Part shown: positions 1 to 44,450 of the stretch, one piece after another | Position numbering within the stretch: the stretch's first letter is position 1 | How the letters are laid out: each line of letters begins with the position of its first letter | UHGV virus genome: UHGV-0157893 | Reading direction: 5' to 3' (one strand) | DNA length: 44,450 bases | Source: a virus | The notes under the pieces: generated by a model | Database searches by the model: none | The model's input: the letters and a program-made list of their open reading frames with translations, nothing else | Told to the model about the DNA's origin: nothing | Translations under genes and position numbers: made by a program

Positions 1-100
1 CTTATCTTTTGAATGGTTGGATTAACGAAAAAATATTTTGTATTCAACATCTTATGTTTTGTTTTGTTTTTAATTTATCAATTTGGTCACAATTTGGTAC

Positions 101-130
101 ACAAAAAAGAAACGAGGCGTTAGCCTCGTT
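101..130 (-). terminator. Rho-independent terminator after the tail-fiber operon
   Basis: Hairpin aacgaggc-gtta-gcctcgtt at 111-130; on the minus strand it is followed by TCTTTTTTGT. Confidence 0.55.
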
Positions 131-177
131 TCGCGCGGCGATGCTTTCAACATCACCATGCTATCACTGCCGCATCA

Positions 178-444
178 TTAAGCCCATGCGCGGACGCCTG
201 GATCTGGAACGATGAAAGGCTCAAGCTGAGAAATATCAACATCGTCACCAGTTATACGCACGTTGACGTAATAACCTTTTTTCCCAATAAGTACAGGTGT
301 CTCGCTTTCTGGATCGTCGAATACAAGGACAAAACCGATATCATCAATAAACACGGTTGACCAATTGGCATCCAGCAAGCCGCTATTAATCACAATGTCG
401 TTGTATTGCTGTTTGTCAGTAAATTGCAAGCTAACGTCTTTCAT
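178..444 (-). CDS. Hypothetical protein downstream of tail fiber (possible fiber accessory or assembly protein)
   Basis: ORF-track frame 178..462 begins with TTG; in-frame ATG at 444 preceded by AAGGTGG; lies 10 nt after the tail-fiber stop. Confidence 0.5.
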   Translation of the reverse strand: MKDVSLQFTDKQQYNDIVINSGLLDANWSTVFIDDIGFVLVFDDPESETPVLIGKKGYYVNVRITGDDVDISQLEPFIVPDPGVRAWA

Positions 445-454
445 GTTAACCACC

Positions 455-2251
455 TTAAACAATTTCGCTTAATTGCGCATCAGTTAATGCCTTATGCCAT
501 ACTCGAAAATTTCTGATATGACCAAATAAATGACGTTGTCCTGTCGTTGTCTGACCACCGATACGAATAGTTGCGGAGCTTTGAATATAAGTCCAGGTTG
601 TTTTTATTTCGCTGGATATACGTCCGTTACTTATTGCACATGTCAATTGATCTGCTTTTACACGCATCCCCATAACCATTTTTTCCAGCCCGGCATTTTC
701 ATTTATTCGTCGGTCTGAACCACTTATATTGCAATACGGAAAACCGTCGTACCCACCTGATGAACCAAACCCCATTTCGATCCCCGCTCCGGTTTGATGA
801 CCGCTGATATTAAAAACACGCGGTGCTGCATTTGGCGTTTTATACCAGTTCTTATGTACCTCACAAAGAACCGTAAAAGGAAGATTATAAAGGTTATTCT
901 TGATTGGGACTGTCACCATATCGCTTGCCCGCGTTGCCGGTGCCGTCCCCGTAACAATAAAAGATGATGCGCCTGTACCAGCCTCAATCTGTGGAGTGGT
1001 TACATCGAGATAATCCCCTGATGTAACCATCTGCCCTGTATCCGGAGAATACTGGACAAAACCACCAACCGTATTTTCTGTTGTATCTGCTTTTAATGTA
1101 GCCTCAAAAAATATCCAGCCAGTTGCATCATCCTTAACAGACCTTGCTGTAACACGGCTTGTCTGACCTGTCTTGCTAATTATGCGGGTGGTAAGGTTCA
1201 GGTTTGCTGCTCCTATTGATGTCCTTACCTCCCCATCATAATGTTCAAATAAAATACGAACGGCGATATTATCAACTTCACTTTTTACCCGACAGGATAT
1301 AGTTACATGCTTTTCGTCCCCTGAAGTATCAACCCCTCCGGCACTCGAATACAGTCCGATAATGGTATGCGCTTTACTTGTACCAACAATCGAATCCTGT
1401 ACGACAAACCGGCCATAATTAAACCCGAAACTATCTGCGCCTGTTTCTGTAACGTCCAGTGAAGTTGACTTATTCCACTTCGAAGGGTCTGTACTGTTCT
1501 GGAAGAAGTTCGTTCTTTGTCCCTCAATAAGCAGGCCATCACACTCAAATCGCGGCTCATTAATTTCCGCCGTTTTCAGTTCGCCAGATTTGTTGATATA
1601 TGTTGCCGTTGATGCGCGACTGAAATTAACCTGTTTATCACTGGCAACCTGAACCACATTATCGCCAATCTTCACTTTTTTATAACCCGGAGAATAGCCC
1701 GTAATCATATCCAGCGAATCATTAAAGGGCATCCACACATCCGGCAGCGGCTGTAAAACATACGCGTAAGGCTGCGCCGTCTGATTGGCGTATTCGTGGG
1801 CTTCGTCTCTGTATGTCTTAGCTGAATCGGCTGCGCTTGTCGCTGTTGTTGCAGCGTTGGTTGCAGTGGTAGCTGATTGTGATGCTAATTTTGAGGCTGA
1901 AATCACATCTTTGTTGTCGCTAAAAAATTCAACTGCGTCCGCTATTTCTGATTCTTTGCCCTGATAGTAACGCAGTGTTTCGGCGACATCCTGAGCAAGA
2001 CCATCCACAGAGATCGAATCTGAAAGCAGGATGCTAAATTTAGTTCCAGCCGGAATAGCCGGACTTGCCGCAGGAGTTACCGACAAACTTGTTGCGCTTT
2101 TTACCTTTGTGATTGAAAAAATCTGCACCGGATCGCTAATGGCAATAAGAGTGCAACCCACTCTGATCAGAGATAATGCGGCGTTGAATTCAGTCCCTGC
2201 CCCGGTAACTGTGTTTCCGCTAACAGCTATAGTGCCTGTTGTGTAAATCAT
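455..2251 (-). CDS. Side tail fiber protein with Ala/Thr/Ser-rich shaft and C-terminal lectin-like (LamG-type) domain
   Basis: 598 aa; ATG at 2251 with ACGGAG RBS; Stf-like ASQSATTATNAATTATSAADSAK repeat; C-terminal ...FRVWHKALTDAQLSEIV typical of ConA-like lectin ends; sits downstream of J. Confidence 0.75.
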   Translation of the reverse strand: MIYTTGTIAVSGNTVTGAGTEFNAALSLIRVGCTLIAISDPVQIFSITKVKSATSLSVTPAASPAIPAGTKFSILLSDSISVDGLAQDVAETLRYYQGKESEIADAVEFFSDNKDVISASKLASQSATTATNAATTATSAADSAKTYRDEAHEYANQTAQPYAYVLQPLPDVWMPFNDSLDMITGYSPGYKKVKIGDNVVQVASDKQVNFSRASTATYINKSGELKTAEINEPRFECDGLLIEGQRTNFFQNSTDPSKWNKSTSLDVTETGADSFGFNYGRFVVQDSIVGTSKAHTIIGLYSSAGGVDTSGDEKHVTISCRVKSEVDNIAVRILFEHYDGEVRTSIGAANLNLTTRIISKTGQTSRVTARSVKDDATGWIFFEATLKADTTENTVGGFVQYSPDTGQMVTSGDYLDVTTPQIEAGTGASSFIVTGTAPATRASDMVTVPIKNNLYNLPFTVLCEVHKNWYKTPNAAPRVFNISGHQTGAGIEMGFGSSGGYDGFPYCNISGSDRRINENAGLEKMVMGMRVKADQLTCAISNGRISSEIKTTWTYIQSSATIRIGGQTTTGQRHLFGHIRNFRVWHKALTDAQLSEIV

Positions 2252-2448
2252 CGCAATAACTCCGTTTTGTTAATTAACTAAACAATTCTACCATTTTGTA
2301 ATCTGTGTTACACTTTGGGCTTATACATAATGTATTTTTTGATCTATATCAACATACGAAATGATAGCTTCTGCGGTGATTTGCTCATCGGATGGGTGGA
2401 TCATCACGAACAACAAATGACAGTAAAACAAACAGTAAGGTGAATACA

Positions 2449-2694
2449 ATGAAAAAACTAATTGTTGCTTGCATCTTATCAGCTCTGTCTTTTGGTGCTT
2501 TTGCTTCTGTAAATTCGACAGATAAGAGTGATGCTGGCACTGCTCAATATGGTGATACTGGCCTTGATAACCAACGTTCGAGTTATTTCAATACTGACTC
2601 ATGGAAAGAAAAACAACTACAAGGTAAAATTATTGACAGTGAATGTAATTTACCTATCCATTTTTCTGGTGTAAATGATGGGTGTAAAAAATAA
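2449..2694 (+). CDS. Small secreted protein (moron), signal peptide predicted
   Basis: ATG at 2449 with AAGGTGA RBS; N-terminus MKKLIVACILSALSFGAFA is a classic Sec signal; opposite strand to flanking tail genes; followed by a terminator. Confidence 0.55.
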   Translation: MKKLIVACILSALSFGAFASVNSTDKSDAGTAQYGDTGLDNQRSSYFNTDSWKEKQLQGKIIDSECNLPIHFSGVNDGCKK

Positions 2695-2703
2695 AAACAA
2701 TGC

Positions 2704-2737
2704 ATAAAAAAACGGGGCTTATGCCCCGTTTTTTTAT
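2704..2737. terminator. Bidirectional rho-independent terminator
   Basis: acggggc-ttat-gccccgt hairpin flanked by an A-run (2706-2711) and a T-run (2730-2736); ends both the plus-strand moron and gene J. Confidence 0.7.
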
Positions 2738-5700
2738 GCTGTCGTTGATGTTCTAAATGATCCGGTGCCTCTTGCTACTATCATTGTTGGAGAATACAAC
2801 GCGGTACAATATGCGTATCCTTCAGATGATGATGTTTGAGGACAATATATTTTCCCGATAATATCTGATGCTTTTAAACCAGAAAAAGCGCATTGCACTG
2901 TTAATGTGCATCCACCATAAGGCACGTAATATGAAATTGTTTTGTTTTTATCTCCGCAACTAAACGTTACGTTATAAGTGGATCTATATTCACCAGACAT
3001 TAATGAAATAGTCGCCATAAGCATAACTGATTTCGTCAATGCATTATCCGTGCTGTCTTTATATGTGATGGTTGCGCTATAACTTCCGTTATGCCCAAGC
3101 ACTCGATCTGGACCAACCCCCATGTTAGCAACGTCACCGACAAATGACTTTGCCTCTACTGTACCTTTAAACTTCCCGCTTGTGGCCTGAATCTCACCAG
3201 TGAATTTACCAGATGTTGCGTACACCGTACCGCGTACAGTGACGTTGTTGAACTCCGCATTGCCGTTTTTATTTAGCATCCAGCCAGCCGAACCAGCTTT
3301 ATAGTTGGTTGACTGAATTTGCTGCGCAATCTTCGCGGTAGTGATTGATGCGTCTCTGATCCACGCATCACGGATGTAGCAAGCACCGTTAGTAACATAG
3401 AACGGGGTCTGATAGGAGCCACCTGCCGCAGTCATAAGCACGAAACGGTCAACGAGGAAAATACACTGCGATTGAACGTTAGTCCCGCTACCAGTAAGGC
3501 CGAGCGACATTCCTGTAGCGTATTTCATACCGTTTTTATCAGTGGCAATCTTAATTGAATATGACGCATCAACGTTACCTTTGAAGTCAGTCAGTGCTTT
3601 TGATGTCGTTTCTATCGCCGTTGTGTTTCCGTTAATAGTTACTTTCAACTGGTCGATTCTGGTTGACAATGCCTCGTCTGCCGTTGCCATAGCCTGTGAC
3701 CATTCCGTGATGCTTGAGTTTACATCGTCGAAAGATGCCGAGATCTGGCCAAATTTTTCCGCGCTTGATGTTTCATGCGTAGAAAGTGCAGTTGACACTT
3801 CGGATACTTTCGAATTAATCGTACTGGTAAGCGATGAGTTAAGGCTGCTGATTGCGTCAGTGCGTGCATTCTTCTCATCTGCGATCGCTTTATCCATCCT
3901 GGTTACGTTGCTTGTCACCTTGCTATCGAGCGTGGAAATTGACGCATTAACCCCGCTAATAGCTTCTGCGCGTGCGCTCGCCTCATCTGCGATTGCTTTA
4001 TCAAGACGGGAAACGCTCGCGTCGGTTTTGCTTTCAAGACTACTGACGCTGGCGTTAACGTTGCTAATAGCTTCTGCGCGTGCGCTCGCCTCATCTGCGA
4101 TTGCTGTGTCTACCCTTGCTATTTCCGCTTTTGTTTTTGTTTGTCCTTTCCTGTATTTCGCCTCAATAACAGTGCTCATCTTGCTTTGCGCCATTGAGTT
4201 ATTAATAAGCGCCAGAGATGCGTTTTGCAGACTTGCTTTCGCCTGATCTATCTCGTCGCTGTTTTTATCAACCTCACTTTTAACGCCGCCAAGCGTCGCG
4301 CTGATACCTGATATCGCCTGAGCACGTGCGCTTGATTCATCAGCGATAGCTTGATCAAGACGGCTAACACTGGCATTTGTGTTATTTTCAAGCGTTGTTA
4401 AATCAGCTTTAACCACTGTTATTGCGTCGCTTCTTGCCTGCGTTTCATCTGATATTGCATTATCGAGGCGCTTAACGCTGGCGTCAGTTTTCTTGTCAAG
4501 TGTTGAGATACTTGCGTTCACGTCGCTGATAGCCTGAGTACGCGCACTTGTTTCGTCTGCAATTGCCTGATCAAGACGGTTTACGCTGGCGTCAGTTTTC
4601 TTGTCAAGATTGCTTATTGAGGCATTTACACCGTTAATAGCTTCAGCGCGGGCGCTGGCCTCGTCAGCTACTGCGCGTTGCACATTAGAGATCTGACCTT
4701 TAAGGTTTGTGTCCATCACATTCATTTCTGCCGTGATGGTTTCCAGTGATTCCGCTGTCGCTTTTTTCTCTTCAGCGATAACGTTGTCAATGCGGTCAAT
4801 TTCCGCTTTCGTCTCTGTCCTGCCTTTCTTGTACTGAGCGGTAAGAGTTACGCGAGTGTTAGTCTGTGCAAGCGAGTTATTAATAAGAGCAAGTGAGGCG
4901 TTTTGCAGACTTGCTTTTGCTTGCGCCAGTTCGCTGCCAACTTTTTCGCTAGACACCTCCAGCGAGTCGATTCTCGACTCATGCTGTCCAATATCATCGG
5001 CGTTTTCCTTAACTTTTTTATAAAGATCTTCCGTTTCTTTTTTGAGCGTATCAGTATCAGCTTTTATTGATCCTGTTTCTATGGTTAGGTTGTCAGTTTC
5101 AGTCCTTAAATCGTCAGTTATGTTGGTCAGATTATCAGTTGCAGCTTTGAGGTTGTCAGTAGCAGTTTTAAGGTCATTCGTAGCGCTTTCGATAAGATCA
5201 GTGCGGTCGCCTAGATCTTTAATGTCACCAACCATTTCTTTAAATTGTTTGGAATTCATTACGTCTTTGGTGACGTAATCGGTAATTTCATCAAAGTTTT
5301 CTGTTGGCTTACCTGACGCTTCCACAAAGTCAGACACACCAAAAGCGTTACGCGCGCGCACATAAACGTAATATGTGTGACCTGTATTCATGCCGCCAAA
5401 CGTCCACTGATGACCACGCCCGGTATATTGTGCTTTAGTGGTTATTGATGCCGGATCAGTGATCTGCGTTTCACCTGAGTAATAAAACTCGTAACTGGTA
5501 TCAGTGGTGAGCGTTGTTCTGCTGATCGGGTAAACTGTAGCCTGGAATACACCGGGAACCCAATTAACGCCAACTGGGGCCGCTGGTGCGCCAATAACCA
5601 GATCGACAATGCTTTCCGCACCCTTCATGCCCGTGTCATTTCTGCCACGAATGCCTAATGAGTAGTTGCCAGCATCAATGCCATAAAAATCATAACTGTA

Positions 5701-7704
5701 ATTCGTGGTTTCGTAGCTTTTAACTACAGCGCCTTCGGCGTTATACACGCGAATCTCAAAGGTCAGGCGACGCGTTGTCGTCTGTGTTTCCCATGTTGCG
5801 CGACATTGAACCGTTTCAGATCCAACGTTTAACACCTTCAGATTTTCAATGTTCGGCACGCGGAAGTGATTAAGCGTGTCGTTATTGATCTCGAAGATTG
5901 CGCCATTATCGACTACGGCCTGCTTATGTGGATCATGCTGTGCGGCCTCGATGGTGTATACGCTGTTATTTTCTGTTTCTGCTACACTGGTGATTCGACA
6001 TAAAACGGGTTTTGCTGCGTTGGTTGATACAGCAAAAACAGTGCCGTTACGAATCCACGCCGGGGCGGCTGCAAGGGTGATAATGTTCCCGTTAACTCCG
6101 ATGATCTGGTGTTTTTTAAATTTACCATCGCTATCAAGTAAGCTGATGGTGTCGCCAGCCGCGATATATTCAGAATCAACCTTGTCGACCGTGATCGCTC
6201 TGCCATTGTTCGCCACGATGCGACCGCCTAAACGAGCGCCTGCGCGATTATTATCGAGGATCTCGATTATATCCCCCGGCGTAAAGTGAATGGCGTCACG
6301 GGCCATTTTAAATGTGAATTTTGACGGCTCGCGTTTCGCTGTTTCGATCAGCCATTTACCAGCGCGGTGCGCTTGCCCGCGTGAAGTGCAACCGAACGCC
6401 TCCAACGTGGTTTCGTTATAACCATCACGGGCGATTAGTTTATCATCTGCGACATATTCTTTTGATTGCTCCCAGCCGTTTTCAGGGTCAGTCCAGGATA
6501 CGATCACGGCGTTGTAGCATTCTGCGCGTGCGATACTTGAACGAGTAAACGCGCCATCAACGACGTTTGCATTTGTGATGGTGGCGATTGGATCTTGTGG
6601 CGCATCAATCATCACGGTAAGACGTTGTCCGTCCCATAACGCGATACCACGGAACATACCTGCGATGTTATCCAGTAGGTCGCGGGCGCTCATTTGCTCC
6701 GTAATGTAAGCGTTAAGCGTCATGCGAGGTTCAAGGCCACCATAGCCATCATCAACCAACTGATCGCAGTATTGAGAAAGCACGTACAAAGCGCCATCAT
6801 CAACATCAATGTAACCAGCATGTCGAGCAAGTCCAAAGCGCTCGTTTTTAACCAGATACCGGAAAAGCCATGCAGGGTTATTGGTATACGCCTTTTTAAA
6901 TCCACCAAGCCATAAACCTGAATATGTGCGCGTTTCAGGGTTGTAGTTGTCAGGCACATCAACAATCAGGCCGCGAAGGTGATAGGTGCGGGTAGGCGTA
7001 TCAGTATACTGATCATGGTCAATTACGGCGCCAGCTACAGCGGTATGAGGATAAGACAGATTATCATCTATTATTTCGCTGTAACTACTCCACCGCGTAT
7101 CATTCCGCAATAGATCGCCGTTGCTGTCTGGTGTTATGCGACGAACGCGAATATCAAACGGTTTTTCATCCGGCGCTTTAATGATGTGAGCTTCCAGGTA
7201 TTCACCGCTTTGTTTACCAGGGCCAATGTGTATGTCTTTAATCAGCGACCACGTAGAAGATGATGACGGTTTAACATCAACCATCAACATGACGGATGTA
7301 TTATATTGATTGCCCTTTTCATCTGACTGAACGAGAGCATCAACACCAAGATTCAACCTGACGCGGGTAACGTTTGGATCTGAAACAGTCCTGATTATTG
7401 GTGTGTCGTGAGTTACCTTTGCGTTGACAATAACGGTTGACTCAATGGCGTTAAAACCATTAATCGGCGATTGGTCAGCCGTGCCGTTGCGCCAGGCTAT
7501 ACTAATCCCCGGAATTGATGTATTCCCGTTTGCGTCAGTAACAGGAGTGTCATTAAGCATCACGTCATTCAATGGCGCTTTCTGGTTTACCGGACCGTAT
7601 ATCGGCCCTTCGCTGAGAATATCTAAAACACGATAAAACTGTTTGTGATACAGGTTATCGTTCAATAATGTTGGTGTTTTGGCTTTGCCGCCGCCGCTAC
7701 TCAT
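2734..7704 (-). CDS. J: Host specificity / central tail fiber protein (lambda gpJ family) with long C-terminal extension
   Basis: 1656 aa; ATG 7704 with AGGAG RBS; N-terminal half aligns by eye with lambda J (ILSEGPI, YHLRGL, YCDQ.VDDGYGG.EPR); C-terminal part has coiled-coil repeats and a distal domain. Confidence 0.9.
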   Translation of the reverse strand: MSSGGGKAKTPTLLNDNLYHKQFYRVLDILSEGPIYGPVNQKAPLNDVMLNDTPVTDANGNTSIPGISIAWRNGTADQSPINGFNAIESTVIVNAKVTHDTPIIRTVSDPNVTRVRLNLGVDALVQSDEKGNQYNTSVMLMVDVKPSSSSTWSLIKDIHIGPGKQSGEYLEAHIIKAPDEKPFDIRVRRITPDSNGDLLRNDTRWSSYSEIIDDNLSYPHTAVAGAVIDHDQYTDTPTRTYHLRGLIVDVPDNYNPETRTYSGLWLGGFKKAYTNNPAWLFRYLVKNERFGLARHAGYIDVDDGALYVLSQYCDQLVDDGYGGLEPRMTLNAYITEQMSARDLLDNIAGMFRGIALWDGQRLTVMIDAPQDPIATITNANVVDGAFTRSSIARAECYNAVIVSWTDPENGWEQSKEYVADDKLIARDGYNETTLEAFGCTSRGQAHRAGKWLIETAKREPSKFTFKMARDAIHFTPGDIIEILDNNRAGARLGGRIVANNGRAITVDKVDSEYIAAGDTISLLDSDGKFKKHQIIGVNGNIITLAAAPAWIRNGTVFAVSTNAAKPVLCRITSVAETENNSVYTIEAAQHDPHKQAVVDNGAIFEINNDTLNHFRVPNIENLKVLNVGSETVQCRATWETQTTTRRLTFEIRVYNAEGAVVKSYETTNYSYDFYGIDAGNYSLGIRGRNDTGMKGAESIVDLVIGAPAAPVGVNWVPGVFQATVYPISRTTLTTDTSYEFYYSGETQITDPASITTKAQYTGRGHQWTFGGMNTGHTYYVYVRARNAFGVSDFVEASGKPTENFDEITDYVTKDVMNSKQFKEMVGDIKDLGDRTDLIESATNDLKTATDNLKAATDNLTNITDDLRTETDNLTIETGSIKADTDTLKKETEDLYKKVKENADDIGQHESRIDSLEVSSEKVGSELAQAKASLQNASLALINNSLAQTNTRVTLTAQYKKGRTETKAEIDRIDNVIAEEKKATAESLETITAEMNVMDTNLKGQISNVQRAVADEASARAEAINGVNASISNLDKKTDASVNRLDQAIADETSARTQAISDVNASISTLDKKTDASVKRLDNAISDETQARSDAITVVKADLTTLENNTNASVSRLDQAIADESSARAQAISGISATLGGVKSEVDKNSDEIDQAKASLQNASLALINNSMAQSKMSTVIEAKYRKGQTKTKAEIARVDTAIADEASARAEAISNVNASVSSLESKTDASVSRLDKAIADEASARAEAISGVNASISTLDSKVTSNVTRMDKAIADEKNARTDAISSLNSSLTSTINSKVSEVSTALSTHETSSAEKFGQISASFDDVNSSITEWSQAMATADEALSTRIDQLKVTINGNTTAIETTSKALTDFKGNVDASYSIKIATDKNGMKYATGMSLGLTGSGTNVQSQCIFLVDRFVLMTAAGGSYQTPFYVTNGACYIRDAWIRDASITTAKIAQQIQSTNYKAGSAGWMLNKNGNAEFNNVTVRGTVYATSGKFTGEIQATSGKFKGTVEAKSFVGDVANMGVGPDRVLGHNGSYSATITYKDSTDNALTKSVMLMATISLMSGEYRSTYNVTFSCGDKNKTISYYVPYGGCTLTVQCAFSGLKASDIIGKIYCPQTSSSEGYAYCTALYSPTMIVARGTGSFRTSTTA
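3840..4700 (-). repeat. In-frame tandem repeats (~108 bp, 36 aa units) inside J
   Basis: Near-identical DNA blocks (agcttctgcgcgtgcgctcgcctcatctgcgattgc at ~3961 and ~4071, variants near 4311, 4531, 4641) encoding TDASVxRLDxAIADExSARxxAISxVNASISTLDxK units. Confidence 0.6.
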
Positions 7705-7717
7705 GGTTTTTCTCCTG

Positions 7718-8248
7718 TTAACTTACAACGTCTAAGGCGTCTCTATTGTTGCTTGTGTCTATGCCTAACGATCCGACGTTTGAACCTATTTTCATTTCAC
7801 CTAATAGTATTGGCACTGGTCTACCCTGGCCCACCTTGTTTTCAATGCTGGTGTAGGTGTTGTTCGTTATGGTGTTATCTTGTGCGCTTTCTGCCGATGT
7901 TTTTATCTTCATGTTGCGGGACATAAAGATTGAGAACGCAACGCTAACCACCGAAACACCAATCAGGATCCAGCCTACAACACCAATCCCAGCAATACCG
8001 CCTTCAACTACTGGCGCAATAATGACGGTAGTTCCGTCAGGGTATTTACTATTAACCGCTGCCGGGGCCGTCTTTTCGTTATAATCTTTCCCGGCAATCC
8101 GTAACCGCAAAGGTGTATTTAAAAAAGCCTTCTTGAACTCCTGATTCTGCGCGGTCAATAGGCTAAGTCCTTGTGCTGGCGTATCAACGTTTAAACACAC
8201 TTTGCCGTAATATCTTCGAAGATTGCCCGTAAATCTAAATTTGAGCAT
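7718..8248 (-). CDS. I: Tail assembly protein (lambda gpI family)
   Basis: 176 aa; ATG 8248 with GGAGA RBS; C-terminal PVPILLGEMKIGSNV resembles lambda I VLPVLYGEMRVGS; sits between K and J. Confidence 0.75.
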   Translation of the reverse strand: MLKFRFTGNLRRYYGKVCLNVDTPAQGLSLLTAQNQEFKKAFLNTPLRLRIAGKDYNEKTAPAAVNSKYPDGTTVIIAPVVEGGIAGIGVVGWILIGVSVVSVAFSIFMSRNMKIKTSAESAQDNTITNNTYTSIENKVGQGRPVPILLGEMKIGSNVGSLGIDTSNNRDALDVVS

Positions 8249-8922
8249 TTGTCAGATCTCCATATTGAATGCGTTTGTCGAACATACGCGGGCCGCATTT
8301 GCTCGCGGCGGCTTAGCAGTCCGGCATTGTCATGATGCAAAACAGTGTTATCGCCCAGGTAAATCATCGCGTGACATGGGTCAGCACCCTTGAACGGCTG
8401 GCGAATAATCACGTCACCAGGCTGAATGCTTTGCGCATCAACCATGAAAAACCCGTTCAATGGCAGGTTTTTTATGTACAGGTTTTCCCCACGCAGCCAC
8501 CACCCATCGTGGCGTTCAAAGTCAGGCAGATCCACGCCGCAAAGGTGATAGGCGTCACGAAAAAGCGAGTAGCAATCTGTTTTCCCGTGTTCAAATTTAC
8601 GGCCTAACAGGTGCGCCACCGGGCGGAATTTCCTCACCATGCCACCGGAACATAAAAACCACGGCAGGCCGGAAATAACCTGCTGTTGTCGATCCCGTGC
8701 CGACAATACCGGAATATCTTCAACGTGAGAGTGGAAAACGGCTGTTATAACGCCCAATTCGTCAGCTTTGATATAATCGTCAGGCGAGATTTTAAAGCTG
8801 TTGTGCGGCGTTTCAGACACGTTAGCGCACGGGTAAAAATAATCGTTATCTATCACCAGCCCGCACACTTCCTCGCGCGGGTGGGCTGCTGCATAGCGAA
8901 TCATTTTATCTTCAAGTGCCAT
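8191..8922 (-). CDS. K: Tail assembly protein K (MPN/JAB plus NlpC/P60-like)
   Basis: ATG at 8922 is 1 nt after the L stop codon (TGA at 8925-8927); HSHVED (HxH JAMM-like) motif and Cys/His pair; position between L and I. Confidence 0.75.
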   Translation of the reverse strand: MALEDKMIRYAAAHPREEVCGLVIDNDYFYPCANVSETPHNSFKISPDDYIKADELGVITAVFHSHVEDIPVLSARDRQQQVISGLPWFLCSGGMVRKFRPVAHLLGRKFEHGKTDCYSLFRDAYHLCGVDLPDFERHDGWWLRGENLYIKNLPLNGFFMVDAQSIQPGDVIIRQPFKGADPCHAMIYLGDNTVLHHDNAGLLSRREQMRPAYVRQTHSIWRSDKCSNLDLRAIFEDITAKCV

Positions 8923-8924
8923 AA

Positions 8925-9629
8925 TCAACCCACCTTGCTCGATCCTGGGAAACATGAAATTGGTAACGGATTCGGGCGCGGGAAACGTAAACGGCAACCG
9001 CTCAGGCGGTGGCTGCATTTATCCAGCTTTGGATCGCTGGTCGATTCGTCTTTATCAGTAGCTACAGGGCCGCCACTGTATCCGCAACCGTCGCCGCGAT
9101 ATTGCCATTGGCAAACGTCAGCAAGGATTGTGCGCCCTGGGATAACCGCCTTGTCAGCATCAATTGGCGTTGACAGCTCATATTGCACCTGGTCGGCTGT
9201 TTCTTCGCTCATCGCCTCAACGACGTAAAAAGACACCGCCTCGATAGACGGATCTGCATCCGGGTTGCCGTTGGGGAAGTTGATGGCGTCCAGGTATTTT
9301 ACTTCCACCTGGCGGCGTGTAACTTTCATTCCTCGCAGGTCGTTGAAATCGTTATTCATCCCGGTGATTAGGCCGCCAATGTTGGCTACAACCATTTGCG
9401 GGCGTGAATAGACACCCTCGTTTTTCATTTCGAAGCCAGTGGCATCGATAGGGTAGCTGTTGTAAGCCACCCCCTTCCAGATAACCGGGCCGTAATAGCC
9501 ATTCACGCCGGAATGGAAGCGGATAACCTCGCCACCCAGGGGCGTGAGGTCTAATTCAAACAAGTCAATTACCGCGCCGACTCCGGCATCGACGGAATCA
9601 ATAATCATTTCTCTCGGAATATTGCGCAT
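8925..9629 (-). CDS. L: Minor tail protein L
   Basis: 234 aa; ATG 9629 with AAGGTGAG RBS; aligns by eye with lambda L (IDLFELDLTPLGGE, VKYLDAINFPNGNPDADP, CQWQYRGDGCGYSG, DKCSHRLSGC). Confidence 0.85.
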   Translation of the reverse strand: MRNIPREMIIDSVDAGVGAVIDLFELDLTPLGGEVIRFHSGVNGYYGPVIWKGVAYNSYPIDATGFEMKNEGVYSRPQMVVANIGGLITGMNNDFNDLRGMKVTRRQVEVKYLDAINFPNGNPDADPSIEAVSFYVVEAMSEETADQVQYELSTPIDADKAVIPGRTILADVCQWQYRGDGCGYSGGPVATDKDESTSDPKLDKCSHRLSGCRLRFPRPNPLPISCFPGSSKVG

Positions 9630-9758
9630 TTTCTCACCTTGTCATTCTGTGATCTGCGTCACGCTAAATCATACCAAAATGGATTGATCGCGGTTTTTAC
9701 AATATGTATATTTTACTCAAACGGAAGCATAGTTAACAAAATGGCGCGGAGGTGCGTT

Positions 9759-9947
9759 ATGACTGAAAAGCTATGGAAGTTGACGGTATTCATGACAGAC
9801 GGTAGGGAAAAGGTTATCGCCCTGTATGACGACGAGGGTGAAGCATTGGTTGACGCGCTTTTACTTGCTGAGGATGACCGCCTTTTGGGATACCAGATCG
9901 AACCTGTCAAATATGAGGCTAACAAAAATGAAAAAATACAGTCTTGA
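9759..9947 (+). CDS. Hypothetical small acidic protein (moron cassette gene 1)
   Basis: ATG 9759 with GGAGG RBS 5 nt upstream; 62 aa; opposite strand to tail genes; 3' end overlaps the next gene. Confidence 0.5.
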   Translation: MTEKLWKLTVFMTDGREKVIALYDDEGEALVDALLLAEDDRLLGYQIEPVKYEANKNEKIQS

Positions 9948-10275
9948 TGTGTGGTTAAGTGGTAGCAAGGAGTGTTTCGGATTATTTGATAGCGAAGAAG
10001 TAGCCCTGGAAGAAGGCAGGATTCTTGAATGTAGTTTAGGCCATCCAGTGAAATATGCTGCTAATCCGGTACATATAGTTGATGAGGTGGAAGATATGAA
10101 CCCGAAAGATATTAATGGTAGCTTCACTGCTTATTATGCAGATTCTATGGACCAGTCTTGCCCTGGTGAAATACACGCAAAAGGTTTCCCGGCTGACGAT
10201 CCAGAAGCAAAACGCGAATACGAAAAAGCGGCGAAAGATTTCTGTATCGATAACCTTTCAGCATTCGATAAATAA
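9928..10275 (+). CDS. Hypothetical protein (moron cassette gene 2)
   Basis: ATG 9928 (MKKYSLDVW...), 115 aa, overlaps gene 1 out of frame (translational coupling). Confidence 0.55.
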   Translation: MKKYSLDVWLSGSKECFGLFDSEEVALEEGRILECSLGHPVKYAANPVHIVDEVEDMNPKDINGSFTAYYADSMDQSCPGEIHAKGFPADDPEAKREYEKAAKDFCIDNLSAFDK

Positions 10276-10284
10276 GGCGGCAAC

Positions 10285-10533
10285 ATGGGGCGGCGCAATC
10301 ACGGTGATTATGTGTACACGTTGAAACAGGCCGCCCGCCTCATCGGTTATCATGAACACGAATTTATTGATTTGCTGATTGAGCGCGGGATACTGTACCA
10401 GGTCTGTTTAACGCTGTACCCGAAAGCGAAATACCTACATGAAAAGTTATTCATCATCATGACGGATGAAAACCAGGTTAACCATTCATTCGTCACTGAT
10501 AAGGGCGTTAATTATCTGCGTGATAACTTATAG
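10285..10533 (+). CDS. Hypothetical protein with putative helix-turn-helix (moron cassette gene 3)
   Basis: ATG 10285 with AAGG RBS; YTLKQAARLIGYHEHEFIDLLIERGIL resembles excisionase/MerR-type HTH. Confidence 0.45.
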   Translation: MGRRNHGDYVYTLKQAARLIGYHEHEFIDLLIERGILYQVCLTLYPKAKYLHEKLFIIMTDENQVNHSFVTDKGVNYLRDNL

Positions 10534-10659
10534 GTGACTGATTATAAAAATAGAAGTTTTGGCGCTAATAATAATGTGGTTGATAGTATTTGGCGTTCAT
10601 GCTGTAGATCTGGACTGGAAAACGATAGCAGAAAATATAGCATTAATGGAAATAGAATA

Positions 10660-10695
10660 AAAATAACCCCGCTTCGCGCGGGGTCGTGTTTATAC
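10660..10695. terminator. Bidirectional terminator ending the plus-strand cassette and the M operon segment
   Basis: CCCCGC-ttcgc-GCGGGG hairpin at 10667-10683 flanked by A/T runs on both sides. Confidence 0.5.
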
Positions 10696-10887
10696 GCCAT
10701 CAACCAAAAATAAAACCTCCTTCCCTTCCCGGGATCTACACCCAACGTACCCATCACCAACGTCGTGAAGATACCATATATCGCCGTTGTCAGCTTTTAC
10801 AGTAAGGTCGTTGATCTCATAGTCGTCAAACAATGTAAAAGCGTAAGTTTTGTCAACTACACAAGTCCCGTACATAACAACCCCCAT
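10690..10887 (-). CDS. Hypothetical small protein translationally coupled to M
   Basis: ATG at 10887 shares a base with the M stop (TAATG); 65 aa. Confidence 0.4.
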   Translation of the reverse strand: MGVVMYGTCVVDKTYAFTLFDDYEINDLTVKADNGDIWYLHDVGDGYVGCRSREGKEVLFLVDGV

Positions 10888-11240
10888 TAGCCAACAACTT
10901 GCTCAAACGTTGCGTTTAGCGTGTACAAAGGCCCGTCTTTAGTCATGCTCCATTGCCGACAGACAAAAAGCCTTTGCACGTTATCCATTGACGGCGACCA
11001 GTAAAAAGCCTCGACCGCGCCGCGCGCCCTCAAGAATGCTTCCGCCTGGATTGCTACGTTTCCACCATCACCACATCCGGCGCTACTGCCTTTAAACACC
11101 AGGGTGTAGCTATCAAGCAATGGATTGATACCTTTTACCTGTCTTTGCTCATAACCATCGCCCAGCTTAACAACAGATACGTCTGGCTTCCTGGTCACGC
11201 TGTAGCTTCTTTGCGGCGTCCATCTGAACACTTCCGGCAT
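10887..11240 (-). CDS. M: Minor tail protein M
   Basis: ORF track starts at TTG 11255; ATG at 11240 after a G-rich RBS; VFRW, LGDGY and C-terminal FEQVV match lambda M. Confidence 0.75.
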   Translation of the reverse strand: MPEVFRWTPQRSYSVTRKPDVSVVKLGDGYEQRQVKGINPLLDSYTLVFKGSSAGCGDGGNVAIQAEAFLRARGAVEAFYWSPSMDNVQRLFVCRQWSMTKDGPLYTLNATFEQVVG

Positions 11241-11301
11241 AAAACCCCCCCACAAGTTACATTTTGTATATATCTTTACGCGCTTCTACGCGAAAAATAA
11301 G

Positions 11302-11318
11302 ATCATTGTCACAATGAT
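11302..11318. promoter_or_regulatory. Perfect 17-bp palindrome (operator-like) in divergent intergenic region
   Basis: ATCATTGT-c-ACAATGAT, next to a conserved 25-mer (11275-11299) and a TTTACAAAATGG motif (11328-11339). Confidence 0.4.
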
Positions 11319-11409
11319 TATAGCTAGTTTACAAAATGGCTTCACATAGCACGCAACAAGATGTATATAGAAAGCAAGAAGAAAGTAGTACCAACGAAGG
11401 AGGCCCAAA

Positions 11410-11565
11410 ATGAAACGCTATGTAGTAGTAATGCTAAATAACGCATTCGAACAAGTGGAAATAGCAATCGTTAAGGGTTTCGACGACGCATTCAAATACG
11501 GTCAATTCATGATGAATGCGAAAGAAGATGAATACCGGGACTTCTTCCTGAAGGCACTTAACTAA
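11410..11565 (+). CDS. Hypothetical small protein (51 aa; below ORF-track cutoff)
   Basis: ATG 11410 preceded by AAGGAGG; MKRYVVVMLNNAFEQVEIAIVKGFDDAFKYGQFMMNAKEDEYRDFFLKALN; stop 11563-11565. Confidence 0.5.
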   Translation: MKRYVVVMLNNAFEQVEIAIVKGFDDAFKYGQFMMNAKEDEYRDFFLKALN

Positions 11566-11582
11566 GGATGATGGGGTGAGTT

Positions 11583-11837
11583 ATGAAACTGGTAGCGATT
11601 GACAGAAATCTGAAAGCACAGAAAAACGCACAGGATCGGATCATCAAGAAAGGTAAGGAATTACTTAAAGCCTTTCTGAGAAAAGAAGTTTACCCCAAAA
11701 AGTTACGCGACGGTTACGGATACAAAATGGATATCAATCTTGATTGGAGGCTGTTTAGCGAAGATTTGAAGGTTTGGTTAATTGTTGAGCACCATGCCTA
11801 TAACAAGTTATGTGGCGTGAAAGGCACTCATAAGTGA
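11583..11837 (+). CDS. Hypothetical basic protein
   Basis: ATG 11583 with GGGGTGAG RBS; 84 aa, Lys-rich N-terminus; co-oriented with the preceding small gene. Confidence 0.5.
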   Translation: MKLVAIDRNLKAQKNAQDRIIKKGKELLKAFLRKEVYPKKLRDGYGYKMDINLDWRLFSEDLKVWLIVEHHAYNKLCGVKGTHK

Positions 11838-11894
11838 GTCGAGATATTCGAAAGGGGATATATCGCGCGGAATGGTCGTTTATAAATACGAAAA

Positions 11895-11928
11895 ATAACC
11901 CCGGCATTGCACCGGGGTTTAGTTTATT
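11895..11928. terminator. Bidirectional terminator
   Basis: CCCCGG-cattgca-CCGGGG hairpin (11899-11917) with a T-run after it on plus and an A-run before it; ends the plus-strand cassette and the tape-measure gene. Confidence 0.6.
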
Positions 11929-14266
11929 TGCGGCGAGGTTGCAACATTCCGCCTGGTCTTTGAGATTCCCTTGTTATCATTTTCATGGCTACACGTTCCA
12001 TTGTTAATTCAAGTCTGCGGCTGTCTTCGTCGCTGAATCCGTTCGTGGTCTGAATGCTGATACTGACAGGCATACTAATACCGCCACCGCCGCCAATATC
12101 ACGGCCCGGAATAACTCTGCCGTTCTCGCCAGGGATCATATATTGATTGCCGTTAGATGTCTGGAATAGCTCCGGCCTGTTGTGTTCCCCTACGCGGTAC
12201 ATATTACCACCAATGACGCTACCACCATTAAAGCGACCGCCGCCGAAAATTGACGTAGCCAGCGACATGATCGCAGTGAGCGCCGCCGAACCAGCCGCCG
12301 CCCAGCTACCGCCAGTTGACGCCGCAGTTGCCGCCGCTGCTGGGGCCGCCGCCGCAGCAATGCTTCCCTGAGCTGCTACCGCGCTTGCTGTTGTACTTGT
12401 TTGCGTGGCCTTGCTTTGTGTCTCCATCATGATCTGATCTGCTATCCAGTTTGCAGCTATGTCTGAGAGTCTGTTACCGATATTGCCGAGTATATTGCTT
12501 CCTAAGTTAGCAAAAACATCACTCAATGATTGAGTGCCGTTTAACAGGCCAACAAGCGCATTACTCATTCCGCCTTTAAGGCCATTAACACAATCACCGA
12601 TAAGGCCGTTTGTGTCGCTTTGCGCCTGCCATTGTTCCCATTTCAGATCGCGGATCTGTTGCTCATAGGCTAACAATTCCTGTTTCTGTTGCGCTTCAGT
12701 AGCGCCCAGGTCTATAAGCATTTGCTTACGGATGGCCCATTCATTTTGCGCCTGCTGGATGGGGTCAACTTCGCCTTTTAGCTGATCCATCGGGCTTACT
12801 ATTTGTGACCATTTATCACGCAATTCATCTACCGGAATTTGTGCTAATTCTTCTTTCAGTTCCTTGCCGATCCCTTTTTGCGCGGCGCGGTACTCAAGGA
12901 GCGTGATTTTACCCTGGGCAAATGCAGCATCAATGGCCTTGCCGTTCTCCAACGCTTTGCGCATGGCGGCGGCGTCTTTGTTGTACTGATCAGAAACGCT
13001 TATACCTTTGTCACCAAGCCGATCAGCTTCCGATTTCTTCTCTTTTTTCTGTTTTTTCGGCTTGTCTACTGGCTTGTCGAATCCGGTAATCGCTCCGTCA
13101 TTGGCAGCATTCTGTTCATTTTTCCTTGCTTCTTCTGTAGCCTGGATTGCTGCGGTCAGATCATCCTGTAGTTGCATGACCTTGCCAACGGTCTTCCCGT
13201 ATTTCTTCTCGTAGTTGCTGTTATATTCGTCGGTTTGCTCTCCTACTACCTCCTTCATCCATTTATAGCCATCCATTAGCGCCTTGATTGGCGTCACCAT
13301 TGCGATGATCTTCTCTGCCACCTCTCCAGCCTTAACAGCCACATCATCAAACATGTCGATAAATTCGCTACCAGCCGTTTTGAGTGTGTCGAAGCAGGTT
13401 TTAGCGAATTTAGCGCCATCGCCAAGCCCTTTAACGCCTTTCGTGATCAAGTCGATAGCTGAAACAACGCCATCTGACACGCCAAAAAGATCATCCAACT
13501 GCTCAACAAGGCCCATAATTTCTACTTTAAGCTCATTGATAGCCATGCCGGATGTGCGCGGCAACTGAGCAAACTTATCGTTTGTTTCCTGCGTAGCCGC
13601 CTGTATTGCGTTAACCATCCTTTCAGCCGTGATCTTGCCGTCCAGCATTTCGGCGCGGAACTGGCCCATTGATAATCCCATATGGCGGGCCATTGTTTGT
13701 ACGATGGTCGGCGTATTTTCAAGCAGGCTGTTAAATTCTTCGGCACGAAGAACACCGCCGTCGATAGACTGACGGAATTGACGCATTGAGTTAGACATCT
13801 GTTCCGCTGACGCGCCGCCTAATGCACCCATTTTCTGAATAGTGCCAACCAGGTTAAGCAATTGCCCTTCCGTAGCGGAGGTGTTTTTTAGTGAGATAGC
13901 CAGGCCTTGCCATAATTCGCCAGTATCTTTCAGGCTCTGCCCCGTCTCCCTGGATATTGCTTTCAGGCCGTCGAAAACCCGTCCGGCGGACTCCGCATCG
14001 CCCGTAAGCATTTTGATTTTTACGCGAAGCATTTTTGCTTGCTCCGCCATATCCATAAATTGGCGCACAGCCTCCGCAGCAATTAGCAGATGGATAACCC
14101 TGGTCAGTGCCTTGATGGATGTTTTCAGGGTGTTTACCTGGCGGTCAGCCTGTTTTGCGCCGCGCTCTATACGATCAAAGGCCTGGTCTGCCTGTCGTTG
14201 TGCAACGAGAAGTTGACCAGTTTTCGCATCAACTTCGTAATAAATTGTACCTACACTGGTAGCCAT
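11924..14266 (-). CDS. H: Tail tape measure protein
   Basis: 780 aa; ATG 14266 with GAGGT RBS; helical Ala/Gln-rich body; glycine-rich C-terminus; sits between tail chaperone and M. Confidence 0.85.
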   Translation of the reverse strand: MATSVGTIYYEVDAKTGQLLVAQRQADQAFDRIERGAKQADRQVNTLKTSIKALTRVIHLLIAAEAVRQFMDMAEQAKMLRVKIKMLTGDAESAGRVFDGLKAISRETGQSLKDTGELWQGLAISLKNTSATEGQLLNLVGTIQKMGALGGASAEQMSNSMRQFRQSIDGGVLRAEEFNSLLENTPTIVQTMARHMGLSMGQFRAEMLDGKITAERMVNAIQAATQETNDKFAQLPRTSGMAINELKVEIMGLVEQLDDLFGVSDGVVSAIDLITKGVKGLGDGAKFAKTCFDTLKTAGSEFIDMFDDVAVKAGEVAEKIIAMVTPIKALMDGYKWMKEVVGEQTDEYNSNYEKKYGKTVGKVMQLQDDLTAAIQATEEARKNEQNAANDGAITGFDKPVDKPKKQKKEKKSEADRLGDKGISVSDQYNKDAAAMRKALENGKAIDAAFAQGKITLLEYRAAQKGIGKELKEELAQIPVDELRDKWSQIVSPMDQLKGEVDPIQQAQNEWAIRKQMLIDLGATEAQQKQELLAYEQQIRDLKWEQWQAQSDTNGLIGDCVNGLKGGMSNALVGLLNGTQSLSDVFANLGSNILGNIGNRLSDIAANWIADQIMMETQSKATQTSTTASAVAAQGSIAAAAAPAAAATAASTGGSWAAAGSAALTAIMSLATSIFGGGRFNGGSVIGGNMYRVGEHNRPELFQTSNGNQYMIPGENGRVIPGRDIGGGGGISMPVSISIQTTNGFSDEDSRRLELTMERVAMKMITRESQRPGGMLQPRRK

Positions 14267-14393
14267 GATTTAACCTCATGCAAAAATGTGATCTGTGTAT
14301 CTATTTTATACAAAATGGCTTTACTTCAATGACTCCATTTTGTATAAGGAAGCTAAAGGGAATGGTCAGTAAATCAAGTTAGCGTGGTGGGTT

Positions 14394-15053
14394 ATGAAAC
14401 GGTTAGCAAAAGTGGCAATGATTGCGGCGGTATTGGGTCTGGTTGGTTGCAATGAGGATAATGAAAAAGCGCCTATAGTGACCAATCAAGAGCAACAAGC
14501 ATTAGCAGAGAAAAATGCTAAATGGCTTGCAGAACAACAAGCAAAACAAGCCGCATACGATGCACAGTTAGAAAAAGAAAATGCTGGTAAACAGTGGCTT
14601 GTAGTTGAAAGAAAAGATGATATGCAGGACGCAAAAAACGTATTCCTTTTTGTGAAAGCAGAACAATTCAGCGGAAGTCTTGATGCTTTCCCGACACTGA
14701 AGGCACAGGATAAGAATAAACCGGTATTAACAATCGCTTGCCAGGGTAATAAAACAAAAATGTTCGTAGCATGGTCACACCATGTAACTGACGCCGGGGA
14801 CACTACTTATATTAACTACCGGATCGGCGTTCACAAAGCTGTAGCTACTGAGTGGTGGCGGTCAACTAATTATAAAGCTCTTGGATTATGGGACGGCAAA
14901 AAAGCCATCCCAATGATTAAAAAACTGGTTAACGAAAAACAATTCATCATTGAAGTAGTGCCGGAAGCTGGCGACATTGAGAAAGCAGTGTTTAACATTG
15001 ATGGTCTTTATAACCACATCGACAAAGTGAAAAACGCTTGCAACTGGAATTAA
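14394..15053 (+). CDS. Lipoprotein (moron; candidate superinfection-exclusion or envelope factor)
   Basis: ATG 14394 with GGTGG RBS; signal peptide with lipobox LVGC; 219 aa; plus-strand island in the tail module. Confidence 0.6.
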   Translation: MKRLAKVAMIAAVLGLVGCNEDNEKAPIVTNQEQQALAEKNAKWLAEQQAKQAAYDAQLEKENAGKQWLVVERKDDMQDAKNVFLFVKAEQFSGSLDAFPTLKAQDKNKPVLTIACQGNKTKMFVAWSHHVTDAGDTTYINYRIGVHKAVATEWWRSTNYKALGLWDGKKAIPMIKKLVNEKQFIIEVVPEAGDIEKAVFNIDGLYNHIDKVKNACNWN

Positions 15054-15063
15054 GGGGTAAATC

Positions 15064-15438
15064 ATGAAAAAAATAATCAAAGCGGTTCTCATTGGTGTTA
15101 TGGCTTTAGCTCTTACAGGGTGCGCAAGATCAACTGATTTCGTTAAGTTAGCTGATAAAAATTTGCAAGTTGGAATGACTTGTGAGCAAGTGAATAAAAT
15201 AATGGGGGAACCACAAAGAATCGAGCATGACGGTAATTATAGTTATCACGTATGGTATTCAGTAACCAGCACGATAGGATTTACTTACATGGATGTTGAA
15301 GAATTATCCCCTTCAAGGGTTATCGCAAAGTTTGATAACTGCATCCTAAAAGAATGGAAAGATCGCAGTAAGGCAAAGTCTGTATACAATACAATCACAC
15401 ACAGTTCACCAGGTACAGCAATTAAAGATTTCAATTAG
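15064..15438 (+). CDS. Lipoprotein with BamE/SmpA-OmlA-like motif
   Basis: ATG 15064; lipobox LTGC; LQVGMTCEQVNKIMGEP resembles the BamE fold signature; 124 aa. Confidence 0.55.
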   Translation: MKKIIKAVLIGVMALALTGCARSTDFVKLADKNLQVGMTCEQVNKIMGEPQRIEHDGNYSYHVWYSVTSTIGFTYMDVEELSPSRVIAKFDNCILKEWKDRSKAKSVYNTITHSSPGTAIKDFN

Positions 15439-16129
15439 CAAAACGCCCGGATCTACCGGGCTTTTCTTGCTCACGATTTTTCATTCTTTCTAGTGCCTTT
15501 TTAGCGGCCTCCATTTGCTCGTCATAAGCACGTTTATTTATGTGAATGTTTGGCTTACTTTTCTCGTTTCTTTCGTCTGGCGGCGTTTTAGCGCGTACAG
15601 CGGCCCTATATCCGGTCATTGTCATATTCCATGCTTCCGATTCTGACAAGCCCAGGTGAGCAACGGCAGAATAGACGAATTCAAGGACGTTAAAAGTCGG
15701 CTTATATTCCCCTTCCGGGATTTCCCCGGACTCTTCTTCCGGGCCATCACCAATAAGACCGTGGTACATGCAGTGCTGCGCAAGCGTGATGATATCCTCG
15801 ATCGGCATTAATCCGGGCTTTAACTTTAACTTACCCGAAGGAGTAAACCAGCATTCGCCCAATAACGGGCCTATTTCGTCGTCTGAGCAACATTTCAGGA
15901 TGTGCATTGATGTCTGAACTATTTCACCATAACACCGCGCCAGAATGCGATTGCGTAGGTCTGGATCTGCTGGCAATCGTGATGGATATTTGCCGCCGTG
16001 GATAAGTGCGAAATATTCGACAAGCTCACTATCGTTGCCGATTTTAGCCATCGCAGCAAAGCAAGGATTAAACTCATAGCGCTTACCGTTCACCACGGCA
16101 GCAAATTGTCCTGTACGAACATGGATCAT
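15431..16129 (-). CDS. Putative tail assembly chaperone
   Basis: ORF track start at 16138 is GTG; ATG at 16129 with AAGGTGA RBS; position between major tail protein and tape measure; acidic C-terminal region. Confidence 0.45.
   Translation of the reverse strand: MIHVRTGQFAAVVNGKRYEFNPCFAAMAKIGNDSELVEYFALIHGGKYPSRLPADPDLRNRILARCYGEIVQTSMHILKCCSDDEIGPLLGECWFTPSGKLKLKPGLMPIEDIITLAQHCMYHGLIGDGPEEESGEIPEGEYKPTFNVLEFVYSAVAHLGLSESEAWNMTMTGYRAAVRAKTPPDERNEKSKPNIHINKRAYDEQMEAAKKALERMKNREQEKPGRSGRFAN
15445..15468 (+). terminator. Rho-independent terminator after the lipoprotein pair
   Basis: gcccgg-atcta-ccgggc followed by ttttctt. Confidence 0.6.
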
Positions 16130-16184
16130 AGTATTCACCTTAAAAGAAAAGGGGCCAAATGGCCCCGATTGTTAATATTGGCTG

Positions 16185-16661
16185 TTATGCTGGCGGAACG
16201 TCGCCTACCGTTACCTTGCCAGCGCTTTCGCACTCAATAGACCAGGTGGAAACATCATCATGCGGATCTTCTTCTTTAAAGGAAGTGCAAAGGAATGGGC
16301 CTTCAGTTACGTCTACAGGAGAAACGATCTTCAGCCATACATAAGGTTGTGATCCGGTGGTTTCACCTGGCGTAATTACGTGGCGTTTCAGTGCTTTCTG
16401 ATTATGGATTTCTTCAGTGCGGGACACACCGTCGCCGGAGAAAGAAACGGATTTGTAAGTAACCATTGATTCTTTCGTGTAATCGGCTGATTTATCGGCG
16501 GTGGCGTCAGCGGTTTCCCATTCAACGGAAAGTGTTTTACCACGCATCATGCCTAACGCTTTGTACGCTTCAGCTTCCGGCTTCGCATTTGGACAAGCGA
16601 TAGCGAAGAATACAGCAACGTCACGGCCTGTAAACGTGCCTTTTTCGCAAGTCTGAGACAT
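16185..16661 (-). CDS. Major tail (tube) protein
   Basis: ATG 16661 with GAGGT RBS; 158 aa; position and size typical of siphovirus tube protein. Confidence 0.6.
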   Translation of the reverse strand: MSQTCEKGTFTGRDVAVFFAIACPNAKPEAEAYKALGMMRGKTLSVEWETADATADKSADYTKESMVTYKSVSFSGDGVSRTEEIHNQKALKRHVITPGETTGSQPYVWLKIVSPVDVTEGPFLCTSFKEEDPHDDVSTWSIECESAGKVTVGDVPPA

Positions 16662-16674
16662 GTTTAGTTACCTC

Positions 16675-17061
16675 TTATCTGGATATTATGGTTTGAAAAG
16701 CTACGGTAAAAATAAAGCGCCCTTCTCTCGTCTGCATTGCGGGAATAGCGCCAACTGGCTTCATGTGTGTAATTTTATCAGTTTTATACTCGGTTATCAT
16801 ACTTTGACGTATTGCGTCGGCGAGGTCTTCCACTTCACTAATATTTGCATCGTTACGCGCTGAAATAACCAGGATGCGAAAATAGTCACGGGTTATCGCC
16901 TCTTCTCCCGCCGCGCCGCCGTTTTGCTGTATGACAATGTATCTGTCTTTATTAGAATTGGATCTCTCATTCCAGAAACGGGCCTGCAAAATATAACCTT
17001 CGTCGTACCCGTGGGACTTAATCCAATCCCTTATTTCATCGTATACTTCGCTGCGTTTCAT
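16675..17061 (-). CDS. Tail terminator / tail completion-like protein
   Basis: ATG 17061; 128 aa; position between neck genes and tube gene. Confidence 0.45.
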   Translation of the reverse strand: MKRSEVYDEIRDWIKSHGYDEGYILQARFWNERSNSNKDRYIVIQQNGGAAGEEAITRDYFRILVISARNDANISEVEDLADAIRQSMITEYKTDKITHMKPVGAIPAMQTREGRFIFTVAFQTIISR

Positions 17062-17531
17062 GATTGTTTCGTCCAGTACCCAAGTTTAATCGTGTTCCAG
17101 ATCTCATTAAAATTATCTGGTTCCTCGAACGCCTTGCGCAAAAATTCAGGTTCAGCGTTTGGATCCCAGTAGTAACCCTTACCAGTACCGCCGCCGAACT
17201 CAACTACCTGTTTCGGGCCGAAATCTGAAAGGTTATTGGTTTTCCCGAAATGCTCGCGAGGCTGTCCCATTAATGTCCCTGGCATGTCATGCACCCATTC
17301 AGCATAGCGGGCGGTATATCCAACCCTGAGGCAAAGGCCGTTGCCGTTTTTCTCGACAGTCTGGTACATGCTGTTAATTAAAAAACCCGTATCAACTGGC
17401 GTCATTCCAGATGCAAGGCCGGACGCGACATTGCCAACAATCCATAGCACTTCATAAGTCTTTTTGTCTGCTATATTCCTGATTTCTTCCGTCATTTTCA
17501 TACGGACACGTCTGACGCCTTTCAGTGGCAT
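17058..17531 (-). CDS. Head-tail joining protein (HK97 gp10-like position)
   Basis: ATG 17531 with AGGAGG RBS; 157 aa; 4-bp overlap with next gene. Confidence 0.45.
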   Translation of the reverse strand: MPLKGVRRVRMKMTEEIRNIADKKTYEVLWIVGNVASGLASGMTPVDTGFLINSMYQTVEKNGNGLCLRVGYTARYAEWVHDMPGTLMGQPREHFGKTNNLSDFGPKQVVEFGGGTGKGYYWDPNAEPEFLRKAFEEPDNFNEIWNTIKLGYWTKQS

Positions 17532-17533
17532 GA

Positions 17534-17908
17534 TTAACCTCCTGTGACGATCTTATAATCCGGAGTGTCGTTAAACATACTCATGTCCCATTCAACGATC
17601 CCGGTTATAAAATTGGCTCCAGCCGCCAGAGGGTCAGCAATAGCGGTAGTGTCGCCAGTAGCAAGCATCCACCCTTTTTCCGGGCGCTGCACTGGCTGCA
17701 TTTTGTAAAGCAGTTCGGTATATACGGTTATTGTGTTGCTAATCTCATTCCCGTTTGCGTCTGTTGCGGTTCCGTCAGTGCGTTCCCATGCACAATCAAT
17801 CAGGTATGGCGTTCCGTATACGTCGGAGTTTGTCCAGTCGTCACGCGTCACTGGGTAAATGGTGGCCAACGCTTTGTAGCTGAATCTCGCGATCTTACTC
17901 ATAGCCAT
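17534..17908 (-). CDS. Head closure / head-tail adaptor protein
   Basis: ATG 17908 with GGAG RBS; 124 aa. Confidence 0.45.
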   Translation of the reverse strand: MAMSKIARFSYKALATIYPVTRDDWTNSDVYGTPYLIDCAWERTDGTATDANGNEISNTITVYTELLYKMQPVQRPEKGWMLATGDTTAIADPLAAGANFITGIVEWDMSMFNDTPDYKIVTGG

Positions 17909-18080
17909 AGCTCCATTTAACGATTTTCGGATGGGTTTTAGCTACGTGCGGGCAAAGAATTACCCATTCACCAGCATCATTGAGGTAGGCTGCCACCTGT
18001 CGCCCGGTGTCTGTCTTCACCCACACGCGGGTAAACAGTTTCGGCAATAGCGGATCCGGTAATGTCAGGTCGTTCCACAT
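17895..18080 (-). CDS. Hypothetical small protein
   Basis: ATG 18080 with GGGAGGA RBS; 61 aa. Confidence 0.45.
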   Translation of the reverse strand: MWNDLTLPDPLLPKLFTRVWVKTDTGRQVAAYLNDAGEWVILCPHVAKTHPKIVKWSYGYE

Positions 18081-18082
18081 TG

Positions 18083-18469
18083 TTACATCCTCCCGCTTTT
18101 ACCTATCCACAGTCCGGCGTGCGCGGTGTTTTCTGGATCTGCTGGAATTAGTTCGGCTGTACAGTGATGTTTATCAAGTGAGTAAAGCAACGAATAGGCC
18201 GCCTTCCATCGTTTGTTGAAATCGACATAGCGGTATGACTGGCTTGCACCGTTCGGACCCGTCTGCGATGAGACGTATTTATCAGCCTGGCTGAGTCCTA
18301 ACAGTCCAATCAGATAAAGCTGAATCAATGTTGCAGTGGAGGCCGGATAGTTGGCATCAAGGCATTCATTAACGCTATTTGCCTGCTCCACCAGCAAAGA
18401 TAAGATAATGTCTGGCAGGTCAATACCCTGGCTTTCAAGATATTCCCGCGCCTGTTCTGTAGTGACCAT
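18083..18469 (-). CDS. Head-tail connector (gp6-like)
   Basis: ORF-track frame trimmed to ATG 18469 with GGAG RBS; 128 aa; just downstream of capsid gene. Confidence 0.5.
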   Translation of the reverse strand: MVTTEQAREYLESQGIDLPDIILSLLVEQANSVNECLDANYPASTATLIQLYLIGLLGLSQADKYVSSQTGPNGASQSYRYVDFNKRWKAAYSLLYSLDKHHCTAELIPADPENTAHAGLWIGKSGRM

Positions 18470-18534
18470 TTTGTTTTCTCCACATACAAAAAAAATCCCC
18501 GGCATCGCGCCGGGGAGTTACAGAAACACATCAA

Positions 18535-19599
18535 TCAGGTATTGCTGCCGTAGACCACACCTGAACGACCTTTCATATCACAGGTGATCTGAAGACCCTC
18601 AGCAGACATAATGCGGAAGTTGTAGTTATCGGTCGGCATCATGCGCGGTAACGGAACTACGCCAGTGGTCATGCCAATCAGCGGGGTGATGACGCTGCGA
18701 CTACGCTGATAAGCGATAAATTCGTTGCCAGTCAGCGCATAGGTCTGGCGAATATCATCAACCGGGACAAACGGCTTGATAACATCCAGTACACTACCAA
18801 CAATTGCGCCATTAACGATGTGTGGGCGTGCCAGGTTAGCCATGATTTCTGGCGATACCCACATTACATCGTATTTAGCTACGAAGTTGGCGCGGGCCAG
18901 TTTCCCGAACTCACCAGTGGTAAAGAATTCAATAATCTTATCGAAAGTCGCGGTGGTCAGGTCGATTTTAGCGACAGATTTCAGTTTAAGTTGCTGGGTG
19001 TTTTTGTGGTTTTTAATACCCATTGCTTTATGACCATCTACCACGATATTGTCGTTACCGTTCAGATAGAACTGTACGCGGGCTTTATTGAATTTTTTCA
19101 GTTTCAGGCGTTGGCTATCCAGGGCGAGATCGATACCTACAGTATTCAGACCTTGAGCAAGACGCCAGTTGACACCATAACCAGCCGCGAACATCGGGAT
19201 CGGGTCGCCATCGCTGCCGTATTCGGTGTGATCAAAGCCGTGCGGCGCTTGACCATCCATAGACATCACGACTTCATCGTTGATGTCGCCGGATACGCTG
19301 TACATTTTCAGCGTTTTACCGATAGGCAGTACGGTTTGCACACCCATCAGGTCGTTGACGATTTCAATACCGATTTCTTCGGTGTTCAGTTCGATAATCT
19401 GGTTATCTATTTCTTTCCAGAATTCTTTTGCGAAGCCGCCGACGGCGTTACAGGTCAACATTTCAGCGGTCATATTTGCCTGATTTGCTGCAATCATGGC
19501 GTTGTGCTGCTCGTTGAAGATATTGCGTTGCGCCCACAGTTCTTTCCAATGGCCCTGCATACGGGCGTTGGTAGCAAGGTTTTCTTTAGTAAAGTACAT
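18535..19599 (-). CDS. Major capsid protein
   Basis: ATG 19599 with AAGGGGGA RBS; 354 aa; position after scaffold and decoration-like genes; rho-independent-looking stem-loop downstream. Confidence 0.65.
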   Translation of the reverse strand: MYFTKENLATNARMQGHWKELWAQRNIFNEQHNAMIAANQANMTAEMLTCNAVGGFAKEFWKEIDNQIIELNTEEIGIEIVNDLMGVQTVLPIGKTLKMYSVSGDINDEVVMSMDGQAPHGFDHTEYGSDGDPIPMFAAGYGVNWRLAQGLNTVGIDLALDSQRLKLKKFNKARVQFYLNGNDNIVVDGHKAMGIKNHKNTQQLKLKSVAKIDLTTATFDKIIEFFTTGEFGKLARANFVAKYDVMWVSPEIMANLARPHIVNGAIVGSVLDVIKPFVPVDDIRQTYALTGNEFIAYQRSRSVITPLIGMTTGVVPLPRMMPTDNYNFRIMSAEGLQITCDMKGRSGVVYGSNT

Positions 19600-19616
19600 G
19601 TTTTCCCCCTTTTAAA

Positions 19617-20045
19617 TTAAGCGACGCGAACGCGGATAAAGTCTTCCGCTTCCAGGGTTACGTCTTCCTGGCAGTATGCGACAATCGGATCTGCGGGTGC
19701 TGATTCAAGTGGCTCGGTAAACAGCTTGACGCCAGTAGCCGTGAAAGCGATAGCTGCCCCCTTTTTGTATGCTGCGGCAGGGACACGAAGAGCAAACTCA
19801 CGGCCCTGCTCCACATAATCAGCAACAACGGTTGCACCTTTAGCAATTTCATCAGCAATGGTTTTGCCTTCATGGAATGCTGGGTTAACGATGAAAAGTT
19901 GGGCCTTGCCAACATCTGCAAGGGCTGCTTTAGCGAATTTACCTTCAGCCAGTTTAACCAGTTCACCGGGCTTCACCGCCTCATTGGCTGCATAGGTTTC
20001 GGTAATTGACTTGCCATCAATATTTACACGACGAAAACGAAACAT
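19617..20045 (-). CDS. Putative head decoration / capsid accessory protein
   Basis: ATG 20045 with AAGGGGA RBS; 142 aa, Ala/Gly-rich; directly upstream of capsid gene. Confidence 0.4.
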   Translation of the reverse strand: MFRFRRVNIDGKSITETYAANEAVKPGELVKLAEGKFAKAALADVGKAQLFIVNPAFHEGKTIADEIAKGATVVADYVEQGREFALRVPAAAYKKGAAIAFTATGVKLFTEPLESAPADPIVAYCQEDVTLEAEDFIRVRVA

Positions 20046-20061
20046 TGTGATCCCCTTTTAA

Positions 20062-21354
20062 TTAGAAATAAGTGTTAAAGTCTGGTACTTCGCCTTTTTT
20101 ACCTTCGCTTGCTGCGTTGGTTGCCATCGGCGCGGCTTTGCCCAGGGATTTAAACATTGCTTCTAACGCTTCACCACTTAAAGCGTTAGCAACAATTTCG
20201 CCGTGCACTTTTGCTACTGCGGCGCGTTTTTCTGCTACTTCTTTATCTGCGTTTGCTGCGATCTCTTCTTTAATCGCTTTCTGATTGGTCTGTAATTCTT
20301 CTACGCTTGCCTGTACTGGTTTAAGTGCTTCAGCGATTGCATTAGCCATATTAGCGGTGATGCTTTCGTTAATTTCTTTCACCAGTTCGGCGCGTTCTTC
20401 TTTGGTCAAAGGCATGGGTTCACCCTCCGATTTATTGGCCTTAATTTTTTCATTCAGGGAGAAAAGATTAGATAGGTGTTCAGCGAACTGAGCGAACCAG
20501 GATTTACTTTCCTCATTGGTTGCAAGCTCGCCATTATTGAGAATAATTTTATCAGCCTGTTTTTCATATGTGCAAACTTGAGCACTTTCGGTATTAGTGG
20601 CAATTGTCACTTCTTTATCGGTGAAGTCCACAACATAGACATAATCTGCGTCGGAGAACAGTTCACGCGCAGCTTCTTCCAATTGTCTTTCAAGCGTGCG
20701 ATAACTGTTTTCTTTCATTGCCACCGCCATTAACGGCTTCGCCTGGTCAGTGTTAACCATCAGGCCAACGCCCTGCTCTGGCGATGCGGCTGGCGGTTCA
20801 TGAAGTAAGATAGCGTCATGGTCAATCGACATAATTTTGACAACGCTGTCAGCACCCTGGGCTTTCATTTCTTCAGTAGCTGGCATACGCTGACGATATA
20901 CTGCAACAGATGACCAGATCGGATCTTTGCTTTCGCCTTTTTCCAGTGCTTCCAGTCGGCTCAATAATTCGCGGCCCTGTTCTGAATGGCTGGCGGTTTC
21001 AACATCCACCCATTTTTCCACATAAACACGATTGCCGCGTAATTCTACGTTTCTGTTCCACGCCCCACAAAAACCCGTGTTTAATCCTTCCGGGCTAAAT
21101 GCGGAAACAAATTTACCGTCCACGGTAGGATGACCTAACGGGGCAAGTGTTCCCTCCAGCGACTGGTAATTAGCGATAATTTCAGCTTCCGGGTAATATT
21201 CCCGATTCATAACAATATTGAAGGGCAACGTATATGACGGAACTACAATGTGTTCACGCCCGTTATACGTTTCCCGGCGTATGGTATTAGCGGTTAATTT
21301 GGTATTAACCTGAATCAATTCTTTACTCACGGTTTTACTCCCAATCTTCGCCAT
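20062..21354 (-). CDS. Putative capsid scaffolding / prohead maturation protein
   Basis: ORF track start is TTG 21369; ATG at 21354; C-terminal third is Ala/Glu/Lys-rich helical; position between minor head protein and capsid. Confidence 0.5.
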   Translation of the reverse strand: MAKIGSKTVSKELIQVNTKLTANTIRRETYNGREHIVVPSYTLPFNIVMNREYYPEAEIIANYQSLEGTLAPLGHPTVDGKFVSAFSPEGLNTGFCGAWNRNVELRGNRVYVEKWVDVETASHSEQGRELLSRLEALEKGESKDPIWSSVAVYRQRMPATEEMKAQGADSVVKIMSIDHDAILLHEPPAASPEQGVGLMVNTDQAKPLMAVAMKENSYRTLERQLEEAARELFSDADYVYVVDFTDKEVTIATNTESAQVCTYEKQADKIILNNGELATNEESKSWFAQFAEHLSNLFSLNEKIKANKSEGEPMPLTKEERAELVKEINESITANMANAIAEALKPVQASVEELQTNQKAIKEEIAANADKEVAEKRAAVAKVHGEIVANALSGEALEAMFKSLGKAAPMATNAASEGKKGEVPDFNTYF

Positions 21355-22279
21355 ATTTAGCGTGCGCAACCTTATAGTTTTCTTGCGCCCGATCTAATAT
21401 TCGTTTGTTTAATATGTTACCGTCTTCGTCAACCAATACGGTAATCGTGCTACATTTGCAGTTAATTGAATTTGGGGATCTGCTCCACCATTCGCGCTGC
21501 TCATCTATGGTGTATGTTTTCCCGTGCCGCTGCGCGTGCGATAGCCTGGTAGTCGGTGACAATGCCGAAATGTGCATTTGCATGGTGCGCAGATTAAGCT
21601 CTTCTGTCGCCGCTTCTGCCTCATCCATACGCGCTGTGCGTAACGCTGTGCATATTTCAGTTCGGGCAATACGTTTGCACCTGTATAGCGGCAATTGCGT
21701 TTCCTGCTGCAATGTGCGCGCTATTTCCAGTGGATTTAAACCACGGGCCATCCCTTCGGTTAATCGCCGGGCCATATCCTTCTTGATCTGTGCTGTTAGC
21801 CCGCGCATTTCCTCAAATACACGGGTACGAACAAGGGCAAGGCGCGTGCGGTAAGTCGTACTTGATAGCACGGCGGATACATCAGGATAAGCGCTTGAGT
21901 AAGTAACAGACTGGTTGGCAAGGTTGGCGTATTCCTGTGCCGTGCCGCGCTGATATGCCACCTTCACGTATTCCTGCCAAAACCAAAAACTTTCCGGGTC
22001 GGTTAGCTCGAATATCTCATCAATCATGTCGCTGGCGTCCTCCAGCATGTCGTGCAATTCATCCATGTAAATCTGGAAGGTGTATTTCTTATTAACAGCC
22101 AGGCTATATTGTATTCTGTCCAGTATGGCGATATATGGATCGGCTATTTTCTTCAGGCAGGATTTGAAACGCTTAATAGCTCCCGACCGTAACTTACCTG
22201 TCATGGTCGGGTCTTCGGTGTTAGATGGCATTATCGCGGCGGGAGGTATTCGCCTGATTATTTTCTTCACCTTCATCAT
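21335..22279 (-). CDS. Head morphogenesis protein (SPP1 gp7 / Mu F-like minor head protein)
   Basis: ATG 22279 with GAGGA RBS; 314 aa; position right after portal. Confidence 0.6.
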   Translation of the reverse strand: MMKVKKIIRRIPPAAIMPSNTEDPTMTGKLRSGAIKRFKSCLKKIADPYIAILDRIQYSLAVNKKYTFQIYMDELHDMLEDASDMIDEIFELTDPESFWFWQEYVKVAYQRGTAQEYANLANQSVTYSSAYPDVSAVLSSTTYRTRLALVRTRVFEEMRGLTAQIKKDMARRLTEGMARGLNPLEIARTLQQETQLPLYRCKRIARTEICTALRTARMDEAEAATEELNLRTMQMHISALSPTTRLSHAQRHGKTYTIDEQREWWSRSPNSINCKCSTITVLVDEDGNILNKRILDRAQENYKVAHAKYGEDWE

Positions 22280-23591
22280 CGTTTTCCTCTTCCATTTCCA
22301 CTACACTGGCTGGGCCATCGTATCCGGCAGCCTCGCGGATCTCGTCACCGCTAAATATTTCTTCACCAGTAGCCAGGCAAGCCTGATTGATTTGCGCCAT
22401 TTTGTGTGCCGCTTCCAGTAGTTCGGCTTTGGTCATGGCGTTAAGGTCGTCCCACAGTACAGATACGTCTACTGGCATACCGATAAGGCGGAGATTTGCC
22501 ATCTTGCGGAATAGTTCTTCAAGCTCGCCTCCTATTTCCTCGCGGCGGGTCATACAGCGATTATTGAAGTAGCGGAGGTCTTCAGTTGATGCGCGTTCAC
22601 CCTGCTGATTCCCAACCAGGATACGCGTCGGGATGTCGATACCAGCGGCGGCAGTTTGCAGGTTGACGTCATAGGTTGCAGATGGATCGGCTACGGCAGT
22701 CACCAGCGGGCTAACACTTGCCCCTTGTAATGCCATCATCACATCATTACCCCTGTTCATTTCTGCTGCTGCCTCGTTGAATTTCTCGCGTAGCTCTGTA
22801 ACGTCGCAATCGTATGTTGCAGCCAGGGAACGGAAATCAATCTCTTTATCGAACGAGATAGCCAGTTGACGCGCGGCATTTTTCAGGAATGACTCACCGC
22901 TGCCGCCTTCCACTTTCTCCAGTGACACAAAGGCGTTATAGGAAGGCTCAAGGAAAGCGATGGCATCATCAGAATAGTCGCCAAATATGAATATGCGATC
23001 AGGGTGGATCTTTCTCGCAATGGTCTTACTGTTAATGCGTTCTTTGTATTCCCACCATGTTGGCAGGCCATAGTTTTCTTTATCCGGGTTTTCTTCGAAG
23101 TCCTTCGGCGTAAGAGCACCAGCCCACACAGGGGTGAATTTGGCAATGCCTACGCCTTTTGTTACTGGCTGATCCCACGGCTTATTATCTCTGACATGAA
23201 TTAACAGGCCCGCATAACGACCGATGAGGCGGCGGCGATCGCATTCAGCTATGACGCGCCAGAAACGATTATCAAATTGCTTTTTAATTTCTCTTTCCCA
23301 CGGCGTTTCCGTTTCTGCTTTCTCGTCTTCCGTACCTTCAATCAGCGTTGGCCTGGTGCGCCAGCACGTAGTAATGATCTTCTCAATGGCACCGTGAGCG
23401 ATACCACCGCGACGATACAGCTTGTAAAGATCTTCATAGGTGATTTCTTCTTTGAATCCGTATTCACTCCACGCAGCGTCACGTTTTGCATCAATACCCA
23501 TTGAGAATGGGTTAGCGGCTGCATAGCGGGCAAAGGCCGCCTGGCGTTGTGACAAGGCAGCATTAACCGCCAATTCTAAATTGGATGGCAT
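22221..23591 (-). CDS. Portal protein
   Basis: ATG at 23591 with AGGAG RBS (the earlier ATG at 23612 lacks an RBS); 456 aa with acidic C-terminus; directly downstream of terL. Confidence 0.7.
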   Translation of the reverse strand: MPSNLELAVNAALSQRQAAFARYAAANPFSMGIDAKRDAAWSEYGFKEEITYEDLYKLYRRGGIAHGAIEKIITTCWRTRPTLIEGTEDEKAETETPWEREIKKQFDNRFWRVIAECDRRRLIGRYAGLLIHVRDNKPWDQPVTKGVGIAKFTPVWAGALTPKDFEENPDKENYGLPTWWEYKERINSKTIARKIHPDRIFIFGDYSDDAIAFLEPSYNAFVSLEKVEGGSGESFLKNAARQLAISFDKEIDFRSLAATYDCDVTELREKFNEAAAEMNRGNDVMMALQGASVSPLVTAVADPSATYDVNLQTAAAGIDIPTRILVGNQQGERASTEDLRYFNNRCMTRREEIGGELEELFRKMANLRLIGMPVDVSVLWDDLNAMTKAELLEAAHKMAQINQACLATGEEIFSGDEIREAAGYDGPASVVEMEEENDDEGEENNQANTSRRDNAI

Positions 23592-23669
23592 AATGTTTAC
23601 TCCTGAATACATGTTTACGCGTTGCTACGCGAAAAATAGAAAAATTAGTGAGTGATTGTGAGGCAGATT

Positions 23670-25148
23670 TTAAAATCCGCGCAGGCGCTTAGGTAACATG
23701 AGGCCCATTGCCTGCGGCTGGCTTAATTCAGTGATACCCCATACCATTGCGTCGAGGCGGTCAGGTGATTTTTTAGCGGTAGCTGGAACGTATTCCATCA
23801 TTTGATTTTCCAGCGTGTACAGGCTGCCTGTGTGGGCCACCCTTCCCTGTGCATACAGTGCCGATATTGGCTCGGCGCGGGCGAATTTACCCTTGCTTGC
23901 GTGCACCTTAACAATGCGGCCTTTGAATCCGGCGTTACGTAGCGTGGCCTCTGCCATTTCGCCGCCCTGGTTTGTTTCGATAACTATCGCGTCAGCTTCA
24001 TGGATGTTGTAGGCGTTCATTGATGCCTGCGCCCAGTCGTTAGGAGACATACGGCCTGAGTAGTCGCCATCAACAGAATACTGAGCATTTTTACCGCCAC
24101 CGTAAGCGGAACATGCAACGATCCCCGTTTCGTCCGATTCTTCCGATGATGTTGTAGCCGGGTCGATAGCTATTACCGTGCGGATCTTGTCCTGCGTTAT
24201 CTGCATCCGGTGCGCTGCGGTTATCATGGCTTCAGTCCACAATGCACCCTCTTCGTCGAATTTACGCGGGCGCTGCATGTACTGGGCCTCGAATGACCGC
24301 CTGTGTGCTTTCAGTCCAGCTTCATGAATGTCATTGTGCTTTTTAGGCCACAGCCATCCATCAGGCAGGTTGTGAGGAATGGGTATTGCGAACTCGTTTT
24401 CAGGGTACAAATCCCTGTAGTCAACGCTATTGTCGATCTTCACTGGCAGGTTAAGGTGATACCACTTCTCACCGCTTCCACCTCGTAACAGGTAGCCGGA
24501 CAAATCATCGTAGTGGATGCGCTGCATGATGACGATAACAGGCGTTGTTTGCACTGCCAGACGTGAAGCAAGTGTGTCGTTATAGTTTGTGTTTACCTGC
24601 TTTCTCACCACGTCAGAGTAAGCGTCAGCGGGTTTTAATGGGTCGTCGATGATTAACGCGCCGTTAAATCCCGGCTCCATATACCCAGCACGGAACCCAG
24701 TTACCTGGCCCAGCGATGACGTTGCATACACGCCGCCACCGTATTCAGTCCACCACATCGATTTCGAGTTGGCATCGTTGCGGATCTTCATGGGCCACAT
24801 TGCCTGATAGTCAGGCGTACAGATCATGTTTCTTACAGTCGAGGAATTGAGTAACGCCAGGTTGTTGGAATAGGAAACGTGAAGGAATCTTGTGCGGGGA
24901 TTTATTGCGAGGGACCGCGCCATCATGTTGATGGTAGCGATCATGGTTTTACCGTACCCTGGGGGAATGTTAATGATGAGGCGGGTTATCTCACCATTAA
25001 TAACGCGTTGTAGTGCATCGCGGATAGCTATGTGATGACCTGAGACAAACATCTTCGTACCGTTTGCTTGCTTGTAGAAATAGCGGTTGAAAAACAGGCC
25101 ATCGTTTTCACATTTGGACTGAATAACTCGTTCTTTGATTGTCAACAT
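23670..25148 (-). CDS. terL: Terminase large subunit
   Basis: ATG 25148 (track start is GTG 25154), GAGGTG RBS; Walker A-like PPGYGKT, Walker B-like LIIDDP, C-terminal nuclease-type acidic motifs. Confidence 0.85.
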   Translation of the reverse strand: MLTIKERVIQSKCENDGLFFNRYFYKQANGTKMFVSGHHIAIRDALQRVINGEITRLIINIPPGYGKTMIATINMMARSLAINPRTRFLHVSYSNNLALLNSSTVRNMICTPDYQAMWPMKIRNDANSKSMWWTEYGGGVYATSSLGQVTGFRAGYMEPGFNGALIIDDPLKPADAYSDVVRKQVNTNYNDTLASRLAVQTTPVIVIMQRIHYDDLSGYLLRGGSGEKWYHLNLPVKIDNSVDYRDLYPENEFAIPIPHNLPDGWLWPKKHNDIHEAGLKAHRRSFEAQYMQRPRKFDEEGALWTEAMITAAHRMQITQDKIRTVIAIDPATTSSEESDETGIVACSAYGGGKNAQYSVDGDYSGRMSPNDWAQASMNAYNIHEADAIVIETNQGGEMAEATLRNAGFKGRIVKVHASKGKFARAEPISALYAQGRVAHTGSLYTLENQMMEYVPATAKKSPDRLDAMVWGITELSQPQAMGLMLPKRLRGF

Positions 25149-25150
25149 AA

Positions 25151-25636
25151 TCACACCTCGTCTTCTACTTCCTGGACGATGCGGGCGATCTCTTCTTTCG
25201 TGACTTCAACCTGAACGGGCGCTTCTTCCTTGTTGCCGACGATCTCCTGTGTGACGCGTTCGCCGTATTTGCGCGGCTGAAGTTTTGCCAGTAGCCACTT
25301 GCGCGTTTCAATCATTAGTTGGTGGCGTCGCAACTGATCTTTATCTGCGTTCTCTGCTGCATCAGCCAGATCGATGATTTCATCAGCCAATACCTCGAAG
25401 CCGATCTCCTTCGCGCGCGCGTACATGATCGAGAATTCCGGTACATCCCTAAACCATTTCAGGATTGTGGAACGGGTAGGCATACCAGGCATTTTCGAAA
25501 TTTTATTAATACTCTGACCATCCGCCACCAGTTCACAGATTTCTAATGCTTTTTCTTCGGTATAACCATGCGGACGGCCCACCTTTTTAGCGGCTGGCTT
25601 TTTATCGTCAGCCTTTGCCTTTTTAGTGCGGGCCAT
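25151..25636 (-). CDS. terS: Terminase small subunit
   Basis: ATG 25636 with GAGGTG RBS; Lys-rich N-terminus then HTH-like KALEICELVADGQSINKISK; stop abuts terL start. Confidence 0.7.
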   Translation of the reverse strand: MARTKKAKADDKKPAAKKVGRPHGYTEEKALEICELVADGQSINKISKMPGMPTRSTILKWFRDVPEFSIMYARAKEIGFEVLADEIIDLADAAENADKDQLRRHQLMIETRKWLLAKLQPRKYGERVTQEIVGNKEEAPVQVEVTKEEIARIVQEVEDEV

Positions 25637-25647
25637 AATTTCACCTC

Positions 25648-25734
25648 TCAAAACCATTTGCACAGAATATATAAACACGCAATTAATGTTGCGCAGTATG
25701 TTAATACTTCCAACCAGTCGAATAGCTCTTTCAT
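25648..25734 (-). CDS. Tiny hydrophobic ORF 6 (28 aa, predicted single TM helix)
   Basis: ATG 25734 with AAGGG RBS; MKELFDWLEVLTYCATLIACLYILCKWF; stop TGA 11 nt before the terS RBS. Confidence 0.45.
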   Translation of the reverse strand: MKELFDWLEVLTYCATLIACLYILCKWF

Positions 25735-25744
25735 TGTTTACCCT

Positions 25745-25789
25745 TTATGCGAAGAAAACGATAACTACTAACAACGTGCATGTAGCCAT
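25745..25789 (-). CDS. Tiny hydrophobic ORF 5 (14 aa; weakest of the array)
   Basis: ATG 25789, weak RBS; MATCTLLVVIVFFA. Confidence 0.2.
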   Translation of the reverse strand: MATCTLLVVIVFFA

Positions 25790-25805
25790 GATTAAGAAAT
25801 CACTG

Positions 25806-25880
25806 TCAGGCATTGATAATAAACCCCACAATAACAACCGCCGCGATACATACGAATAATACAGCTTCGATAGTTTCCAT
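25806..25880 (-). CDS. Tiny hydrophobic ORF 4 (24 aa)
   Basis: ATG 25880 with AGGTGA RBS; METIEAVLFVCIAAVVIVGFIINA. Confidence 0.45.
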   Translation of the reverse strand: METIEAVLFVCIAAVVIVGFIINA

Positions 25881-25888
25881 ATATTCAC

Positions 25889-25957
25889 CTATTGAGTCAG
25901 CGCGGTCATGGTAAGAACAATCGCAACGATCAGGAAAAAGAAATCAAGCCATTTCAT
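25889..25957 (-). CDS. Tiny hydrophobic ORF 3 (22 aa)
   Basis: ATGA start/stop overlap with ORF 2; GGGAG RBS; MKWLDFFFLIVAIVLTMTALTQ. Confidence 0.45.
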   Translation of the reverse strand: MKWLDFFFLIVAIVLTMTALTQ

Positions 25958-26034
25958 TTTTTAAACTCCCGGTATACGTCAACGGCAATGACTACAACTA
26001 CAGCCACCAGCAATAGCATTTCGTATGCGTTCAT
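25954..26034 (-). CDS. Tiny hydrophobic ORF 2 (26 aa)
   Basis: ATG 26034 with GAAGGTG RBS; MNAYEMLLLVAVVVVIAVDVYREFKK. Confidence 0.45.
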   Translation of the reverse strand: MNAYEMLLLVAVVVVIAVDVYREFKK

Positions 26035-26044
26035 GTGAACACCT

Positions 26045-26119
26045 TCAGCTTTCAATGAATATCATGATCGCCAGCCATACAGCGACGCAGGCAGAAAGGG
26101 TAATGAGCGGGTCAATCAT
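26045..26119 (-). CDS. Tiny hydrophobic ORF 1 (24 aa)
   Basis: ATG 26119 with GAGG RBS inside the 3' end of the upstream gene; MIDPLITLSACVAVWLAIMIFIES. Confidence 0.45.
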   Translation of the reverse strand: MIDPLITLSACVAVWLAIMIFIES

Positions 26120-26121
26120 AA

Positions 26122-26706
26122 TTAGCCTCGTTTAAAGCTCATCACACGCGGCACATACGCATCTTTTGCTTTAGGCTTACGTTTGCCTTTCTTAGCTGGT
26201 TTTTTCTCTTCTTTCGGCTCCTCTGCCTGCTCTACTGCCTGCTCTGCTGCATCAGTAGCCTTCTCTGCCTGCTCTAATGCCTTCTCTACGACTTCAGCGG
26301 CCTGCATTGCTGCCACCTGTGCTTCATTTGATTCCGCCAGGATGGGGAAGAATGCGTCAAAGATACGGCCTACCATGTAAGCGTAAGTCTCGTTTGCCGG
26401 ATGGCTGGGATCAGTGGTCGCTACGACGCCCACATCACTTAGAACGTGAAATGTCGTGTGCGCCGCTTCATGTACCAGCGTTCCTAACTCATTGTCGAAT
26501 ACTGCGATCACGTAGAAGTTACCGCCTTTCTCGCCAGTGCAAGTAAGCGTCAATCCTCCTGCCAGTTCGAAATCAGGTTCGATCGGAATTCCTGCCTTTT
26601 CGCAAAATTCATAAAACATCTCGCGGGTCGGGCAAAAGAAAACGGTTGTATGCTCAAAGAGCGGGATCTTGAAGTGAGGCAATTTTAAGCCTTTACCCTT
26701 AGCCAT
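26122..26706 (-). CDS. Hypothetical protein with HExxH metallopeptidase-like motif and Lys-rich tail
   Basis: ATG 26706 with AGGAG RBS; 194 aa; LVHEAAHTTFHV motif; C-terminus EEPKEEKKPAKKGKRKPKAK. Confidence 0.55.
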   Translation of the reverse strand: MAKGKGLKLPHFKIPLFEHTTVFFCPTREMFYEFCEKAGIPIEPDFELAGGLTLTCTGEKGGNFYVIAVFDNELGTLVHEAAHTTFHVLSDVGVVATTDPSHPANETYAYMVGRIFDAFFPILAESNEAQVAAMQAAEVVEKALEQAEKATDAAEQAVEQAEEPKEEKKPAKKGKRKPKAKDAYVPRVMSFKRG

Positions 26707-26967
26707 CAGAATAATCTCCTGTCTGGTTTGCTTTTACTTCCTGTTTATCCATTGCCAGGAATGATATAAAACACTGAAAACGGCGCTTCGTGAGTACCGT
26801 TTCCGGGATTTTATAAAGTGGGCGCTTTCTTCTACCCAGGTAGCGCCGACCTGTTAATGGGACTGTTGATCCGGTATTACGTGTTTTTGACTATTCCGCC
26901 GTCGCTCGCGGGAAGGATTGGCCCGGTTATGGCTGGCTGGCGGAAACGGCGACACGTCCACGCGCTG

Positions 26968-27450
26968 TTATTCTTTGCGTAAGCACTGCGTTTTGATGTA
27001 GTCCTGTAGGCCAGTGATCTGTGCGTCTTTCGTTTTTAGTTGTTCTCTGAGGGATAGATAAGCTGATTCAGCTGATTTAGAGAGTTGGCAGGTGGCTCCA
27101 TCAATGCGGCTGGCGGTTCCTGCGGAGTCGGACACTCGCACGGGTATTGCGTTGACGCGCAGCCTGATAGTGCCGTTATCAATGCCAGTGCGCAGATCGG
27201 CAATGTCAGATCTGATAGCTTTAATCTCATCGTGATACCTCTTATCAAGTTTTGACAGTTCGGCGTTTCGCTCCTTCATCTGCTGAATAGTGTTACTTGC
27301 TGTTTTCAGTGCGCCTTGCGTGGTCGTTAATTCTTCCTGTAACCTTGTCGCCTCACTCTGGTAATGGCATGTTACGGCTGTAAGGCTGGCAATGATGCAA
27401 ACAACAGCGGCGATAATTAACGCCTTCACCTTGTCCACGTTTCCCCCCAT
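26968..27450 (-). CDS. Rz: Spanin, inner membrane subunit (Rz)
   Basis: Track start TTG 27456; ATG 27450; N-terminal TM helix then coiled coil; follows endolysin. Confidence 0.75.
27036..27230 (-). CDS. Rz1: Spanin, outer membrane lipoprotein subunit (Rz1), embedded in Rz
   Basis: ATG 27230 with AAGAGGT RBS; lipobox LSGC; Pro-rich mature region; fully inside Rz in another frame. Confidence 0.7.
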   Translation of the reverse strand: MRLKLSDLTLPICALALITALSGCASTQYPCECPTPQEPPAALMEPPANSLNQLNQLIYPSENN

Positions 27451-27917
27451 TCGCAAACGGCATATTCAACATCACGGCGGTTTACCAGGCCTTGCCACTT
27501 CTTACCGCCAGCGTATACCCAGCGTTTAAGCTGTGCGCACGCTTCTGATTTCTTGCCGTCATTGAGTAGCTTTAATAAGGTTGATGTTTTGAAGTTGGTT
27601 GCGCCTACGTTATAGGCGAATGAATAAAGTGCTGCGCGGGTAAAATCTGATACTTCGACTTTGATATATGGGTCAATCGCTTTTGCGGTCTTGTGTAGAT
27701 CTTTATTTAACAAAGCATCGCATTCTGATTGCGTGTAAGTCTTGCCCAACATGATGTCTTTTCCGGTGTGACCATAGCAAACAGTCCATACACCAACAAC
27801 ATCACGATAAGGATCGTATTCCACGCCCTCTAATGGCTTAATCATCACCGCCGCAATAGCGATCGCCCCACCAGCCGCCGCCGCAACAATTTTGTTTTTC
27901 AGCGATTGGCTAATCAT
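27426..27917 (-). CDS. SAR endolysin (T4-lysozyme-like, GH24 type)
   Basis: ATG 27917 overlapping holin stop; N-terminal Ala/Gly-rich weakly hydrophobic helix (SAR-like); catalytic-region [23 protein letters not shown]. Confidence 0.8.
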
Positions 27918-27918
27918 G

Positions 27919-28119
27919 TTACTTATTCCCCATTCGCGCGTCGTGTTCCTCTTGCGCTCGCTTGTTCTCCTGTGATTTAAAGTAATAATTAACGGCAAAT
28001 GTGCCAATGGTTGATAGGATACCCACGAAGACGGCAACGTCATTTATGGTTATCGCACCGAAAAAAGCGGTTACGGTCCCAGTAACATAAGCGCACGCCG
28101 CCCGTATTCTGTCGAACAT
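27919..28119 (-). CDS. Holin (pinholin-like, two TM segments)
   Basis: ATG 28119 with GGAGGT RBS; 66 aa; two hydrophobic helices and charged C-terminus; directly upstream of SAR endolysin. Confidence 0.7.
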
Positions 28120-28140
28120 AGATTTACCTCCAACAAAGCA

Positions 28141-28164
28141 AAAACCCGGCACGGGGCCGGGTAG
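28141..28164 (-). terminator. Intrinsic terminator just upstream of holin (tR'-like position)
   Basis: Minus strand reads CCCGGC-cccgt-GCCGGG then TTTTTGCTTTG, 20 nt before the holin RBS. Confidence 0.6.
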
Positions 28165-28226
28165 TTACAGTTTCGCATTGTTAGGTAATATTTTAATCTG
28201 TTTGTTTTCGACCAACAAATACGGCT

Positions 28227-28454
28227 TTAACGATAAGGGCCAAGCAAACGAACAAGCCATTCTTTGTATTTGGCGGCGACGTGTTTAGGTGCAAAATATC
28301 CTTGCACTTCCTTACCGCCTCGCCACTCCCTTCTAAATTCGCACTCGTTTTGATACTCCTTTCCGCTTTTACTATCAAGCCAGCAAGCAGGCGAGTAACC
28401 TTTTTCACTTCCGAACCGATGCCATATTAATGACAGCAAAATCATTTCCTCCAT
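28227..28454 (-). CDS. Hypothetical protein
   Basis: ATG 28454; 75 aa; an alternative overlapping frame (28193..28408) cannot be excluded. Confidence 0.35.
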   Translation of the reverse strand: MEEMILLSLIWHRFGSEKGYSPACWLDSKSGKEYQNECEFRREWRGGKEVQGYFAPKHVAAKYKEWLVRLLGPYR

Positions 28455-28475
28455 ACCGCCCCCACAAATACGGCT

Positions 28476-28652
28476 TTACGCAGTTCTGTATATCAGTCCG
28501 TTATCAAGCAATGTTTGCATGTGTTCGCGATCCATGTCGCTTAATTCCCAATAAGGAACATCTTCATTCCTTATCATCACCTCTTCGCCTCTTACCAAAT
28601 AGGCGATGTCAAATACCTTATGCAAATAGATGCCATCTTCGATCTCGTTCAT
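28476..28652 (-). CDS. Hypothetical small protein (58 aa), paralog of upstream gene
   Basis: ATGA overlap with upstream stop; MNEIEDGIY... shares the IEDGIY start with 28649..28831. Confidence 0.45.
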   Translation of the reverse strand: MNEIEDGIYLHKVFDIAYLVRGEEVMIRNEDVPYWELSDMDREHMQTLLDNGLIYRTA

Positions 28653-28831
28653 AGGTCGCTAACCTTTACCAGTTCACCAGCATCAAGAAATATTTTAATT
28701 GTTTCTCGCGTCGTCTCAATGATTGGCTCTACCCACTCACCACAGCCAACGCGGATGCGAATATCATCACCTTCTACGCGGTAAAACAACCCGTCAACTA
28801 CTGTTGCCGCGTATATGCCATCTTCAATCAT
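28649..28831 (-). CDS. Hypothetical small protein (60 aa)
   Basis: ATG 28831 with AAGGAG RBS; MIEDGIYAATVVDGLFYRVEGDD... Confidence 0.5.
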   Translation of the reverse strand: MIEDGIYAATVVDGLFYRVEGDDIRIRVGCGEWVEPIIETTRETIKIFLDAGELVKVSDL

Positions 28832-29046
28832 TTCTTGCGCTCCTTAATGGCTCGCATGATGTTAATACGCATAGCGTCACTGAATGCGTATATCGTAATG
28901 AAAGGCCAGAAGACTAGCTCGAACCAAATAATGCCGTCACTATCAACAGCTTTCTGAAAAGCGCCCATTAAAATGACGCCAGCCAGGTAAATTATAACTA
29001 CCGCAATAATAAGACATTCAATCATAATCATCGTCCTCGTCTTCAT
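28828..29046 (-). CDS. Small membrane protein
   Basis: Track start is TTG 29067; in-frame ATGs at 29064, 29046, 29031; one long hydrophobic helix IMIECLIIAVVIIYLAGVILMGAF. Confidence 0.45.
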   Translation of the reverse strand: MKTRTMIMIECLIIAVVIIYLAGVILMGAFQKAVDSDGIIWFELVFWPFITIYAFSDAMRINIMRAIKERKK

Positions 29047-29278
29047 GTTCAGCCATGAACTCATCAACTACGCGGTAAGTCACTGGCGGGATATATTCAA
29101 AGTCATCCGTATCAAGATCAAGCGTCCTGCTGTCGCCGTCGTCGTCCAGCGTATTCATACCTAATTCACCGAAAGGGCCGTACCCAATGTGGCCCAGGTA
29201 TTCGCAACCAACCGTAAAGCCAGGATATTCACCTTTACACCGGATTTTGTAAGGTTTATTTGATGCGCTCAATTTCAA
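29018..29278 (-). CDS. Hypothetical highly acidic protein (start uncertain)
   Basis: Track start is TTG; only in-frame ATG is at 29158; C-terminus DDDGDSRTLDLDTDDFEYIPPVTYRVVDEFMAEHEDEDDDYD. Confidence 0.35.
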   Translation of the reverse strand: MKLSASNKPYKIRCKGEYPGFTVGCEYLGHIGYGPFGELGMNTLDDDGDSRTLDLDTDDFEYIPPVTYRVVDEFMAEHEDEDDDYD

Positions 29279-29579
29279 CCCCTCCGTTTTCTCCTTCAGT
29301 CATTTTGTATTCCGCCACCAGTTCAGCCCCAATCAATTCCACTTCATCACCAGGGAATGGATTAAGTTTCAATGATACTAAGATAAAAAATTTAACGTGA
29401 TCTGCATTATCAAGATCTTTCACGTCAAAAGGAGGTTCAGATACGTGGTAGCATTTGACGCCAGCTTCGTCATCAGTGGCTACACGGAAACATACGCCAG
29501 GTTGTCCGGCGTACTGTCCCAATCTTTCTTCGTTCGGTAAAGTACCACGAAAAACTTTAACACTGGCAAATTTAGACAT
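29256..29579 (-). CDS. Hypothetical protein
   Basis: ATG 29579 with AAGGAG RBS; 107 aa. Confidence 0.5.
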   Translation of the reverse strand: MSKFASVKVFRGTLPNEERLGQYAGQPGVCFRVATDDEAGVKCYHVSEPPFDVKDLDNADHVKFFILVSLKLNPFPGDEVELIGAELVAEYKMTEGENGGVEIERIK

Positions 29580-29602
29580 TTGTTATTCTCCTTCGTAAGA
29601 AA

Positions 29603-29932
29603 TTAAAATTCAGCACCAGGTAAGCTACGCGCTTTATTCACCGCATCGTGTTTTAACGATAAACCAGCGCGATAATTCATAATACCCATATTGCCAACAG
29701 GTATTTCATTATTTTCTGCCTTTATTCTGAACAACTGGTTTTTAGTGAAGATCCTGTCACCATCAGTGATGTATAACCAGTCTCCACGCTTACCAACTAC
29801 AACATGAGATCGGCCTAAACTGTCTTTAAATTCATAATTGCAGAAAACATCACCTTTAGGCACTTCAACAAAACAGCACGCTATGAACTTATCACTTTTC
29901 ATAATTGCAACCTTCTGGTTTGATTTGGCCAT
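29603..29932 (-). CDS. Hypothetical protein
   Basis: Track start TTG 29995; ATG at 29932 with AGGGG RBS (alternative ATG 29902). Confidence 0.45.
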   Translation of the reverse strand: MAKSNQKVAIMKSDKFIACCFVEVPKGDVFCNYEFKDSLGRSHVVVGKRGDWLYITDGDRIFTKNQLFRIKAENNEIPVGNMGIMNYRAGLSLKHDAVNKARSLPGAEF

Positions 29933-30182
29933 CCGGCCCCTAGTTTTATTCGTCTTTGTCTCCTTTAAATCCCAAACACTCCGCGTATTCGTCAATGCTT
30001 AATGCTTCTTCACCTGGTGCCAGCAATTCAAAGTAGCGGGCGTATAGTTCAAAAACCCATGCCGGATATTTAGCGTTAGCGTTCATCTTCTTACCTCCCA
30101 TTCGTCTTTCCGTGGCTTATATGTAACAAAATGGCACTGCCTAAACAATGCCATTTCGTAAACTTTGTGTGGTAGATCACAT

Positions 30183-30440
30183 TTATTCCGGTTTACTACC
30201 TTCGCGAGCATGAAGTACAGCGATCTCACGGAAATCATGCACGATGCGATAAATATACAAGCCAGAGGCGTTATTGATATGGCTTGCATAAGCAAAATAT
30301 AACTTACCATCATCGCCAGTTATAGCCATTGCACCATCACCACCAGGCGCACCGTAAATCTGAACCCCGCAATAAACCTTACCGTCTTTGAATTTGTCGA
30401 GATCGCGAGTCTGAATTACATTAAAATATAAATGTTCCAT
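30183..30440 (-). CDS. Hypothetical protein
   Basis: ATG 30440 with AAGGGG RBS; start overlaps upstream stop (TGATG). Confidence 0.5.
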   Translation of the reverse strand: MEHLYFNVIQTRDLDKFKDGKVYCGVQIYGAPGGDGAMAITGDDGKLYFAYASHINNASGLYIYRIVHDFREIAVLHAREGSKPE

Positions 30441-30691
30441 CAGAAAACCCCTTTATAGTCTACCGTGTATTTTGCCACCAATTTCCATTCACAATAGTTT
30501 TCCATGTCGCGCGGCTGCCATCCTTTCATGCCTACAGCGCTCCGCGCAGCGTGACGGCGGCAATTGTCGTTAAGGTCTACAACACACCACGGCTGAAGGA
30601 CAAACATGTACTGCGCCTCGTTAACCAGGATCGCCATCTGCTTTCCCGTTGCCTTATCTTTCGCCCGGAAATAACTTACCCTGATTTTCAT
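30440..30691 (-). CDS. Hypothetical protein
   Basis: ATG 30691 with GAGGT RBS; 83 aa. Confidence 0.5.
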   Translation of the reverse strand: MKIRVSYFRAKDKATGKQMAILVNEAQYMFVLQPWCVVDLNDNCRRHAARSAVGMKGWQPRDMENYCEWKLVAKYTVDYKGVF

Positions 30692-30902
30692 TTTGATATA
30701 CCTCTATCAACATTTCTTCTTCCAGGTTAGCCGGACGTTTACGAAATATCCCGGCAAAAACCAGATCGTCGAGTAGGTCTTTACGCTTAAATAACCACTC
30801 TTTCATTATCACCCCGTCGTCACTGCGATACACGACGCCGTTTTTAAGAAAATAAAAAGTGTTTATGTCTGTATGGAGGTATAGATCTTCGTAAACGTCC
30901 AT
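30654..30902 (-). CDS. Hypothetical protein
   Basis: ATG 30902, 4 nt after upstream stop (MDVYEDLYLHTD...). Confidence 0.45.
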   Translation of the reverse strand: MDVYEDLYLHTDINTFYFLKNGVVYRSDDGVIMKEWLFKRKDLLDDLVFAGIFRKRPANLEEEMLIEVYQNENQGKLFPGER

Positions 30903-30906
30903 GATG

Positions 30907-31134
30907 TTAACCCTCGACCACTTCCAGCCCGCGCCCCTTGTCGCCAACGAAGTCTCCCAGGCTGAACGTATACGACCATGCAGGATTAATGTAATGATCA
31001 TCAGCGCCAGCGGCAATTAGGTCAGCACCGTTAATCATGCAAGTGACATTATCACTATGAACGACGTCAACCACCTTACCAACAACCTGTTTCAATGACG
31101 GATAACCGTGATCGTGCAAGAATTTTACTTTCAT
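30907..31134 (-). CDS. Hypothetical protein
   Basis: ATG 31134 with GGGGGA RBS; TAATG overlap with upstream gene. Confidence 0.5.
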   Translation of the reverse strand: MKVKFLHDHGYPSLKQVVGKVVDVVHSDNVTCMINGADLIAAGADDHYINPAWSYTFSLGDFVGDKGRGLEVVEG

Positions 31135-31364
31135 TAATCTGTCCCCCAGCGCTCAATACTGATTAAAAAGTCCCGGATAGCGTGGCGCTCGTCGCGTGTT
31201 GGTTTGCGCTTCCGGTAAATTTTAAAATCGAACCATGCCTTTTCTTGCTCAAAATCCAGATCGTAAGCAAGCGCCTCAATGTAACCGCATTCGTGATACT
31301 GGTACGCCACGCCAGCACGAACAAAAAAGCGGGTTTTATCCCGCTTGTGTTCATAGATACGCAT
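31134..31364 (-). CDS. Hypothetical protein
   Basis: ATG 31364 with GGGGTGA RBS (longer alternative from 31409). Confidence 0.4.
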   Translation of the reverse strand: MRIYEHKRDKTRFFVRAGVAYQYHECGYIEALAYDLDFEQEKAWFDFKIYRKRKPTRDERHAIRDFLISIERWGTD

Positions 31365-31374
31365 ATTCACCCCA

Positions 31375-31605
31375 TTACGCAGTTGTGTAGCTGTCCACCA
31401 GCTTTTCATCTTTCATTCTGGCAAGCTGTGCGATGTTCATCGTGTAGCCGCCATCTGAGAAAAGCCATTCCGCAGCCTTGCGACGAAAAGCAATATCATC
31501 ATGGTTACGTGTCCATGTAGCGATCACAACGCGTTTCCCGTTAGTGGCGAACATAGACAATTCATTATCAACCACGTCAATAGCCTGCCAGATTTTTAGC
31601 TCCAT
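31375..31605 (-). CDS. Hypothetical protein
   Basis: ATG 31605 with GGGGA RBS; 76 aa. Confidence 0.5.
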   Translation of the reverse strand: MELKIWQAIDVVDNELSMFATNGKRVVIATWTRNHDDIAFRRKAAEWLFSDGGYTMNIAQLARMKDEKLVDSYTTA

Positions 31606-31961
31606 GATTTATCCCCGTAGATCTTGAATAGTTCACACGCTTCCTGATTTTCAAATATATTCATATGCAGGTCACGCAGGCGGCGCATTGTGCGGAATCG
31701 CGGCCTGAACTCCTGGCTACGTTTAATGTATTTGCCGCCAATTGAATAAATATGCCCGTATGAGTACCATCTATTACCTACCCATATTTCATATTCTTTG
31801 CCTTCGTAATTAAATTTTATCGTTAGCTTGCCAACCTCAACTATTAACCCTTTATCAATGATGTCATTAAGCATTTCGTCCCATTCTTTGAGGAATGGTT
31901 GTTGATAAAAACCAAAAAGAGTATTTACAGCGTGGCAAAGGTAATCAATGATTATTTGCAT
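31596..31961 (-). CDS. Hypothetical protein
   Basis: Track start GTG 31976; ATG 31961 immediately after upstream stop. Confidence 0.45.
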   Translation of the reverse strand: MQIIIDYLCHAVNTLFGFYQQPFLKEWDEMLNDIIDKGLIVEVGKLTIKFNYEGKEYEIWVGNRWYSYGHIYSIGGKYIKRSQEFRPRFRTMRRLRDLHMNIFENQEACELFKIYGDKSWS

Positions 31962-31962
31962 A

Positions 31963-32184
31963 TTAATTACACTCACTCATTATGTAGTAAACGTTATCGT
32001 AAGCTATATTATCAGCATCTTCCTGTGTTATATATCTGGCATCAAAAAAGAAATCAGCATCGTGCCATATATGAAAAATATATCTCGCAAATTGGCGGCG
32101 GTGGCGCTTGCTGCGTGGTAGTATGTCAAATTCCATTAACGCTTTATCATATGCTCTTATCATGCGCTTACGGTTACTTTTCAT
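31963..32184 (-). CDS. Hypothetical basic protein, tandem paralog A
   Basis: ATG 32184 with GGTGA RBS; MKSNRKRMIRAYDKAL...DNVYYIM; about 45% identical to the adjacent upstream gene. Confidence 0.55.
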   Translation of the reverse strand: MKSNRKRMIRAYDKALMEFDILPRSKRHRRQFARYIFHIWHDADFFFDARYITQEDADNIAYDNVYYIMSECN

Positions 32185-32188
32185 ATTG

Positions 32189-32404
32189 TCACCACATCAT
32201 ATAATAAACGTTATCGTTAGCCACTTCGTCGGCTTGTTCTTGTGTTAATAGCGGTGCGCTTTCCATAAAAGCATCAGAATAATGCCACTCATAAACAAGC
32301 ATACGCGCCCATTTGCGGCGCTGGCGTTTATTGTGTCGCAGATCATCAAAAGCCTTTAATGCTTTGTCGTACGCCCTTACAAGGCGCTTGCGGTTACTTT
32401 TCAT
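32189..32404 (-). CDS. Hypothetical basic protein, tandem paralog B
   Basis: ATG 32404 with GAGGTG RBS; MKSNRKRLVRAYDKAL...DNVYYMMW. Confidence 0.55.
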   Translation of the reverse strand: MKSNRKRLVRAYDKALKAFDDLRHNKRQRRKWARMLVYEWHYSDAFMESAPLLTQEQADEVANDNVYYMMW

Positions 32405-32705
32405 TTTCACCTCTCAACATCCAATTTCTGTCACATTTAATTGCGAATACCTTAACAGGATCAGGGCCGAATAATGGATGAGTGATAGTTTTTACTTCGT
32501 ACCCAAAATAAGGAAGGTTAATAATCCTGTGTTTTTCGTGGTTGGCAGGGTATCCCCATTTAATAATCAGGCGTTCATATTCCCGCCCTTCCAGACGTTT
32601 ACGCCAATAGTCATTATAAAGCCGGTATTCCTCCACCTTCTTTCCAGTCCATATGGCGTGGAAATATTCCCCTTTCAGATTCAAATGCAGGTCTTTACTT
32701 GCCAT
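32394..32705 (-). CDS. Putative ASCH-like domain protein
   Basis: ATG 32705; LHLNLKGEYFHAIWTGKKVEEYR resembles ASCH/DUF3850 N-terminal motif (from memory, not searched). Confidence 0.4.
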   Translation of the reverse strand: MASKDLHLNLKGEYFHAIWTGKKVEEYRLYNDYWRKRLEGREYERLIIKWGYPANHEKHRIINLPYFGYEVKTITHPLFGPDPVKVFAIKCDRNWMLRGENEK

Positions 32706-32964
32706 CGCTATGATCCTGTAAACAGTCGTTATAGCCTTCAATGTATCCGGTTAATCCGGTGTTACTCACTGACCATTCAGCCGAACGGCGCTTGATGGCT
32801 TCGTCCATCGTGATTTCGCCACCCGGCCCGCCAGGCTCAATATATTTTTTTAAATCCCTTGCTATCCACGCCCTCAATTGTTGTGTATCACGGCACAACC
32901 GCGCGGATAATGTCAGGTCATTAACCAGCTTTGCAAATAGATGTTCTTTTAGTTTAGGCTTCAT
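32695..32964 (-). CDS. Hypothetical protein
   Basis: ATG 32964/32967 with GGGGTGA RBS. Confidence 0.45.
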   Translation of the reverse strand: MKPKLKEHLFAKLVNDLTLSARLCRDTQQLRAWIARDLKKYIEPGGPGGEITMDEAIKRRSAEWSVSNTGLTGYIEGYNDCLQDHSDGK

Positions 32965-33154
32965 CATCGTCACCCCGCTTGTAAATTTTGACAGGCTTAA
33001 TAGGGATGGCTGGCAATTCGCCTTCATTTAACGCGCTTGCCATACCCAATATTAAACGCGCTTCCGCGCCAGTGACTTTCTTACACCATGCGCCGCCTGT
33101 TTTATCTTCAAATAAGATAACGGCAAACTGATCGTTTATTTCCAGCTTATCCAT
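32954..33154 (-). CDS. Hypothetical protein coupled to Q
   Basis: ATG 33154 with GGGGTGA RBS; TAATG overlap with Q stop. Confidence 0.5.
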   Translation of the reverse strand: MDKLEINDQFAVILFEDKTGGAWCKKVTGAEARLILGMASALNEGELPAIPIKPVKIYKRGDDDEA

Positions 33155-33876
33155 TATTCACCCCGTGTCACTCGTTTGATTTCACTTTCCGCGCGGCCCT
33201 CTTCTTTGAATAGCTCCGCTATGGCGTCTTCATAGAAAACCCGGTATTTTTTCCACCAGGTTGATCGGCTTACCGGAAAAACAAGCTGATTAACGGCCTG
33301 ACGCACAAGATCTACGGGGAAACGCGAGTACCCGCGCCCGCCGCAATGCTGGCACGTTTTGAACACTGGCATTTCCGCCGCTTCGCTGGCTGCTTTATCC
33401 GGTACTTCGCCACGGCCCTTGCATTGTTTACAATGATTGAGAACCTTCCCATGCCCCTTGCATTTTTTGCAAAGGTGTTTTTCTCCGTATTCGTCAAACG
33501 TAAATTTATATCCGCCGCACTCCATACAAGTTTTTTCCGTCGCGGCACTCTGGCAATAATCCCGAAACGCGAAAACGGCAACAAGAATAATGAGATCATT
33601 GCGTTTAGCCTCGTCCAGTTCCATAACGTATTCATAATCTTTTGCCATAGCCTTTAAACGCTCTATAAGCAAAACTACGGCCTTATGTTTTTCGGCTTGT
33701 GATAGTTCCATCTTTCCCAGAAAAGCGCTATAACCAAGCTCTACGCGCGATTGCGCCATACCAGCGGCAGTTAGCGCATCCGTAGTATTAAGCGCATCCG
33801 GGGACGTGCCCCGGCTTTCATCTGACAAACGCGGTGATTTTGGGAAGTGGAATTTAAGAATAGATTCCAAATTCAT
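33154..33876 (-). CDS. Q: Late gene antiterminator Q (phage 82 / phi80 type)
   Basis: ATG 33876 with GGGGGT RBS; N-terminus MNLESILKFHFPKSPRLSDESRG matches the remembered phage 82 Q start; multiple CxxC zinc-finger pairs. Confidence 0.8.
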   Translation of the reverse strand: MNLESILKFHFPKSPRLSDESRGTSPDALNTTDALTAAGMAQSRVELGYSAFLGKMELSQAEKHKAVVLLIERLKAMAKDYEYVMELDEAKRNDLIILVAVFAFRDYCQSAATEKTCMECGGYKFTFDEYGEKHLCKKCKGHGKVLNHCKQCKGRGEVPDKAASEAAEMPVFKTCQHCGGRGYSRFPVDLVRQAVNQLVFPVSRSTWWKKYRVFYEDAIAELFKEEGRAESEIKRVTRGE

Positions 33877-34058
33877 TATTTACCCCCGTAACGTGCAACC
33901 AGTCTTTTGCGATCAGATATTGATTGCACTAGCTTTCTTTCAAACTCTTTCAGTGCAAGTAATTCTCGCATGTGAAAAGCCTGAATTTGTCGGACTGTGG
34001 CTAAATCACGCTCGTCGCGCTGAATATCTATTTGCAGATCTTTAATTTCGTTTTTCAT
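33876..34058 (-). CDS. Hypothetical small coiled-coil protein
   Basis: ATG 34058 with GGTGG RBS (track start GTG 34070); between rusA and Q. Confidence 0.45.
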   Translation of the reverse strand: MKNEIKDLQIDIQRDERDLATVRQIQAFHMRELLALKEFERKLVQSISDRKRLVARYGGK

Positions 34059-34060
34059 TG

Positions 34061-34462
34061 TTACCACCACATATTAGTCAAGTATTCGTTAATATCCGGT
34101 AACAGGTCGCCGCGTTCGCGTACCTTGATAAACAATCGCCCTCTTTTTACCTTCCGGCAGCGGACAAATTTCATTGCGTCAACCTGGCTATCATCAGCCC
34201 AAAAACCGGAATAAGTTATAGCGTCAAATAATGCCTTCCCTACATTGTCAATATCGCGGCGTCTGTTATCTGGCGGTGCAATATACACCGTTATTGATAG
34301 CCTACACTTAAGATTAATTTTCAGATTAAGCAGTTTTATAATGTCTTTTACCTGCTCCCTGTATTCCTTACCTTCCTTGCTTATATAGTGGAAACCGCGC
34401 GAATGCCGGTAATATTTATTGTTCGATGGCGGGTAAGGCAGGCTAAAAGTATATTCATTCAT
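34061..34462 (-). CDS. rusA: Holliday junction resolvase RusA
   Basis: ATG 34462 (ATGA overlap with ninG stop); 133 aa; PPSNNKYY and DIDNVGKALFDA are RusA-type motifs. Confidence 0.8.
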   Translation of the reverse strand: MNEYTFSLPYPPSNNKYYRHSRGFHYISKEGKEYREQVKDIIKLLNLKINLKCRLSITVYIAPPDNRRRDIDNVGKALFDAITYSGFWADDSQVDAMKFVRCRKVKRGRLFIKVRERGDLLPDINEYLTNMWW

Positions 34463-35064
34463 GCTGCCTTTCTCCTTAAGGCGTCCAATTTAGCCTGATA
34501 GACTTTTATGATCTCCTTGCATTCTTCGATCGCCCATTTATGAGTTTCGTTGTTGTTCTCCAGCGCTTCCACCCTGGCAAGGCCAATTTTCCTAATCAGC
34601 GCTGGGCGATATGCTTCTATGTTGCCATCTAATGTCTGGTTGCAGTGCCTGCATTGTTTGTGGCAATTATCCTCGTTAAAACGAAGGTGCCCGGCGGCGG
34701 CAACCGTTCTATAGTGTCCGGCATCTGCTCCGCATTGTTCGTAATAGTAAGTCCCGCATGATATGCACGGCTGACCCGCGTCACGTTCGCGGATATAGGC
34801 ATTAAATACCGCTTGTGCCTGCTTCAACCAATAACTACGCGGATTTAACTGCTTCCGCTTCCGGTTGCGTTCTTCCCGCTGGCTATCACGGCGTTTCTTC
34901 CGTTCCATAGCCTTCATAGCCTTCTCACGGTCGCGGCATAGCTGATCAAACTTCAGCTCTTCCAGACACTCATCACTGCACCACGTTTGATTGTGATATT
35001 TAGGCTCAAAAAAAACGCCGCAGCACTTGCAACGGCGTCTTATTGGTTTTTTAGGGTTCTGCAT
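34459..35064 (-). CDS. ninG: NinG / Rap-like recombination protein
   Basis: ATG 35064 with GGGGTGG RBS; aligns by eye with lambda NinG (RRRCK, PRSYWLKQAQ, PCISCGT, DAGHYRT, RFNE.N.HKQC). Confidence 0.8.
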   Translation of the reverse strand: MQNPKKPIRRRCKCCGVFFEPKYHNQTWCSDECLEELKFDQLCRDREKAMKAMERKKRRDSQREERNRKRKQLNPRSYWLKQAQAVFNAYIRERDAGQPCISCGTYYYEQCGADAGHYRTVAAAGHLRFNEDNCHKQCRHCNQTLDGNIEAYRPALIRKIGLARVEALENNNETHKWAIEECKEIIKVYQAKLDALRRKAA

Positions 35065-35078
35065 AAAAACCACCCCTA

Positions 35079-35255
35079 TTATTTTTGATTCTCTGTTTCG
35101 TTCAGCCTTTCGGTGTGTCCGGCCCTTAGCCAATGATCTAAGCATTCGTTGCACTCGTTACAGCCTCCTTTCTTTGTGCTGCATACATTGCACATTGCAC
35201 GCATGACGCTTTCTCGTTCATAGTCGTCATGCCATTGGTAATTATCAAAAGACAT
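35079..35255 (-). CDS. ninF: NinF-like small Cys-rich protein
   Basis: ATG 35255 with AGGGAGGGAG RBS; 58 aa with CxxC...CxxC pattern; upstream of ninG. Confidence 0.5.
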   Translation of the reverse strand: MSFDNYQWHDDYERESVMRAMCNVCSTKKGGCNECNECLDHWLRAGHTERLNETENQK

Positions 35256-35376
35256 AATGCTCCCTCCCTTTAAGGTGATTTCTACGCATTTCAGCGCTGC
35301 CGGATTTTTAAAGAGCATTTCGTTTGCTTGAAGTATACAAAATGGATACACGTAAACAAGACGAAAAGCGCCATTA

Positions 35377-35392
35377 TGTGACCTGTATCACA
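35377..35392. promoter_or_regulatory. Perfect TGTGA-N6-TCACA palindrome (CRP-consensus-like) in 160-bp intergenic region
   Basis: tgtgacctgtatcaca at 35377-35392, flanked by inverted copies of the GTATACAAAATGG / CCATTTTGTAAAC motif. Confidence 0.4.
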
Positions 35393-35414
35393 CAATGACG
35401 CCATTTTGTAAACT

Positions 35415-36179
35415 TCAGTCCGGTAAAACGCGGTTGAGCGTAGTACGATTGATGGCCCGGTCGTTAGCCAGGAATACAGCACGGGCAAAGCCACGCGGCG
35501 TTAGTGAGCGGATCATCTTAGTGCGTTTCGACTTTCCTCCTAACTTAGCGTGCTGCTTACTGTCTTCCCATTCATCAGGCATTGGCACAGGCAGGAATAG
35601 CGGCTGATTAAATCCATTCCCGCACCAGATACAAGTTTTCTTCGTGTATGCGTCGCGGTCGGCGATGTATTCCGGGAAGGCAGGATGTTTGTCATCTTCA
35701 GGCAGGTAGCCACCGTAAGCGCACGGGTTGAAGATAAAATCCGGCTTACGCCATAACGTTGACAGTGCGCCAACCGGATTTTCCACCATCCACGGGACGT
35801 GATACATGTCAGCCAGCGTTTCTACCAGTTTTGCGTTATATGCCGCCTTCACCTGGAAGTCAGGATCTTTTTCACGCTTGCTGGCAAACCAACGAGCGCC
35901 GGACACGGCTAGATGGTCGCATGGCGGGAAGGCCAGAATAATGTCAGGATCTGGATAAACAGACAAATCAGGGGAGAACATCACCAGGAAATGGCTGTCA
36001 ATCCATACGTTAACGTATTCAATATTCGGATGAATGATTTTTACGCCTTCATAGTCGCCGTGGTTAGCGCCGTCATAGTTGAAGCAATAACACTTATAGC
36101 CAGCGTCAGCCCAATCTTTAACGGCGTACCCGCTGCCGTCGTACAGCGACCACACCACCCAATTTTTAAGCCCACTCAT
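35415..36179 (-). CDS. Putative DNA (cytosine-5) methyltransferase-like protein
   Basis: ATG 36179 with GAGGG RBS; SLYDGSGYA (motif I-like), FPPCDHLAVSGARW (PC motif IV-like), MVENPVGAL (ENV motif VI-like); short for a C5-MTase, so tentative. Confidence 0.4.
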   Translation of the reverse strand: MSGLKNWVVWSLYDGSGYAVKDWADAGYKCYCFNYDGANHGDYEGVKIIHPNIEYVNVWIDSHFLVMFSPDLSVYPDPDIILAFPPCDHLAVSGARWFASKREKDPDFQVKAAYNAKLVETLADMYHVPWMVENPVGALSTLWRKPDFIFNPCAYGGYLPEDDKHPAFPEYIADRDAYTKKTCIWCGNGFNQPLFLPVPMPDEWEDSKQHAKLGGKSKRTKMIRSLTPRGFARAVFLANDRAINRTTLNRVLPD

Positions 36180-36679
36180 TTTCTGCCCTCAAACGTAAAA
36201 TAGCGGCGCATGATGATAGTGATCACCGTTACCGCTGCCATTTTTGAGATGAATTGCATAGCTGATATTTCCGGCATAAATGCCATAAACGATAGCGTGG
36301 GAAAAATTAACGCATCTCCAATGGCTGAAGCTATATTTGCAGGCCAGCGTTTGGAATCGAAATCACCAGGTAAAACCCGGTAAACGCCGCCAGATATAAG
36401 CGCACCGGAAACAACCGCAACGAATGACGCGACCGCCACCATTCCGGCATCGTAGTTTATCAGCACCGTGATTGCGCCAGCGGCTGCGCACGTTGTAGCC
36501 GACCATTTCAGGCCGCCGTCATATAACAGAAAGTCGCGGATCATCATATTGACACACACTGCGGCTACCGTGGTGATCGGAATTACCCACGGGCCGCAAT
36601 GGTTAACAATAAGGTTGATGATCACGAAAACGGCGACATAAACGCAGGCCAGTAACCTGTCAATTGTCACCTTTTTCAT
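36176..36679 (-). CDS. Integral membrane protein (about 5 TM helices)
   Basis: ATG 36679 with AGAGGGA RBS (track start TTG 36709); hydrophobic throughout. Confidence 0.5.
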   Translation of the reverse strand: MKKVTIDRLLACVYVAVFVIINLIVNHCGPWVIPITTVAAVCVNMMIRDFLLYDGGLKWSATTCAAAGAITVLINYDAGMVAVASFVAVVSGALISGGVYRVLPGDFDSKRWPANIASAIGDALIFPTLSFMAFMPEISAMQFISKMAAVTVITIIMRRYFTFEGRK

Positions 36680-37145
36680 TTTGGTTATCCCTCTTCCGAC
36701 TGAAGTCAAAATTCAAATCAAGCGAATCAGTAGTACAACGACATTGAGGGTTAAGCATTGAAGGAGGCAAGCCCTTACAGCTTGTTATTGCTGCATCATT
36801 TATTATTCCATCATTAATATTGGCGGCAGTGAACTGTTTTTTCTTCCGTTCTTCCTCCTGATCGTTTAATATCTGCTCCGCTTTTAGTGCGCTGTAGCTA
36901 ATCAAGTCAACCAAAGTGTCAGTAGGATCGCTTTCATTAACTAAAATGGCCTCTAAACGCGCCTCCTTGAGACAAATTAATAGATCCCATACATCAAGCG
37001 GGGTTAAATTTGTCCCCTTCTTAGCGTTGTATATAGTGGCTATTTTTGGCGCTGATTTTTCTTCTTTTCTGTCGTAACCGTTTTGTTTACCTCTTTGCTC
37101 TATTGTTTCCGCTGCAAGTCGTAATAAATCTGCTGCATTAGTCAT
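36660..37145 (-). CDS. Hypothetical protein
   Basis: ATG 37145 with AGAGGTG RBS; overlaps Dam stop by 8 nt. Confidence 0.5.
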   Translation of the reverse strand: MTNAADLLRLAAETIEQRGKQNGYDRKEEKSAPKIATIYNAKKGTNLTPLDVWDLLICLKEARLEAILVNESDPTDTLVDLISYSALKAEQILNDQEEERKKKQFTAANINDGIINDAAITSCKGLPPSMLNPQCRCTTDSLDLNFDFSRKRDNQNEKGDN

Positions 37146-37677
37146 TATCTGCACCTCTTGCATATAGCTCTTTACGTGTTATCTGCGTGAAAATACATTC
37201 ATGTCTGCACCGTGGATGCCAGATCAAAAACAAGCTCCCTTTATTGTTTCCGCTTACTGGCTTACCAGTCGCAGCATTGATAAACGCCAGCCGCCCGCGC
37301 GTGATTAATCGGCACTCATTTGCCGTCTCAACGCCGTTCATAAACCAGCTAACAGAAACGTCAGCGGGCAATAACATTACGCAACCGATGTGATTTCGTT
37401 GATGTTCGAGCGCTGCTTTATCAACGAATGGACCTGGGTTTGAATATGGTGGATTCATCCATACATATTCGCCAGGCATTGCCACCGCTCCCCACGGATA
37501 AGTAAGCGCGTCCATTTCTTCAGTTATATACCGAGGAACGAGCGCGTTTTCCCTGTTTGCCGCCACATCTGCGACAAATTCGAACTCGCGATCCATTCCT
37601 CTAAAAACGGGTTTTGGCGTTTGCCATAAGTCTTTTATTTCTTTCGGCGTATGGCTGCCGCCGTAATCACTTTTCAT
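37138..37677 (-). CDS. dam: Phage-type DNA N6-adenine methyltransferase (Dam-like)
   Basis: ATG 37677 with AAGGGGG RBS; WMNPPYS (NPPY motif IV); 179 aa. Confidence 0.75.
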   Translation of the reverse strand: MKSDYGGSHTPKEIKDLWQTPKPVFRGMDREFEFVADVAANRENALVPRYITEEMDALTYPWGAVAMPGEYVWMNPPYSNPGPFVDKAALEHQRNHIGCVMLLPADVSVSWFMNGVETANECRLITRGRLAFINAATGKPVSGNNKGSLFLIWHPRCRHECIFTQITRKELYARGADND

Positions 37678-37686
37678 TACGCCCCC

Positions 37687-37920
37687 TTAGAAATAATCCT
37701 GTTTCGTTCCCCAACGGTTGTTTAAATACCCCACCAACCACACAAAGCGCTCAATGCTGATTAGTGGGGCGACTTTGCGATAATGCTTATCTAATATCAT
37801 CCGCGTGGCTTTATCGCTGTAGCCGTTTTTCTCTACCTCCGCTTTGCAGGCCGAAAGCGCGGCGCGGGCGGCAGTCTTTACGGCGTTAAATTGCGGCTCT
37901 GACATATTGAATAAGGCCAT
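37687..37920 (-). CDS. Hypothetical protein
   Basis: ATG 37920 with GGTGA RBS (track ORF extended upstream in-frame). Confidence 0.45.
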   Translation of the reverse strand: MALFNMSEPQFNAVKTAARAALSACKAEVEKNGYSDKATRMILDKHYRKVAPLISIERFVWLVGYLNNRWGTKQDYF

Positions 37921-37924
37921 AGGA

Positions 37925-38161
37925 TCACCATGTGTCAGTCCAATCCGGCGCGGCAGTCCAGCAAAAACCAATGAATGCGCTAACAGCCAATAAAGCGCGG
38001 GCTGCAAAAAGAATATTCCCAATGTCGTTAAATTCAGGAAGCGACCACGTAATAAACATAGCCCCCAGCATAATAACACCGATAACAGTCATGGCCGCCA
38101 GGAAAACAAAAAGCGTAGCCAAAAGCCACGCCCCCAACCAGTTAAAAAAGCTCTTAAGCAT
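37925..38161 (-). CDS. Small membrane protein (two TM helices)
   Basis: ATG 38161 with GAGGA RBS; track start TTG 38176. Confidence 0.45.
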   Translation of the reverse strand: MLKSFFNWLGAWLLATLFVFLAAMTVIGVIMLGAMFITWSLPEFNDIGNILFAARALLAVSAFIGFCWTAAPDWTDTW

Positions 38162-38162
38162 T

Positions 38163-38366
38163 TTAAACGTCCTCAATTACCCCGCCTTTCACGCGCTCTT
38201 TAATATCCCATACGTGAGGCTTGCATATTTCCTGATAATAGTGATCCGGCCTGCTGCCGAAATACCATTTGCCATCCATATAAAAATAAACGCCAGAATA
38301 ATTTCCTGGCGCTGCCTTTGTTGCTGCTTCTGGAATTTTCCATTCCATGTAATGTTTAAATTTCAT
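38163..38366 (-). CDS. Hypothetical protein
   Basis: ATG 38366; 67 aa; no clear RBS. Confidence 0.4.
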   Translation of the reverse strand: MKFKHYMEWKIPEAATKAAPGNYSGVYFYMDGKWYFGSRPDHYYQEICKPHVWDIKERVKGGVIEDV

Positions 38367-38550
38367 GAGTTTTTAAATAACCCCTTCTGAATGCTTTGAT
38401 GTAAATTCCTAGTCGCCTTATATGTTGAACGCCATCAATAAGACGTATTAAATAAATCGCTCCTTTTGCGTCAGATACAAATCTACACCCGAAACCAATG
38501 CCAACTAATTTTAGGCTATCAGGTATTCGATAATCAGTTTCTTGTTCCAT
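38356..38550 (-). CDS. Hypothetical protein
   Basis: ATG 38550 with GAGGT RBS. Confidence 0.5.
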   Translation of the reverse strand: MEQETDYRIPDSLKLVGIGFGCRFVSDAKGAIYLIRLIDGVQHIRRLGIYIKAFRRGYLKTHEI

Positions 38551-38556
38551 ACATTA

Positions 38557-38646
38557 CCTCATATGGTATTCAATAAACCACCTGATAAACAGGCATAAGG
38601 CAATAAAACCCCAGCAACAGCACATATAAAACAATGTGTCGTCCAT
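38557..38646 (-). CDS. Possible tiny hydrophobic, Cys-rich ORF (29 aa)
   Basis: ATG 38646 right after upstream stop; MDDTLFYMCCCWGFIALCLFIRWFIEYHM; not in ORF track (below cutoff). Confidence 0.25.
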
Positions 38647-38648
38647 AA

Positions 38649-38867
38649 TTAAGCCTCAATAACACCGTAATCAAACGTGCCTAAATACCGTTCGATACTT
38701 ACAACCTCAATACCATCAATGCACCGTTTCCACACAGACACCCGGCTTTCATTTTCCCGGAAGTGCATATTAGAAAGCACTTCATCGGCTGGATAGCCTT
38801 TCCCGGCGACGTAGGCATCATGGCCTACGCCACCCTCAACGCAATAAAGCATGTATTCGCGGGCCAT
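38649..38867 (-). CDS. Hypothetical protein
   Basis: ATG 38867 with GGAGGA RBS; 72 aa. Confidence 0.5.
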   Translation of the reverse strand: MAREYMLYCVEGGVGHDAYVAGKGYPADEVLSNMHFRENESRVSVWKRCIDGIEVVSIERYLGTFDYGVIEA

Positions 38868-38966
38868 CTTGTTTTCCTCCGTGCCGTAAACCTTTTGATT
38901 TCGGTTTACAAAACGGATACGCGATCACAACACAAAATGTATATTTATGTGATCGCAATCACGCTG

Positions 38967-39587
38967 TTAATGCAGTACACGTTTTTCCGGTTCAGGCATT
39001 GGCTGTGAGTTTTTCCGTGCATCATTAAGCACCGCAATAGCCGCCTGTACACCTAGATCATTTGCACGCATATCATTGCCGACCATTTCAACGTAAAGCA
39101 ATGGCATGAAAAATTTTATTTCTTCCTCTTTGTGGCCTTCATCAATACATTTCTGCATCACCTTAACTTCAAAGAGTTTTTTCATCATGCCACGCATAGA
39201 ATACAGCGCAATGCTTCCCATACGTTTTTCATCAAGCGGGAAGATAACAGCGCTTCCGAACGCAAGCGGGTCAATATCTTCCGGCACTGGTACGCGCCCA
39301 TATTCCTCTTCCATGCGTTTTACGAAAGCAAGACAGAAGACATAGCGAGCTACCGATGTTTTTTCTTCCGCACTTAAAGACACATAATCGCGGATGTTTG
39401 CATCCATCACAATATCAACAATCTGTAACGCCAGATTCAAATCAGCGTCATACTTGCCAGCTTCCATATCTTTCAATACTTCGTGATAATCTTTAATTTC
39501 TACTTCATGAAAACTTGCGTCTTCAGTGTAGCGAGTGATTAACATGCCTTCGCTGCCGAGTGAATAAGCCGTTTTGATGTCGTTCAT
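38967..39587 (-). CDS. Hypothetical acidic protein
   Basis: ATG 39587 with AAGGA RBS; 206 aa. Confidence 0.5.
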   Translation of the reverse strand: MNDIKTAYSLGSEGMLITRYTEDASFHEVEIKDYHEVLKDMEAGKYDADLNLALQIVDIVMDANIRDYVSLSAEEKTSVARYVFCLAFVKRMEEEYGRVPVPEDIDPLAFGSAVIFPLDEKRMGSIALYSMRGMMKKLFEVKVMQKCIDEGHKEEEIKFFMPLLYVEMVGNDMRANDLGVQAAIAVLNDARKNSQPMPEPEKRVLH

Positions 39588-39599
39588 GATATTTATCCT

Positions 39600-39932
39600 T
39601 TATAGTGGATGATGCCATTTCATTTCAGTTTCTGGGTTGAACGGGTTTCCTTCACTTGAAAGGAATAAATCACGCGCCCGTTTTAGCTCTTCCTGGCTTA
39701 TTTCTATTTCATCAATCTGACCGAACGATCCAGGCATCATCCGTTTTAAATCAGATAGCGGGCGCATAAGGCCGCAACCGCGTAACAGCATATCGACCGC
39801 GAATTGTCGCCGCCCGGCGGCGTCATTAAAGCGCCGTGCCCAGGGAACAACCACGATCCGGCGTTCGAATTCAATAAATAGTGATAGCTTGTTTGTTTCG
39901 CTATCATATGCTTTATGGAATTTAATTTTCAT
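39600..39932 (-). CDS. Hypothetical protein
   Basis: ATG 39932 with GAGGTG RBS; 110 aa. Confidence 0.5.
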   Translation of the reverse strand: MKIKFHKAYDSETNKLSLFIEFERRIVVVPWARRFNDAAGRRQFAVDMLLRGCGLMRPLSDLKRMMPGSFGQIDEIEISQEELKRARDLFLSSEGNPFNPETEMKWHHPL

Positions 39933-40113
39933 TTAACACCTCGACATATTGCTCAAGATGCCATTTACCCACCTCGTCATCTTCTTCATCAAATAATGTT
40001 ACTTGACCCACAGGCCCGAAAGAAAAGGCAGCGACAATAAATTTATAGCCATACCACGTGCGGATCTTTTCGCCGCCTTTCAGGTCTTTAACTTTCACTA
40101 ATTTTATAGCCAT
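39922..40113 (-). CDS. Hypothetical protein
   Basis: ATG 40113; 63 aa. Confidence 0.4.
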   Translation of the reverse strand: MAIKLVKVKDLKGGEKIRTWYGYKFIVAAFSFGPVGQVTLFDEEDDEVGKWHLEQYVEVLNEN

Positions 40114-40376
40114 ACGCCAAACATCCCATTCAGTCCGGCGAACAATTTCCGCCAGTGGTCTTCAACATAATCCCGGAACGGCTTAACGCGAACATTGCGG
40201 GCCTTTAGTTCAATCTCATCAAAGTAGCGTGGCTCTATGATTTCCCCGTCCAGATATTTAACCAATAGCGGGCGCTCAAGATCGTTGCACATCTTGTTCA
40301 GTACAACCAATCCAGGGTCATCACGATATTCAGGCAATACGACAAGATCACCAGCCTTTGCATCCCACGTTTTCAT
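40104..40376 (-). CDS. Hypothetical protein
   Basis: ATG 40376 overlapping the stop of the upstream tiny ORF (TGATG); the track's TTG-start 118-aa version is judged an over-extension. Confidence 0.4.
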   Translation of the reverse strand: MKTWDAKAGDLVVLPEYRDDPGLVVLNKMCNDLERPLLVKYLDGEIIEPRYFDEIELKARNVRVKPFRDYVEDHWRKLFAGLNGMFGVWL

Positions 40377-40495
40377 CACAGCAACCCACTGAAAATAAAG
40401 TTGACCACCGCAGCAAGTGCGCCACAAAAAACAACCACAAACAGGAAGCAAATAATGCAAAACGCGACCGTCACAATATCCTTACCGACTTTCAT
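40376..40495 (-). CDS. Tiny hydrophobic ORF (39 aa)
   Basis: ATG 40495 with GAGGT RBS; MKVGKDIVTVAFCIICFLFVVVFCGALAAVVNFIFSGLL. Confidence 0.35.
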   Translation of the reverse strand: MKVGKDIVTVAFCIICFLFVVVFCGALAAVVNFIFSGLL

Positions 40496-40503
40496 GATTA
40501 ACC

Positions 40504-40617
40504 TCACATAGTAGTAATCAGCTTGATGATCGCCACCGTAATATAAAGCGATACGCTAAGATATAGCGCCGCGACAGCCAACGCCGCAGCCAATGCGGCA
40601 ATTTTTGCAAAGCTCAT
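40504..40617 (-). CDS. Tiny hydrophobic ORF (37 aa)
   Basis: ATGA overlap with the stop of 40614..40838; MSFAKIAALAAALAVAALYLSVSLYITVAIIKLITTY. Confidence 0.35.
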   Translation of the reverse strand: MSFAKIAALAAALAVAALYLSVSLYITVAIIKLITTM

Positions 40618-40838
40618 TTGCCACCCTCCGCAATTAACTTATCAAGCCATTTGTTATTAGCCAGCCGTTCGGCATCTTCGCCGAATGATTTACGGTCGCT
40701 TAATTCCTGGCGAGTAGGCTTAGGCCATTTATCGTGCCACCCCGCAGACGTTTCGAACTCATACAGGCCGCCGTCAAAACAAATAAGCTCATCACGACCG
40801 TCAGGAATTTCCTTGTCTACTTCTTTTTCTTCAATCAT
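40614..40838 (-). CDS. Hypothetical protein
   Basis: ATG 40838 with GAGGTG RBS; 74 aa. Confidence 0.5.
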   Translation of the reverse strand: MIEEKEVDKEIPDGRDELICFDGGLYEFETSAGWHDKWPKPTRQELSDRKSFGEDAERLANNKWLDKLIAEGGK

Positions 40839-40850
40839 GATAACACCTCA

Positions 40851-41144
40851 TTAATCATTAATGACCTGGCCCATACGCCCGCGATATTTGCGCATACGTG
40901 GATCGACATATTCAGGCCAGTGCATATCCGGTTTTCTTTGCAGCGGATAAAAACTTGCCTGCCAGTTGTCGAACCATATTTGTTTTGCGTACAGGTCACT
41001 AAATCTTTTTGCCATCCGTTCCGCTGCCGTGCCGCATAAAAAAAGCCCATGATCTATTTGATCACGGGCTTCTTTTAGAACTTGCTCTTTTGTTCGCGGA
41101 ATCGGCGGCGCATCAAGATAGCGCGTAGATCCTGCTTTTGCCAT
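40851..41144 (-). CDS. Hypothetical protein
   Basis: ATG 41144 (overlaps ssb 3' end by about 30 nt); start uncertain. Confidence 0.4.
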   Translation of the reverse strand: MAKAGSTRYLDAPPIPRTKEQVLKEARDQIDHGLFLCGTAAERMAKRFSDLYAKQIWFDNWQASFYPLQRKPDMHWPEYVDPRMRKYRGRMGQVIND

Positions 41145-41574
41145 ATTGTAACCCCATAGGAGCAAATGGGATGTCGTCATCGAAATCAGGAGGGACATCA
41201 TTCCCGTTATTATTTTGAGGCGGTGGCGCTTTCTGCTGCTGGCCTTGCTGCTGGCCTTGTTGGTTAACGTTCATGAATTCAAATTCGTTAACCGCCACTT
41301 CTACCGCCGTTCCCTTCGTGCCGTCGTTCCGGTCATATTGCCGAACATCCAGGCGACCGCTTACCACTATTTTTCCACCCTTGCGGATATGTGGCGCTAA
41401 TTTTTCCGCACGCTCACCAAATACCAGGCAAGTGACCCACATTGTCCGCTTATTATCGCCGTAGCCATTCGTTACAGCTAACGGAAAACTACCAATCGCT
41501 TTCCCGTTTTGTGTGTAGCGAACCTCCATATCATTACCGATATTCCCGCCCAGCGTGATTGAATTTAAACTCAT
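41113..41574 (-). CDS. ssb: Single-stranded DNA-binding protein
   Basis: ATG 41574 (TAATG overlap with erf); OB-fold-like N-terminus, Gln/Pro-rich linker, C-terminal acidic tail DFDDDIPF. Confidence 0.85.
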   Translation of the reverse strand: MSLNSITLGGNIGNDMEVRYTQNGKAIGSFPLAVTNGYGDNKRTMWVTCLVFGERAEKLAPHIRKGGKIVVSGRLDVRQYDRNDGTKGTAVEVAVNEFEFMNVNQQGQQQGQQQKAPPPQNNNGNDVPPDFDDDIPFAPMGLQYGKSRIYALS

Positions 41575-42218
41575 TAACCCATCTCCCCGTTAAGCTCTGC
41601 TACCCGGATGTCATAAACATCTTTTGCCTTGATTCGATGTTCCGATCCTTCCGGTAGTAATTTCCAGCATTTGCCAAATATTTCACGCAGCTTGTTAGCG
41701 TCCTGCGCTTTCGCTGCTGCATCACAGAAACGTGCTAATACTTCATCAGGATTTGGCGGCGCTTTCTGCTGCTGTGGTTGTTGTTTTGGTGGGTTTTTCT
41801 GCTGGCGAGGCTGCTGGCCTGTCTGCTTAGCGTATGCGTCAGTATCAGGATCTCGCGCATCATCAATGCAGAATAAACCGTTCAAAGCATATTTTCGCGC
41901 GTAACTTGATGTCGCACCTGTTAGCTGGCTTGCGTCCATTCCCTTCTTGCTTTCTTCTTCCCTGGCGTAAGCCGTTGCCGCTATTTCGTCTTCACCGTCG
42001 CTTAGCGTCGCCGTAGCTTTCACATAATAGCGATTGCCGATCAGGACAATTTCATCGCTTACAGTCAGCGTAATACTTTGAAGCAGTGGTTTAACCGCCT
42101 CTAAAATATCCTCCGCCGACCTGTAATTATATCCACCAAAATTATTACGCTGATTTTTCGGCGCGTTCAGCGTTTGCTGAACCGTCCATAGCTTTTTATG
42201 TAACTCTGTTTTCACCAT
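41574..42218 (-). CDS. erf: Erf-family single-strand annealing recombinase
   Basis: ATG 42218 with GGGAG RBS; 214 aa; ERF-type N-terminal domain followed by Gln/Pro-rich region. Confidence 0.7.
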   Translation of the reverse strand: MVKTELHKKLWTVQQTLNAPKNQRNNFGGYNYRSAEDILEAVKPLLQSITLTVSDEIVLIGNRYYVKATATLSDGEDEIAATAYAREEESKKGMDASQLTGATSSYARKYALNGLFCIDDARDPDTDAYAKQTGQQPRQQKNPPKQQPQQQKAPPNPDEVLARFCDAAAKAQDANKLREIFGKCWKLLPEGSEHRIKAKDVYDIRVAELNGEMG

Positions 42219-42334
42219 TTAATCTCCCGTGCTGTTAACACTATGTATAAGGCTTTATTCGCGGCGCTCCACATTTCGGCATCGTGAAGCATTTCCGCTA
42301 CTGCCAGTTTGAATTGAAGCGCCTGAATAACCAT
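42212..42334 (-). CDS. Possible small ORF (40 aa) upstream of erf
   Basis: ATG 42334 with GGAG RBS; overlaps the erf start by 7 nt. Confidence 0.3.
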   Translation of the reverse strand: MVIQALQFKLAVAEMLHDAEMWSAANKALYIVLTAREIKW

Positions 42335-42364
42335 AATGTCATCTCCGGATGTTTACATTTTGTA

Positions 42365-42655
42365 TTAATGGTAGCGGACTTTATCCAGGGGTTTTTCCCC
42401 TAAATGGCGTGGTTGCGTTGCGTGGTAGTAGCTGCCGCTTTCATTTTCCGTATACCATTTTACTGATCCTTTGCGACGTTCTTTAATGCTATTTGGTTTG
42501 CATCTTTCCTCGTTTGCAAATCGAATAGCTTTATCCACATTGTCTGTTTTATTGATTGCAGGTGATGATTTTCTTTCGTTTTCTCTTTTTATCCTTCTGC
42601 GTTCCCTGGCATTCATTTTGCTATCACATTTACCATATATAATTGTAACGCTCAT
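42365..42655 (-). CDS. N: N-type transcription antiterminator (P22 gene 24-like)
   Basis: ATG 42655 with GGAGA RBS; MSVTIIYGKCDSKMNARERRRIKR resembles the P22 gp24 N-terminus and arginine-rich motif; first gene after the leftward promoter. Confidence 0.6.
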   Translation of the reverse strand: MSVTIIYGKCDSKMNARERRRIKRENERKSSPAINKTDNVDKAIRFANEERCKPNSIKERRKGSVKWYTENESGSYYHATQPRHLGEKPLDKVRYH

Positions 42656-42711
42656 AATCTGATCTCCGTATATCCTTGATGATACTTAATAAAAAATCAT
42701 CTTCGTTAATT

Positions 42712-42750
42712 GCCGCACTTCCAGCGGCTGACCAGATTGTTAATGAGCGG
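42712..42750 (-). promoter_or_regulatory. nutL-like site (boxA-like CGCTCATTA plus boxB-like hairpin)
   Basis: Minus strand: CGCTCATTAA, 11 nt, GCCGC-TGGAAGT-GCGGC; lies between the PL-like promoter and N. Confidence 0.4.
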
Positions 42751-43003
42751 CTTAACATCTTTCAACTAATCCCGCAATCATCGCCGTTCCCGGCGTGACC
42801 TTGCTCACTCCAAGCAAGCTGACTCGTCGCCTTGCGTGCGGTTTCGTGGGGGATGTAACGCTTTAAACACCCCATGCGCCTTGTTATCAGTGCCGCTTTC
42901 GGTCCCCCATCGGGGAGTTACTCCACGGTTGACAAGGTGTTAAGCCTGATTTTTAAAGTGCCAGGAAGTTGCTTTTGTTACCTGCGCCCTTCCTTTGACT
43001 CGC

Positions 43004-43032
43004 AATATACGCCCCGTAAAACATCGAGTCAA
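43004..43032 (-). promoter_or_regulatory. Strong sigma70-type leftward promoter (PL candidate) within an inverted repeat
   Basis: Minus strand TTGACT, 17 nt, TATATT; overlapped by inverted repeat TTGACTCG...CGAGTCAA (42995-43032) and abutted by the CCATTTTGTATAC motif (43034-43046). Confidence 0.55.
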
Positions 43033-43124
43033 TCCATTTTGTATACTTTTTTAAAATATTTTATATGCCATTGATATTTAAATAATAAATAACGTTTTCT
43101 GTTTACGTTTTGGTGTTTTCCAGG

Positions 43125-43150
43125 CAAAGAAAAGCCGCCATTCGGCGGCT
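43125..43150 (-). terminator. Terminator after the repressor gene
   Basis: Minus strand GCCGCC-gaat-GGCGGC then TTTTCTTTG, directly 3' of the cI-like stop. Confidence 0.6.
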
Positions 43151-43155
43151 AATGT

Positions 43156-43803
43156 TTATGGCAGGTTTACGATCTTCGCATCAACCACCACGCCTATAAT
43201 TTTTGATTCTGGATTCATAGGGATTGGCGGATACAGCGGATTGAGCGAACGTAAAAGCCTTTGACCTCCATCAATAATCAACTGTTTAAACGTCGGTATC
43301 TGCCCTTCCTCAAGCTGGGCTATAACCAGTTTGCCGTCAATAGCTGGCGCGTGCGGGTCCACAAGTATCATCGTCCCCGCCGGGATGCTCAACCCCTGCG
43401 GCGCGTTCATTGATTCACCTTTGGCAACCAGCCAGTAACTGTCATCTGAACAAATAACGCTAGTCGTAACGTGTCGTAATGCTGAACGCCTTGCGTCATC
43501 CATATTGTTTACTGTGTCCTTCCAGTCAATAACCGGGTAACTACCTAAATCACGCGGCGGCACGGCCTGAAGTGTATTAGAAACAGAATCATCAATGACC
43601 ATACCATCATGTGTAACAGTGAACTGCCGACGACCAAGCTCTCGCATAATCCGCGCAATATCTTCAAGATTTGGCTCGCGGCGACCGTTCAGCCAGTGTG
43701 ACAGGCCGCCTTTAGTTATCCCCATGCGATCCGCTAGTGAATCCTGGCTCATGCCCTGCGCCCGCATGAGCTGCTTTGCTAAGTCATACCATTTTGTTTT
43801 CAT
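43156..43803 (-). CDS. cI: CI-like repressor (HTH_XRE plus S24 LexA-type peptidase)
   Basis: ATG 43803; HTH (QDSLADRMGITKGGLSHWLNGRR); C-terminal S24 domain with GESM (Ser) and a downstream Lys (KQL). Confidence 0.85.
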   Translation of the reverse strand: MKTKWYDLAKQLMRAQGMSQDSLADRMGITKGGLSHWLNGRREPNLEDIARIMRELGRRQFTVTHDGMVIDDSVSNTLQAVPPRDLGSYPVIDWKDTVNNMDDARRSALRHVTTSVICSDDSYWLVAKGESMNAPQGLSIPAGTMILVDPHAPAIDGKLVIAQLEEGQIPTFKQLIIDGGQRLLRSLNPLYPPIPMNPESKIIGVVVDAKIVNLP

Positions 43804-44108
43804 GTCGCTACCCTATAACCTCAAAAAGTTTGATGCAAGTCACAAAACGTGTATTTTAAGCCTTGATCTTAAAATTCCATTTTGTAAACTTGCAGACAAG
43901 GTAAGGCCATACTTGCAAAGACGCAAGGAAAAAGATAACGGAAGGCACAAAAAGGCACTTACCTTAAGCTCTTTAAAAATCCGGTGTCGCTGCGAAGCGA
44001 AAAACAAATATCACGCAACGGCGGGATCTGTTGAGCGGTCAGTCACTGCTATCTAATGCTAATGGGATGCCCGCCCGCGCGTTCACTCTAACCATAGGAG
44101 AAAACACG

Positions 44109-44366
44109 ATGAGTATGCACATGATGAATGAAGTATGGAACGTAAAACTTAACAGCCCGATTCAAAAACTTGTCTTAATGGCTCTGGCTGAAAAGGCAGA
44201 TAACAAAGGACGGGTACATGATGCATCACGCAAAGAAGTAGCCGCAATGTGTGAACTTCCTGTTCATACGGTACATGATGCCTTCGCCGCGTTAATGGAT
44301 AAAGGATTTGTTTGTCGTCTTGATGCATTCAGTGATGTCTATGTAGTGATGTTGCCGGAGGGATGA
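44109..44366 (+). CDS. Winged-helix DNA-binding protein (HTH_36-like), first gene of rightward operon
   Basis: ATG 44109 with AGGAG RBS 8 nt upstream (track frame starts at TTG 44031); SPIQKLVLMALAEKADNKGRVHDASRKEVAAMCELPVHTVHDAFAALMDKGFV matches the HTH_36 pattern. Confidence 0.55.
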   Translation: MSMHMMNEVWNVKLNSPIQKLVLMALAEKADNKGRVHDASRKEVAAMCELPVHTVHDAFAALMDKGFVCRLDAFSDVYVVMLPEG

Positions 44367-44369
44367 TCT

Positions 44370-44450
44370 ATGAAGTGGTTTAAGCATGACAGCGATGCGA
44401 ACCGCGATGAAAAACTTCAAAACGTTTTGTTAGATTATGGCCTGGAAGGG
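44370..44450 (+). CDS. Replication initiation / replisome organizer protein, N-terminal fragment (runs off window)
   Basis: ATG 44370 with GGAGGG RBS; MKWFKHDSDANRDEKLQNVLLDYGLEG matches the conserved N-terminus of DUF4373 (Lin1244-like) phage replication proteins. Confidence 0.55.
   Translation, partial: MKWFKHDSDANRDEKLQNVLLDYGLEG

Follow-up and report, generated by a model that had tools for sequence, protein, structure and literature searches.

A short word recurs along the 44,450 nucleotides of the virus genome UHGV-0157893 (this whole stretch is called the window), and the question it raises is what this word does and what reads it. The original prediction proposed the binding site of a phage regulator or a conserved promoter element rather than chance. 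Both its non-random occurrence and its association with promoters were borne out, whereas binding by a dedicated protein is something that we infer. Considering that the word is real, confined to the mEp021 group, and fixed in position against promoter elements, the most likely reading is a scattered control site by which a phage protein would switch many promoters together.

Occurrence and Conservation of the Motif

The 14-mer consensus is CCATTTTGTAWACT and its core word, of 13-14 bases, is CCATTTTGTAWAC(T). With at most one mismatch, 12 copies of CCATTTTGTAWAC(T) were found in the window (0.22 expected), and with at most two mismatches there were 15 matches (2.1 expected); none of 100 shuffled controls equalled either count, which excludes chance. 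A blind 11-mer search ranked the word first among the recurrent words of the window and also of phage mEp021, whose genome has about 12 copies. In total, the 44 kb hold 12 strong and about 5 weak copies. Every copy listed beforehand was found, with coordinates off by 1-2 nt at most; most are strong, while 11259-11272(+) and 30121-30134(-) proved weak, and additional weak copies lie at 2262-2275(+), 2320-2333(-), 9669-9682(-), and 43838-43851(-). The expectation that nearly all copies are intergenic also held: by homology with the mEp021 annotation, 11 of the 12 strong copies fall outside coding sequence although about 85% of the window is coding (binomial ~6e-9), and the sole exception, at 11718-11730, is inside a ParE-like ORF. 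In 11 of 14 intergenic families the motif points the same way as the gene downstream (binomial p ~0.03), the three exceptions being 43034+, 35401+, and 30151+. Inspection showed the motif to be asymmetric, without real dyad symmetry.

The word is specific to the group. In the same tail module there were 100 matches in 530,618 nt of mEp021-like tail regions and 0 in 857,237 nt of the out-group, formed by related phages outside the mEp021-like group, and 24 prophages of other genera contained no copy. The mEpimmI literature that could be searched has no description of it. The motif is also under purifying selection. In alignments anchored independently of it, the entropy of the motif and of the other columns was, respectively, 0.062 and 0.288 at the nutR2 locus (34 distinct sequences), 0.129 and 0.419 at PL (33 distinct relatives), and 0.123 and 0.181 at PR (24 distinct relatives). 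The motif is thus a conserved island, kept better than the surrounding non-coding DNA.

Promoter Registers

The motif is associated with promoters by two exact -35/-10 registers. In register T its last six bases, TAWACT, are the -10, a conserved TTG/TTT -35 lies 16-17 nt upstream with variable bases between them, and the 5' half CCATTTTG fills -20 to -13. Five families have this register: the PR-like promoter, the promoter just upstream of nutR2, 38903, the leftward 30121, and moron 1. The sigma-70 layout (a TAnnnT -10 with a -35-like hexamer 16-18 nt upstream) is present in these five and absent from the remaining copies; when the 13 sites are taken together, -35 matches are only mildly enriched, with a score of 4/6 or better at 5 of the 13, where ~20% would be expected. 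In register U the motif is reversed and occupies -50 to -37, exactly 1 nt upstream of the -35, as seen at PL and at three moron promoters. The promoters of PL, moron 2, and moron 1 score 9-10/12 at the offset of exactly 1 nt, and moron 3 joins them through a degenerate motif copy. The chance of such a register is 0.0075 per fixed offset, which gives a binomial of ~2e-4 for at least 3 of 15 families. From the hexamers, transcription starts are predicted near 43897(+), 35325(-), 38896(-), 14355(+), 11376(+), and 9719(+).

Palindromes resembling the CRP consensus, TGTGA-N6-TCACA, accompany the motif. Six were found (1.04 expected), at 35377-35392, 9648-9663, 14287-14302 (a half-site), 30166-30181, 38948-38963, and 43829-43844; five of the six adjoin motif copies, and one doubles as the top of a terminator stem. 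At register-T copies the palindrome centre is 39.5-40.5 nt upstream of the motif, distances 39 and 40 being dominant across relatives, and at five promoters the palindromes are at about -59.5 to -60.5 from the starts, which are predicted and not mapped. In class I CRP promoters the CRP site is centred at -61.5 and the alpha subunit binds around -43. This association, together with the loose likeness between CATTTTG(T)AAAC and OmpR sites (ompC C1, for example), would favour the binding site of a host transcription factor recruited by the phage lineage. We regard that as highly unlikely, given that neither 857 kb of out-group phages nor the prophages of related hosts contain the word, and that inspection gave no good match to the consensus of IHF, Fis, TyrR, PhoP, CpxR, or OmpR.

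The same promoter geometry speaks for the main rival, a promoter module whose sole reader is the RNA polymerase of the host, without dedicated regulator. TAWACT would be the -10, with the T-tract making a favourable spacer; read on the opposite strand, ACAAAATGG (-46 to -38) would offer the alpha C-terminal domain a proximal UP-element subsite, and the word would recur through bidirectional promoter cassettes spreading with morons and between operons. The consensus of the UP proximal subsite, at -46 to -38, is AAAAAARNR, and the U-register TACAAAATG matches it at 7 of 9 positions; the exact registers and the class I-like palindromes near -60 upstream of five predicted promoters are in line with it too. 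As in sigma-70, UP, and class I CRP promoters, a TTG-type -35 precedes TAWACT by 16-17 nt, an A-tract comes to lie at -43 to -40 through the reverse copy, and TGTGA-N6-TCACA is found near -60. However, the information content of the motif peaks at CC (1-2) and G (8), which correspond to -20, -19, and -13, and is lowest at position 14, the would-be -7 T. To our knowledge this profile does not fit sigma-70 recognition, which suggests another reader. The CC at -20/-19 (GG at -38/-37) and the 14-mer as a whole are over-conserved for polymerase contacts as understood, and sigma-70 elements are not normally kept as an identical 14-mer, including -20/-19, over a dozen promoters, nor confined to one phage lineage; in out-group phages of similar hosts the word is wholly absent. 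Moreover, some copies have no -35 in their own direction: those at 35401 and 43034, and those that precede the M, L, and tape-measure genes. We consider polymerase alone a possible explanation, on the unlikely side.

Copies in the Immunity Region and at nutR2

PL and PR have a single strong copy each. The PR-like copy, CCATTTTGTAAACT (43877..43890, +), is in register T, with TAAACT (43885-43890) as the -10 of a rightward promoter whose -35, TTGATC (43863-43868), is separated by a 16-nt spacer; nutL boxA (43968-43984) follows downstream. It had been assigned beforehand to a cI-rep intergenic region, and the right-hand gene is corrected here to the N-terminal domain of an O-like replication initiator; no Cro was recognisable there. 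Among 24 distinct relatives there is no change in the -35 core or in TAAACT, the intervening 8 nt vary, and CCATTnTG is only semi-conserved. A degenerate partner, CACGTTTTGTGACT (43838..43851, -), points toward rep, forms an inverted repeat with the 43877 copy, and lies within the invariant block TTTTGTGACTTGCATCAAA. The palindrome CTTGC-N6-GCAAG (43912-43927) adjoins PR; in such separate palindromes the half-sites are conserved and the centres variable, and those beside PR look like classic operators.

At PL, the copy CCATTTTGTATACT (43034..43047, +) is in register U, reversed and 1 nt from the -35. The original prediction that it abuts the -35 of the leftward promoter is correct: the canonical PL, TTGACT-17-TATATT (-35 at 43032-43027, 17 nt, -10 at 43009-43004), is the best promoter match in the region (10/12), and nutR1 boxA (42961-42945) is near.

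The promoter at nutR2 contains CCATTTTGTATACT (35332..35345, -) in register T, with the -35 TTGTTT (35359-35354) at a 16-nt spacer. This copy stands directly after terminator t4 and 15 nt ahead of nutR2 boxA (35316-35300); among 34 distinct sequences TTGT is invariant, 5-6 nt vary, and 12 of the 14 motif columns show no change. A reverse copy, CCATTTTGTAAACT (35401..35414, +), right behind the stop codon of a cytosine methyltransferase gene, flanks the 16-pair terminator hairpin 35402-35367 and is less constrained than its 35332 partner (entropy 0.180). A role as part of the boxA or boxB of a nut site was rejected: boxA, GCTCTTTAAAAATCCGG, is a sequence distinct from the motif and follows motif copies at a distance of 15 nt at nutR2 and 77 nt at nutL.

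The motif was also considered as the Q-binding element of a late promoter. This was rejected: the candidate Q-dependent PR' (TTGTTG 28218-28213, 17 nt, TAAAAT 28195-28190), upstream of a terminator (28162-28144) and the holin gene, has no motif copy.

Copies at Morons and Cassette Junctions

Further register-T copies lie to the left. CCGTTTTGTAAACC (38903..38916, -), with the -35 TTGTGA (38930-38925) and a 16-nt spacer, precedes the start codon (ATG) of a 72-aa gene by 35 nt, and the TTG is conserved in the family of its relatives. A divergent pair at the junction between small-gene cassettes consists of the weak leftward CCATTTTGTTACAT (30121-30134, -), with the -35 TTGTTT (30148-30143), and the rightward CCATTTCGTAAACT (30151-30164, +). 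A second one (14305-14318, -, and 14335-14348, +) separates the tape-measure gene from the reverse moron 1, which has VasI-like and BamE-like genes; the promoter of this moron consists of the motif in reverse, 1 nt, TTTACT (14320-14325), 17 nt, and TATAAG (14343-14348). The inverted pairs proposed beforehand are real: there are three, two with an identical 16-nt inner spacer (the 30121 and 14305 pairs) and the third flanking the terminator hairpin. By its geometry, the 16-nt spacing gives each copy both roles of a polymerase module.

Such pairs also suggest an RNA-level element, in which pairs would act as read-through hairpins for processing or stability and copies adjacent to Shine-Dalgarno (SD) sequences would modulate translation. 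The 16-nt-spaced pairs fold at -13 to -20.6 kcal/mol and the nutR2 compound hairpin at -37.2, with fold z-scores from -3.3 to -6, and several copies adjoin SD sequences. Nevertheless, compensatory changes are absent, since relatives in which one copy of the nutR2 pair is altered keep the other unchanged; most copies are single, both orientations relative to transcription occur, an RNA role would have no use for fixed registers against DNA promoter hexamers, and no Rfam family matched. We judge this exceedingly unlikely.

At moron 2, which codes for a ParE-like toxin pair, CCATTTTGTAAACT (11326..11339, -) is in register U (offset 1, 9/12) for the rightward promoter TTCACA (11341-11346), 17 nt, TATATA (11364-11369); it is also upstream of the minor tail gene M, about 5 nt from whose start the weak variant ACATTTTGTATATA (11259..11272, +) is found. 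Moron 3 includes a gene with a KilAC antirepressor domain (10285-10533). Its promoter (TTGATC 9684-9689, 17 nt, TATATT 9707-9712, +) has the degenerate CCATTTTGGTATGA (9669..9682, -) in register U, while CCATTTTGTTAACT (9731..9744, -) falls in the predicted 5' leader on the + strand, 3 nt before the SD GGAGG (9748), with the ATG at 9759. Between the tail-fibre gene and moron 4 there is a cluster (2262..2333) in which the strong copy 2291-2304(+) is accompanied by the weak 2262-2275(+) and 2320-2333(-), the latter convergent with it.

Lambdoid morons, as conceived for HK97 and HK022, are independently transcribed between promoter and terminator boundaries of their own. The proposed link to moron boundaries was upheld, since tail-region copies accompany reverse-oriented morons and, in the one genome where the M-L moron is missing, the copy is missing as well. 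The copies, like boundaries of classical morons, flank accessory cassettes in the tail operon and vanish with them; unlike here, classical morons share no common word, and the motif stands at immunity-region promoters too. A recombination linker, that is, a boundary for exchange of morons or cassettes among related phages with no direct role in transcription, would explain that tail-region copies occur only at reverse-moron insertions, that homology between relatives ends ~20-25 nt beyond the 30151 copy, and that the copy upstream of the helicase gene borders HNH endonuclease insertions. It leaves unexplained, though, the 1-nt and 16-17-nt registers, in which the spacers to the hexamers are unrelated in sequence. 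The PR, PL, and nutR2 copies are not at cassette junctions, the conserved block at the M-upstream copy extends beyond the motif over the whole moron promoter, and 13 bases are short for homologous exchange. A linker of this kind seems very unlikely.

The helicase-upstream copy fills a 34-nt gap ahead of the ribosome-binding site of the gene and is nearly invariant in 32 distinct sequences with three upstream contexts, while the SD-ATG spacer varies. TTnACC at 17-18 nt is kept even here, as a polymerase module would have it; against that, the start predicted from TAAACC would land after the SD.

Candidate Reader of the Motif

Weighing these alternatives, we favour, at roughly 45%, dispersed operator-like sites, embedded in promoters and read by a phage-specific protein. 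The motif would be a cis-regulatory site built into promoters of mEp021-like (mEpimmI) prophages. One sequence-specific phage protein would recognise it as its operator, and all motif promoters would come under this one regulator at once. At register-T sites this regulator may occlude the -10, at register-U sites it may touch RNA polymerase, and in short gaps, such as that before the helicase gene, it could be a roadblock when bound.

The lead candidate, unproven, is the lysogenic repressor Rep, a full-length homologue of lambda CI (HTH_3 + Peptidase_S24) and the only recognisable repressor. It is put forward because the nutR2 promoter would otherwise express ninG-rusA-Q in the lysogen, and because the motif is, by inspection, the only conserved word found common to the PL and PR regions. 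Within the group, the motif and Rep (at least 89% identical) are equally invariant, whereas the O-like winged-helix protein falls to 61%; all the relatives found have Rep, Q, and the motif together and so offer no co-variation contrast. Dimers of the CI family read two-fold-symmetric operators of ~17 bp, and with a family that normally reads symmetric sites, a repressor operator is plausible and unproven. Other observations count against it. Repression is needed most at PR, yet of all the copies the one there has the poorest conservation of the CCATTnTG half, and the palindromes that look like classic operators lie beside it; at PL the motif is upstream of the -35, with no overlap with the core promoter; and it is present at moron promoters of a ParE-like toxin pair and a lipoprotein, genes of kinds usually expressed in lysogens. 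That Rep controls the prophage through a dozen or more dispersed, asymmetric operators of 13-14 bp, placed at secondary lytic -10s, at PL and moron -35s, and as intergenic roadblocks, is in our view doubtful.

Comparison with Known Systems

In lambda, CI at OR2 activates PRM, and the U-register position, centred near -43, recalls it; Rep is homologous to CI and the motif is at PL-like and PR-like promoters. A lambda-type CI operator was nevertheless rejected, as lambda operators are 17-bp, two-fold symmetric sites in triplet clusters only at PL and PR, whereas the motif is asymmetric, mostly single, and spread from the tail genes to the immunity region (2291 to 43890), without the symmetry or the tandem clustering.

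Some operators of P1, a plasmid prophage with a tripartite immunity system that this phage does not share, are also paired. The C1 operators are 22 dispersed asymmetric 17-bp sites, ATTGCTCTAATAAATTT (PMC8546580). They are likewise dispersed in a coliphage genome and overlap lytic promoters; in contrast, the motif is shorter and unrelated in sequence, and Rep has HTH_3 and Peptidase_S24. A P1 C1 operator was discarded, no C1-like protein being found among the ORFs scanned.

In Cluster A mycobacteriophages (the repressors L5 gp71 and TipsytheTRex), dispersed asymmetric operators or stoperators of ~13 bp, more than 20 in L5, occupy promoters and short intergenic spaces, their orientation strictly following the direction of transcription, and the repressor, monomeric with an HTH and a stoperator domain, blocks elongation when bound (PMC9283540, PMC6550527). 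The motif is similar in its asymmetric ~13-bp word and dispersed copies (~12-17), in its location in promoters and short gaps (the 34 nt before the helicase gene; after the methyltransferase stop), and in its orientation bias, with 3 of 14 families opposite and inverted pairs in addition. It differs in that the copies are somewhat fewer than in L5, the resident Rep is lambda-CI-like (HTH_3 + S24) and not a monomeric two-domain protein, and the host is E. coli.

If the Rep reading is true, it would account for the need of the group for a third nut site, nutR2 belonging to a further, third promoter under motif control. The Rep system would then parallel, independently and in a Gram-negative host, the stoperators of the mycobacteriophages, and a dual output would be possible, with lytic promoters turned off and accessory-gene promoters turned on.

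Phage Identity and Gene Arrangement

The window is an mEp021-group (mEpimmI) prophage, one of the Nus-dependent, non-lambdoid temperate phages of E. coli. Its tail region is ~85% identical to those of mEp010, mEp044, and mEp021, and over the two segments tested (231 nt from the nutR2 region; rep, 648 nt) it showed 100% identity with a prophage of E. coli GN04592. The orientation is the reverse of the mEp021 record: rep, the PL operon, Q, and the lysis, head, and tail genes are on the minus strand, and the PR operon is on the plus strand together with several morons, accessory cassettes placed in reverse orientation within the tail operon. In one human-faeces collection the mEpimmI phages are reported to match lambdoid phages in frequency (PMC11893012).

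The rep ORF (43156-43803, minus strand) encodes the lambda-CI-like repressor Rep, of 215 aa, with an HTH_3 match from residue 10. The rep gene in the mEp021 GenBank record (L001 11218-11814) starts 17 codons later, at MSQDS, which probably truncates helix 1; RefSeq has the 648-nt version. A plasmid for the mEp021 repressor, pRep021, exists (PMC11893012). The PR operon does not begin with Cro: its leading gene (44109-44366, plus strand) encodes an O-like replication-initiator N-terminal winged-helix domain of 85 aa (phrog_4617), whose identity across the group ranges from 61% to 100%. No gene was recognisable as Cro-like.

Enrichment and Conservation of the Motif

The original prediction of a recurrent intergenic motif beyond chance was borne out. 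With up to 2 mismatches, CCATTTTGTAAAC gave 15 matches in the window against 2.1 expected, and CCATTTTGTAWAC with up to 1 mismatch gave 12 against 0.22, counts which no shuffle reached. Information was limited to 14 positions, CCATTTTGTAWACT, being highest at CC, TTTT, and G and lowest at the last T; the motif includes the segment CCATTTTG. Judged by the mEp021 annotation, 11 of the 12 strong copies fall in non-coding DNA; coding sequence makes up ~85% of the window. A blind search for recurrent 11-mers placed the motif word first both here (16 occurrences) and in mEp021 (15 occurrences). A few weak coding matches are gene starts (rep at 43789; 18466). Considering that ACAAAATGG contains ATG, a start-codon context was evaluated and rejected, since the strong copies open no ORF. 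A second recurrent word of mEp021, TTCTTCGTGCG (13 occurrences, at L001 8249-9200 and L002 10368-11209), is clustered inside the zinc-ribbon genes gp12 and gp65/gp66 and is probably a coding repeat.

In mEp021 the motif was located at every homologous position, with one further copy between an HNH endonuclease gene and the helicase gene. The tail module of the in-group contained 100 matches in 530,618 nt (30 contigs), not all of them independent as the loci partly overlap on contigs, while that of 50 out-group phages, with 66-71% identity in the M-like protein, contained 0 in 857,237 nt. The motif was also absent from 24 prophages of other Enterobacterales genera, which showed no comparable word of their own. 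An exact 14-mer scan of viral contigs returned mostly single chance matches and was informative only for mEp021-like contigs. In alignments anchored on motif-independent features, the entropy of the motif columns against that of the surrounding non-coding columns was 0.062 versus 0.288 at nutR2, 0.129 versus 0.419 at PL, and 0.123 versus 0.181 at PR. By these comparisons the motif is lineage-specific and under selection.

Two Promoter Registers

In the first arrangement (register T) the last six bases of the motif, TAWACT, occupy the place of a -10 element with a -35 lying 16-17 nt upstream. It was best seen at nutR2, where 34 distinct sequences share the same order: the methyltransferase stop, a motif copy in reverse, a terminator hairpin (stem conserved, loop variable), a T-run, some variable bases, an invariant TTGT, 5-6 variable bases, an invariant (G)TATCCATTTTGTATACT, and, 15 nt beyond, boxA GCTCTTTAAAAATCCGG followed by boxB. 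As read from the alignment, this pattern is a promoter footprint (-35 TTGTTY, 16-nt spacer, -10 TATACT), unusual in that the spacer is fixed over its promoter-proximal 8-11 nt. In the window the promoter-like element (35300-35359, minus strand) reads TTGTTT-16-TATACT, is immediately 3′ of the terminator t4, and has nutR2 15 nt downstream. PR is built likewise (TTGAYC, 16 nt, TAAACT), its CCATTnTG half being only semi-conserved, and a conserved TTG/TTT was found at exactly 16-17 nt in five families (PR, nutR2, 38903, 30121, and moron 1). The motif was discarded as part of a nut site, as boxA and boxB lie downstream and are distinct from it.

Three nut sites have been published for the mEpimmI group (PMC11893012). 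In our reading, each has its own promoter ahead of it: PL for nutR1, the PR-like motif promoter for nutL, and the post-t4 motif promoter for nutR2. The existence of three such sites could be explained by nutR2 following its own motif-bearing promoter behind t4.

In the second arrangement (register U) a reverse-oriented motif lies exactly 1 nt upstream of the -35. PL has the form AGTATACAAAATGG-A-TTGACT-17-TATATT, and the same 1 nt offset was observed at the promoters of moron 2 (TTCACA-17-TATATA), moron 1 (TTTACT-17-TATAAG), and, with a degenerate motif copy, moron 3 (TTGATC-17-TATATT). These promoters have unrelated spacer sequences, and by chance the rate would be 0.0075 per fixed offset. 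Both pairs with a 16-nt inner spacer satisfy the two registers simultaneously. Transcription starts are predicted (± 2 nt) at 43897, 14355, 11376, and 9719 on the plus strand and at 42997, 38896, 35325, and 30114 on the minus strand.

Two other promoter roles were rejected: the reverse motif as a -35 (TTTACA) had by inspection no consistent -10 partner, and a MotA-box-like element at -30 is at odds with the variable distance to the downstream -10. The stretch of about 100 nt that separates the PL-side motif copy from the rep terminator (43047-43150, plus strand) is well conserved, for example, in the block CACCAAAACGTAAACAGAAAACG on the minus strand. Rightward firing of the copy at 43034 would give a short transcript converging on rep, possibly a small RNA.

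Elements Adjoining the Motif

Palindromes resembling the CRP consensus (TGTGA-N6-TCACA) were enriched, with 6 in the window against 1.04 expected (9648-9663, 14287-14302, 30166-30181, 35377-35392, 38948-38963, and 43829-43844), and five of the six adjoin motif copies. Measured from register-T copies, their centres are 39.5-40.5 nt upstream, which puts them near -60 relative to the predicted starts; this is the dominant spacing among relatives. These data hint at a cAMP-CRP input into the phage promoters. One of the palindromes doubles as the top of the t4 terminator stem.

Just 3′ of the PR -10 (43889-43927, plus strand) there are CTTG-N4-CAAG (43889-43900), CTTGC-N6-GCAAG (43912-43927), and three ACTTGCA boxes. 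Across relatives the half-sites are conserved and the centres are variable, and these palindromes are candidate classic repressor operators; CTTGC-N6-GCAAG and TTGACTCG are candidate Rep targets other than the 14-mer. The palindrome ATTTTAAG-N7-CTTAAAAT at PR was rejected as an operator because it is not conserved among relatives.

A candidate Q-dependent late promoter (28144-28218, minus strand; TTGTTG-17-TAAAAT), conserved in mEp021, has a strong terminator hairpin ~30 nt downstream, with the holin gene after that. It resembles the lambda PR′-tR′ layout, although here ~5 kb of small genes separate Q from the promoter. It has no motif, and a role of the motif as a Q-binding element was rejected.

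Candidate Readers of the Motif

The original prediction had proposed a regulator site or a promoter element rather than chance, and the two registers, as deduced from sequence, tie the motif to transcription initiation. The reading that we favour, with a probability of about 0.45, is a dispersed operator, that is, a dedicated protein-binding site. A motif read by polymerase only, as -10 and spacer on one strand and as a UP-like A-tract on the other, would account for the registers and is the other reading that remains, at a lower probability. A dedicated protein is preferred because the full 14-mer is conserved, including CC at -20/-19, where we know of no polymerase contact; because -7 is the least conserved position; because selection also acts on the helicase copy and on copies that have no -35; and because related phages of similar hosts lack the word. 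A host-factor site is weaker than the polymerase reading; comparison by inspection with the consensus sequences of IHF, Fis, OmpR, TyrR, PhoP, CpxR, and MarA gave no convincing match. Also weaker is an element acting in RNA through hairpins formed by the pairs, which showed no covariation and no Rfam match.

The helicase-upstream copy occupies a 34-nt gap (stop-ATATT-motif-GGAGG-10 nt-ATG). It is nearly invariant and is kept in three different upstream contexts, with a variable SD-ATG spacer, and the start predicted from its TAAACC lies beyond the SD. Insertions of two different HNH endonuclease genes before the helicase gene occur in some relatives (L001 6045-6600, L187, L196, and L192), with the junction 5-16 nt upstream of the retained motif copy.

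Rep is the natural candidate for the reader. The motif was by inspection the only conserved word common to the PL and PR regions, and Rep is as invariant as the motif across the group. We nevertheless hold Rep to roughly half of the probability of the operator reading, since it is a lambda CI homologue and the motif is asymmetric, PR has separate classic-looking palindromes, and the PL site is upstream of the core promoter. All the relatives found (IMG/VR; 5,426 E. coli genomes) carry the same Rep, Q, and motif, so natural co-variation offered no contrast. The O-like winged-helix protein, which takes the Cro position, is an unlikely reader, as its identity falls as low as 61% against an invariant motif, and no DNA-binding domain was found in the ten small early ORFs annotated. 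If the motif is an operator, its register-T starts would be off in the lysogen and come on early in infection. A further point for the operator reading is that a promoter lying just ahead of ninG-rusA-Q must not fire in a lysogen.

Morons and Related Systems

It had also been proposed that many copies mark moron boundaries, and this agreed with the tail region, where copies were present only beside a reverse moron. The cassettes hold a KilAC antirepressor-domain protein (moron 3, 9759-10713, with the KilAC gene at 10285-10533), a ParE-like toxin with a 51-aa partner (11410-11837), and T6SS VasI-like and BamE-like proteins (14394-15438), all on the plus strand; the copy at 9731 is within the predicted leader of moron 3. 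In one relative (L259 ~9900-11500, compared with 9629-10887 of the window) M is directly followed by L, with neither moron nor motif copy, whereas all other relatives have both between M and L. A recombination linker, as another explanation of the motif, is likewise weaker than the polymerase reading.

The closest analogues are the Cluster A mycobacteriophages, with more than 20 asymmetric 13-mer operators/stoperators in promoters and short intergenic gaps, bound by a monomeric two-domain repressor (PMC9283540), and P1, with 22 dispersed asymmetric 17-bp C1 operators (PMC8546580). The motif is similar in distribution and contexts, but it belongs to neither system: its sequence is different, the resident repressor is of another family, and the orientation is less strict. 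Full-text literature searches for the motif sequence gave nothing relevant, and the mEpimmI paper, which covers nut sites, att sites, and Rep, does not describe it (PMC11893012).

For the mEpimmI phages, the motif yields a testable map of at least 8 predicted promoters and ~12 candidate regulator sites. It also suggests how cassettes inserted backward in the tail operon get wired into phage control. If the CI-like repressor is the reader, genome-wide asymmetric operators would not be confined to P1 or to mycobacteriophage-type repressors.

Follow-up and report, generated by a model that had tools for sequence, protein, structure and literature searches.

Three small genes, g1, g2 and g3, lie on the plus strand between the tail genes L and M of the window, the whole 44,450-nucleotide stretch of virus genome UHGV-0157893 that was analysed (Table 1). 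A sequence-only reading of this DNA had proposed three plus-strand genes of 62, 115 and 82 amino acids at this place, and the open reading frames, independent gene calls and the pattern of substitution all uphold that proposal. PGAP (NCBI) annotates the same three genes in the chromosome of E. coli GN04592, which carries a prophage with a cassette 100% identical to that of the window. Pooled pairwise dN/dS values among relatives were 0.21 for g1, 0.22, 0.60 and 0.08 for the N-terminal domain, linker and C-terminus of g2, and 0.11 for g3, compared with 0.05-0.08 for L and M. Since purifying selection acts on all three genes (0.08-0.22, and 0.60 in the g2 linker), we regard them as protein-coding. 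Each is preceded by a Shine-Dalgarno-like sequence read from the DNA (GGAGGTG 5 nt before the ATG of g1, GAGG 9 nt before g2 and AAGG 7 nt before g3), in keeping with the ribosome-binding sites assigned to them earlier.

Table 1. Coordinates of the cassette, its control elements and its right-hand border in the window.
Feature	Position	Strand	Description
Palindrome TGTGA-N6-TCACG	9648-9663	.	Centre at about -62 to -64 relative to the inferred start of transcription
Degenerate "-41 box" CCAAAATGG	9674-9682	+	One base upstream of the -35 hexamer
Predicted cassette promoter Pg1	9684-9712	+	TTGATC, 17 bp, TATATT; -35 at 9684, -10 at 9707
Leader box GTTAACAAAATGGC (the TTAACAAAATGG motif)	9732-9745	+	In the 5' leader, about +14 to +27
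g1	9759-9947	+	62 aa; small acidic protein; phrog_29559; 51-aa core domain and variable tail
g2	9928-10275	+	115 aa; small acidic protein; variable N-domain, aa 1-50, modelled as beta-beta-alpha-beta; variable linker; conserved C-terminal aa 71-115
g3	10285-10533	+	82 aa; stand-alone KilAC/ANT domain (PF03374); MerR/Xis-like winged-HTH model
Apparent remnant of a small hydrophobic peptide gene, IKIEVLALIIMWLIVFGVHAVDLDWKTIAENIALMEIE	10544-10660	+	Start ATA; TTG at 10559 a possible alternative start
Bidirectional intrinsic terminator	10665-10685	.	GC-rich hairpin called on both strands
65-aa gene after M	10690-10887	-	phrog_3249; right-hand boundary, outside the cassette

The DNA of the window is that of a prophage of E. 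coli and falls in the published mEpimmI (mEp021) family, a recently described group of Nus-dependent, non-lambdoid temperate siphophages (PMC11893012). Their prevalence was reported as equal to that of lambdoid phages in the source phage collection, and about half of their genes are without known role. Seven coliphages (mEp013, mEp554, mEp515, mEp021, mEp010, mEp044 and MagusPhagus) match the 2-kb region around the cassette at 83-88% identity. The cassette was found in 35 of 5,426 complete E. coli genomes, chromosomal in every case, and a scan of genome contigs with g3 gave no relatives in other species. For comparative analysis we assembled 47 related loci, consisting of 44 IMG/VR loci fetched with g3, the phages mEp021 and MagusPhagus, and the GN04592 chromosome locus; in each of these L, g1, g2, g3, the 65-aa gene, M and the next island were located.

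These loci bear on several details of the layout. A translational overlap between g1 and g2 had been noted, and it is 20 nt long in the window but is not conserved: at this junction relatives show either a gap (1-17 nt) or an overlap (19-32 nt), and the length of g1 ranges from 51 to 67 aa. The 20-nt overlap is clade-specific because only the first 51 residues of g1 form the conserved domain. Programmed frameshifting from g1 into g2 is unlikely, as both the relative frame and the junction vary among relatives and g2 keeps its own ATG. The island had been placed between L and M, which is accurate on the L side; on the other side, however, a 65-aa minus-strand gene, conserved in relatives (dN/dS 0.11), follows M, and the island therefore lies between that gene and L, not strictly between M and L. 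The downstream bidirectional terminator proposed earlier was recovered as a hairpin on both strands, and the mEp021 GenBank record annotates it as two-way (TERM_11 and TERM_12). The cassette stops at this terminator, which the late tail transcript would have to cross. The GC content of the cassette is 41-44%, below the 50-53% of K, L, M and H, and the remaining opposite-strand islands of the window are AT-rich too. Searches with Rfam returned no RNA family anywhere in the window.

The description of the unit as a three-gene cassette needed one amendment, in that the three genes stand but a fourth small open reading frame lies before the terminator. Homologues of this hydrophobic peptide gene are found in 32 of the 47 loci. 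In 24 of these the gene has an ATG and an AGGTGA Shine-Dalgarno sequence; in the 7 loci of the window's clade the start is ATA, as in the window, with the Shine-Dalgarno sequence kept, and in one locus (L026) the gene is disrupted. From this comparison, the short membrane peptide gene after g3 appears to be inactivated in the window. Other genes are optional: some relatives carry a 75-81 aa gene or an HNH remnant between g2 and g3, and some carry a 67-aa gene, a 58-aa gene or the 38-45 aa hydrophobic peptide after g3.

The sequence-only reading classed the cassette as a moron. Every one of the 47 loci has g2 and g3, and all but L044 have g1 (46 loci), always in the same order and between L and M. 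Because the cassette is present throughout while the optional genes come and go, we describe it as a fixed backbone with a variable fringe and not as an occasional insertion. The idea of a moron inserted sporadically is not upheld within this lineage. Outside the family, the tail module closest to this one belongs to Salmonella phage ES18 and its relatives (L 70-71% identical). In ES18 the M-L gap holds gp25 and the H-M gap holds gp22, both on the opposite strand, and M is followed by gp24, a small gene on the same strand; the depositors annotated each of the three as "possible moron". No homology of the cassette genes to gp22, gp24 or gp25 was found, and gp24, although it holds the place equivalent to that of the 65-aa gene, is a different gene. 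L and M are adjacent in the Erwinia phages (66-69%) and lambdoid phages (~45%) sampled, consistent with the earlier remark that lambda keeps this slot empty. Since the slot is occupied by unrelated genes in ES18 and L and M adjoin elsewhere, it is a lineage-level site for accessory genes, which supports a moron-like architecture.

Much of what defines a moron is thus found here: extra genes on the opposite strand between genes that are otherwise adjacent, a differing, lower GC content, and a promoter and terminator of their own as judged computationally from consensus scans, footprints and the mEp021 annotation. Sporadic presence among close relatives, on the other hand, is confined to the optional extra genes. 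ES18 gp22 and gp25 and the lambdoid morons offer the nearest precedent: these too are opposite-strand genes with terminators of their own, placed in the same tail-module slots (H-M and M-L), where they interrupt genes that are adjacent in other phages. The cassette differs from the ES18 genes in that it shows no sequence relation to them, comprises 3-7 genes rather than one, and is family-wide rather than sporadic.

Presence in every relative at this position in the tail module could also indicate accessory factors for assembly of the L/M tail tip, the outcome that the sequence-only reading had set against its own proposal. That the genes are found here in every relative agrees with that outcome in part; there is, however, no indication of tail-assembly factors. 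They lie on the strand opposite to the late operon with a separate promoter and terminator, differ from their neighbours in GC content, match no tail families, are replaced by unrelated genes in ES18 and are absent where L and M are adjacent. The mEp021 record, moreover, lists gp71-74 without a virion note, unlike its proteins identified by mass spectrometry. We therefore consider a role in tail-tip assembly extremely improbable.

The two upstream genes are far more variable among relatives than the tail genes on either side, with identities of 44-100% for g1 and 56-100% for g2, compared with 85-100% for L and 80-100% for M. Variation within g2 is unevenly distributed. In the alignment its C-terminal 45 residues are nearly invariant, including C78, H83 and C106. 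Structure models, which the earlier reading had called for, gave a MerR/Xis-like winged helix-turn-helix for g3 (see below); for g2 the prediction is confident only for residues 1-50, as a beta-beta-alpha-beta unit. Profile-profile comparison (hhalign) matched the 51-residue core of g1 end to end with this N-terminal domain of g2 at a probability of 64-80% (E ~1e-5), controls scoring below 1%. From this alignment, g1 and the g2 N-terminal domain look like paralogues with a small beta-beta-alpha-beta fold, and g1 and g2 therefore look like the product of a tandem duplication. Neither p51 nor the 65-aa reading frame qualified as a further g1 paralogue (hhalign probability <1%).

Allele identities of g1 and of the g2 N-domain are nearly uncorrelated (Spearman 0.24), their clusters combining freely, and pairwise coefficients among g1, the g2 N-domain and g3 range from 0.06 to 0.24, which does not support tightly co-evolving pairs of these genes. 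Judged by these comparisons, the domain common to g1 and g2 diverges fast and reassorts among phages, while the C-terminal tail of g2 stays constant. In a collection of 5.8 billion proteins the 58 clusters of g2 came without exception from E. coli or from contigs of phage size. When 1.84 billion representative proteins were searched exhaustively with a profile, only 16 matches were obtained, made up of fragments of the same family and four long proteins aligned over short stretches. As far as these searches reach, g2 is an orphan restricted to the mEpimmI phage family.

Fast-diverging, reassorting domains joined to a constant region, together with moron architecture and low GC, are what would be expected if the cassette were expressed in the lysogen to exclude or abort other phages, the variable domains of g1 and g2 recognizing diverse proteins of the invaders. 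Other opposite-strand genes of the mEpimmI family include lipoproteins shown to exclude phages (PMC11893012), and a function in anti-phage defence or as a toxin-antitoxin-like system had been suggested for the cassette itself. Neither suggestion found support in PADLOC, NCBIfam or Pfam: the PADLOC 2.0 defence models and NCBIfam matched no cassette protein, g3 included, and Pfam matched neither g1 nor g2. No enzymatic or membrane effector is evident, and the orphan distribution provides no guilt by association with defence islands. A crude pairwise measure (dN/dS 0.2) also gave no sign of positive selection in g1 or g2. We consider prophage-encoded protection improbable on this evidence.

The third gene departs from this pattern in being 88-100% identical across relatives. 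The sequence-only reading recognized no family for any of the three products; for g3 this was wrong, as it matches the Pfam ANT/KilAC family PF03374 at 29.4 bits (cut-off 25.3; E 1.1e-6) over profile positions 23-105 of 108, and precomputed PF03374 matches are on record for 6 of the 7 g3 family clusters. Its nearest relatives outside the phage family (<=38% identity) are the C-terminal domains of larger Rha/Ant antirepressors. By the sequence criterion, then, g3 belongs to the KilAC family. Its structure is modelled as a winged helix-turn-helix like the DNA-binding domains of MerR and Xis; together with the Pfam match, this model is in agreement with the helix-turn-helix previously suspected in g3. 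A "phage antirepressor protein KilAC-like" gene is among the 59 genes common to all 48 genomes in a manual analysis of the family (PMC11893012).

Characterized KilAC domains act on the host and offer the closest comparison for g3. CreP of Acinetobacter baylyi consists of one KilAC domain and acts bacteriostatically, with filamentation and division arrest (bioRxiv 10.1101/2024.01.05.574328), the KilAC domain of AriS from a Listeria phage damps the SOS response (PMC9043618), and the KilA-C domain of Gp07 from phage Phi11 inhibits growth; KilA of P1 was also compared. Like CreP, g3 is a lone KilAC domain that matches PF03374. Of the AKxLxL and TxKG signatures described for CreP and KilA (bioRxiv 10.1101/2024.01.05.574328), g3 carries TxKG as TDKG, but AKxLxL only in partial form (QAARLIG), both read from the sequence. 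It is also shorter than CreP (82 versus 103 aa) and at most 38% identical to KilAC domains outside the family, and it is preceded by two orphan genes that are absent in the CreP, AriS, Gp07 and KilA systems. Because of its shorter length and the partial AKxLxL signature, the activity of g3 may instead be plain DNA binding.

The bacteriostatic activity of CreP also raises the question of an addiction module in which g3 would be the toxin and the upstream g1 and g2 would be its antidotes. Such a module would be in line with a set of small co-transcribed genes whose upstream members encode acidic proteins, and a neighbouring island resembles a ParE-type pair. However, Pfam, NCBIfam and PADLOC place none of g1-g3 in a toxin or antitoxin family, and some relatives have extra genes inserted between g2 and g3. 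Cognate partners, moreover, would be expected to co-vary, whereas here the putative antidotes are free to vary and g3 remains constant. We consider a toxin-antitoxin-like module highly improbable.

The consensus scan placed a single plus-strand promoter-like site, Pg1, in the gap between L and g1. In 34 distinct relatives this gap is strongly footprinted: the -35 hexamer, TTGAT(C/A), and the -10 hexamer, TATATT (9707-9712), are conserved. At the next island the promoter hexamers are likewise conserved, with a variable spacer. Over about 72 nt Pg1 is homologous to a promoter at about 43034 on the minus strand (local score 39, compared with 16.2 +/- 2.6 for shuffled sequences; 0 of 1000 shuffles). 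The latter lies between the terminator that follows a CI-like repressor gene (43156-43803; Pfam S24 and HTH_3; ~96% conserved) and an N-like gene, with a boxA downstream; from this position and the downstream boxA, it is taken to be the early rightward promoter.

Both promoters belong to a class with a single design, in which a 9-mer box is followed by 1 nt, the -35 hexamer, a 17-bp spacer and the -10 hexamer. Four examples were found in the window, at 43034(-), 9674(+), 11331(+) and 14310(+), and the probability of this association of box and promoter arising by chance is ~1e-7 to 1e-10. Promoters of the same class also drive a ParE-like island and a VasI-like/lipoprotein island. The 9-mer, ACAAAATGG, occurs in 14 copies in the window (0.74 expected) and is the core of the 12-mer TTAACAAAATGG, the recurrent motif of which a copy had been reported upstream of the cassette. 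That copy is present at 9733-9744, and the motif is indeed enriched, with 6 matches at <=1 mismatch in the window (0.53 expected). In the 34 distinct relatives the leader box GTTAACAAAATGGC is nearly invariant while both of its flanks vary.

Several roles for the TTAACAAAATGG motif were considered and set aside. It is not a nut site: the boxA-like sequences (GCTCTTTAACAATC / GCACTTTAAAAATC) are separate elements, located near 35310, near 43950 and ~55 nt past the early promoter. By eye, its spacing is unfit for the -35 or -10 hexamer of a promoter of its own, and its ATG is not consistent across sites as a leaderless start. A hairpin in the 5' leader hiding the start codon was rejected as well (z-score only -1.9, with no obvious covariation).

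The ACAAAATGG box is centred at about -41 in all four promoters, where a class II activator or a proximal UP-element subsite would be located. A conserved element at this position abutting the -35 hexamer recalls the PRM/OR2 geometry of lambda as well as the proximal UP-element subsite; the element in the window differs from both in occurring also in leaders and as inverted pairs. One interpretation is that g3 is itself the transcription factor for the ACAAAATGG boxes; it would then coordinate the immunity region and the antisense islands, modulated by g1 and g2. The MerR/Xis-like model, the fixed, activator-like position of the box and the unusual invariance of both g3 and the box at 9732-9745 are consistent with such a role. 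The prophage repressor, at ~96% conservation, is however an equally good candidate, and the likeness of the box to a proximal UP-element subsite means that a dedicated factor is perhaps unneeded. We regard this role for g3 as very doubtful.

Upstream of the "-41 box" lies a palindrome, TGTGA-N6-TCACG, of which the half-sites TGTGA and TCAC are conserved among the 34 distinct relatives and the 6-nt spacer is variable. The CRP consensus is TGTGA-N6-TCACA, and from its fit to this consensus the palindrome looks like a candidate CRP site. In the window 3 loci have this pattern, compared with 0.28 expected, and the two others each adjoin ACAAAATGG copies; because of this recurrence, the palindrome may be a phage operator instead.

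The promoter bears directly on when the cassette is expressed, and it points in two directions. The kinship of Pg1 with the early promoter argues, at the level of sequence, for early-lytic expression, and it is possible that the cassette is a host-takeover module, silent in the lysogen and fired with the early promoter after infection or induction, that delivers a Kil-type g3 and two small inhibitors, g1 and g2, before the late tail operon comes on. The gene set is universal in the family, as a core function would be; transient lytic expression would also suit KilAC domains, whose expression inhibits growth; and antisense placement would be harmless while the late operon is off. However, the same promoter class serves the ParE-like and VasI-like/lipoprotein islands, gene types normally expressed from the prophage, and this kinship argues, on the same sort of evidence, for prophage expression. 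Common words and palindromes in two immunity-region gaps, searched for a repressor operator, gave nothing decisive, and repression of Pg1 is thus only putative, while the CRP-like site suggests control by host physiology. An early-lytic host-takeover module is, on balance, unlikely.

The best-supported explanation is a moron-type accessory operon that is fixed in the mEpimmI family and occupies the M-L slot of an ES18-like tail module. Host sigma-70 RNA polymerase would start at Pg1, a paralogue of the early promoter with its "-41 box" and, further upstream, the CRP-like palindrome, and the transcript would end at the two-way terminator. By analogy with characterized KilAC domains, g3 would be an effector or regulator acting on the host, and g1 and g2 may be protein-binding partners that tune or neutralize g3, or that bind variable targets. 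Late, Q-modified transcription running from M through the terminator into L would pass antisense over the cassette and would silence it. This would follow the logic of a non-contiguous operon as described for phi80, in which the opposite-strand Tai/Ati genes lie within a longer unit and read-through antisense RNA couples the two programmes (PMC11364771). Tai/Ati is a conceptual parallel and not a related system: its proteins are unrelated, g2 lacks relatives outside the family, and the coupling proposed here is deduced from geometry only. Observation covers the genes and how they are conserved, the family to which g3 belongs, the homology between the promoters and the terminator, whereas expression timing, protein targets and any interaction of g1 or g2 with g3 are inferences. 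Taken as a whole, the account of a fixed moron-type operon with g3 as effector or regulator, g1 and g2 as its partners and late antisense silencing is held tentatively, with slightly less than even confidence.

Against this account, a division-blocking or otherwise toxic g3 would be hard to reconcile with constitutive expression in lysogens. A dispensable moron would not usually be fixed in every member of the family, and a role in the core life cycle is conceivable; if the operon is dispensable, it is one more moron of unknown function. A more specific arrangement, which we think quite unlikely, is a three-part system, not described before, in which the KilAC protein g3 is controlled by two diversifying paralogous partners and the cassette is one arm of a ACAAAATGG "-41 box" regulon. 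If true, this regulon would tie every antisense island of the tail region, namely the cassette, the ParE-like pair and the VasI-like/lipoprotein pair, to the regulator of the early promoter. The decision between lysis and lysogeny could then, for example, switch accessory genes on or off, and the system could modulate the SOS response or cell division of the host; that mEpimmI lysogens are reportedly not induced by UV might be connected with such modulation.

The phage family is published, and the cassette genes are already deposited as hypothetical proteins or as "putative antirepressor"; the paralogy of g1 and g2, the pattern of variable head and constant tail, the decayed peptide gene, and the promoter class with its homology to the early promoter are new here. 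KilAC domains have been tied only recently to SOS damping and division arrest, and a KilAC protein encoded together with orphan proteins of the "variable head, constant tail" kind offers a tractable place to study stand-alone KilAC proteins. The common promoter design provides a handle on how genes that lie antisense within the late operon of a temperate phage are coordinated. The operon is among the few non-structural units kept by every member of the family and is therefore likely to be of importance to phage or host.

The 9-mer box ACAAAATGG, of which a near-invariant copy lies in the 5' leader of the first cassette gene, g1, was found to be about 19-fold over-represented in a window-wide count. 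Ten exact copies are intergenic, and inverted pairs are frequent. The early promoter and each antisense island have a copy, and others lie upstream of the repressor gene and close to the presumed nutR2 region.

Besides the cassette between tail genes L and M, a second opposite-strand island (11256-11919) separates M from the tape-measure gene. Its first gene encodes a 51-aa protein and the next one an 84-aa ParE-like toxin-domain protein that matches Pfam PF24732 (E 9e-12); the island is kept among relatives with a dN/dS of 0.07-0.08. The two genes look like a type II toxin-antitoxin pair. A third opposite-strand island (14267-15438) is located beyond the tape-measure gene. One of its products, 219 aa long, is VasI/TagO-like (Pfam PF11319, E 1e-15); the other, of 124 aa, matches lipoprotein families weakly. 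An inverted ACAAAATGG pair (14310+ and 14335-, 16 nt apart) flanks the promoter of this island.

Features of the window by position
Feature	Position	Strand	Remark
ACAAAATGG box	2291-, 9736+, 11331+, 14310+/14335-, 30126+ (with 30151-), 35337+/35401-, 43034-, 43877-		
Small opposite-strand ORF	2392-2694	plus	between J and side-fibre gene
TGTGA-N6-TCAC palindromes	9648-9662, 35377-35392, 38948-38962		
Promoter-like site	9710-9739	minus	TTGTTA, 18 bp, TAAAAT; faces Pg1 and overlaps it
Conserved 65-aa gene	10690-10887	minus	phrog_3249
Island 2 promoter	about 11331-11374		own, box-type
Island 2 ORFs	11410-11565 and 11583-11837		
Island 2 terminator	11897-11919		two-way
463-aa head gene	about 22221-23612		portal-adjacent; locus L003 32519-33889

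Some relatives carry extra cassette genes, either in the gap between g2 and g3 (loci L001, L023, L034, L040, L041 and L046) or after g3 (L016-L022 and L027-L031). These optional elements include genes for a 75-81 aa protein of the mEp021 gp72 type, a 67-aa protein (MLKYDGQKMVRF...) and a 58-aa protein, as well as an HNH-endonuclease remnant in L046; none of the optional genes tested matched a Pfam family. The 65-aa gene after M is coupled to M in translation through an ATGA overlap. Lambda has no counterpart of this gene, and in Salmonella phage ES18, whose tail module is the closest outside the mEpimmI family, the position is taken by a small gene of another kind, gp24 (DUF1327). The small ORF between J and the side-fibre gene has a GC content of 35% and encodes a signal-peptide-like N-terminus; the exclusion lipoproteins Lpp021 and Lpp010 have been placed at the equivalent position (PMC11893012). 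The portal-adjacent head gene is labelled "anti-CBASS protein Acb1 family protein" by PGAP.

The palindrome TGTGA-N6-TCAC occurs at three loci versus 0.28 expected, each time with ACAAAATGG-like copies at a distance of no more than about 40 bp. A longer hairpin, the counterpart of the predicted mEp021 terminator TERM_4, includes the palindrome at 35377. Another palindrome, TTGC-N6-GCAA (CTTGCGTCTTTGCAAG), is situated upstream of the repressor gene in the 43920s; compared with its mEp021 equivalent (L048, about 6045-6060), its arms are unchanged whereas its centre is different, and it is a candidate operator. At the cassette promoter, Pg1, the near-invariant box, read as its reverse complement, supplies the -35 of the minus-strand promoter-like site. 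Both clades retain a good -10 for it, either TAAAAT or TACAAT; the site scores no better than chance in a promoter scan. It could drive transcription towards L that does not depend on Q, or act as a competitor of Pg1. Candidate binders of the ACAAAATGG box are the repressor, the Cro-like gp14, the KilAC/HTH protein g3 or the RNA polymerase alpha subunit.

Follow-up and report, generated by a model that had tools for sequence, protein, structure and literature searches.

A two-gene moron between the tape measure gene and tail gene M of an mEp021-group Escherichia coli prophage encodes a protein with a predicted RelE/ParE toxin fold

Two small genes are read from the plus strand inside the late tail operon of an Escherichia coli prophage, flanked by the tape measure gene and tail gene M, both of which are read from the minus strand. 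What kind of unit is this pair? A first account made from the letters alone, in the following the sequence-only reading, was reminded by the small acidic and the small basic product of toxin-antitoxin or regulator pairs and noticed an operator-like palindrome in front of the genes. The window, i.e. the whole stretch of DNA that was analysed, is the virus genome UHGV-0157893 with a length of 44,450 nucleotides. The two gene products are called p51 and p84 according to their lengths in amino acids.

The window represents an E. coli prophage that belongs to the temperate coliphages of the mEp021/mEpimmI group. From 11000 to 12200 its identity was 92% to phage MagusPhagus and about 84% to mEp021, and the cassette interval was 100% identical to a prophage of strain LP-26-E1-261. 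Of 5426 complete E. coli genomes 32 carried the locus. The minus-strand tail module has the order tape measure gene, M, a small ORF, L, K, I and J, and it is broken up by three plus-strand cassettes (9759-10533, 11410-11837 and 14394-15438), the second of which comprises the genes of p51 and p84. The flanking genes were those named by the sequence-only reading. When related phages of the mEp021 (mEpimmI) group were compared, the pair kept its location between the genes for M and the tape measure protein, flanked throughout by a sigma-70-like promoter and a bidirectional terminator, and the order of the 51-aa gene before the 84-aa gene was retained in 44 of 46 related IMG/VR loci. The paper on the mEpimmI genome does not discuss the p51 and p84 genes, the promoters or the 12-nt motif described below. 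The features of the locus are compiled in the table.

Features of the p51/p84 locus and of the genes that flank it (positions in the window)
Feature	Position	Strand	Remarks
Tail gene M	11240..10887	-	PF05939
Copy of the 12-nt motif, TATACAAAATGT (minus-strand reading)	11259..11270	-	18 nt upstream of the M ATG (11240)
25-mer CTTTACGCGCTTCTACGCGAAAAAT	11274..11298	.	recurs between terminase and portal, 23614-23635
Perfect 17-bp palindrome ATCATTGTcACAATGAT	11302..11318	.	8+1+8; clade-specific
Copy of the 12-nt motif, TTTACAAAATGG	11328..11339	+	ends 1 nt before the -35 hexamer (about -37 to -48)
Predicted sigma-70 promoter, TTCACA-17 nt-TATATA	11341..11369	+	read from sequence
Shine-Dalgarno AAGGAGG of the 51-aa gene	11397..11403	+	6 nt 5' of the ATG
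p51 gene	11410..11565	+	ORF, 51 aa; phrog_29810
Shine-Dalgarno-like GGGGTGAG of the 84-aa gene	11573..11580	+	conserved in relatives
p84 gene	11583..11837	+	ORF, 84 aa; Pfam PF24732
Bidirectional intrinsic terminator	11897..11919	.	3' end of the cassette (+); just past the tape measure stop codon (-)
Tape measure gene	14266..11924	-	

Judged from their sequences both genes are real and under strong purifying selection. The dN/dS ratio was about 0.05 for p51 and 0.07-0.10 for p84, calculated from 26 and 36 distinct related nucleotide sequences, respectively. Annotated counterparts of both genes exist in mEp021 (gp68 and gp67), MagusPhagus and RefSeq. The 51-aa gene with its strong ribosome-binding site was present exactly where the sequence-only reading had placed it, and 17 nt separate it from the 84-aa gene. 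The contrast in charge that had been noted between the two proteins was confirmed with computed pI values of 5.1 for p51, which is mildly acidic, and 9.9 for the basic p84.

The predicted promoter in front of the 51-aa gene was compared in 44 distinct relatives. TTCACA (11341-11346) was 98% conserved and TATATA (11364-11369) 94%, and the 17-nt spacer between them 82%. Conserved hexamers with a variable spacer are a typical promoter signature, which points to promoter activity at this site; a strict consensus promoter scan did not list TTCACA-17-TATATA. The predicted promoter was retained in the lineage that has lost the 51-aa gene (see below).

The -35-like hexamer is preceded by a copy of a phage-specific 12-nt motif, TWTACAAAATGG, which the sequence-only reading had described as recurrent. 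Indeed the window contains 14 sites with at most one mismatch compared to 0.95 expected. Sites were listed at 2291(-), 9733(+), 11259(-), 11328(+), 14307(+), 14335(-), 30151(-), 35334(+), 35401(-), 38905(+), 43034(-) and 43877(-). The copies at 11259(-) and 11328(+) flank the divergent intergenic region; the latter was 97% conserved among the 44 relatives and the former partly conserved with an identity of 0.92 to the window. At four sites, 11328(+), 14307(+), 14335(-) and 43034(-), exactly one nucleotide separates the end of the motif from a -35-like hexamer. Inverted pairs of variable spacing are frequent, for example with perfect 13-nt arms at 14306-14318 and 14335-14347. All three plus-strand cassettes are preceded by the motif in the window, in MagusPhagus and in mEp021, and one copy is located 73 nt upstream of the CI-like repressor gene (43803..43156). 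From these positions the motif looks like a phage-wide regulatory signal, and its presence before the cassettes and before the repressor gene suggests that the accessory cassettes are co-regulated with the latter. A perfect CRP-like palindrome, TGTGATACAGGTCACA, lies at about 35377-35392 between the motif pair 35334/35401 in an intergenic space of the early region.

A second recurrent element is a 25-mer, which the sequence-only reading had also found upstream of portal. The recurrence is real and non-random: positions 11265-11299 match 23604-23638 at 86%, and a core of the form TTTACGCG-N4-TACGCGAAAA is exact at 11275-11296 and 23614-23635, with 0.08 matches expected by chance. The 25-mer was 97.5% conserved over the 44 relatives. 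It holds two TACGCG units 10 bp apart and can fold on the minus-strand RNA into a small hairpin of -10.6 kcal/mol (computed). On the late strand, i.e. the minus strand, the element is positioned about 30 nt upstream of the start codons of both M and portal. It could be an RNA element of the late transcripts or a protein-binding site. The portal gene (22221-23591, minus strand) itself matched Pfam Phage_portal_3; a homologue (L058 31033-32403) bears the RefSeq label 'anti-CBASS protein Acb1 family protein', probably as an artefact of annotation.

The palindrome between the 25-mer and the promoter is perfect, as the sequence-only reading had stated; its interpretation as an operator was not supported. 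With arms of at least 8 and a spacer of at most 3 nt the window contains three palindromes, compared to 3.2 ± 1.8 in simulations. All eight pairs were intact in only 6 of 44 distinct related intergenic sequences, most of which keep three to five. The palindrome was the block of lowest conservation (76%), and its left arm was 63% identical to the window among the 44 relatives. We rejected it as a conserved operator because of its chance frequency and poor conservation, and probably it is not an operator at all.

At its 3' end the cassette reaches a terminator with computed energies of -15.0 and -16.3 kcal/mol. Another strong bidirectional terminator is located at 10665-10685 after the small ORF downstream of M. 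Because both terminators lie inside the tail operon, late transcription must be antiterminated to reach M, L, K, I and J. The distance between the p84 stop codon and the tape measure gene varies from 86 nt in the window, which has only the terminator there, to about 1 kb or more, and relatives with a longer gap carry various small genes in between. Its own promoter-like site and terminator, its location between M and the tape measure gene and the variable cargo slot assign the cassette to the morons, with the qualification that the promoter is a predicted one. Its proximal pair is conserved and its distal cargo slot hypervariable, and the whole is an autonomous accessory unit, not a component of the tail. 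A scan of positions 9000-15600 with Rfam, which would have revealed an RNA antitoxin or another RNA, returned only a sub-threshold chance match.

The two other plus-strand cassettes have different contents. The first comprises three genes, the last of which encodes an 82-aa protein with a KilAC domain (antirepressor C-terminal), and terminates at 10665-10685. The third, which separates the tape measure gene from the tail chaperone region, codes for a VasI/TagO-like protein of 219 aa (PF11319, a family associated with type VI secretion) and for one of 124 aa that shows weak similarity to BamE/DUF7738. The tail module further contains seven tandem copies of a 108-nt (36-aa) repeat at 3836-4680, inside the gene of the J-like central tail fibre; the homologue of this gene in LP-26-E1-261 is 216 nt longer.

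For p84 the statement of the sequence-only reading that no family could be assigned was wrong. The protein matched the Pfam family PF24732, "ParE-like toxin domain", with 45.3 bits at a gathering cut-off of 24.4 and an E-value of 9e-12, p84 residues 19-75 aligning to profile positions 2-67 of 67. All seven diverse p84 homologues scanned matched PF24732 as well (7/7), and RefSeq carries p84 under the product name "ParE family toxin-like protein". NCBIfam and PADLOC gave no match, and neither the sequence nor a profile of p84 matched any PDB sequence. Alignment of the p84 profile with single YoeB and RelE sequences by hhalign was not significant, and nothing was found in the GTDB species representatives. 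The family is tiny: among 1.8 billion representative proteins there were seven matches at E<1e-3, one of them spurious. In the literature we found no mention of PF24732 or of the RefSeq product name. The assignment of p84 to a family was already available in Pfam and RefSeq and the moron architecture is standard, and neither protein has been studied before.

The fold of p84 was predicted by AlphaFold. With close homologues only the model was unusable (pLDDT 54.7), and a diverse alignment was used instead, which yielded a pLDDT of 87.5 and a pTM of 0.76. The model starts with a hairpin at the N-terminus, which is followed by one helix, three strands and a helix at the C-terminus. Its structural matches, PDB 5czf among them, were almost exclusively toxins of the RelE/ParE superfamily, and the RNase branch (HigB, RelE, YafQ, YoeB) scored above ParE. 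The predicted structure thus has the fold of this superfamily, and together with PF24732 it supports the toxin half of the toxin-antitoxin guess.

Residues K23, K40, R56, W65, H70 and N74 of p84 were invariant down to an identity of 32%, and Y73 was nearly invariant in the set of close homologues. The catalytic basic and aromatic residues of RelE are R61, R81 and Y87 (PMC2807027). By visual alignment only, R56 on strand 3 and H70 and Y73 at the end of strand 4 of the model are placed similarly, such that R56, H70 and Y73 may correspond to R61, R81 and Y87 of RelE; N74, too, is located in a matching secondary-structure element. There are at least three allele classes of p84, which are 100%, about 82% and 67% identical to that of the window and are found in a near-identical background of promoter and p51. 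The first 16 residues were conserved in all classes. This pattern suggests recombination breakpoints inside the 5' end of the p84 gene and a diversified sheet and C-terminal helix. Alleles of type C carry the substitutions K48A, D50R and Y73F.

In contrast to p84, p51 remained an orphan. Its family, phrog_29810, is annotated as of unknown function and is restricted to phages of the mEp021 group, from which all 57 clusters of p51 homologues originate with identities of at least 76%. p51 had no relative in Pfam, NCBIfam, PADLOC or PDB, in particular no antitoxin or DNA-binding family matched, and none was found in the GTDB species representatives. It was more conserved than p84. p51 occurred only together with p84, suggestive of a functional link between the two. 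Separately, a paralogy of p51 with the small proteins of the first plus-strand cassette (9759-10275) was considered and rejected since hhalign probabilities were 0.1-0.2%.

If p51 and p84 were a classical type II toxin-antitoxin pair, three features would be expected. First, the genes should be adjacent, co-oriented and in one transcription unit. This was the case with the 17-nt gap, the shared promoter-like site and the terminator. Second, the toxin should not be maintained without its antitoxin. In E. coli UMNK88, the sequence of which is identical to L026, and in the metagenomic phage L023 the p51 gene was cleanly deleted, while the promoter, an RBS and an intact p84 gene were kept. Between the two p84 sequences without p51 there are 8 synonymous nucleotide differences and 2 non-synonymous codons. 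No substitution is confined to these two sequences, and the divergence between them may partly stem from recombination. The reverse loss occurred, for example, in strain Ecol_244, where p84 is truncated and p51 intact. Third, an antitoxin or DNA-binding domain and a conserved operator should be present; neither was found, yet this feature is not universal as exemplified by PaaA2. Furthermore, one and the same p51 protein was accompanied by p84 alleles with identities of 67%, 82% and 100% to that of the window, i.e. the proteins do not co-vary. The natural variants lacking p51 argue against a classical pair, and the antitoxin half of the guess is not supported by family matches, distribution or allele pairing.

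Distant homologues of p84 were likewise found without p51 and without a common neighbour. Phage contigs contain them within arrays of small genes, Serratia phage OS31 has one behind a ParB-like gene, and Pantoea plasmids carry theirs in an ICE-like core; further homologues belong to the large phages RaK2 and fHe-Yen9-04. Small zinc-ribbon-like proteins (CxxC...CxxC) adjoin p84 homologues in three unrelated contexts (L003 3864-3980, L004 2857-3129 and L002 3927-4403, the last being gp66 of mEp021), which may be a coincidence or a recurring association.

Taken together we favor, with a probability of roughly 0.45, the view that the cassette is a moron whose effector p84 is an antitoxin-independent protein with a RelE-like toxin fold that targets translation or mRNA, and that p51 is a co-expressed, non-essential partner. 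The unit sits in antisense orientation inside the late tail operon, where it separates the tape measure gene from M and is probably transcribed from its own sigma-70-type promoter up to the bidirectional terminator. p84 would be a minimal member of the RelE/ParE superfamily, nearer to the ribosome-dependent mRNA endonucleases YoeB, RelE, YafQ and HigB than to the gyrase poison ParE, and its action on translation or mRNA may confer an advantage in conflicts between phages or in host takeover. p51 would be a co-transcribed, lineage-specific partner that may modulate p84 and presumably is not an indispensable antidote. The unit would thus work like an antitoxin-independent effector of the type of T4 RegB rather than as an addiction module. 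In lytic growth the antiterminated late transcription, which is antisense to the cassette, would collide with the cassette's transcription and silence it, following the logic of a 'non-contiguous operon'.

Several points speak against the favored view. A small acidic gene followed after a short gap by a basic gene of predicted RelE fold is exactly the layout of type II modules. RNase activity and toxicity of p84 are surmised from the model, and the type C alleles replace K48, D50 and Y73. Finally, the lineage without p51 could survive because of a silent promoter or a chromosomal antitoxin that cross-protects.

The foremost alternative, which we consider less likely but take seriously, is a classical type II module. 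Here p51 would be a minimal antitoxin that lacks a DNA-binding domain and neutralises the RelE/ParE-like p84, and the pair would stabilise the prophage or trigger abortive infection when p51 is degraded. Small antitoxins without a DNA-binding domain are known, e.g. PaaA2 of the PaaR2-PaaA2-ParE2 system, and provide a precedent. The canonical order, sizes and charges, a single promoter and a single terminator, the predicted toxin fold of p84, the occurrence of p51 only beside p84 and the strong constraint on both genes all agree with this explanation, as does the truncated p84 next to an intact p51 in Ecol_244, a state that is common for chromosomal toxin genes. On the other hand, the p51-less lineage keeps an intact and constrained p84 together with promoter and RBS, the two proteins do not co-vary, and the better conservation of p51 than of p84 is the opposite of the usual toxin-antitoxin pattern. 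In addition, p51 resembles no antitoxin or DNA-binding family, a conserved operator is absent from the 44 relatives, the toxin-antitoxin models of PADLOC and NCBIfam did not match, and members of PF24732 exist in other phages and plasmids without a common partner.

Rather improbable in our opinion is a catalytically inert p84, which would use the toxin fold as a binding module, e.g. to bind the ribosome or to act as a decoy towards antitoxins of the host or defences based on toxin-antitoxin systems, with p51 as an unrelated small moron product. This explanation would account for the toleration of p84 without p51 and for the presence of the family in RaK2 and fHe-Yen9-04, which we take to be virulent and in which addiction modules make little sense. 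The variation of putative catalytic positions in the type C alleles fits as well, and three allele classes of p84 on a constant background are expected in an arms race over a binding surface. Yet the family-wide invariance of R56, H70 and N74 down to 32% identity is no less expected of an active site than of an interface, and the binding target is hypothetical. The weakest explanation, the regulator pair suggested by the sequence-only reading, in which one of the proteins would bind the perfect palindrome as an operator of the divergent M/cassette region, is hardly credible because the palindrome is no more frequent than by chance and has decayed in 38 of 44 relatives with the genes still conserved, because neither protein matches a DNA-binding family and because the predicted fold of p84 is that of a toxin, not helix-turn-helix or ribbon-helix-helix.

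The favored view of p84 as an antitoxin-independent effector can be carried further to a proposal that we regard as unlikely as a whole. PF24732 would be a phage-borne branch of antitoxin-independent RelE-type mRNA endonucleases in temperate and large virulent phages, and the cassette would belong to a promoter class marked by TWTACAAAATGG and shared with the CI repressor gene. Lysogens would then cleave the transcripts of superinfecting phages, and p51 would be a new modulator that neither binds DNA nor is essential.

If p84 is an active RelE-like RNase without an obligate antitoxin, proteins with a toxin fold also serve phages as free-standing effectors, such folds are not confined to addiction or abortive-infection modules, and the uncharacterised PF24732 gains a function. 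If p84 is the ordinary toxin of a toxin-antitoxin pair, the finding amounts to routine prophage annotation. The locus constitutes a natural experiment with prophages that do or do not carry p51 and with three p84 alleles on one background, and a common 12-nt motif ties three cassettes of the tail module to the repressor gene.

How does the cassette compare with known systems? From YefM-YoeB and RelB-RelE of E. coli it differs in that p84 lacks significant sequence-profile similarity to YoeB or RelE and, according to the model, has one N-terminal helix and a beta-hairpin instead of two helices. p51 lacks a DNA-binding domain of the Phd/YefM or RelB type and is dispensable in natural variants, and the cassette has no conserved operator. 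Compared to ParDE and to PaaR2-PaaA2-ParE2 from a prophage of E. coli O157:H7, the structural similarity of p84 is below that to the RNase branch with sequence identities of 5-9%; a separate regulator gene as in PaaR2-PaaA2-ParE2 is absent, and p51 is unrelated in sequence. The proteins from RaK2 (Klebsiella), fHe-Yen9-04 (Yersinia), OS31 (Serratia, 'HigB-like') and the Pantoea plasmids belong to the same PF24732 family and share its fold. These members in other mobile elements were recovered with Foldseek E-values of 1e-5 to 1e-4 and TM scores of 0.69-0.84 and with identities of 29-37% by tblastn; they differ from p84 in their genomic contexts, have no p51 homologue and are all uncharacterised.

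Defence genes embedded in antisense orientation in late operons are known as non-contiguous operons (PMC11364771). Like gp15 of HK97 and taiEcA/atiEcA of phi80, the p51/p84 cassette is an independent unit of promoter, gene and terminator in opposite orientation in a late operon, and as with those morons the neighbouring cargo varies among related phages (PMC11364771, PMC3594210). Unlike in HK97 and phi80 a role in defence and a counter-defence partner are hypothetical for the cassette, and the cargo proteins are unrelated. A parallel for the proposed mode of action is RegB of T4, a phage RNase with the RelE/YoeB fold and no known antitoxin, which inactivates mRNAs (PMC3014915). By analogy, p84 may follow the same antitoxin-independent logic.

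Follow-up and report, generated by a model that had tools for sequence, protein, structure and literature searches.

A conserved stem-loop element upstream of the portal and M-like genes of mEpimmI phages of E. coli, most likely a signal in late messenger RNA

The window analyzed here is a 44,450-nucleotide stretch of viral DNA (UHGV-0157893) and belongs to a phage or prophage of the mEpimmI (mEp021) group of E. coli, which was described only recently. Among E. coli isolates from the human gut, this group is reported to equal the lambdoid phages in frequency (PMC11893012). Their late gene control has been little described beyond a Q-like gene; the phage in the window encodes a Q-type late antiterminator (PF03589). 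The late operon of mEpimmI phages is unusual and fragmented, with several strong terminators and three opposite-strand cassettes interrupting the late genes. A short element occurs upstream of two of these genes, an M-like minor tail protein gene (site 1) and the portal gene (site 2), and both sites are followed by several strong intrinsic terminators. The neighboring features are listed in Table 1. Site 1 lies within a 170-bp divergent region between M and an opposite-strand cassette, and the 78-nt spacer between the terminase large subunit gene (terL) and the portal gene holds site 2 in its 3' half. The TATAAT hexamer ahead of site 1 is a putative -10 element of an M promoter, in which case site 1 would lie at approximately +13 to +45 of the transcript. 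A scan around site 2 found neither a promoter nor a terminator, and site 2 can therefore only belong to the long late transcript; a CACAAT at a comparable distance from site 2 is not conserved.

Table 1. The two copies of the element and the neighboring features in the window.
Feature	Coordinates	Strand	Description
M-like minor tail protein gene	10887..11240	-	PF05939; ATG at 11240; poly-G SD at ~11245-11251; downstream of site 1
Site 1 element, extended form	11266..11300	-	sense: TTATTTTT-CGCG-TAGAAG-CGCG-TAAAG-ATATATAC; 25-mer at 11275-11299
Site 1 hairpin core	11279..11292	-	5' arm CGCG(U) 11292-11288; loop AGAA; 3' arm (G)CGCG 11283-11279
TATAAT hexamer	11317..11322	-	unchanged in all relatives; 18 nt (18-22 nt) ahead of the site 1 A-U5 tract
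Opposite-strand cassette	11410..11837	+	51-aa ORF and ParE-like toxin; diverges from M
Bidirectional intrinsic terminator	11897..11919		after the tape measure gene; splits upstream late genes from the site 1 region
Portal gene	22221..23591	-	PF06381; SD AGGAG 23600-23604; ATG at 23591; downstream of site 2
Site 2 element, extended form	23605..23639	-	sense: CTATTTTT-CGCG-TAGCAA-CGCG-TAAAC-ATGTATTC; 25-mer at 23614-23638
Site 2 hairpin core	23618..23631	-	5' arm CGCGU 23631-23627; loop AGCA; 3' arm ACGCG 23622-23618
Terminase large subunit gene	23670..25154	-	stop codon 78 nt upstream of the portal ATG

A preliminary description of this DNA had reported near-identical 25-mers on the minus strand, 5' of M and portal. 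Its coordinates are right, the two copies differ at exactly two positions, and both lie on the sense strand of late morphogenesis genes, ahead of the ribosome binding site (RBS). The CGCGU...ACGCG hairpin proposed there is found as such at site 2, with 5 bp, but not at site 1, where CGCGU faces GCGCG and the fifth pair is a G.U wobble; the A/U-rich flanks beside the hairpin are real at both sites. The conserved core reads R-U5-CGCG-UAG-nnn-CGCG-UAAA and has a GC stem of 4-5 bp that U:A pairs can lengthen. From the end of the hairpin to the Shine–Dalgarno (SD) sequence the distance is 13-27 nt (portal and M), and from the hairpin to the start codon it is 38 nt at site 1 versus 26 nt at site 2. 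When the whole window was searched on both strands for further copies with up to three mismatches, only the two known sites were returned, and dinucleotide shuffles of the window (n = 100) contained 0 copies at the same threshold. A looser search with the core found no further copies. A covariance model of the element scores sites 1 and 2 at 62-66 bits and detected no third copy in the window or in the whole mEp021 genome, the next best match reaching only 15 bits (E ~0.6); the complete mEp021 genome carries exactly two copies.

Relatives were gathered through the neighboring proteins, the element itself not being required, which gave 31 M loci and 49 portal loci from IMG/VR. The element is present in every one of them (31/31 and 49/49), both copies occur in 7/7 related phages in GenBank, and approximately 25 metagenome contigs found through the flanking pattern also carry it. 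The refuting case named in the preliminary description, that no other phages conserve the element, thus does not hold, all the relatives retrieved having it, and no genome among ~90 loci has lost either copy. At both sites the core is far less variable than its immediate flanks, in which polymorphisms are common. Judged from these comparisons, the element is under selection, and its conservation points to a function common to both sites. The outgroups lack the element; in the Klebsiella phage RAH1 the terL-portal spacing is 15 nt, versus 78 nt here. The spacer that holds site 2 is, by this comparison, an mEpimmI-specific insertion, and since the outgroups lack it entirely, it was gained and then retained. 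A portal-based search of genome contigs found no element outside the mEpimmI group. A search with the core pattern gave 5 matches in unrelated taxa, against ~4 estimated by chance for this 19-base pattern in the same collection; one IMG/VR match (L093) is a chance match in the 3' UTR of a picorna-like RNA virus.

The natural variants are few and fit a hairpin in the sense strand, which would tolerate all of them. Two independent C-to-U changes in the stem both keep G.U pairs in sense RNA, and the same changes would yield A.C mismatches in antisense RNA. Both fall at position 1 of the CGCGTA repeat and therefore fit a DNA direct-repeat site equally well. The UAG of the loop is invariant and the three 3' loop positions vary freely, giving the loops AGAA, AGCA, AGAG, AGCU or AGCG (or UAGNNN); one natural 1-nt deletion in the loop was found. 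The R position is A in 28 of the 31 unique sequences and G in one, an A-to-G variant that keeps the purine. A metagenome scan through the site 1 flank revealed no new stem variants. In a covariation test, 92% of the cells were paired, no pair was altered on both sides, and the score did not rise above that of shuffles; because the sequences are close relatives, the test has low power either way, and with no compensatory covariation the RNA structure is not proven. An extended 12-bp stem was also considered, in which pair 7, U-A or C-G, at first seemed compensatory; it is, however, often C-A, which leaves no support for an extension beyond U:A stacking.

The local fold is predicted at -10.6 kcal/mol (z = -2.8) for site 1 and at -6.2 kcal/mol for site 2, and the predicted hairpin is autonomous, persisting in longer sequence contexts. 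Among the roles first suggested for the element, re-initiation and the simplest form of translational control fare poorly. In silico removal of the hairpin leaves the predicted accessibility of the SD and AUG unaltered, and simple masking or unmasking of the RBS is therefore unlikely. Re-initiation is implausible because the terL stop lies 78 nt before the portal start and site 1 is preceded by an antisense cassette instead of a translated gene. An upstream ORF following the element (ATG TAT...) was rejected, since roughly half of the site 1 alleles have ATA in place of its start codon and the ORF is therefore not conserved. In mEp554, mEp010, and mEp044, long ORFs have been annotated on the plus strand across site 1; the window lacks their start codon, and they were taken as gene-caller artefacts.

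Several known kinds of element were compared and set aside. In an intrinsic terminator the order would differ: here the U run of the sense strand precedes the hairpin and UAAAG or UAAAC follows it, AAAAAUA follows on the other strand, and a terminator scan was negative at both sites. The RfaH ops element is a 12-nt consensus, GGCGGTAGnnTG, on the non-template strand; the element has only GTAG(C) in common with it and the GGCGG part is missing. A homing-endonuclease target was rejected, since only a single contig has an HNH gene inserted 3' of site 1. Rfam gave no match in the whole window at the gathering threshold, and only chance-level matches around both sites at E up to 10.

The element is most likely a signal in messenger RNA, as far as its sequence and conservation can tell. 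The reading we favor, with a probability somewhat short of an even chance, is an mRNA leader module for processing, 5'-end stabilization, or factor binding, and our best guess is that it is a lineage-specific element of a familiar kind. The small GC stem-loop CGCG-UAGnnn-CGCG, with R-U5 before it and U-AAA after it, would act as a cis-acting module of the late mRNA. The A/G-U-UUUU tract directly 5' of the stem fits the RNase E consensus RN↓WUU and may be a site for this enzyme; at both sites such a tract, R-U-UUUU, lies right next to the stem and hardly varies. Following cleavage at the U tract, the leftover U's would pair with the AAA 3' of the stem to form a flush 5'-terminal stem-loop, which would shield the downstream message from 5'-end-dependent decay. 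The expression of portal and M would in this way be uncoupled from the upstream RNA, that is, from the terminase message at site 2 and from leader or antisense read-through at site 1. A sequence-specific factor may also read the hairpin, as suggested by the invariant UAG of the loop.

Stabilizer stem-loops with adjacent RNase E sites are exemplified by the ompA 5' UTR hairpin, papBA processing, and the leaders of T4 and f1 messages. Like these, the element forms a small, stable stem-loop in the predicted sense RNA, has A/U-rich single-stranded flanks, and precedes a gene that possibly needs an expression level other than that of the upstream gene. Unlike them, its stem and part of its loop are invariant in sequence and not merely conserved in structure, and there are only two copies. 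Several observations count against a leader module: the invariance of the stem and the loop UAG exceeds the needs of a generic stabilizer hairpin, the hairpin-to-start distances are unequal (26 versus 38 nt), the predicted RBS accessibility does not respond to hairpin removal, compensatory changes are absent, and both C-to-U changes suit a DNA direct repeat just as well. A conserved signal precisely before the portal gene and the first tail-tip gene offers a concrete handle on the balance of head and tail expression in a fragmented operon. Should the element prove to be a processing or stabilizer module or a protein operator, it would also be a compact, portable part with which expression in engineered coliphages could be tuned; without any effect, it is an annotation detail only.

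Possible, though rather unlikely, is a double-stranded DNA site for a phage or host protein, which would work as an operator or roadblock both in the terL-portal spacer and downstream of the putative M promoter. The protein would read either a CGCGTA-N4-CGCGTA direct repeat (10-bp period, same helix face) or an imperfect dyad, TTTWCGCG-N6-CGCGWAAA. Both sites match TACGCG-N4-TACGCG exactly, with a 10-bp spacing, the helical periodicity of the units in direct-repeat operators, and the conservation is asymmetric in the manner that a direct repeat predicts, the TAG after the first CGCG being invariant and the next three bases free. The position of both stem variants within the hexamer, a near-invariance of sequence that is typical of protein recognition, and the invariant TATAAT just upstream of site 1 agree with this proposal. 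It is opposed by the lack of a recognizable promoter to regulate at site 2, on either strand, by the relatives, in which neither strand keeps a -10 element at a constant distance, and by the natural 1-nt deletion, which brings the two repeat units to a 9-bp spacing and persists in phage contigs. Known direct-repeat operators are the lambda CII operator (TTGC-N6-TTGC), the P2 C and Cox boxes, and the OmpR/PhoB-type sites, which are direct repeats of 10-bp period. The element resembles them in its 6-bp unit recurring once per helical turn and in its A/T-rich flanks, but it has no promoter hexamer at the required distance, and at site 2 no promoter is recognizable. The CpxR box, GTAAA-N5-GTAAA, is matched only in part. 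The operator rule for NagC/Mlc demands TT/AA at +/-5,6 around the dyad center (PMC4288165), where the element has G/C.

We consider it unlikely that the hairpin is the operator of a dedicated, putative phage-encoded factor. Such a factor would recognize the CGCG-UAG stem-loop either in late mRNA or, within the elongation complex, in the non-template DNA strand, and would co-regulate the two initiators of assembly, portal (heads) and M (tail tips), as a small, mEpimmI-specific post-transcriptional regulon. Family searches of the neighboring small proteins yielded no candidate binding factor. The operator hairpins of phages, such as the MS2 coat operator, the T4 gp43 and RegA sites, and the Mu Com site at mom, are likewise short, carry conserved loop bases near the RBS, and are common to few genes. 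Unlike these, the element ends 13-27 nt before the SD, overlaps neither SD nor AUG, and has no predicted effect on RBS accessibility.

It is doubtful, and distinctly so, that the two copies are a duplicated leader piece with little or no function, alike through recent ancestry, gene conversion, or use as homologous linkers where modules join. The group as a whole is closely related (85-100% DNA identity), conservation elsewhere in the site 1 intergenic region is just as good, the TMP, M, and L leaders have other short blocks in common, and a mosaic junction of two terL alleles lies ~40 nt upstream of site 2. Loop types have also been swapped between the sites in some genomes: L128 has the site-2 type CAA at site 1, and L199 has the site-1 type AAG at site 2. 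This pattern fits gene conversion. A remnant of this kind is difficult to reconcile with a core much less variable than the adjoining flanks at both sites, with the retention of both copies throughout the ~90 loci, and with a site 2 spacer that is missing from the outgroups and was kept once gained.

A boxB-like hairpin, at which the N-like antiterminator Gp17 or some other RNA-binding factor for antitermination would load in the late operon, is very improbable. The mEpimmI group has its own nutL, nutR1, and nutR2 (PMC11893012). Their boxB hairpins (nutR1 GCCGC-UGGAAGU-GCGGC, nutR2 GCGC-UGAAAU-GCGU, nutL CGCU-GCGA-AGCG) likewise have CGC/GCG stems and purine-rich loops, and GCGUAGAAA, which follows nutR2, matches the element at 8/9 bases. 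Like lambda-type nut sites, the element has a GC-stem hairpin and a purine-rich loop and lies, ahead of terminators, in a stretch that is transcribed but not translated; unlike them, it lacks both boxA and a GNRA-like loop and stands in a late, Q-dependent operon instead of after early promoters. No boxA (CGCTCTTTA-like) is found near either site, the 5 occurrences of GCTCWTTAA in the window falling at the three nut sites and at two other, unrelated positions; the element's loops, AGNN or UAGNNN, differ from the GAAA, GCGA, and GGAAG of the phage's own boxB hairpins; and the Q-type antiterminator already explains terminator read-through.

That the element is a promoter, in whole or in part, on one strand or the other, is likewise very improbable: TTTACG-N17-TAAGAT (site 1) and TTTACG-N17-TAGAAA (site 2) can be picked out by eye on the plus strand, but a consensus scan for sigma-70 promoters matched neither site, the plus-strand -10 at site 1 is TGAGAT or TGATAA in most relatives and misses the essential A at position 2, the minus strand after the element (TGTATG, TGTACA, TATATA) does not keep a -10 pattern, and plus-strand transcription starting at site 2 would simply enter terL in antisense orientation.

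The preliminary description reported near-identical 25-mers in front of gene M (an M-like minor tail protein) and the portal gene, and the sequence confirms them, with two differences, at 11275-11299 (site 1; plus strand tttacgcgcttctacgcgaaaaata) and 23614-23638 (site 2; plus strand tttacgcgttgctacgcgaaaaata). The search for further copies that it had proposed, run on both strands with up to three mismatches, found only these two in the window and none in 100 shuffles. Scored with a covariance model of the element, the two copies reach 62-66 bits, against 15 bits for the next best match in the window or the complete genome of phage mEp021. Since all the neighbouring morphogenesis genes lie on the minus strand, this is the sense strand of the element, which reads TTATTTTT-CGCG-TAGAAG-CGCG-TAAAG-ATATATAC at site 1 and CTATTTTT-CGCG-TAGCAA-CGCG-TAAAC-ATGTATTC at site 2; aligned in this sense, the likeness reaches ~35 nt. 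The 10-mer CGCGTAGAAG, with a T-rich stretch before it, also occurs at 28771-28780 (minus strand) inside a small ORF (28649-28831), probably by coincidence, with ~0.09 such matches expected by chance.

The window is from a temperate E. coli siphovirus of the mEpimmI group, with mEp021, mEp010, mEp013, mEp044, mEp515, mEp554 and MagusPhagus as relatives (PMC11893012). The description of this group mentions no hairpin or intergenic element (PMC11893012), and no described family covers the element. For the phage family itself, 9 genera have been proposed.

Genes and other features identified in the window
Feature	Position	Strand	Remark
L	8925-9629	-	
Other two opposite-strand cassettes	9639-10533, 14394-15438	+	one ANT/KilAC-like protein, one VasI-like protein
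M	10887-11240	-	PF05939
Opposite-strand cassette	11410-11837	+	51-aa ORF and ParE-like toxin, a probable toxin-antitoxin pair; upstream of site 1
Bidirectional terminator	11897-11919		upstream of site 1, same strand
Tape measure	11924-14266	-	homology to mEp021_64
Portal	22221-23591	-	PF06381
terL	23670-25154	-	
terS	25151-25678	-	Sf6-like
Q-type antiterminator	33154-33876	-	PF03589
CI-like repressor	43156-43803	-	HTH_3 and Peptidase_S24

The two sites differ in their surroundings. Site 1 lies within a 170-bp divergent region, where a TATAAT (11317-11322), invariant in all relatives, is found 18 nt upstream of its A-U5 tract; if this hexamer is a promoter, the M message would include site 1 in its 5' leader. 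Site 2 occupies the 78-nt spacer from the terL stop to the portal ATG and ends 13 nt before the portal SD, AGGAG. A scan of its surroundings found nothing promoter-like or terminator-like, so site 2 must be internal to a long late transcript. In one record, IMGVR_UViG_2695420423_000006 (L094), the site 1 leader is separated from M by an inserted HNH-type homing endonuclease gene ~50 nt downstream of the element, which thus stands ~0.5 kb upstream of M.

All seven GenBank relatives carry both sites in nearly invariant form, and a pattern scan of IMG/VR returned ~90 loci, mostly two per contig. Because that scan fixes the core of the element, loci were also fetched through neighbouring proteins, a retrieval that does not presuppose the element; it was found in 31 of 31 M loci of the mEpimmI group and 49 of 49 portal loci, and in ~25 metagenome contigs reached by way of sequence flanking site 1. 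Of 5,426 complete E. coli genomes, 34 have the site 2 region. In other phage groups, M homologues at 67-71% identity are without the element, and many have a terminator directly before M. Klebsiella phage RAH1 (portal 58% identical) has a terL-portal gap of only 15 nt. The spacer of a more distant relative, Cronobacter phage ES2 (L010 500-890), is ~390 nt long and holds a small ORF and a stretch like the 3' half of a tRNA (GGTTCGAGTCC...); the hairpin element is absent from it. In a collection of one genome per bacterial species, the 19-base core pattern gave five matches in unrelated taxa, with about four estimated by chance. Within the group, core positions have rare variants only, whereas adjacent intergenic positions carry common polymorphisms, and judged from these sequences the element is therefore lineage-specific, under purifying selection and always in two copies.

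Each site folds locally into a GC stem of 4-5 bp that can be extended by U:A pairs, at -10.6 kcal/mol (z = -2.8) for site 1 and -6.2 kcal/mol for site 2, and in 112-122 nt leaders the hairpin is predicted to stay an independent module. When it was mutated or deleted in silico, the predicted unpaired probability of the SD and AUG was unchanged, and on this modelling the hairpin is accordingly unlikely to act by simply masking or unmasking the RBS. No Rfam family matches the element. A terminator was rejected, as the U run precedes the stem, and so were an ops element and a NagC/Mlc operator.

Tentatively, and with somewhat less than even confidence, we read the element as an RNA-level leader module. 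RNase E prefers RN↓WUU. The near-invariant R-U-UUUU immediately 5' of the stem fits this preference; after cleavage the leftover U's, paired with the AAA 3' of the stem, could give a flush 5'-terminal stem-loop, which would stabilise both messages, portal and M, whatever became of the upstream RNA. On this reading the conserved purine, the U run, the stem and the AAA are all explained; the loop's invariant UAG suggests that a sequence-specific factor is involved as well. The interpretation given in the preliminary description is plausible, if unproven. Hairpins of this sort, short and conserved in leaders or between cistrons, are well known among phage regulatory elements.

The main rival, a double-stranded DNA site CGCGTA-N4-CGCGTA bound by a protein, is unlikely but keeps a real share of probability, and the variants bear on both readings. 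Unbiased site 1 variants comprise TGCG...CGCG, CGCG...TGCG, a 1-nt loop deletion, TAG to TGG and changes in U-run length. Both stem changes are C to U, which keeps G.U pairs in the sense RNA and leaves A.C mismatches in the antisense RNA; both also fall at position 1 of the CGCGTA direct repeat. The loop deletion leaves the hairpin unharmed but shortens the spacing of the DNA repeat, 10 bp becoming 9. Ahead of the second CGCG, three positions are free to vary (AAG, AAT, AGG, AAA, CAA, CTA, CGA). The TAG beside them is invariant, and such asymmetry would be expected of a direct repeat as well as of a loop recognised from the 5' side. Some genomes have the version typical of one site at the other. 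A pairing count found 92% of cells paired, with 0 double-sided changes and no excess over shuffles. The variants lean only weakly to a sense-strand hairpin. Against the DNA site, site 2 has no promoter to regulate.

A duplicated leader without function, kept similar by conversion, is improbable. We give very little credence to a boxB-like loading site: a nut site was rejected because boxA is missing and the loops depart from the GNRA type, in contrast to those of the phage's own nutR1, nutR2 and nutL. A promoter is equally hard to credit, a sigma-70 promoter having been rejected for both strands, as relatives do not conserve the candidate -10.

The three boxA and boxB nut-like sites of the window (42705-42750, minus; 35275-35316, minus; 43968-44010, plus) match nutR1, nutR2 and nutL as described for mEp021, and nutR2 is followed by GCGTAGAAA, matching 8 of 9 bases of the element core. 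In mEp021 (L106 24238-24320), a strong terminator comes ~45 nt after a promoter-like TTGTAG-17-TAAAAT and immediately before the holin gene, an arrangement similar to lambda PR'-tR'; the window retains the terminator (28144-28162, minus), but an additional 75-aa ORF is present in that place.

The portal gene of mEp021 (L003/L236, record 28919-28945) has ATA in place of the usual ATG. Its depositors placed the start at an in-frame ATG 5 nt after the element, upstream of AGGAG; an in-frame TTG one codon past the ATA is an alternative. In RefSeq E. coli genomes (e.g., NZ_CP015228.1 1731390-1731454), PGAP labels the gene 'anti-CBASS protein Acb1 family protein' or 'DUF1073 domain-containing protein', which is probably a naming problem; Phage_portal_3 (Pfam), the place after terL and the GenBank annotations of mEp021 and MagusPhagus identify it as portal.

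The tail gene cluster is broken three times by the opposite-strand cassettes, with bidirectional terminators at their bounds. The tape measure gene, M and L are preceded (~14296-14318, ~11317-11339 and ~9665-9682, minus strand) by a common CCATTTTG that leads directly into a -10-like hexamer (TATAAA; TAAACT then TATAAT; G-TATGAT), and the tape measure and L leaders also share CAGATCACA, which suggests that duplication has given every tail gene block a promoter module of its own. In the window the 9-mer ACAAAATGG is overrepresented, with 35 matches at up to one mismatch against 18 expected (14310-14343, 30126-30159, 35337-35409, 43034-43042, 43789-43955, 9674-9744, 11331-11339 and 11259-11267), and forms palindromes of the type ACAAAATGG-N16-CCATTTTGT. 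Copies adjoin the immunity-region promoter TTGACT-17-TATATT and lie just upstream of the -35 of plus-strand promoters for all three cassettes, and it looks like an operator common to the early/immunity promoter and the tail-operon cassettes. Immediately after the site 1 hairpin comes one imperfect copy.

Follow-up and report, generated by a model that had tools for sequence, protein, structure and literature searches.

Two lipoprotein genes in a cargo-exchange slot of the tail module of an mEp021-group E. coli prophage: candidate lysogenic-conversion proteins

The stretch of DNA analyzed here, UHGV-0157893, is an E. coli prophage of the mEp021 (mEpimmI) group, and within its tail module lies a pair of lipoprotein genes, here called A and B, antisense to the late tail operon. 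With moderate confidence, we favor the view that A and B are independent, periplasm-facing lysogenic-conversion proteins in a moron-type swap slot, and that the cassette is a moron-type unit in a recombination hot spot of the mEp021-group prophage. All coordinates refer to the window, by which is meant the whole 44,450-nucleotide stretch.

Results

Gene A (14394-15053, plus strand, 219 aa) and gene B (15064-15438, plus strand, 124 aa) are flanked by two backbone genes of the minus strand. The left neighbor is the tape measure protein gene (11924-14266; Pfam TMP_3, 1.1e-49; phrog_1538), as the preliminary description had proposed; the right neighbor, proposed to be a tail assembly chaperone gene, is a DUF6246 gene (15431-16129; Pfam PF19759, 2.2e-54; PGAP) that is a chaperone by position alone, with no family match to chaperones. 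Gene B starts 10 nt past the A stop codon from a ribosome-binding site of its own, and the two genes therefore probably share a transcript. The GC content of the cargo (41% in A and 37% in B, versus 47.5-50% in the flanking tail genes) suggests a foreign origin, and GC3 follows the same trend, at 0.33-0.38 in the cargo versus 0.47-0.51 in the flanks. Both are real genes, each under purifying selection (dN/dS 0.07-0.24), and the pair is present in 14 of 5,426 complete genome records, Shiga-toxin-producing isolates among them.

Both products had been credited with lipobox signal peptides, and both indeed read out as lipoproteins under a PROSITE PS51257-type rule, which combines a positive N-region, an uncharged hydrophobic region and a lipobox of the form [LVI][ASTVI][GAS]C with its Cys at 15-35. 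The N-terminus of A is MKRLAKVAMIAAVLGLVGC followed by N, with the lipobox LVGC in MIAAVLGLVGC and the predicted lipidated residue at Cys19; that of B is MKKIIKAVLIGVMALALTGC followed by A, with LTGC in IGVMALALTGC and Cys20. Each has 3 K/R in its first 7 residues and an uncharged h-region. The o-spanin at 27036-27230 is the only other lipobox ORF in the window. Asp at the +2 position is a retention signal; since the +2 residue is Asn in A and Ala in B, the general +2 rule predicts that both proteins are sorted to the outer membrane.

The slot that holds these genes, between the tape measure and DUF6246 genes, has constant edges and variable contents. Its left anchor, running from TGTGATC through an inverted repeat to TATAAG, is constant in all 9 mEpimmI-type loci compared, with differing cargo beyond it. 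Six cargo sets occupy the slot. Three include A: together with B, as in the present prophage, together with a cytoplasmic protein of 106 aa, or by itself. In the other three, a periplasmic protein stands in for A: one of 138 aa, found both on its own and next to B, or one of 129 aa accompanied by a B-like gene. Since A and B each occur without the other in related loci, they assort independently and are not an obligate pair, and an obligate two-component system made of A and B is rejected. In 7 of 9 occupied slots, the first cargo protein begins with a closely similar signal peptide, MKRLAKV... or MKRLIKA..., which terminates in a lipobox or an AxA cleavage site; mEp013, where the first slot ORF begins MKSLINK, is an exception. 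The mEp021 gene in the same slot carries no virion structural annotation, whereas many of its neighbors do. Pfam and PHROGs returned no families for the alternative slot cargos.

Examined as a candidate moron, the cassette proves to separate genes that lie side by side in a relative (in the more distant backbone L007, the tape measure and DUF6246 genes abut and the slot is absent), to be polymorphic in its cargo and to differ in base composition from the neighboring genes. Like the classical morons (bor and lom of lambda; the HK97-type morons), it is an inserted unit with a predicted promoter and terminator of its own and envelope products, its GC is below that of its flanks, and its presence varies among relatives. 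Unlike them, it is antisense to the late operon, its promoter and terminator belong to the backbone, and the recombination junction can fall inside the signal-peptide coding region. Because the promoter and terminator are backbone-owned, the slot would amount to a fixed expression and export socket. These results support the earlier picture of a self-contained accessory unit, antisense within the tail module, that encodes two exported lipoproteins.

The right edge of the slot is a bidirectional intrinsic terminator at 15445-15470 (GCCCGG-ATCTA-CCGGGC plus a T run), its hairpin lying within the 3' end of the convergent DUF6246 gene. The terminator claimed earlier to follow the lipoprotein genes is thus a strong one (-15.5 kcal/mol, z = -4.2), and GCCCGG-loop-CCGGGC with its T run recurs at this position in eight compared loci irrespective of cargo. 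At the left edge, a conserved upstream block (AAATGTGATCT..., 14284-14302, plus strand) contains a half CRP-like box, centered about 60 nt ahead of the predicted start; its TGTGAT(C) does not vary among nine related loci. Next comes the inverted repeat TATACAAAATGG-N16-CCATTTTGTATA (14307-14346), followed in part by, and in part overlapping, a predicted sigma70-type promoter, TTTACT-17-TATAAG (14320-14348, plus strand); the left arm (14307-14318) stops 1 nt short of the -35 hexamer and the right arm (14335-14346) takes in the TATA with which the -10 hexamer begins. The preliminary description had seen here a 12-bp inverted repeat of a recurrent motif, and this is confirmed: the 12-bp arms are perfect, and the motif has 23 matches in the window at 2 or fewer mismatches versus 6.0 expected, with 0 of 100 shuffles reaching 23. 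Moreover, head-to-head pairs of the motif number 3 versus 0.07 expected, the arms are better conserved than the spacer in 9 of the 9 mEpimmI-type loci compared, and, elsewhere in the window, the motif is accompanied by complete TGTGA-N6-TCACA boxes at 6 sites versus 1.04 expected.

The promoter was also said to be nearly perfect, and that description has to be withdrawn. TTTACT-17-TATAAG has 9 of the 12 consensus bases and lacks the -7 T, which is highly conserved in sigma70 promoters, and it was absent from the output of a consensus promoter scan. A crude sigma70 matrix gives it 6.2 bits (99.91st percentile, about 444,000 configurations scored), versus 14.2 bits for the top promoter in the window. 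Its credibility derives from conservation and a common architecture, not from consensus match: the layout motif-N-(-35)-17-(-10) recurs at 43043(-), 9671(+) and 11328(+), and from this we infer that the cassette promoter is active. Since the upstream motif is also found at the probable major early promoter, which has a nut-like site downstream, the cassette could be expressed early in infection instead of in the lysogen. As to the nature of the motif, a P2 Ogr-type site, an OmpR site and a -35 or -10 element in its own right were rejected by eye on spacing and register. A repressor operator finds no support: no palindromic structure suits a CI-type dimer, and the two immunity-flanking regions have, beyond the 18-nt motif block, a nut-like boxA as their only long common match. 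An Rfam search of the locus gave chance-level matches only.

Protein A belongs to the Pfam family VasI (PF11319, DUF3121), with 58.1 bits versus a gathering score of 26.5 and a match spanning profile positions 25-184 of 184, and its PGAP name is TagO. It falls below the cut-off of the NCBIfam type VI VasI equivalog (TIGR03360), with 47.4 bits versus 124.2. Its layout is a lipidation signal, then a helical stalk (about 33 residues) carrying a beta-sandwich of the VasI/TagO (DUF3121) type, the structure models being of moderate quality (pLDDT about 70); Cys116 and Cys216 are conserved, and the C-terminus is ACNWN. Like the type VI VasI/TagO protein VCA0118, A is exported and carries a VasI domain scoring above the Pfam gathering score, and the ...ACNW ending is common to the phage VasI homologues. 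Unlike VCA0118, it is encoded outside any type VI locus, with no type VI genes annotated across the 49-kb region around it. It also differs from other phage VasI proteins: A has a lipobox and a helical stalk, the others a cleavable signal peptide and, in 4 of the 5 examined, Cys-rich RLxCYD repeats. VasI-domain genes are present in 24 further records of cultured phages, and the four hits that were re-scored pass the Pfam threshold. Their sites are typical of accessory genes, in keeping with an accessory role for A: in a P2-like phage the gene adjoins the integrase, in Brucella phage BiPBO1 it comes immediately after the repressor, in a Labrenzia phage it falls within the immunity region, and in Pasteurella phage Pmp14 its neighbor is a GHKL-ATPase/PD-(D/E)XK nuclease gene. 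Searching GTDB species-representative genomes with an alignment of A found no relatives. For A and B alike, sequence searches of solved structures gave no match at E-values up to 10, PADLOC gave no families at E-values up to 1, and significant PHROGs matches were limited to families of unknown function, none of them a defense or exclusion family. The VasI/TagO membership of A had been overlooked in the preliminary description.

For protein B, a BamE/SmpA-OmlA-like motif had been noted; the motif itself, GMTxxxVxxIMGxP, is present, but the profile cut-offs are not reached, either for Pfam PF04355 SmpA_OmlA (18.9 bits versus a gathering score of 23.2, over residues 33-51 only) or for NCBIfam OsmE (17.8 versus a cut-off of 65). 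The model of B, again moderate at a pLDDT of about 70, has BamE, OsmE and BLIP-like proteins as its best structural matches, and its predicted fold is BamE/OsmE/BLIP-like. The BamE/BLIP-type fold frequently serves protein binding. Like the lipoproteins of this fold, B is small and has the motif; it differs from them by a C-terminal extension and two extra cysteines, and nothing places it in the BAM complex. In the BFVD viral fold search, B gave weak matches to unnamed phage lipoproteins only. Its family is tiny and so far almost exclusively from E. coli and Shigella prophages.

Discussion

In the reading that we prefer, a backbone promoter region carrying the recurrent motif as an inverted repeat would form one fixed edge of the slot and the backbone bidirectional terminator the other, with interchangeable cargo between them, and the present cargo would be a two-gene operon antisense to the late tail operon. 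Both proteins would be anchored in the outer membrane on its periplasmic side, as predicted from the signal sequence and +2 residue, with A holding its VasI/TagO beta-sandwich on the helical stalk in the periplasm and B offering a small BamE/BLIP-type fold suited to protein binding. In this reading, neither is a virion part, and the two form no obligate pair. Each may bind an envelope component or an incoming periplasmic one, rather than act as a blocker matched to the receptor of its own phage, and such binding may guard a lysogen, or a cell just infected, against heterologous phage entry or against contact-dependent or periplasm-acting toxins. Weighing against this reading are the promoter, weak by consensus and devoid of the -7 T, the upstream motif common to the probable major early promoter, the absence of PADLOC families and the moderate structure models. 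Moreover, the role of VasI/TagO is unknown even inside type VI secretion (PMC13584744), and in V. cholerae VasI aids killing, not protection (PMC3166118).

The preliminary description had drawn an analogy with Cor and T5 Llp, from which it would follow that A and/or B block the outer-membrane receptor of their own phage, giving homotypic exclusion and sparing progeny from adsorption to cell debris. Precedent for this exists in the same phage group, in that Lpp021 and Lpp010 of mEpimmI phages were shown experimentally to exclude superinfecting phages using OmpA or LamB (PMC11893012). Like Lpp021 and Lpp010, with Cor and T5 Llp as wider parallels, A and B are antisense lipoproteins of a tail cluster in this phage group, have their own small transcription unit and are variably carried among phages; both are predicted to reach the outer membrane. 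Moreover, the slot beside the tail-tip gene J, which is the Lpp021 site in mEp021, here (2449-2694) encodes an 81-aa product with a non-lipoprotein signal peptide, leaving the prophage without an Lpp-type lipoprotein beside J, and the motif common to the early promoter would suit early, Llp-like expression. An exclusion or defense role for A and B is plausible. The specific claim of a receptor block nevertheless seems improbable to us. Lpp021 has 72 aa, adjoins J and tracks the receptor used, whereas A and B are larger, occupy the tape measure/DUF6246 slot about 6.7 kb or more from J, and gave no alignment in BLASTP against Lpp021, the tested member used for direct comparison. Nor do they track J. 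The window-type J C-terminus (at least 99% identity) co-occurs with A and B, with A without B (strain M1/5) and with other cargo (GN05505), while A and B are also found in strains GF66.2, STEC306-308 and MLI107, all of which lack the window-type J. Thus one J C-terminus goes with three cargo states and the pair goes with at least two J types; across E. coli genomes, cargo is not linked to the receptor-binding C-terminus of J. The analogy finds no support in similarity to Lpp021, co-variation with J, adjacency to J or any match to a defense or exclusion family. Among cultured phages, the best identity to this J C-terminus is not above 48%. Of the four lipoprotein types in the mEpimmI paper, types B and D are not described, and VasI/TagO is not named in the text or supplements (PMC11893012).

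A type VI role is a similarly doubtful alternative to lysogenic conversion. Here, A would modulate the host type VI machine or shield the lysogen periplasm from type VI attack, and B would be an immunity-like binder of an incoming periplasmic effector. Membership of A in the VasI family and its PGAP name point this way, as does the finding that V. cholerae VasI (VCA0118) is exported and required for killing, though not for Hcp secretion (PMC3166118). Against this, A misses the TIGR03360 equivalog cut-off, type VI and effector genes are absent nearby, A and B assort independently, the BtiO match is generic small-fold similarity only, and VasI-domain genes occur in phages whose hosts lack a shown type VI link. 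Least probable is that A and B are helpers of the lytic cycle, made in productive infection rather than in the lysogen and remodeling the envelope, for example its peptidoglycan or outer-membrane contacts, to assist the tail or tape measure, the timing of lysis, or release: the site between the chaperone-position and tape measure genes, the promoter architecture also found at the probable early promoter with its nut-like site, and the envelope-homeostasis roles of BamE and OsmE would fit, but the cargo is dispensable, its place being taken by unrelated proteins in phages whose tail genes are 81-100% identical, its lower GC points to a foreign origin, and its antisense orientation means that late transcription would collide with it.

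For phage biology as a whole, lysogenic-conversion cargo in a moron-type slot is not very surprising. A and B are concrete, readily tested candidates for envelope phenotypes that prophages confer on gut E. coli, and the orphan type VI accessory family VasI/TagO is now linked to phage accessory cargo, which offers an experimental handle on a role unclear since 2011. The cargo-exchange slot, whose promoter and terminator anchors are fixed and whose cargo in most relatives starts with a common signal peptide, could be mined for more periplasm-acting phage proteins. A far broader proposal, which we consider a long shot, is that exported VasI/TagO-domain proteins are a widespread temperate-phage lysogenic-conversion class acting in the periplasm against envelope-puncturing invaders (type VI, phage genome delivery), with the type VI accessory gene tagO as a domesticated branch and the mEpimmI slot as a dedicated socket. 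If true, the slot, by means of its constant promoter, terminator and signal peptide, trials periplasmic cargo. Phages carrying VasI/TagO-domain proteins come from E. coli, Klebsiella, Citrobacter, Pasteurella, Brucella and Roseibium.

A cargo slot in the tail module

The window, a prophage, belongs to the Nus-dependent non-lambdoid coliphages known as the mEp021 (mEpimmI) group, and its A/B locus is, judged by sequence comparison, a cargo-swapping slot. In our gene map, taken from the PGAP annotation of strain 2017C-4173W12 (one of nine complete E. coli chromosome records across which the whole locus is 99.8-99.9% identical), the late structural genes lie on the minus strand. As the preliminary description had it, two plus-strand genes, A (14394-15053) and B (15064-15438), interrupt them between the tape measure gene (11924-14266, minus strand; Pfam TMP_3 at 1e-49) and a DUF6246 gene at the tail assembly chaperone position (15431-16129, minus strand). 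The tape measure gene start and the promoter region match those of mEp021, mEp010/013/044/554, and MagusPhagus at 86-92%. Four plus-strand accessory clusters in all break the tail module: 2449-2694, encoding an 81-aa secreted protein and adjoining the tail-tip gene J; 9639-10533, including a KilAC-domain antirepressor-like protein; 11410-11837, a ParE-like toxin-domain protein with a 51-aa partner; and 14394-15438.

Slot cargo was surveyed in cultured phages, IMG/VR contigs, and assemblies. A plus B occupies the slot in the window, 10 IMG/VR contigs, and 14 E. coli genome records. Among the other related loci, A is accompanied by a 106-aa protein without a signal peptide (L019-L022, L024, L025, L027) or stands alone (L008, L028); a 138-aa periplasmic protein is found alone (mEp021 gp63, MagusPhagus) or with B (L038); a 129-aa periplasmic protein is paired with a 64%-identical B (L004-L006); and mEp013 has a small ORF with an 82%-identical B. 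From these varied sets it follows that A and B assort independently and thus do not form a two-part system, an arrangement ruled out by the cargo sets that hold either one without the other. A shared signal peptide (MKRLAKV... or MKRLIKA...) opens the first cargo gene in 7 of the 9 loci with an occupied slot (the first ORF of the mEp013 slot, beginning MKSLINK, is an exception). Since it ends in a lipobox in A and in an AxA cleavage site in the periplasmic cargos, some exchange junctions appear to lie within the signal-peptide coding region. Cargo GC is 37-41%, against 47.5-50% for the flanking tail genes. In some relatives (L002 at about 4190-4290; also L001, L024, and L038), an extra mini-ORF of ~30 codons (MKN...) or a 133-bp insert separates the repeat promoter from the first cargo gene and constitutes an optional “position 0” of the slot.

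The edges of the slot are fixed. On the left, TGTGATC...TATACAAAATGG-N16-CCATTTTGTATAA is nearly invariant across nine loci, with the arms of the repeat conserved more than the spacer; the 12-bp inverted repeat reported here is indeed perfect. A distant A homologue occurs on another backbone, where the tape measure and DUF6246 genes directly adjoin each other. It retains the ribosome-binding site and signal peptide while its upstream region differs, and hence the repeat is part of the backbone and not of the cargo. On the right, the terminator proposed to follow the genes is a strong hairpin at 15445-15461 (-15.5 kcal/mol, z = -4.2), scored as a terminator on either strand, and every relative compared has a terminator hairpin within or just beyond the DUF6246 3′ end. 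In the hairpin region (15431-15470), the terminator is encoded within the final codons of the convergent DUF6246 gene (...KPGRSGRFAN), which shares 8 nt with the 3′ end of gene B; relatives with different cargo differ in the C-terminus of DUF6246. The slot bears the hallmarks of morons, but with a twist: here, the promoter and terminator belong to the socket itself. TagO homology in public annotation and lipoprotein morons of the mEp021 group were already known; new here are the A/B slot with its constant edges, the finding that A and B assort independently, and the repeated appearance of VasI-domain cargo among temperate phages.

The two predicted lipoproteins

On sequence grounds, A and B are real genes. 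In comparisons with homologues at 56-95% amino-acid identity, A has a dN/dS of 0.21-0.24 and B one of 0.07-0.16, the 56% comparison giving no ratio because synonymous sites are saturated. The N-termini, MKRLAKVAMIAAVLGLVGC followed by N in A and MKKIIKAVLIGVMALALTGC followed by A in B, are textbook lipoprotein signals that pass a PROSITE-type rule, which bears out the signal peptides and lipoboxes first described. The only other lipobox ORF in the window is the lysis-cassette o-spanin (Rz1-like) gene at 27036-27230 (minus strand), embedded in a lysis-protein gene.

A belongs to Pfam VasI (PF11319, formerly DUF3121; 58.1 bits against a cut-off of 26.5), and the VasI/TagO family is of unknown function (PMC13584744). 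The AlphaFold model (pLDDT 69.7, core about 75-88) predicts a helix of ~33 residues following the lipid anchor, and then a beta-sandwich; C116 and C216 are two conserved cysteines. A further 24 cultured phage records carry VasI-domain genes, always at accessory positions. In P88/P2-like phages the gene neighbors the integrase; in Brucella phage BiPBO1 it lies nine bases past the repressor gene; a Labrenzia phage has it in the immunity region; and in Pasteurella phage Pmp14 it adjoins a GHKL-ATPase/PD-(D/E)XK nuclease gene. This last neighbor (L044 4082-6040; 652 aa, with a GHKL-type ATPase domain, HATPase_c_3, and a PD-(D/E)XK/HSDR_N nuclease domain) looks like a defence gene in a tail-module accessory island. 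The other phage VasI proteins have cleavable signal peptides, with a C-terminal ...ACNW in all and RLxCYD repeats in 4 of 5 examined; in contrast, A is a lipoprotein, helical-stalk variant.

The B family is very small, with 10 clusters among 5.8 billion proteins and 11 matches in a search of 1.8 billion representatives. Its GMTxEQVxKIMGxP motif gives sub-threshold matches to BamE, DUF7738, and OsmE, so the BamE/SmpA-OmlA likeness noted earlier probably holds at the level of fold but not as a family match.

Promoters and regulatory elements

The promoter upstream of A, TTTACT-17-TATAAG (with its motif, 14307-14348, plus strand), was overrated when called near-perfect sigma70-like: it matches at 9 of 12 bases, lacks the -7 T, goes unreported in a consensus scan, and scores 6.2 bits on a simple sigma70 matrix, against 14.2 for the best site of the window. 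The motif, correctly called recurrent, is over-represented (23 matches versus 6 expected). As T[AT]TAC[AC]AAATGG, it stands exactly 1 nt upstream of the -35 hexamer in four predicted promoters, all conserved in mEp021: that of the A/B slot, that of the ParE-like slot (11328-11369, plus strand; TTCACA-17-TATATA), that of the slot between tail genes L and M (9671-9712, plus strand; TTGATC-17-TATATT, 12.4 bits), and the best sigma70-like site itself (43043, within 43031-43048, minus strand; TTGACT-17-TATATT, 14.2 bits). Since this last site is found a short way downstream of the repressor gene, with a nut-like element after it, it is probably the major early promoter. With the motif common to both, expression of A and B early in infection would be as possible as expression in the lysogen, and it is from this side that a role as lytic-cycle helpers could be argued.

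Head-to-head pairs, ACAAAATGG-N-CCATTTTGT, are also enriched (3 versus 0.07 expected in a one-strand scan); pairs lie at 14310-14343 and 30126-30159 (16-nt spacers), 35337-35379 (25 nt), and 43843-43885 (26 nt), the short and long spacers being about one helical turn apart. CRP-like palindromes, TGTGA-N6-TCACA, number 6 against 1.04 expected (9648-9663, 25140-25155, 30166-30181, 35377-35392, 38948-38963, and 43829-43844) and directly adjoin the motif at 4 of the 6 sites; at the A/B slot, the box is reduced to a conserved left half centered near -60. The palindromes may be bound by host CRP or by a phage regulator. The motif, for its part, might serve the polymerase alpha subunit as an UP-like contact in a CRP class-I-like arrangement, or else be a phage-regulator site. 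Copies of the nut-like element, with a boxA-like GC(T/A)CTTTAAAAATC(C/A)GG, lie at 43968-44004 (plus strand), 42945-42961, and 35280-35316 (both minus strand); they follow the two probable early promoters and precede the ninG/Q region. A boxB-like hairpin (TCGCTGCGAAGCGA) is read in the 43968 copy only. These copies fit the extra nut site reported for the mEp021 group.

Possible functions

The best reading would make A and B two lysogenic-conversion proteins, independent of each other and facing the periplasm, that bind components of the envelope or incoming ones; the benefit would most likely be protection against heterologous invaders. The preliminary description instead proposed superinfection exclusion or envelope remodeling, by analogy with phage lipoproteins that block the phage's own receptor. 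Small lipoproteins of the same phage group, Lpp021 and Lpp010, have been shown to exclude OmpA- or LamB-using phages (PMC11893012). However, Lpp021 (72 aa) is unrelated to A and B and adjoins J, whereas the A/B slot sits elsewhere; the J-adjacent slot of the window prophage holds the 81-aa protein, which is not a lipoprotein. Moreover, across E. coli genomes, no co-variation of slot cargo with the receptor-binding end of J was seen: the window-type J C-terminus is found with A and B, with A minus B (M1/5), and with other cargo (GN05505), and GF66.2, STEC306-308, and MLI107 carry A and B without it. Cargo that does not track J weighs against a blocker fitted to the receptor that the phage itself uses, and against that fit only, leaving room for exclusion in general. 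A link to type VI secretion, as in the NCBI name for A (“type VI secretion system-associated protein TagO”), is another rival reading; A scores below the stricter NCBIfam equivalog for type VI-locus VasI (47 bits versus 124 needed), and its neighborhood is free of type VI genes. In V. cholerae, VCA0118 is exported and needed for killing, and Hcp/VgrG secretion proceeds without it (PMC3166118).

Two minor features of the structural region deserve mention. J (2734-7704, minus strand) has seven imperfect repeat copies of 108-nt periodicity at 3836-4680, in agreement with the variable repeats that have been described in the J proteins of mEp021-group phages. The 463-aa gene at the portal position (22221-23612, minus strand) is labeled “anti-CBASS protein Acb1 family protein” by PGAP; its counterpart in the mEp021 record is named portal protein, and the Acb1 label is probably an annotation quirk.

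Follow-up and report, generated by a model that had tools for sequence, protein, structure and literature searches.

Small inner-membrane proteins of up to 50 aa, such as KdpF, AcrZ and YohP in the class described by Hemm, Storz and colleagues, consist of one helix, have their own Shine-Dalgarno site and were missed by annotation. Phages also have small accessory membrane proteins of lysis, examples of which are lydA-E of P1 and lysA/lysB of P2. Actinophage cassettes with several holin-like proteins have been reported, e.g. Xenia2 with four (PMC11385102). Conserved intergenic smORFs form a 'cryptic microproteome' in Enterobacteriaceae; they are mostly hydrophobic, and 28% of them lie head-to-tail with both neighbours (PMC11188072). 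Here we describe six tiny hydrophobic ORFs directly upstream of terS in a viral DNA of 44,450 nucleotides (UHGV-0157893; this whole stretch is called the window), which share the single helix, the own Shine-Dalgarno site and the escape from annotation with the small inner-membrane proteins.

Organization of the ORFs upstream of terS

The window is a mEp021-like ("mEpimmI") E. coli phage, as judged by nucleotide similarity and synteny. Over 25400-26400 it is 87-90% identical to mEp010, mEp021, mEp044, mEp515 and mEp554, with the same gene order. In mEp021 this order is Q, terminator, holin, lysozyme, Rz, terminator, gp49, a 485-bp unannotated gap and terS. The window has the holin gene at 27919-28119 (of 2-TMD class II type in relatives), the endolysin gene at 27426-27917 (its N-terminus, by eye, resembles a signal-anchor-release domain) and the spanin gene Rz at 26968-27456. 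Rz is followed by a 260-bp spacer, by a 194-aa homologue of mEp021 gp49 on the minus strand (26706-26122; HEAAH followed downstream by Glu, and a C-terminal tail rich in Lys) and then by the tiny ORFs. The gene for the small terminase subunit, terS (25636-25151, minus strand), matched PF20901 Sf6_terminase with E = 2.9e-36, and its homologues in mEp021 and MagusPhagus carry the terS annotation. An earlier note on this DNA had placed the tiny ORFs between the lysis cassette and terS. They do abut terS, but a weak terminator-like hairpin and the 194-aa gene separate them from the lysis cassette.

The same note had claimed six back-to-back ORFs, and six minus-strand ORFs of 22-28 aa were indeed found to tile 92% of the 485 bp between the 194-aa HExxH gene and terS. 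ORF1 (family A1; 26119-26045; 24 aa, MIDPLITLSACVAVWLAIMIFIES) starts 2 nt past the stop of the gp49 homologue and has GAGG 6 nt 5' of its ATG. ORF2 (family B; 26034-25954; 26 aa, MNAYEMLLLVAVVVVIAVDVYREFKK) has the Shine-Dalgarno sequence AAGGTG and a basic C-terminus. The start of ORF3 (family C; 25957-25889; 22 aa, MKWLDFFFLIVAIVLTMTALTQ) lies in the stop of ORF2, and the ATGA overlap at 25957-25954 is the junction that had been pointed out before. ORF4 (family H; 25880-25806; 24 aa, METIEAVLFVCIAAVVIVGFIINA) is preceded by AGGTGA, and its stop is overlapped by 8 nt (ATGCCTGA) by the start of ORF5 (family E; 25813-25745; 22 aa, MPDSDFLIMATCTLLVVIVFFA). ORF6 (family D; 25734-25648; 28 aa, MKELFDWLEVLTYCATLIACLYILCKWF) has AAGGGT as its Shine-Dalgarno sequence and stops 11 nt before the ATG of terS (25636). 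The range of 14-28 aa given earlier was correct for five ORFs but not for ORF5, which has 22 aa from the ATG at 25813; the 14-aa version is wrong since it starts at an internal Met (25789) and relatives keep the long form (MSDGDF...). Shine-Dalgarno sequences, previously counted in five ORFs, were present, but a Shine-Dalgarno-like match of at least 4 nt located 4-10 nt 5' of the start was seen in 6/6, the weakest being that of ORF5 (GGGG, spacing 10).

To qualify as hydrophobic in a chance test, an ORF had an ATG start, a length of at least 20 aa and a 15-residue window with mean Kyte-Doolittle value of at least 1.6. By this definition the 485 nt held 6 ORFs on the sense and 0 on the antisense strand. 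In dinucleotide-preserving shuffles the maximum was 4, so that six were obtained in 0/5000, and the observed coverage of 92% was reached in 1/5000. Within the gaps between larger ORFs of the 44-kb window, the array was the sole cluster of such ORFs. A repeat search revealed only a weak 16-nt direct repeat, corresponding to 'DF(L/F)' codons common to ORF3 and ORF5, besides a 13-nt inverted pair that looks like chance. The Rfam scan of 25000-27200 gave nothing at E <= 1. The best peptide pair, ORF3-ORF5, had z = 2.4 against composition-matched shuffles, in agreement with the earlier view that the ORFs are not obvious duplicates of one another.

Conservation and selection of the reading frames

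We compared 59 related loci, taken from 7 phage genomes, E. coli prophages and 48 IMG/VR contigs. The absence of conserved frames in related phages had been named as evidence against the ORFs; conservation was present, each family occurring in 25-57 of the 59 loci, and the synonymous-site pattern that had been asked for was seen as a frame-specific synonymous excess in all six ORFs. Pooled changes, which are per-column allele counts that ignore phylogeny and recombination, were 270 synonymous and 239 nonsynonymous (53% synonymous) against an expected fraction of 0.245 (p = 3.7e-43). With the frame offset by 1 or 2 nt, the synonymous fraction was 0.245 and 0.176, i.e. no excess. The synonymous and nonsynonymous changes were 17 and 9 in ORF1 (p = 7e-6), 20 and 15 in ORF2 (p = 1e-4), 18 and 16 in ORF3 (p = 4e-4), 20 and 13 in ORF4 (p = 2e-5), 18 and 25 in ORF5 (p = 0.01) and 16 and 12 in ORF6 (p = 6e-5). 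DNA homologues of ORF1 were intact in 57/57 loci, as were those of ORF2 in 57/57, ORF3 in 54/54, ORF4 in 25/25 and ORF6 in 56/56. ORF5 was intact in 38/44 loci, the disrupted copies having an ATG->ACG start in five loci and a run-on to 28 aa in one. An omega-like ratio of 0.29 for the tiny ORFs, as compared to 0.12 for terS and 0.10 for gp49, indicated looser selection than on the flanking genes. The comparison shows each ORF to be conserved as an open frame and to be under purifying selection at the amino-acid level. On the sequence evidence, the six ORFs are genuine micro-genes arranged as a cassette array.

Cassette turnover among related arrays

The homologous gap in the 59 loci measured 318-1154 bp and contained 3-13 tiny hydrophobic ORFs in collinear order. 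The 51 distinct arrays represented 43 architectures, built from about 25 peptide families of 20-47 codons across mEpimmI arrays. Families A1, B, C and D were nearly universal, and insertions or deletions between arrays were of whole ORFs. At locus L018 the TerS protein is identical, yet the array has 10 ORFs. A more divergent relative (gp49 68% identical) has a diverged array of seven tiny membrane-type ORFs.

Paralogues and allelic forms were clear across this wider set. Family C (ORF3) is paralogous to cassettes J and L of other arrays (z = 5.4 and 5.8). Family H (ORF4) is replaced at the same position in other phages by the allelic form K (MNAIDIMLIV...; H vs K, z = 9.0), and divergent allelic forms at one position were likewise seen for D/S and I/R. 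Family E (ORF5) was found together with H or K in 36/36 distinct arrays. The copy of ORF6 in the window looks like a mosaic, with its N-terminal half from the common D allele and its C-terminal half from the S allele of mEp021. Comparison of the arrays shows that gain, loss, duplication and swapping of families involve whole ORFs, and the junctions map to stop/Shine-Dalgarno/ATG linkers.

Matches by tblastn were limited to 7 mEpimmI phage records for ORF1 and to mEpimmI phages for ORF6. The search with ORF2 against phages returned no match despite the gene being present, because the low-complexity filter masks ORF2; absence by tblastn is therefore weak evidence for the most hydrophobic peptides. 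A conserved 23-mer of ORF1 had 0 matches in 185,579 species-representative genomes, and a terS peptide-pattern scan of genome contigs confirmed no relative; thus the group seems to occur in only a minority of E. coli strains (35 of 5,426 complete genomes). No comparable array was found upstream of the distant Sf6-type terS of HK620, Pseudomonas H66, Ralstonia Gamede or a P22-like Salmonella phage.

Predicted membrane topology of the peptides

The peptides share a design of a short acidic N-terminus, mostly 15-19 uncharged residues and a neutral or basic C-terminus. Twelve of 25 families have Asp or Glu as residue 5 (p = 2e-8), K or R is present among the last 8 residues in 16/25, and C-flanks are mostly net neutral or +1. 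Within the window, the C-flank is uncharged in 4/6 peptides and ORF1 is without a basic residue. The description of each ORF as encoding one hydrophobic helix of transmembrane length was supported, the uncharged cores being of the length given above and the hydrophobic moment low (0.05-0.15), which means that the helices are uniformly hydrophobic and not amphipathic. ORF2 and ORF6 were borderline by Hessa-type insertion sum. By eye, GxxxG-like helix-packing motifs (GVFVG, GMMLG, GMAAG) occur in several cassettes.

All six peptides fit the sequence-level description of small inner-membrane proteins, with not more than 50 aa, one predicted TM helix, a ribosome-binding site and a conserved frame. 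By the positive-inside rule alone, the products are predicted to be single-pass N-out/C-in microproteins of the inner membrane, with a periplasmic N-terminus and a cytoplasmic C-terminus. Their insertion would probably be potential-driven and of YidC type, by analogy with Pf3 coat protein. The Pf3-type arrangement inserts N-out aided by the membrane potential.

Transcription and translation context

The commonest inter-ORF distances were -4, +8, -8 and +11 nt, and across arrays the last ORF always stops about 10-11 nt before the ATG of terS. Stop codons overlap Shine-Dalgarno sites in TAGGTGA linkers. The Shine-Dalgarno sites, the 8-11-nt gaps and the 4- or 8-nt start/stop overlaps point to coupled translation. 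A consensus scan, which is weak evidence, found no sense-strand promoter in 25000-28600, and a scan of the same kind and weight gave 3 antisense promoter-like sites against 5.2 expected by chance. No strong terminator was found within the array, where a single weak sense-strand terminator-like match lies inside ORF6. Flanking promoter and terminator pairs, as for a phage moron, were not found around the array ORFs, which overlap or are spaced by 2-11 nt. We infer that the six ORFs would be translated in succession from a Q-dependent late transcript that also carries the holin, endolysin, spanin, gp49 and terminase genes.

Possible functions of the array

As a whole, an array of micro-genes for membrane microproteins that are translated together late in infection and may tune lysis timing is likely to be the best explanation of the locus. 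Its functional part, the tuning of membrane-potential-sensitive lysis timing, is put forward tentatively and is by itself a doubtful proposition. Late in infection the peptides would build up in the inner membrane and adjust the timing of membrane-potential collapse. This collapse would set the firing of the class II holin and the release of the endolysin with its apparent signal-anchor-release N-terminus, i.e. the timing of lysis, and different sets of cassettes would give different settings. The link to lysis is weak and comes from the 2-TMD class II holin of relatives and the SAR-like look of the endolysin N-terminus. Against it, the array lies outside the lysis cassette, beyond Rz, the weak hairpin and gp49; 4/6 peptides end without the charged tail that holins typically have; at E <= 1 the window peptides hit none of the holin models in Pfam or PHROG; and fast turnover of cassettes suits conflict genes better than a housekeeping lysis clock. 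Conflict is the main rival to lysis tuning, and we regard it as rather unlikely in the form of a toolkit in which each helix would block another inner-membrane target, be it DNA entry of a rival phage (superinfection exclusion) or abortive-infection effectors (anti-defence), with turnover reflecting an arms race. The great variation of cassette presence among near-identical phages (43 architectures in 51 arrays, 3-13 ORFs), the divergent forms H/K, D/S and I/R at one position, the relaxed selection relative to core genes and the GxxxG-like packing motifs seen by eye would all suit such a toolkit, as would the resemblance of the neighbouring gp49 to solo zincin domains of 'polyvalent' conflict proteins (PMC5512222). 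However, the near-universal A1, B, C and D look like a core function, expression in the lysogen, which classical exclusion needs, is not indicated as no own promoter was found, and mEpimmI phages already possess a lipoprotein exclusion system (PMC11893012). It is unlikely that the array is a fast-evolving modular battery in which each cassette acts against a different membrane protein of the host or of a rival phage, as a transmembrane 'decoy' or inhibitor. Cassettes would then duplicate, diverge and be exchanged at the conserved stop/Shine-Dalgarno/ATG linkers to give rise to new ones, and the array would amount, at the scale of microproteins, to an anti-defence or exclusion island as well as to a natural nursery of new genes.

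The size and extreme hydrophobicity of the peptides also resemble those of Ibs and TisB, and hydrophobic peptides like the type I toxins are usually toxic on over-expression. We nevertheless consider it improbable that the ORFs encode membrane-depolarising type I-like toxins (Ibs, TisB, Hok-like) that kill or arrest the cell or serve as selfish addiction modules. Type I toxins stand alone with their own promoter and antisense RNA, but here no sense promoter was found, antisense sites numbered 3 against the 5.2 expected, and there was no Rfam match; moreover, the ORFs sit packed in an operon and look translationally coupled, and their products have acidic N-termini and lack the charged tail seen in most type I toxins. 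This very tight coupling, the end of the last ORF 10-11 nt before the terS ATG and the overlap of stops with Shine-Dalgarno sites would fit a relay in which small coupled cistrons hold ribosomes on the late mRNA and set the amount of TerS, the peptide sequence being incidental. Such a relay is very improbable, as purifying selection acts on amino acids in every family, the design of acidic N-terminus and hydrophobic core is kept in about 25 families, membrane character persists in diverged arrays, arrays of 3-13 ORFs imply that no fixed relay is needed, and the distant phages with Sf6-type terS named above are without such an array. Least credible, and close to negligible, is a packaging signal in the DNA or RNA, such as a pac site, with fortuitous ORFs, a proposal favoured by the position directly upstream of terS and by a terminase of the headful Sf6 type. 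The P22 pac site lies within the terS gene, and packaging in Sf6 probably starts in the terS region too. The idea of fortuitous ORFs in a pac/cos site, raised earlier as the counter-explanation, is contradicted by substitutions that track the codons of each ORF but not those of the shifted frames, and by DNA that is swapped cassette by cassette between phages with identical TerS protein; meaningful repeats and Rfam matches were also lacking. Between lysis tuning, our tentative choice, and conflict with competitors, the array itself offers a means of testing, as it does for the role of single-helix peptides in the late programme and for gene birth and shuffling.

Absence from annotation

The 485-bp gap was left empty in the curated genome of mEp021, and PGAP annotated 0 hydrophobic ORFs of the array in the prophage records examined. 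PHANOTATE and Pharokka merged or mis-framed several of them. Of the six window peptides, exact look-up in a collection of 15 billion proteins retrieved only ORF2, whose single record comes from JGI and is unnamed; of 4 other cassettes queried, 2 (the 47-aa and 34-aa ones) were present. We found no mention of these ORFs or peptide strings in the published literature. Mass spectrometry of mEp021 covered virion proteins only, and the mEpimmI group is reported to be as common as lambdoid phages in human gut samples (PMC11893012). Because the ORFs are too short for gene finders and curators, 6-13 genes per genome are missing from the mEpimmI group. The array offers an unusually clean natural case for the study of microproteins, with about 25 families under selection that vary in presence and in allele between otherwise near-identical phages able to grow on E. 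coli K-12.

Comparison with known systems

The peptides had been called unassignable to a known family, and we reached the same result, with no Pfam, PHROG or Rfam match. Pfam and PHROG scans of nine tiny peptides gave nothing usable. The best E value overall, 0.03-0.04, belonged to the 47-aa cassette N, absent from the window, which weakly matched lysis models (E = 0.04 for holin phrog_920 and 0.64 for a spanin family). Like holins, antiholins and accessory lysis proteins, the array products are predicted small membrane proteins of the late phage programme, several in a row near lysis genes, and plausible setters of the time of lysis. Known holins, however, are about 60-150 aa long, usually with 2-4 TMDs, end in a charged tail and are encoded beside the endolysin, whereas the array peptides have 22-28 aa and abut terS.

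The single-gene lysis proteins of ssRNA phages are very short and fast-evolving, have a membrane helix and can arise de novo. Their genes are single, often overlapping, belong to tiny genomes and each suffices for lysis, in contrast to the array phage with its full holin-endolysin-spanin set. Type I toxins (Ibs, TisB, Hok, Ldr) are similar in length and hydrophobicity and some are tandem in E. coli (ibs/sib, ldr), but the array differs in being operon-embedded, with another charge pattern, no antisense RNA indicated and no own promoter found. YidC-inserted N-out proteins of the Pf3 coat type have, like the array peptides, a short acidic N-tail, one helix and a neutral or basic C-terminus; as Pf3 coat is a 44-aa virion protein, the likeness is to the insertion mechanism only and no homology is claimed.

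The closest resemblance is to small inner-membrane proteins, a descriptive class and not a homology family, and to the cryptic-microproteome smORFs, which like the array cassettes span 20-50 codons and are detectable through purifying selection. Acidic N-termini and a near absence of basic residues set the array peptides apart as unusual among small inner-membrane proteins, with which no sequence relationship was found by Pfam or PHROG. Small inner-membrane proteins are mostly encoded by single, scattered host genes, whereas the array places up to 13 exchangeable cassettes end to end in a phage late operon.

The gp49-terS array in the window

Six back-to-back minus-strand ORFs were confirmed at 25648-26119, between the 194-aa HExxH gene (gp49, a homologue of mEp021 gp49; minus strand, 26122-26706), whose stop bounds the array upstream, and the small terminase gene terS (minus strand, ATG at 25636), which bounds it downstream. 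They are ORF1 (26119-26045, 24 aa), ORF2 (26034-25954, 26 aa), ORF3 (25957-25889, 22 aa), ORF4 (25880-25806, 24 aa), ORF5 (25813-25745, 22 aa, MPDSDFLIMATCTLLVVIVFFA) and ORF6 (25734-25648, 28 aa), spaced in this order by +10, -4, +8, -8 and +10 nt, with +11 nt from ORF6 to terS. The start/stop overlap claimed in the earlier note was borne out, as ATGA is common to ORF2 and ORF3; ATGCCTGA is common to ORF4 and ORF5. The 14 aa ascribed to ORF5 had to be corrected: an internal Met had been used, and the ATG at 25813 gives 22 aa, the long form kept in relatives. Shine-Dalgarno sequences were present at the correct positions, but in all six ORFs rather than in five (core match of 4-6 nt, 4-10 nt 5' of each).

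When the 485 nt were subjected to 5000 dinucleotide-preserving shuffles, none held more than four tiny hydrophobic ORFs, as against the six observed, and the observed 92% ORF coverage was reached in only one. The antisense strand of this gap carried no tiny hydrophobic ORF, and inter-ORF gaps across the 44-kb window held no second cluster. Gaps of the early region contained two single tiny hydrophobic ORFs, both on the minus strand and both preceded by a Shine-Dalgarno-like site (38554-38646, 30 aa, MDDTLFYMCCCWGFIALCLFIRWFIEYHMR; 40504-40617, 37 aa, MSFAKIAALAAALAVAALYLSVSLYITVAIIKLITTM).

Evidence for coding

For each peptide family, alleles were counted per column among distinct DNA sequences of modal length, with the consensus codon as reference for calling each one synonymous or nonsynonymous. 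The totals for 18 families, from counts that ignore phylogeny in loci where recombination is frequent, were 270 synonymous and 239 nonsynonymous changes (expected synonymous fraction 0.245 with transitions weighted 2:1; binomial p = 3.7e-43). In the same columns, the synonymous fraction was 0.245 in the +1 frame and 0.176 in the +2 frame. The excess was found in each family of the window (p = 7e-6, 1e-4, 4e-4, 2e-5, 0.01 and 6e-5 for ORF1-ORF6). The omega-like ratio was 0.29 for the tiny ORFs, and 0.12 for terS and 0.10 for gp49 by the same measure.

Intactness was determined by collecting all DNA homologues by blastn and inspecting the frame only afterwards, which guards against picking intact ORFs only. 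The frame was open in 57/57, 57/57, 54/54, 25/25, 38/44 and 56/56 homologues of ORF1-ORF6, respectively. Among the six disrupted ORF5 copies, one was extended to 28 aa and five, from near-identical arrays of one lineage (loci L007, L031, L035, L039 and L048), had ATG changed to ACG, the sole recurrent disruption among several hundred cassette copies. Judged from the sequence, this lineage would retain only the internal Met (14-aa form) or no product. In a relative with a gp49 identity of only 68%, seven diverged, still membrane-type ORFs occupied this position. With the synonymous excess confined to the true frame and nearly all DNA homologues intact, the frames proved to be genuine genes, as the earlier note had supposed, and the data show the region to be a cassette array of micro-genes under selection.

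Related phages and cassette turnover

The 25400-26400 region showed 87-90% identity to Escherichia phages mEp010, mEp554, mEp044, mEp021, mEp515, mEp013 and MagusPhagus, and had prophage matches in 35 of the 5,426 complete E. coli genomes. These are the mEpimmI phages, Nus-dependent non-lambdoid temperate siphoviruses for which a new family was proposed in 2025 (PMC11893012). In mEp021, a Q-like late regulator and small genes precede a terminator, the class II holin, lysozyme and Rz genes, a second terminator, gp49, 485 bp left unannotated, and then terS, terL and portal; the window follows this order. Rz lies at 26968-27456, and TerS is of Sf6 type (PF20901, E = 2.9e-36). Accessory DNA has a hot spot at the lysis-packaging junction, where the insertion site of HNH endonuclease genes differs among relatives: in mEp013 the gene follows the gp49-position gene (1015-1500), in L068 it separates terS from terL (4750-5253), and in L067 it lies between lysozyme and Rz (2252-2773).

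We compared 59 usable loci, comprising 17 from GenBank/RefSeq, 41 of 48 IMG/VR loci found with TerS, and the window. The gp49-terS gap ranged from 318 to 1154 bp (51 distinct sequences) and in every locus contained tiny hydrophobic coding-strand ORFs (median coverage 92%), with 3-13 per array, commonly 9-10, in 43 architectures. The six-ORF array of the window, to which an IMG/VR contig was identical throughout, is among the shortest. About 25 peptide families occur, in collinear order across arrays. Families of ORF1, ORF2, ORF3, ORF5 and ORF6 were present in 46, 49, 49, 36 and 48 of the 51 distinct arrays, with an allelic form of ORF6 (S) in 3 more; that of ORF4 was present in 23, and its allelic form K in 13 more. 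ORF5 was present if and only if ORF4 or K was (36/36); ORF4 (or K) and ORF5 are a coupled two-gene cassette.

In the multiple alignment, longer and shorter arrays were distinguished by the presence or absence of entire ORFs, and the breakpoints fell within linkers made up of stop, Shine-Dalgarno site and ATG, e.g. TAGGTGA-N4-5-ATG. Cassette families F and G are missing from the window, where ORF2 has the upstream context seen 5' of F elsewhere. Turnover is fast, since locus L018 has a TerS 100% identical to that of the window, yet a ten-ORF array. Set against L002 and L025, the window ORF6 (minus strand, 25648-25734) had an N-terminal half shared with the common allele (MKELFDWLEVLTYCA...), whereas its C-terminal half was close to the mEp021 allele (...ATLIECLYIVNKF), which suggests a mosaic of two alleles formed by recombination within a 28-codon gene. 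Some relatives also carry a hydrophilic acidic ORF of 47-48 aa after the final tiny membrane ORF and ahead of terS (MNDEELKIADEIRKALDSAENNETIYLSEQEVEKMMNEFKLRFGKDN; L008 2433-2576, L015 2044-2187, L016 2006-2152, L009 2752-2895); it is absent from the window and is the sole small gene in that position with PGAP annotation.

Predicted products

Representative peptides followed a common plan: an N-flank, 2-6 residues long, carries a net charge of -1 or -2, the core that follows is uncharged and mostly spans 15-19 residues, and the C-flank is absent, neutral or basic. In 12 of 25 families, the fifth residue was Asp or Glu (background D+E frequency 0.067, p = 2e-8). Hydrophobic moments were 0.05-0.15; the helices are therefore hydrophobic on all faces rather than amphipathic. 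Position-independent sums on the Hessa scale, calculated alongside control peptides, were below zero for ORF1, ORF3, ORF4 and ORF5, and just above it for ORF2 and ORF6. From the positive-inside rule, and from the well-established case of Pf3 coat protein as an analogy, N-out/C-in insertion aided by membrane potential is predicted.

The six peptides were rightly described as not obvious duplicates: against composition-matched shuffles, the best window pair reached only z = 2.4 and none exceeded expectation. Across all arrays, similar family pairs were D-S (z = 11.3), I-R (10.3), B-P (9.1), H-K (9.0), J-L (7.6), C-L (5.8) and C-J (5.4); thus both duplication and allelic divergence contributed.

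Expression and possible function

No sense promoter was found in 25000-28600 and no strong terminator inside the array, where one weak terminator-like match lies within ORF6. The Rz-gp49 spacer, where mEp021 has an annotated terminator, showed by eye only a weak hairpin. We infer that the ORFs are probably co-transcribed with the late genes. They would be translated by coupling, and late in infection the products would enter the inner membrane, each as a single-pass microprotein. The holin (minus strand, 27919-28119, 66 aa) is of the two-TMD class II type, and the endolysin gene (minus strand, 27426-27917, 163 aa), of which a 205-aa ORF-finder call is probably an over-extension, has from its likely start a Gly/Ala-rich hydrophobic N-terminus resembling, by eye, a signal-anchor-release domain. 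Class II holin/signal-anchor-release endolysin systems fire on a drop in membrane potential. If many helices drew on the potential or bound the holin, firing could come earlier or later, and our preferred but tentative proposal, which we do not rate as probable, is that the micro-proteins modulate lysis timing.

The main rival is that the array serves in conflict, for example in exclusion or anti-defence. This would account better than lysis timing for the rapid cassette turnover, but fits poorly with the near-universal core of four families and the lack of a promoter for expression in lysogens; we rate it slightly below lysis timing. Readings of the array as a type I toxin, a translational relay or a pac site all met with at least one contrary test result.

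Annotation and relation to known small proteins

The peptides matched no known family in Pfam or PHROG (zero matches at E <= 0.09 for any window peptide), and Rfam gave zero matches. In tblastn against 50,697 phage records, ORF1 and ORF6 matched seven mEpimmI genomes only; the 47-aa cassette N was found in MagusPhagus only. The conserved 23-mer of ORF1 had no match in 185,579 species-representative genomes, and four phages with distant Sf6-type terS had no comparable array nearby. A collection of 15 billion proteins contained ORF2 alone of the six window sequences, unnamed. The peptide strings did not occur in the searchable literature, and the ORFs go unmentioned in the mEpimmI paper (PMC11893012). 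PGAP called none of the hydrophobic ORFs in the records examined. On sister phages, PHANOTATE and Pharokka called some, frequently fused or misframed, with over-long or wrong-frame calls spanning two tiny genes (L001 1907-2110 and 2342-2485; L003 1566-1769 and 1747-1839); public records therefore both omit and misrepresent the array. These micro-genes have gone unannotated in a coliphage family that was described only recently, is prevalent in the gut and lends itself to experiments on K-12.

Conserved hydrophobic smORFs and small phage membrane proteins are known kinds (PMC11188072; PMC11323111), the latter source being a review of phage small proteins that does not include these ORFs. What is novel is the arrangement, in which up to 13 consecutive single-helix genes of 20-47 codons evolve as exchangeable cassettes.
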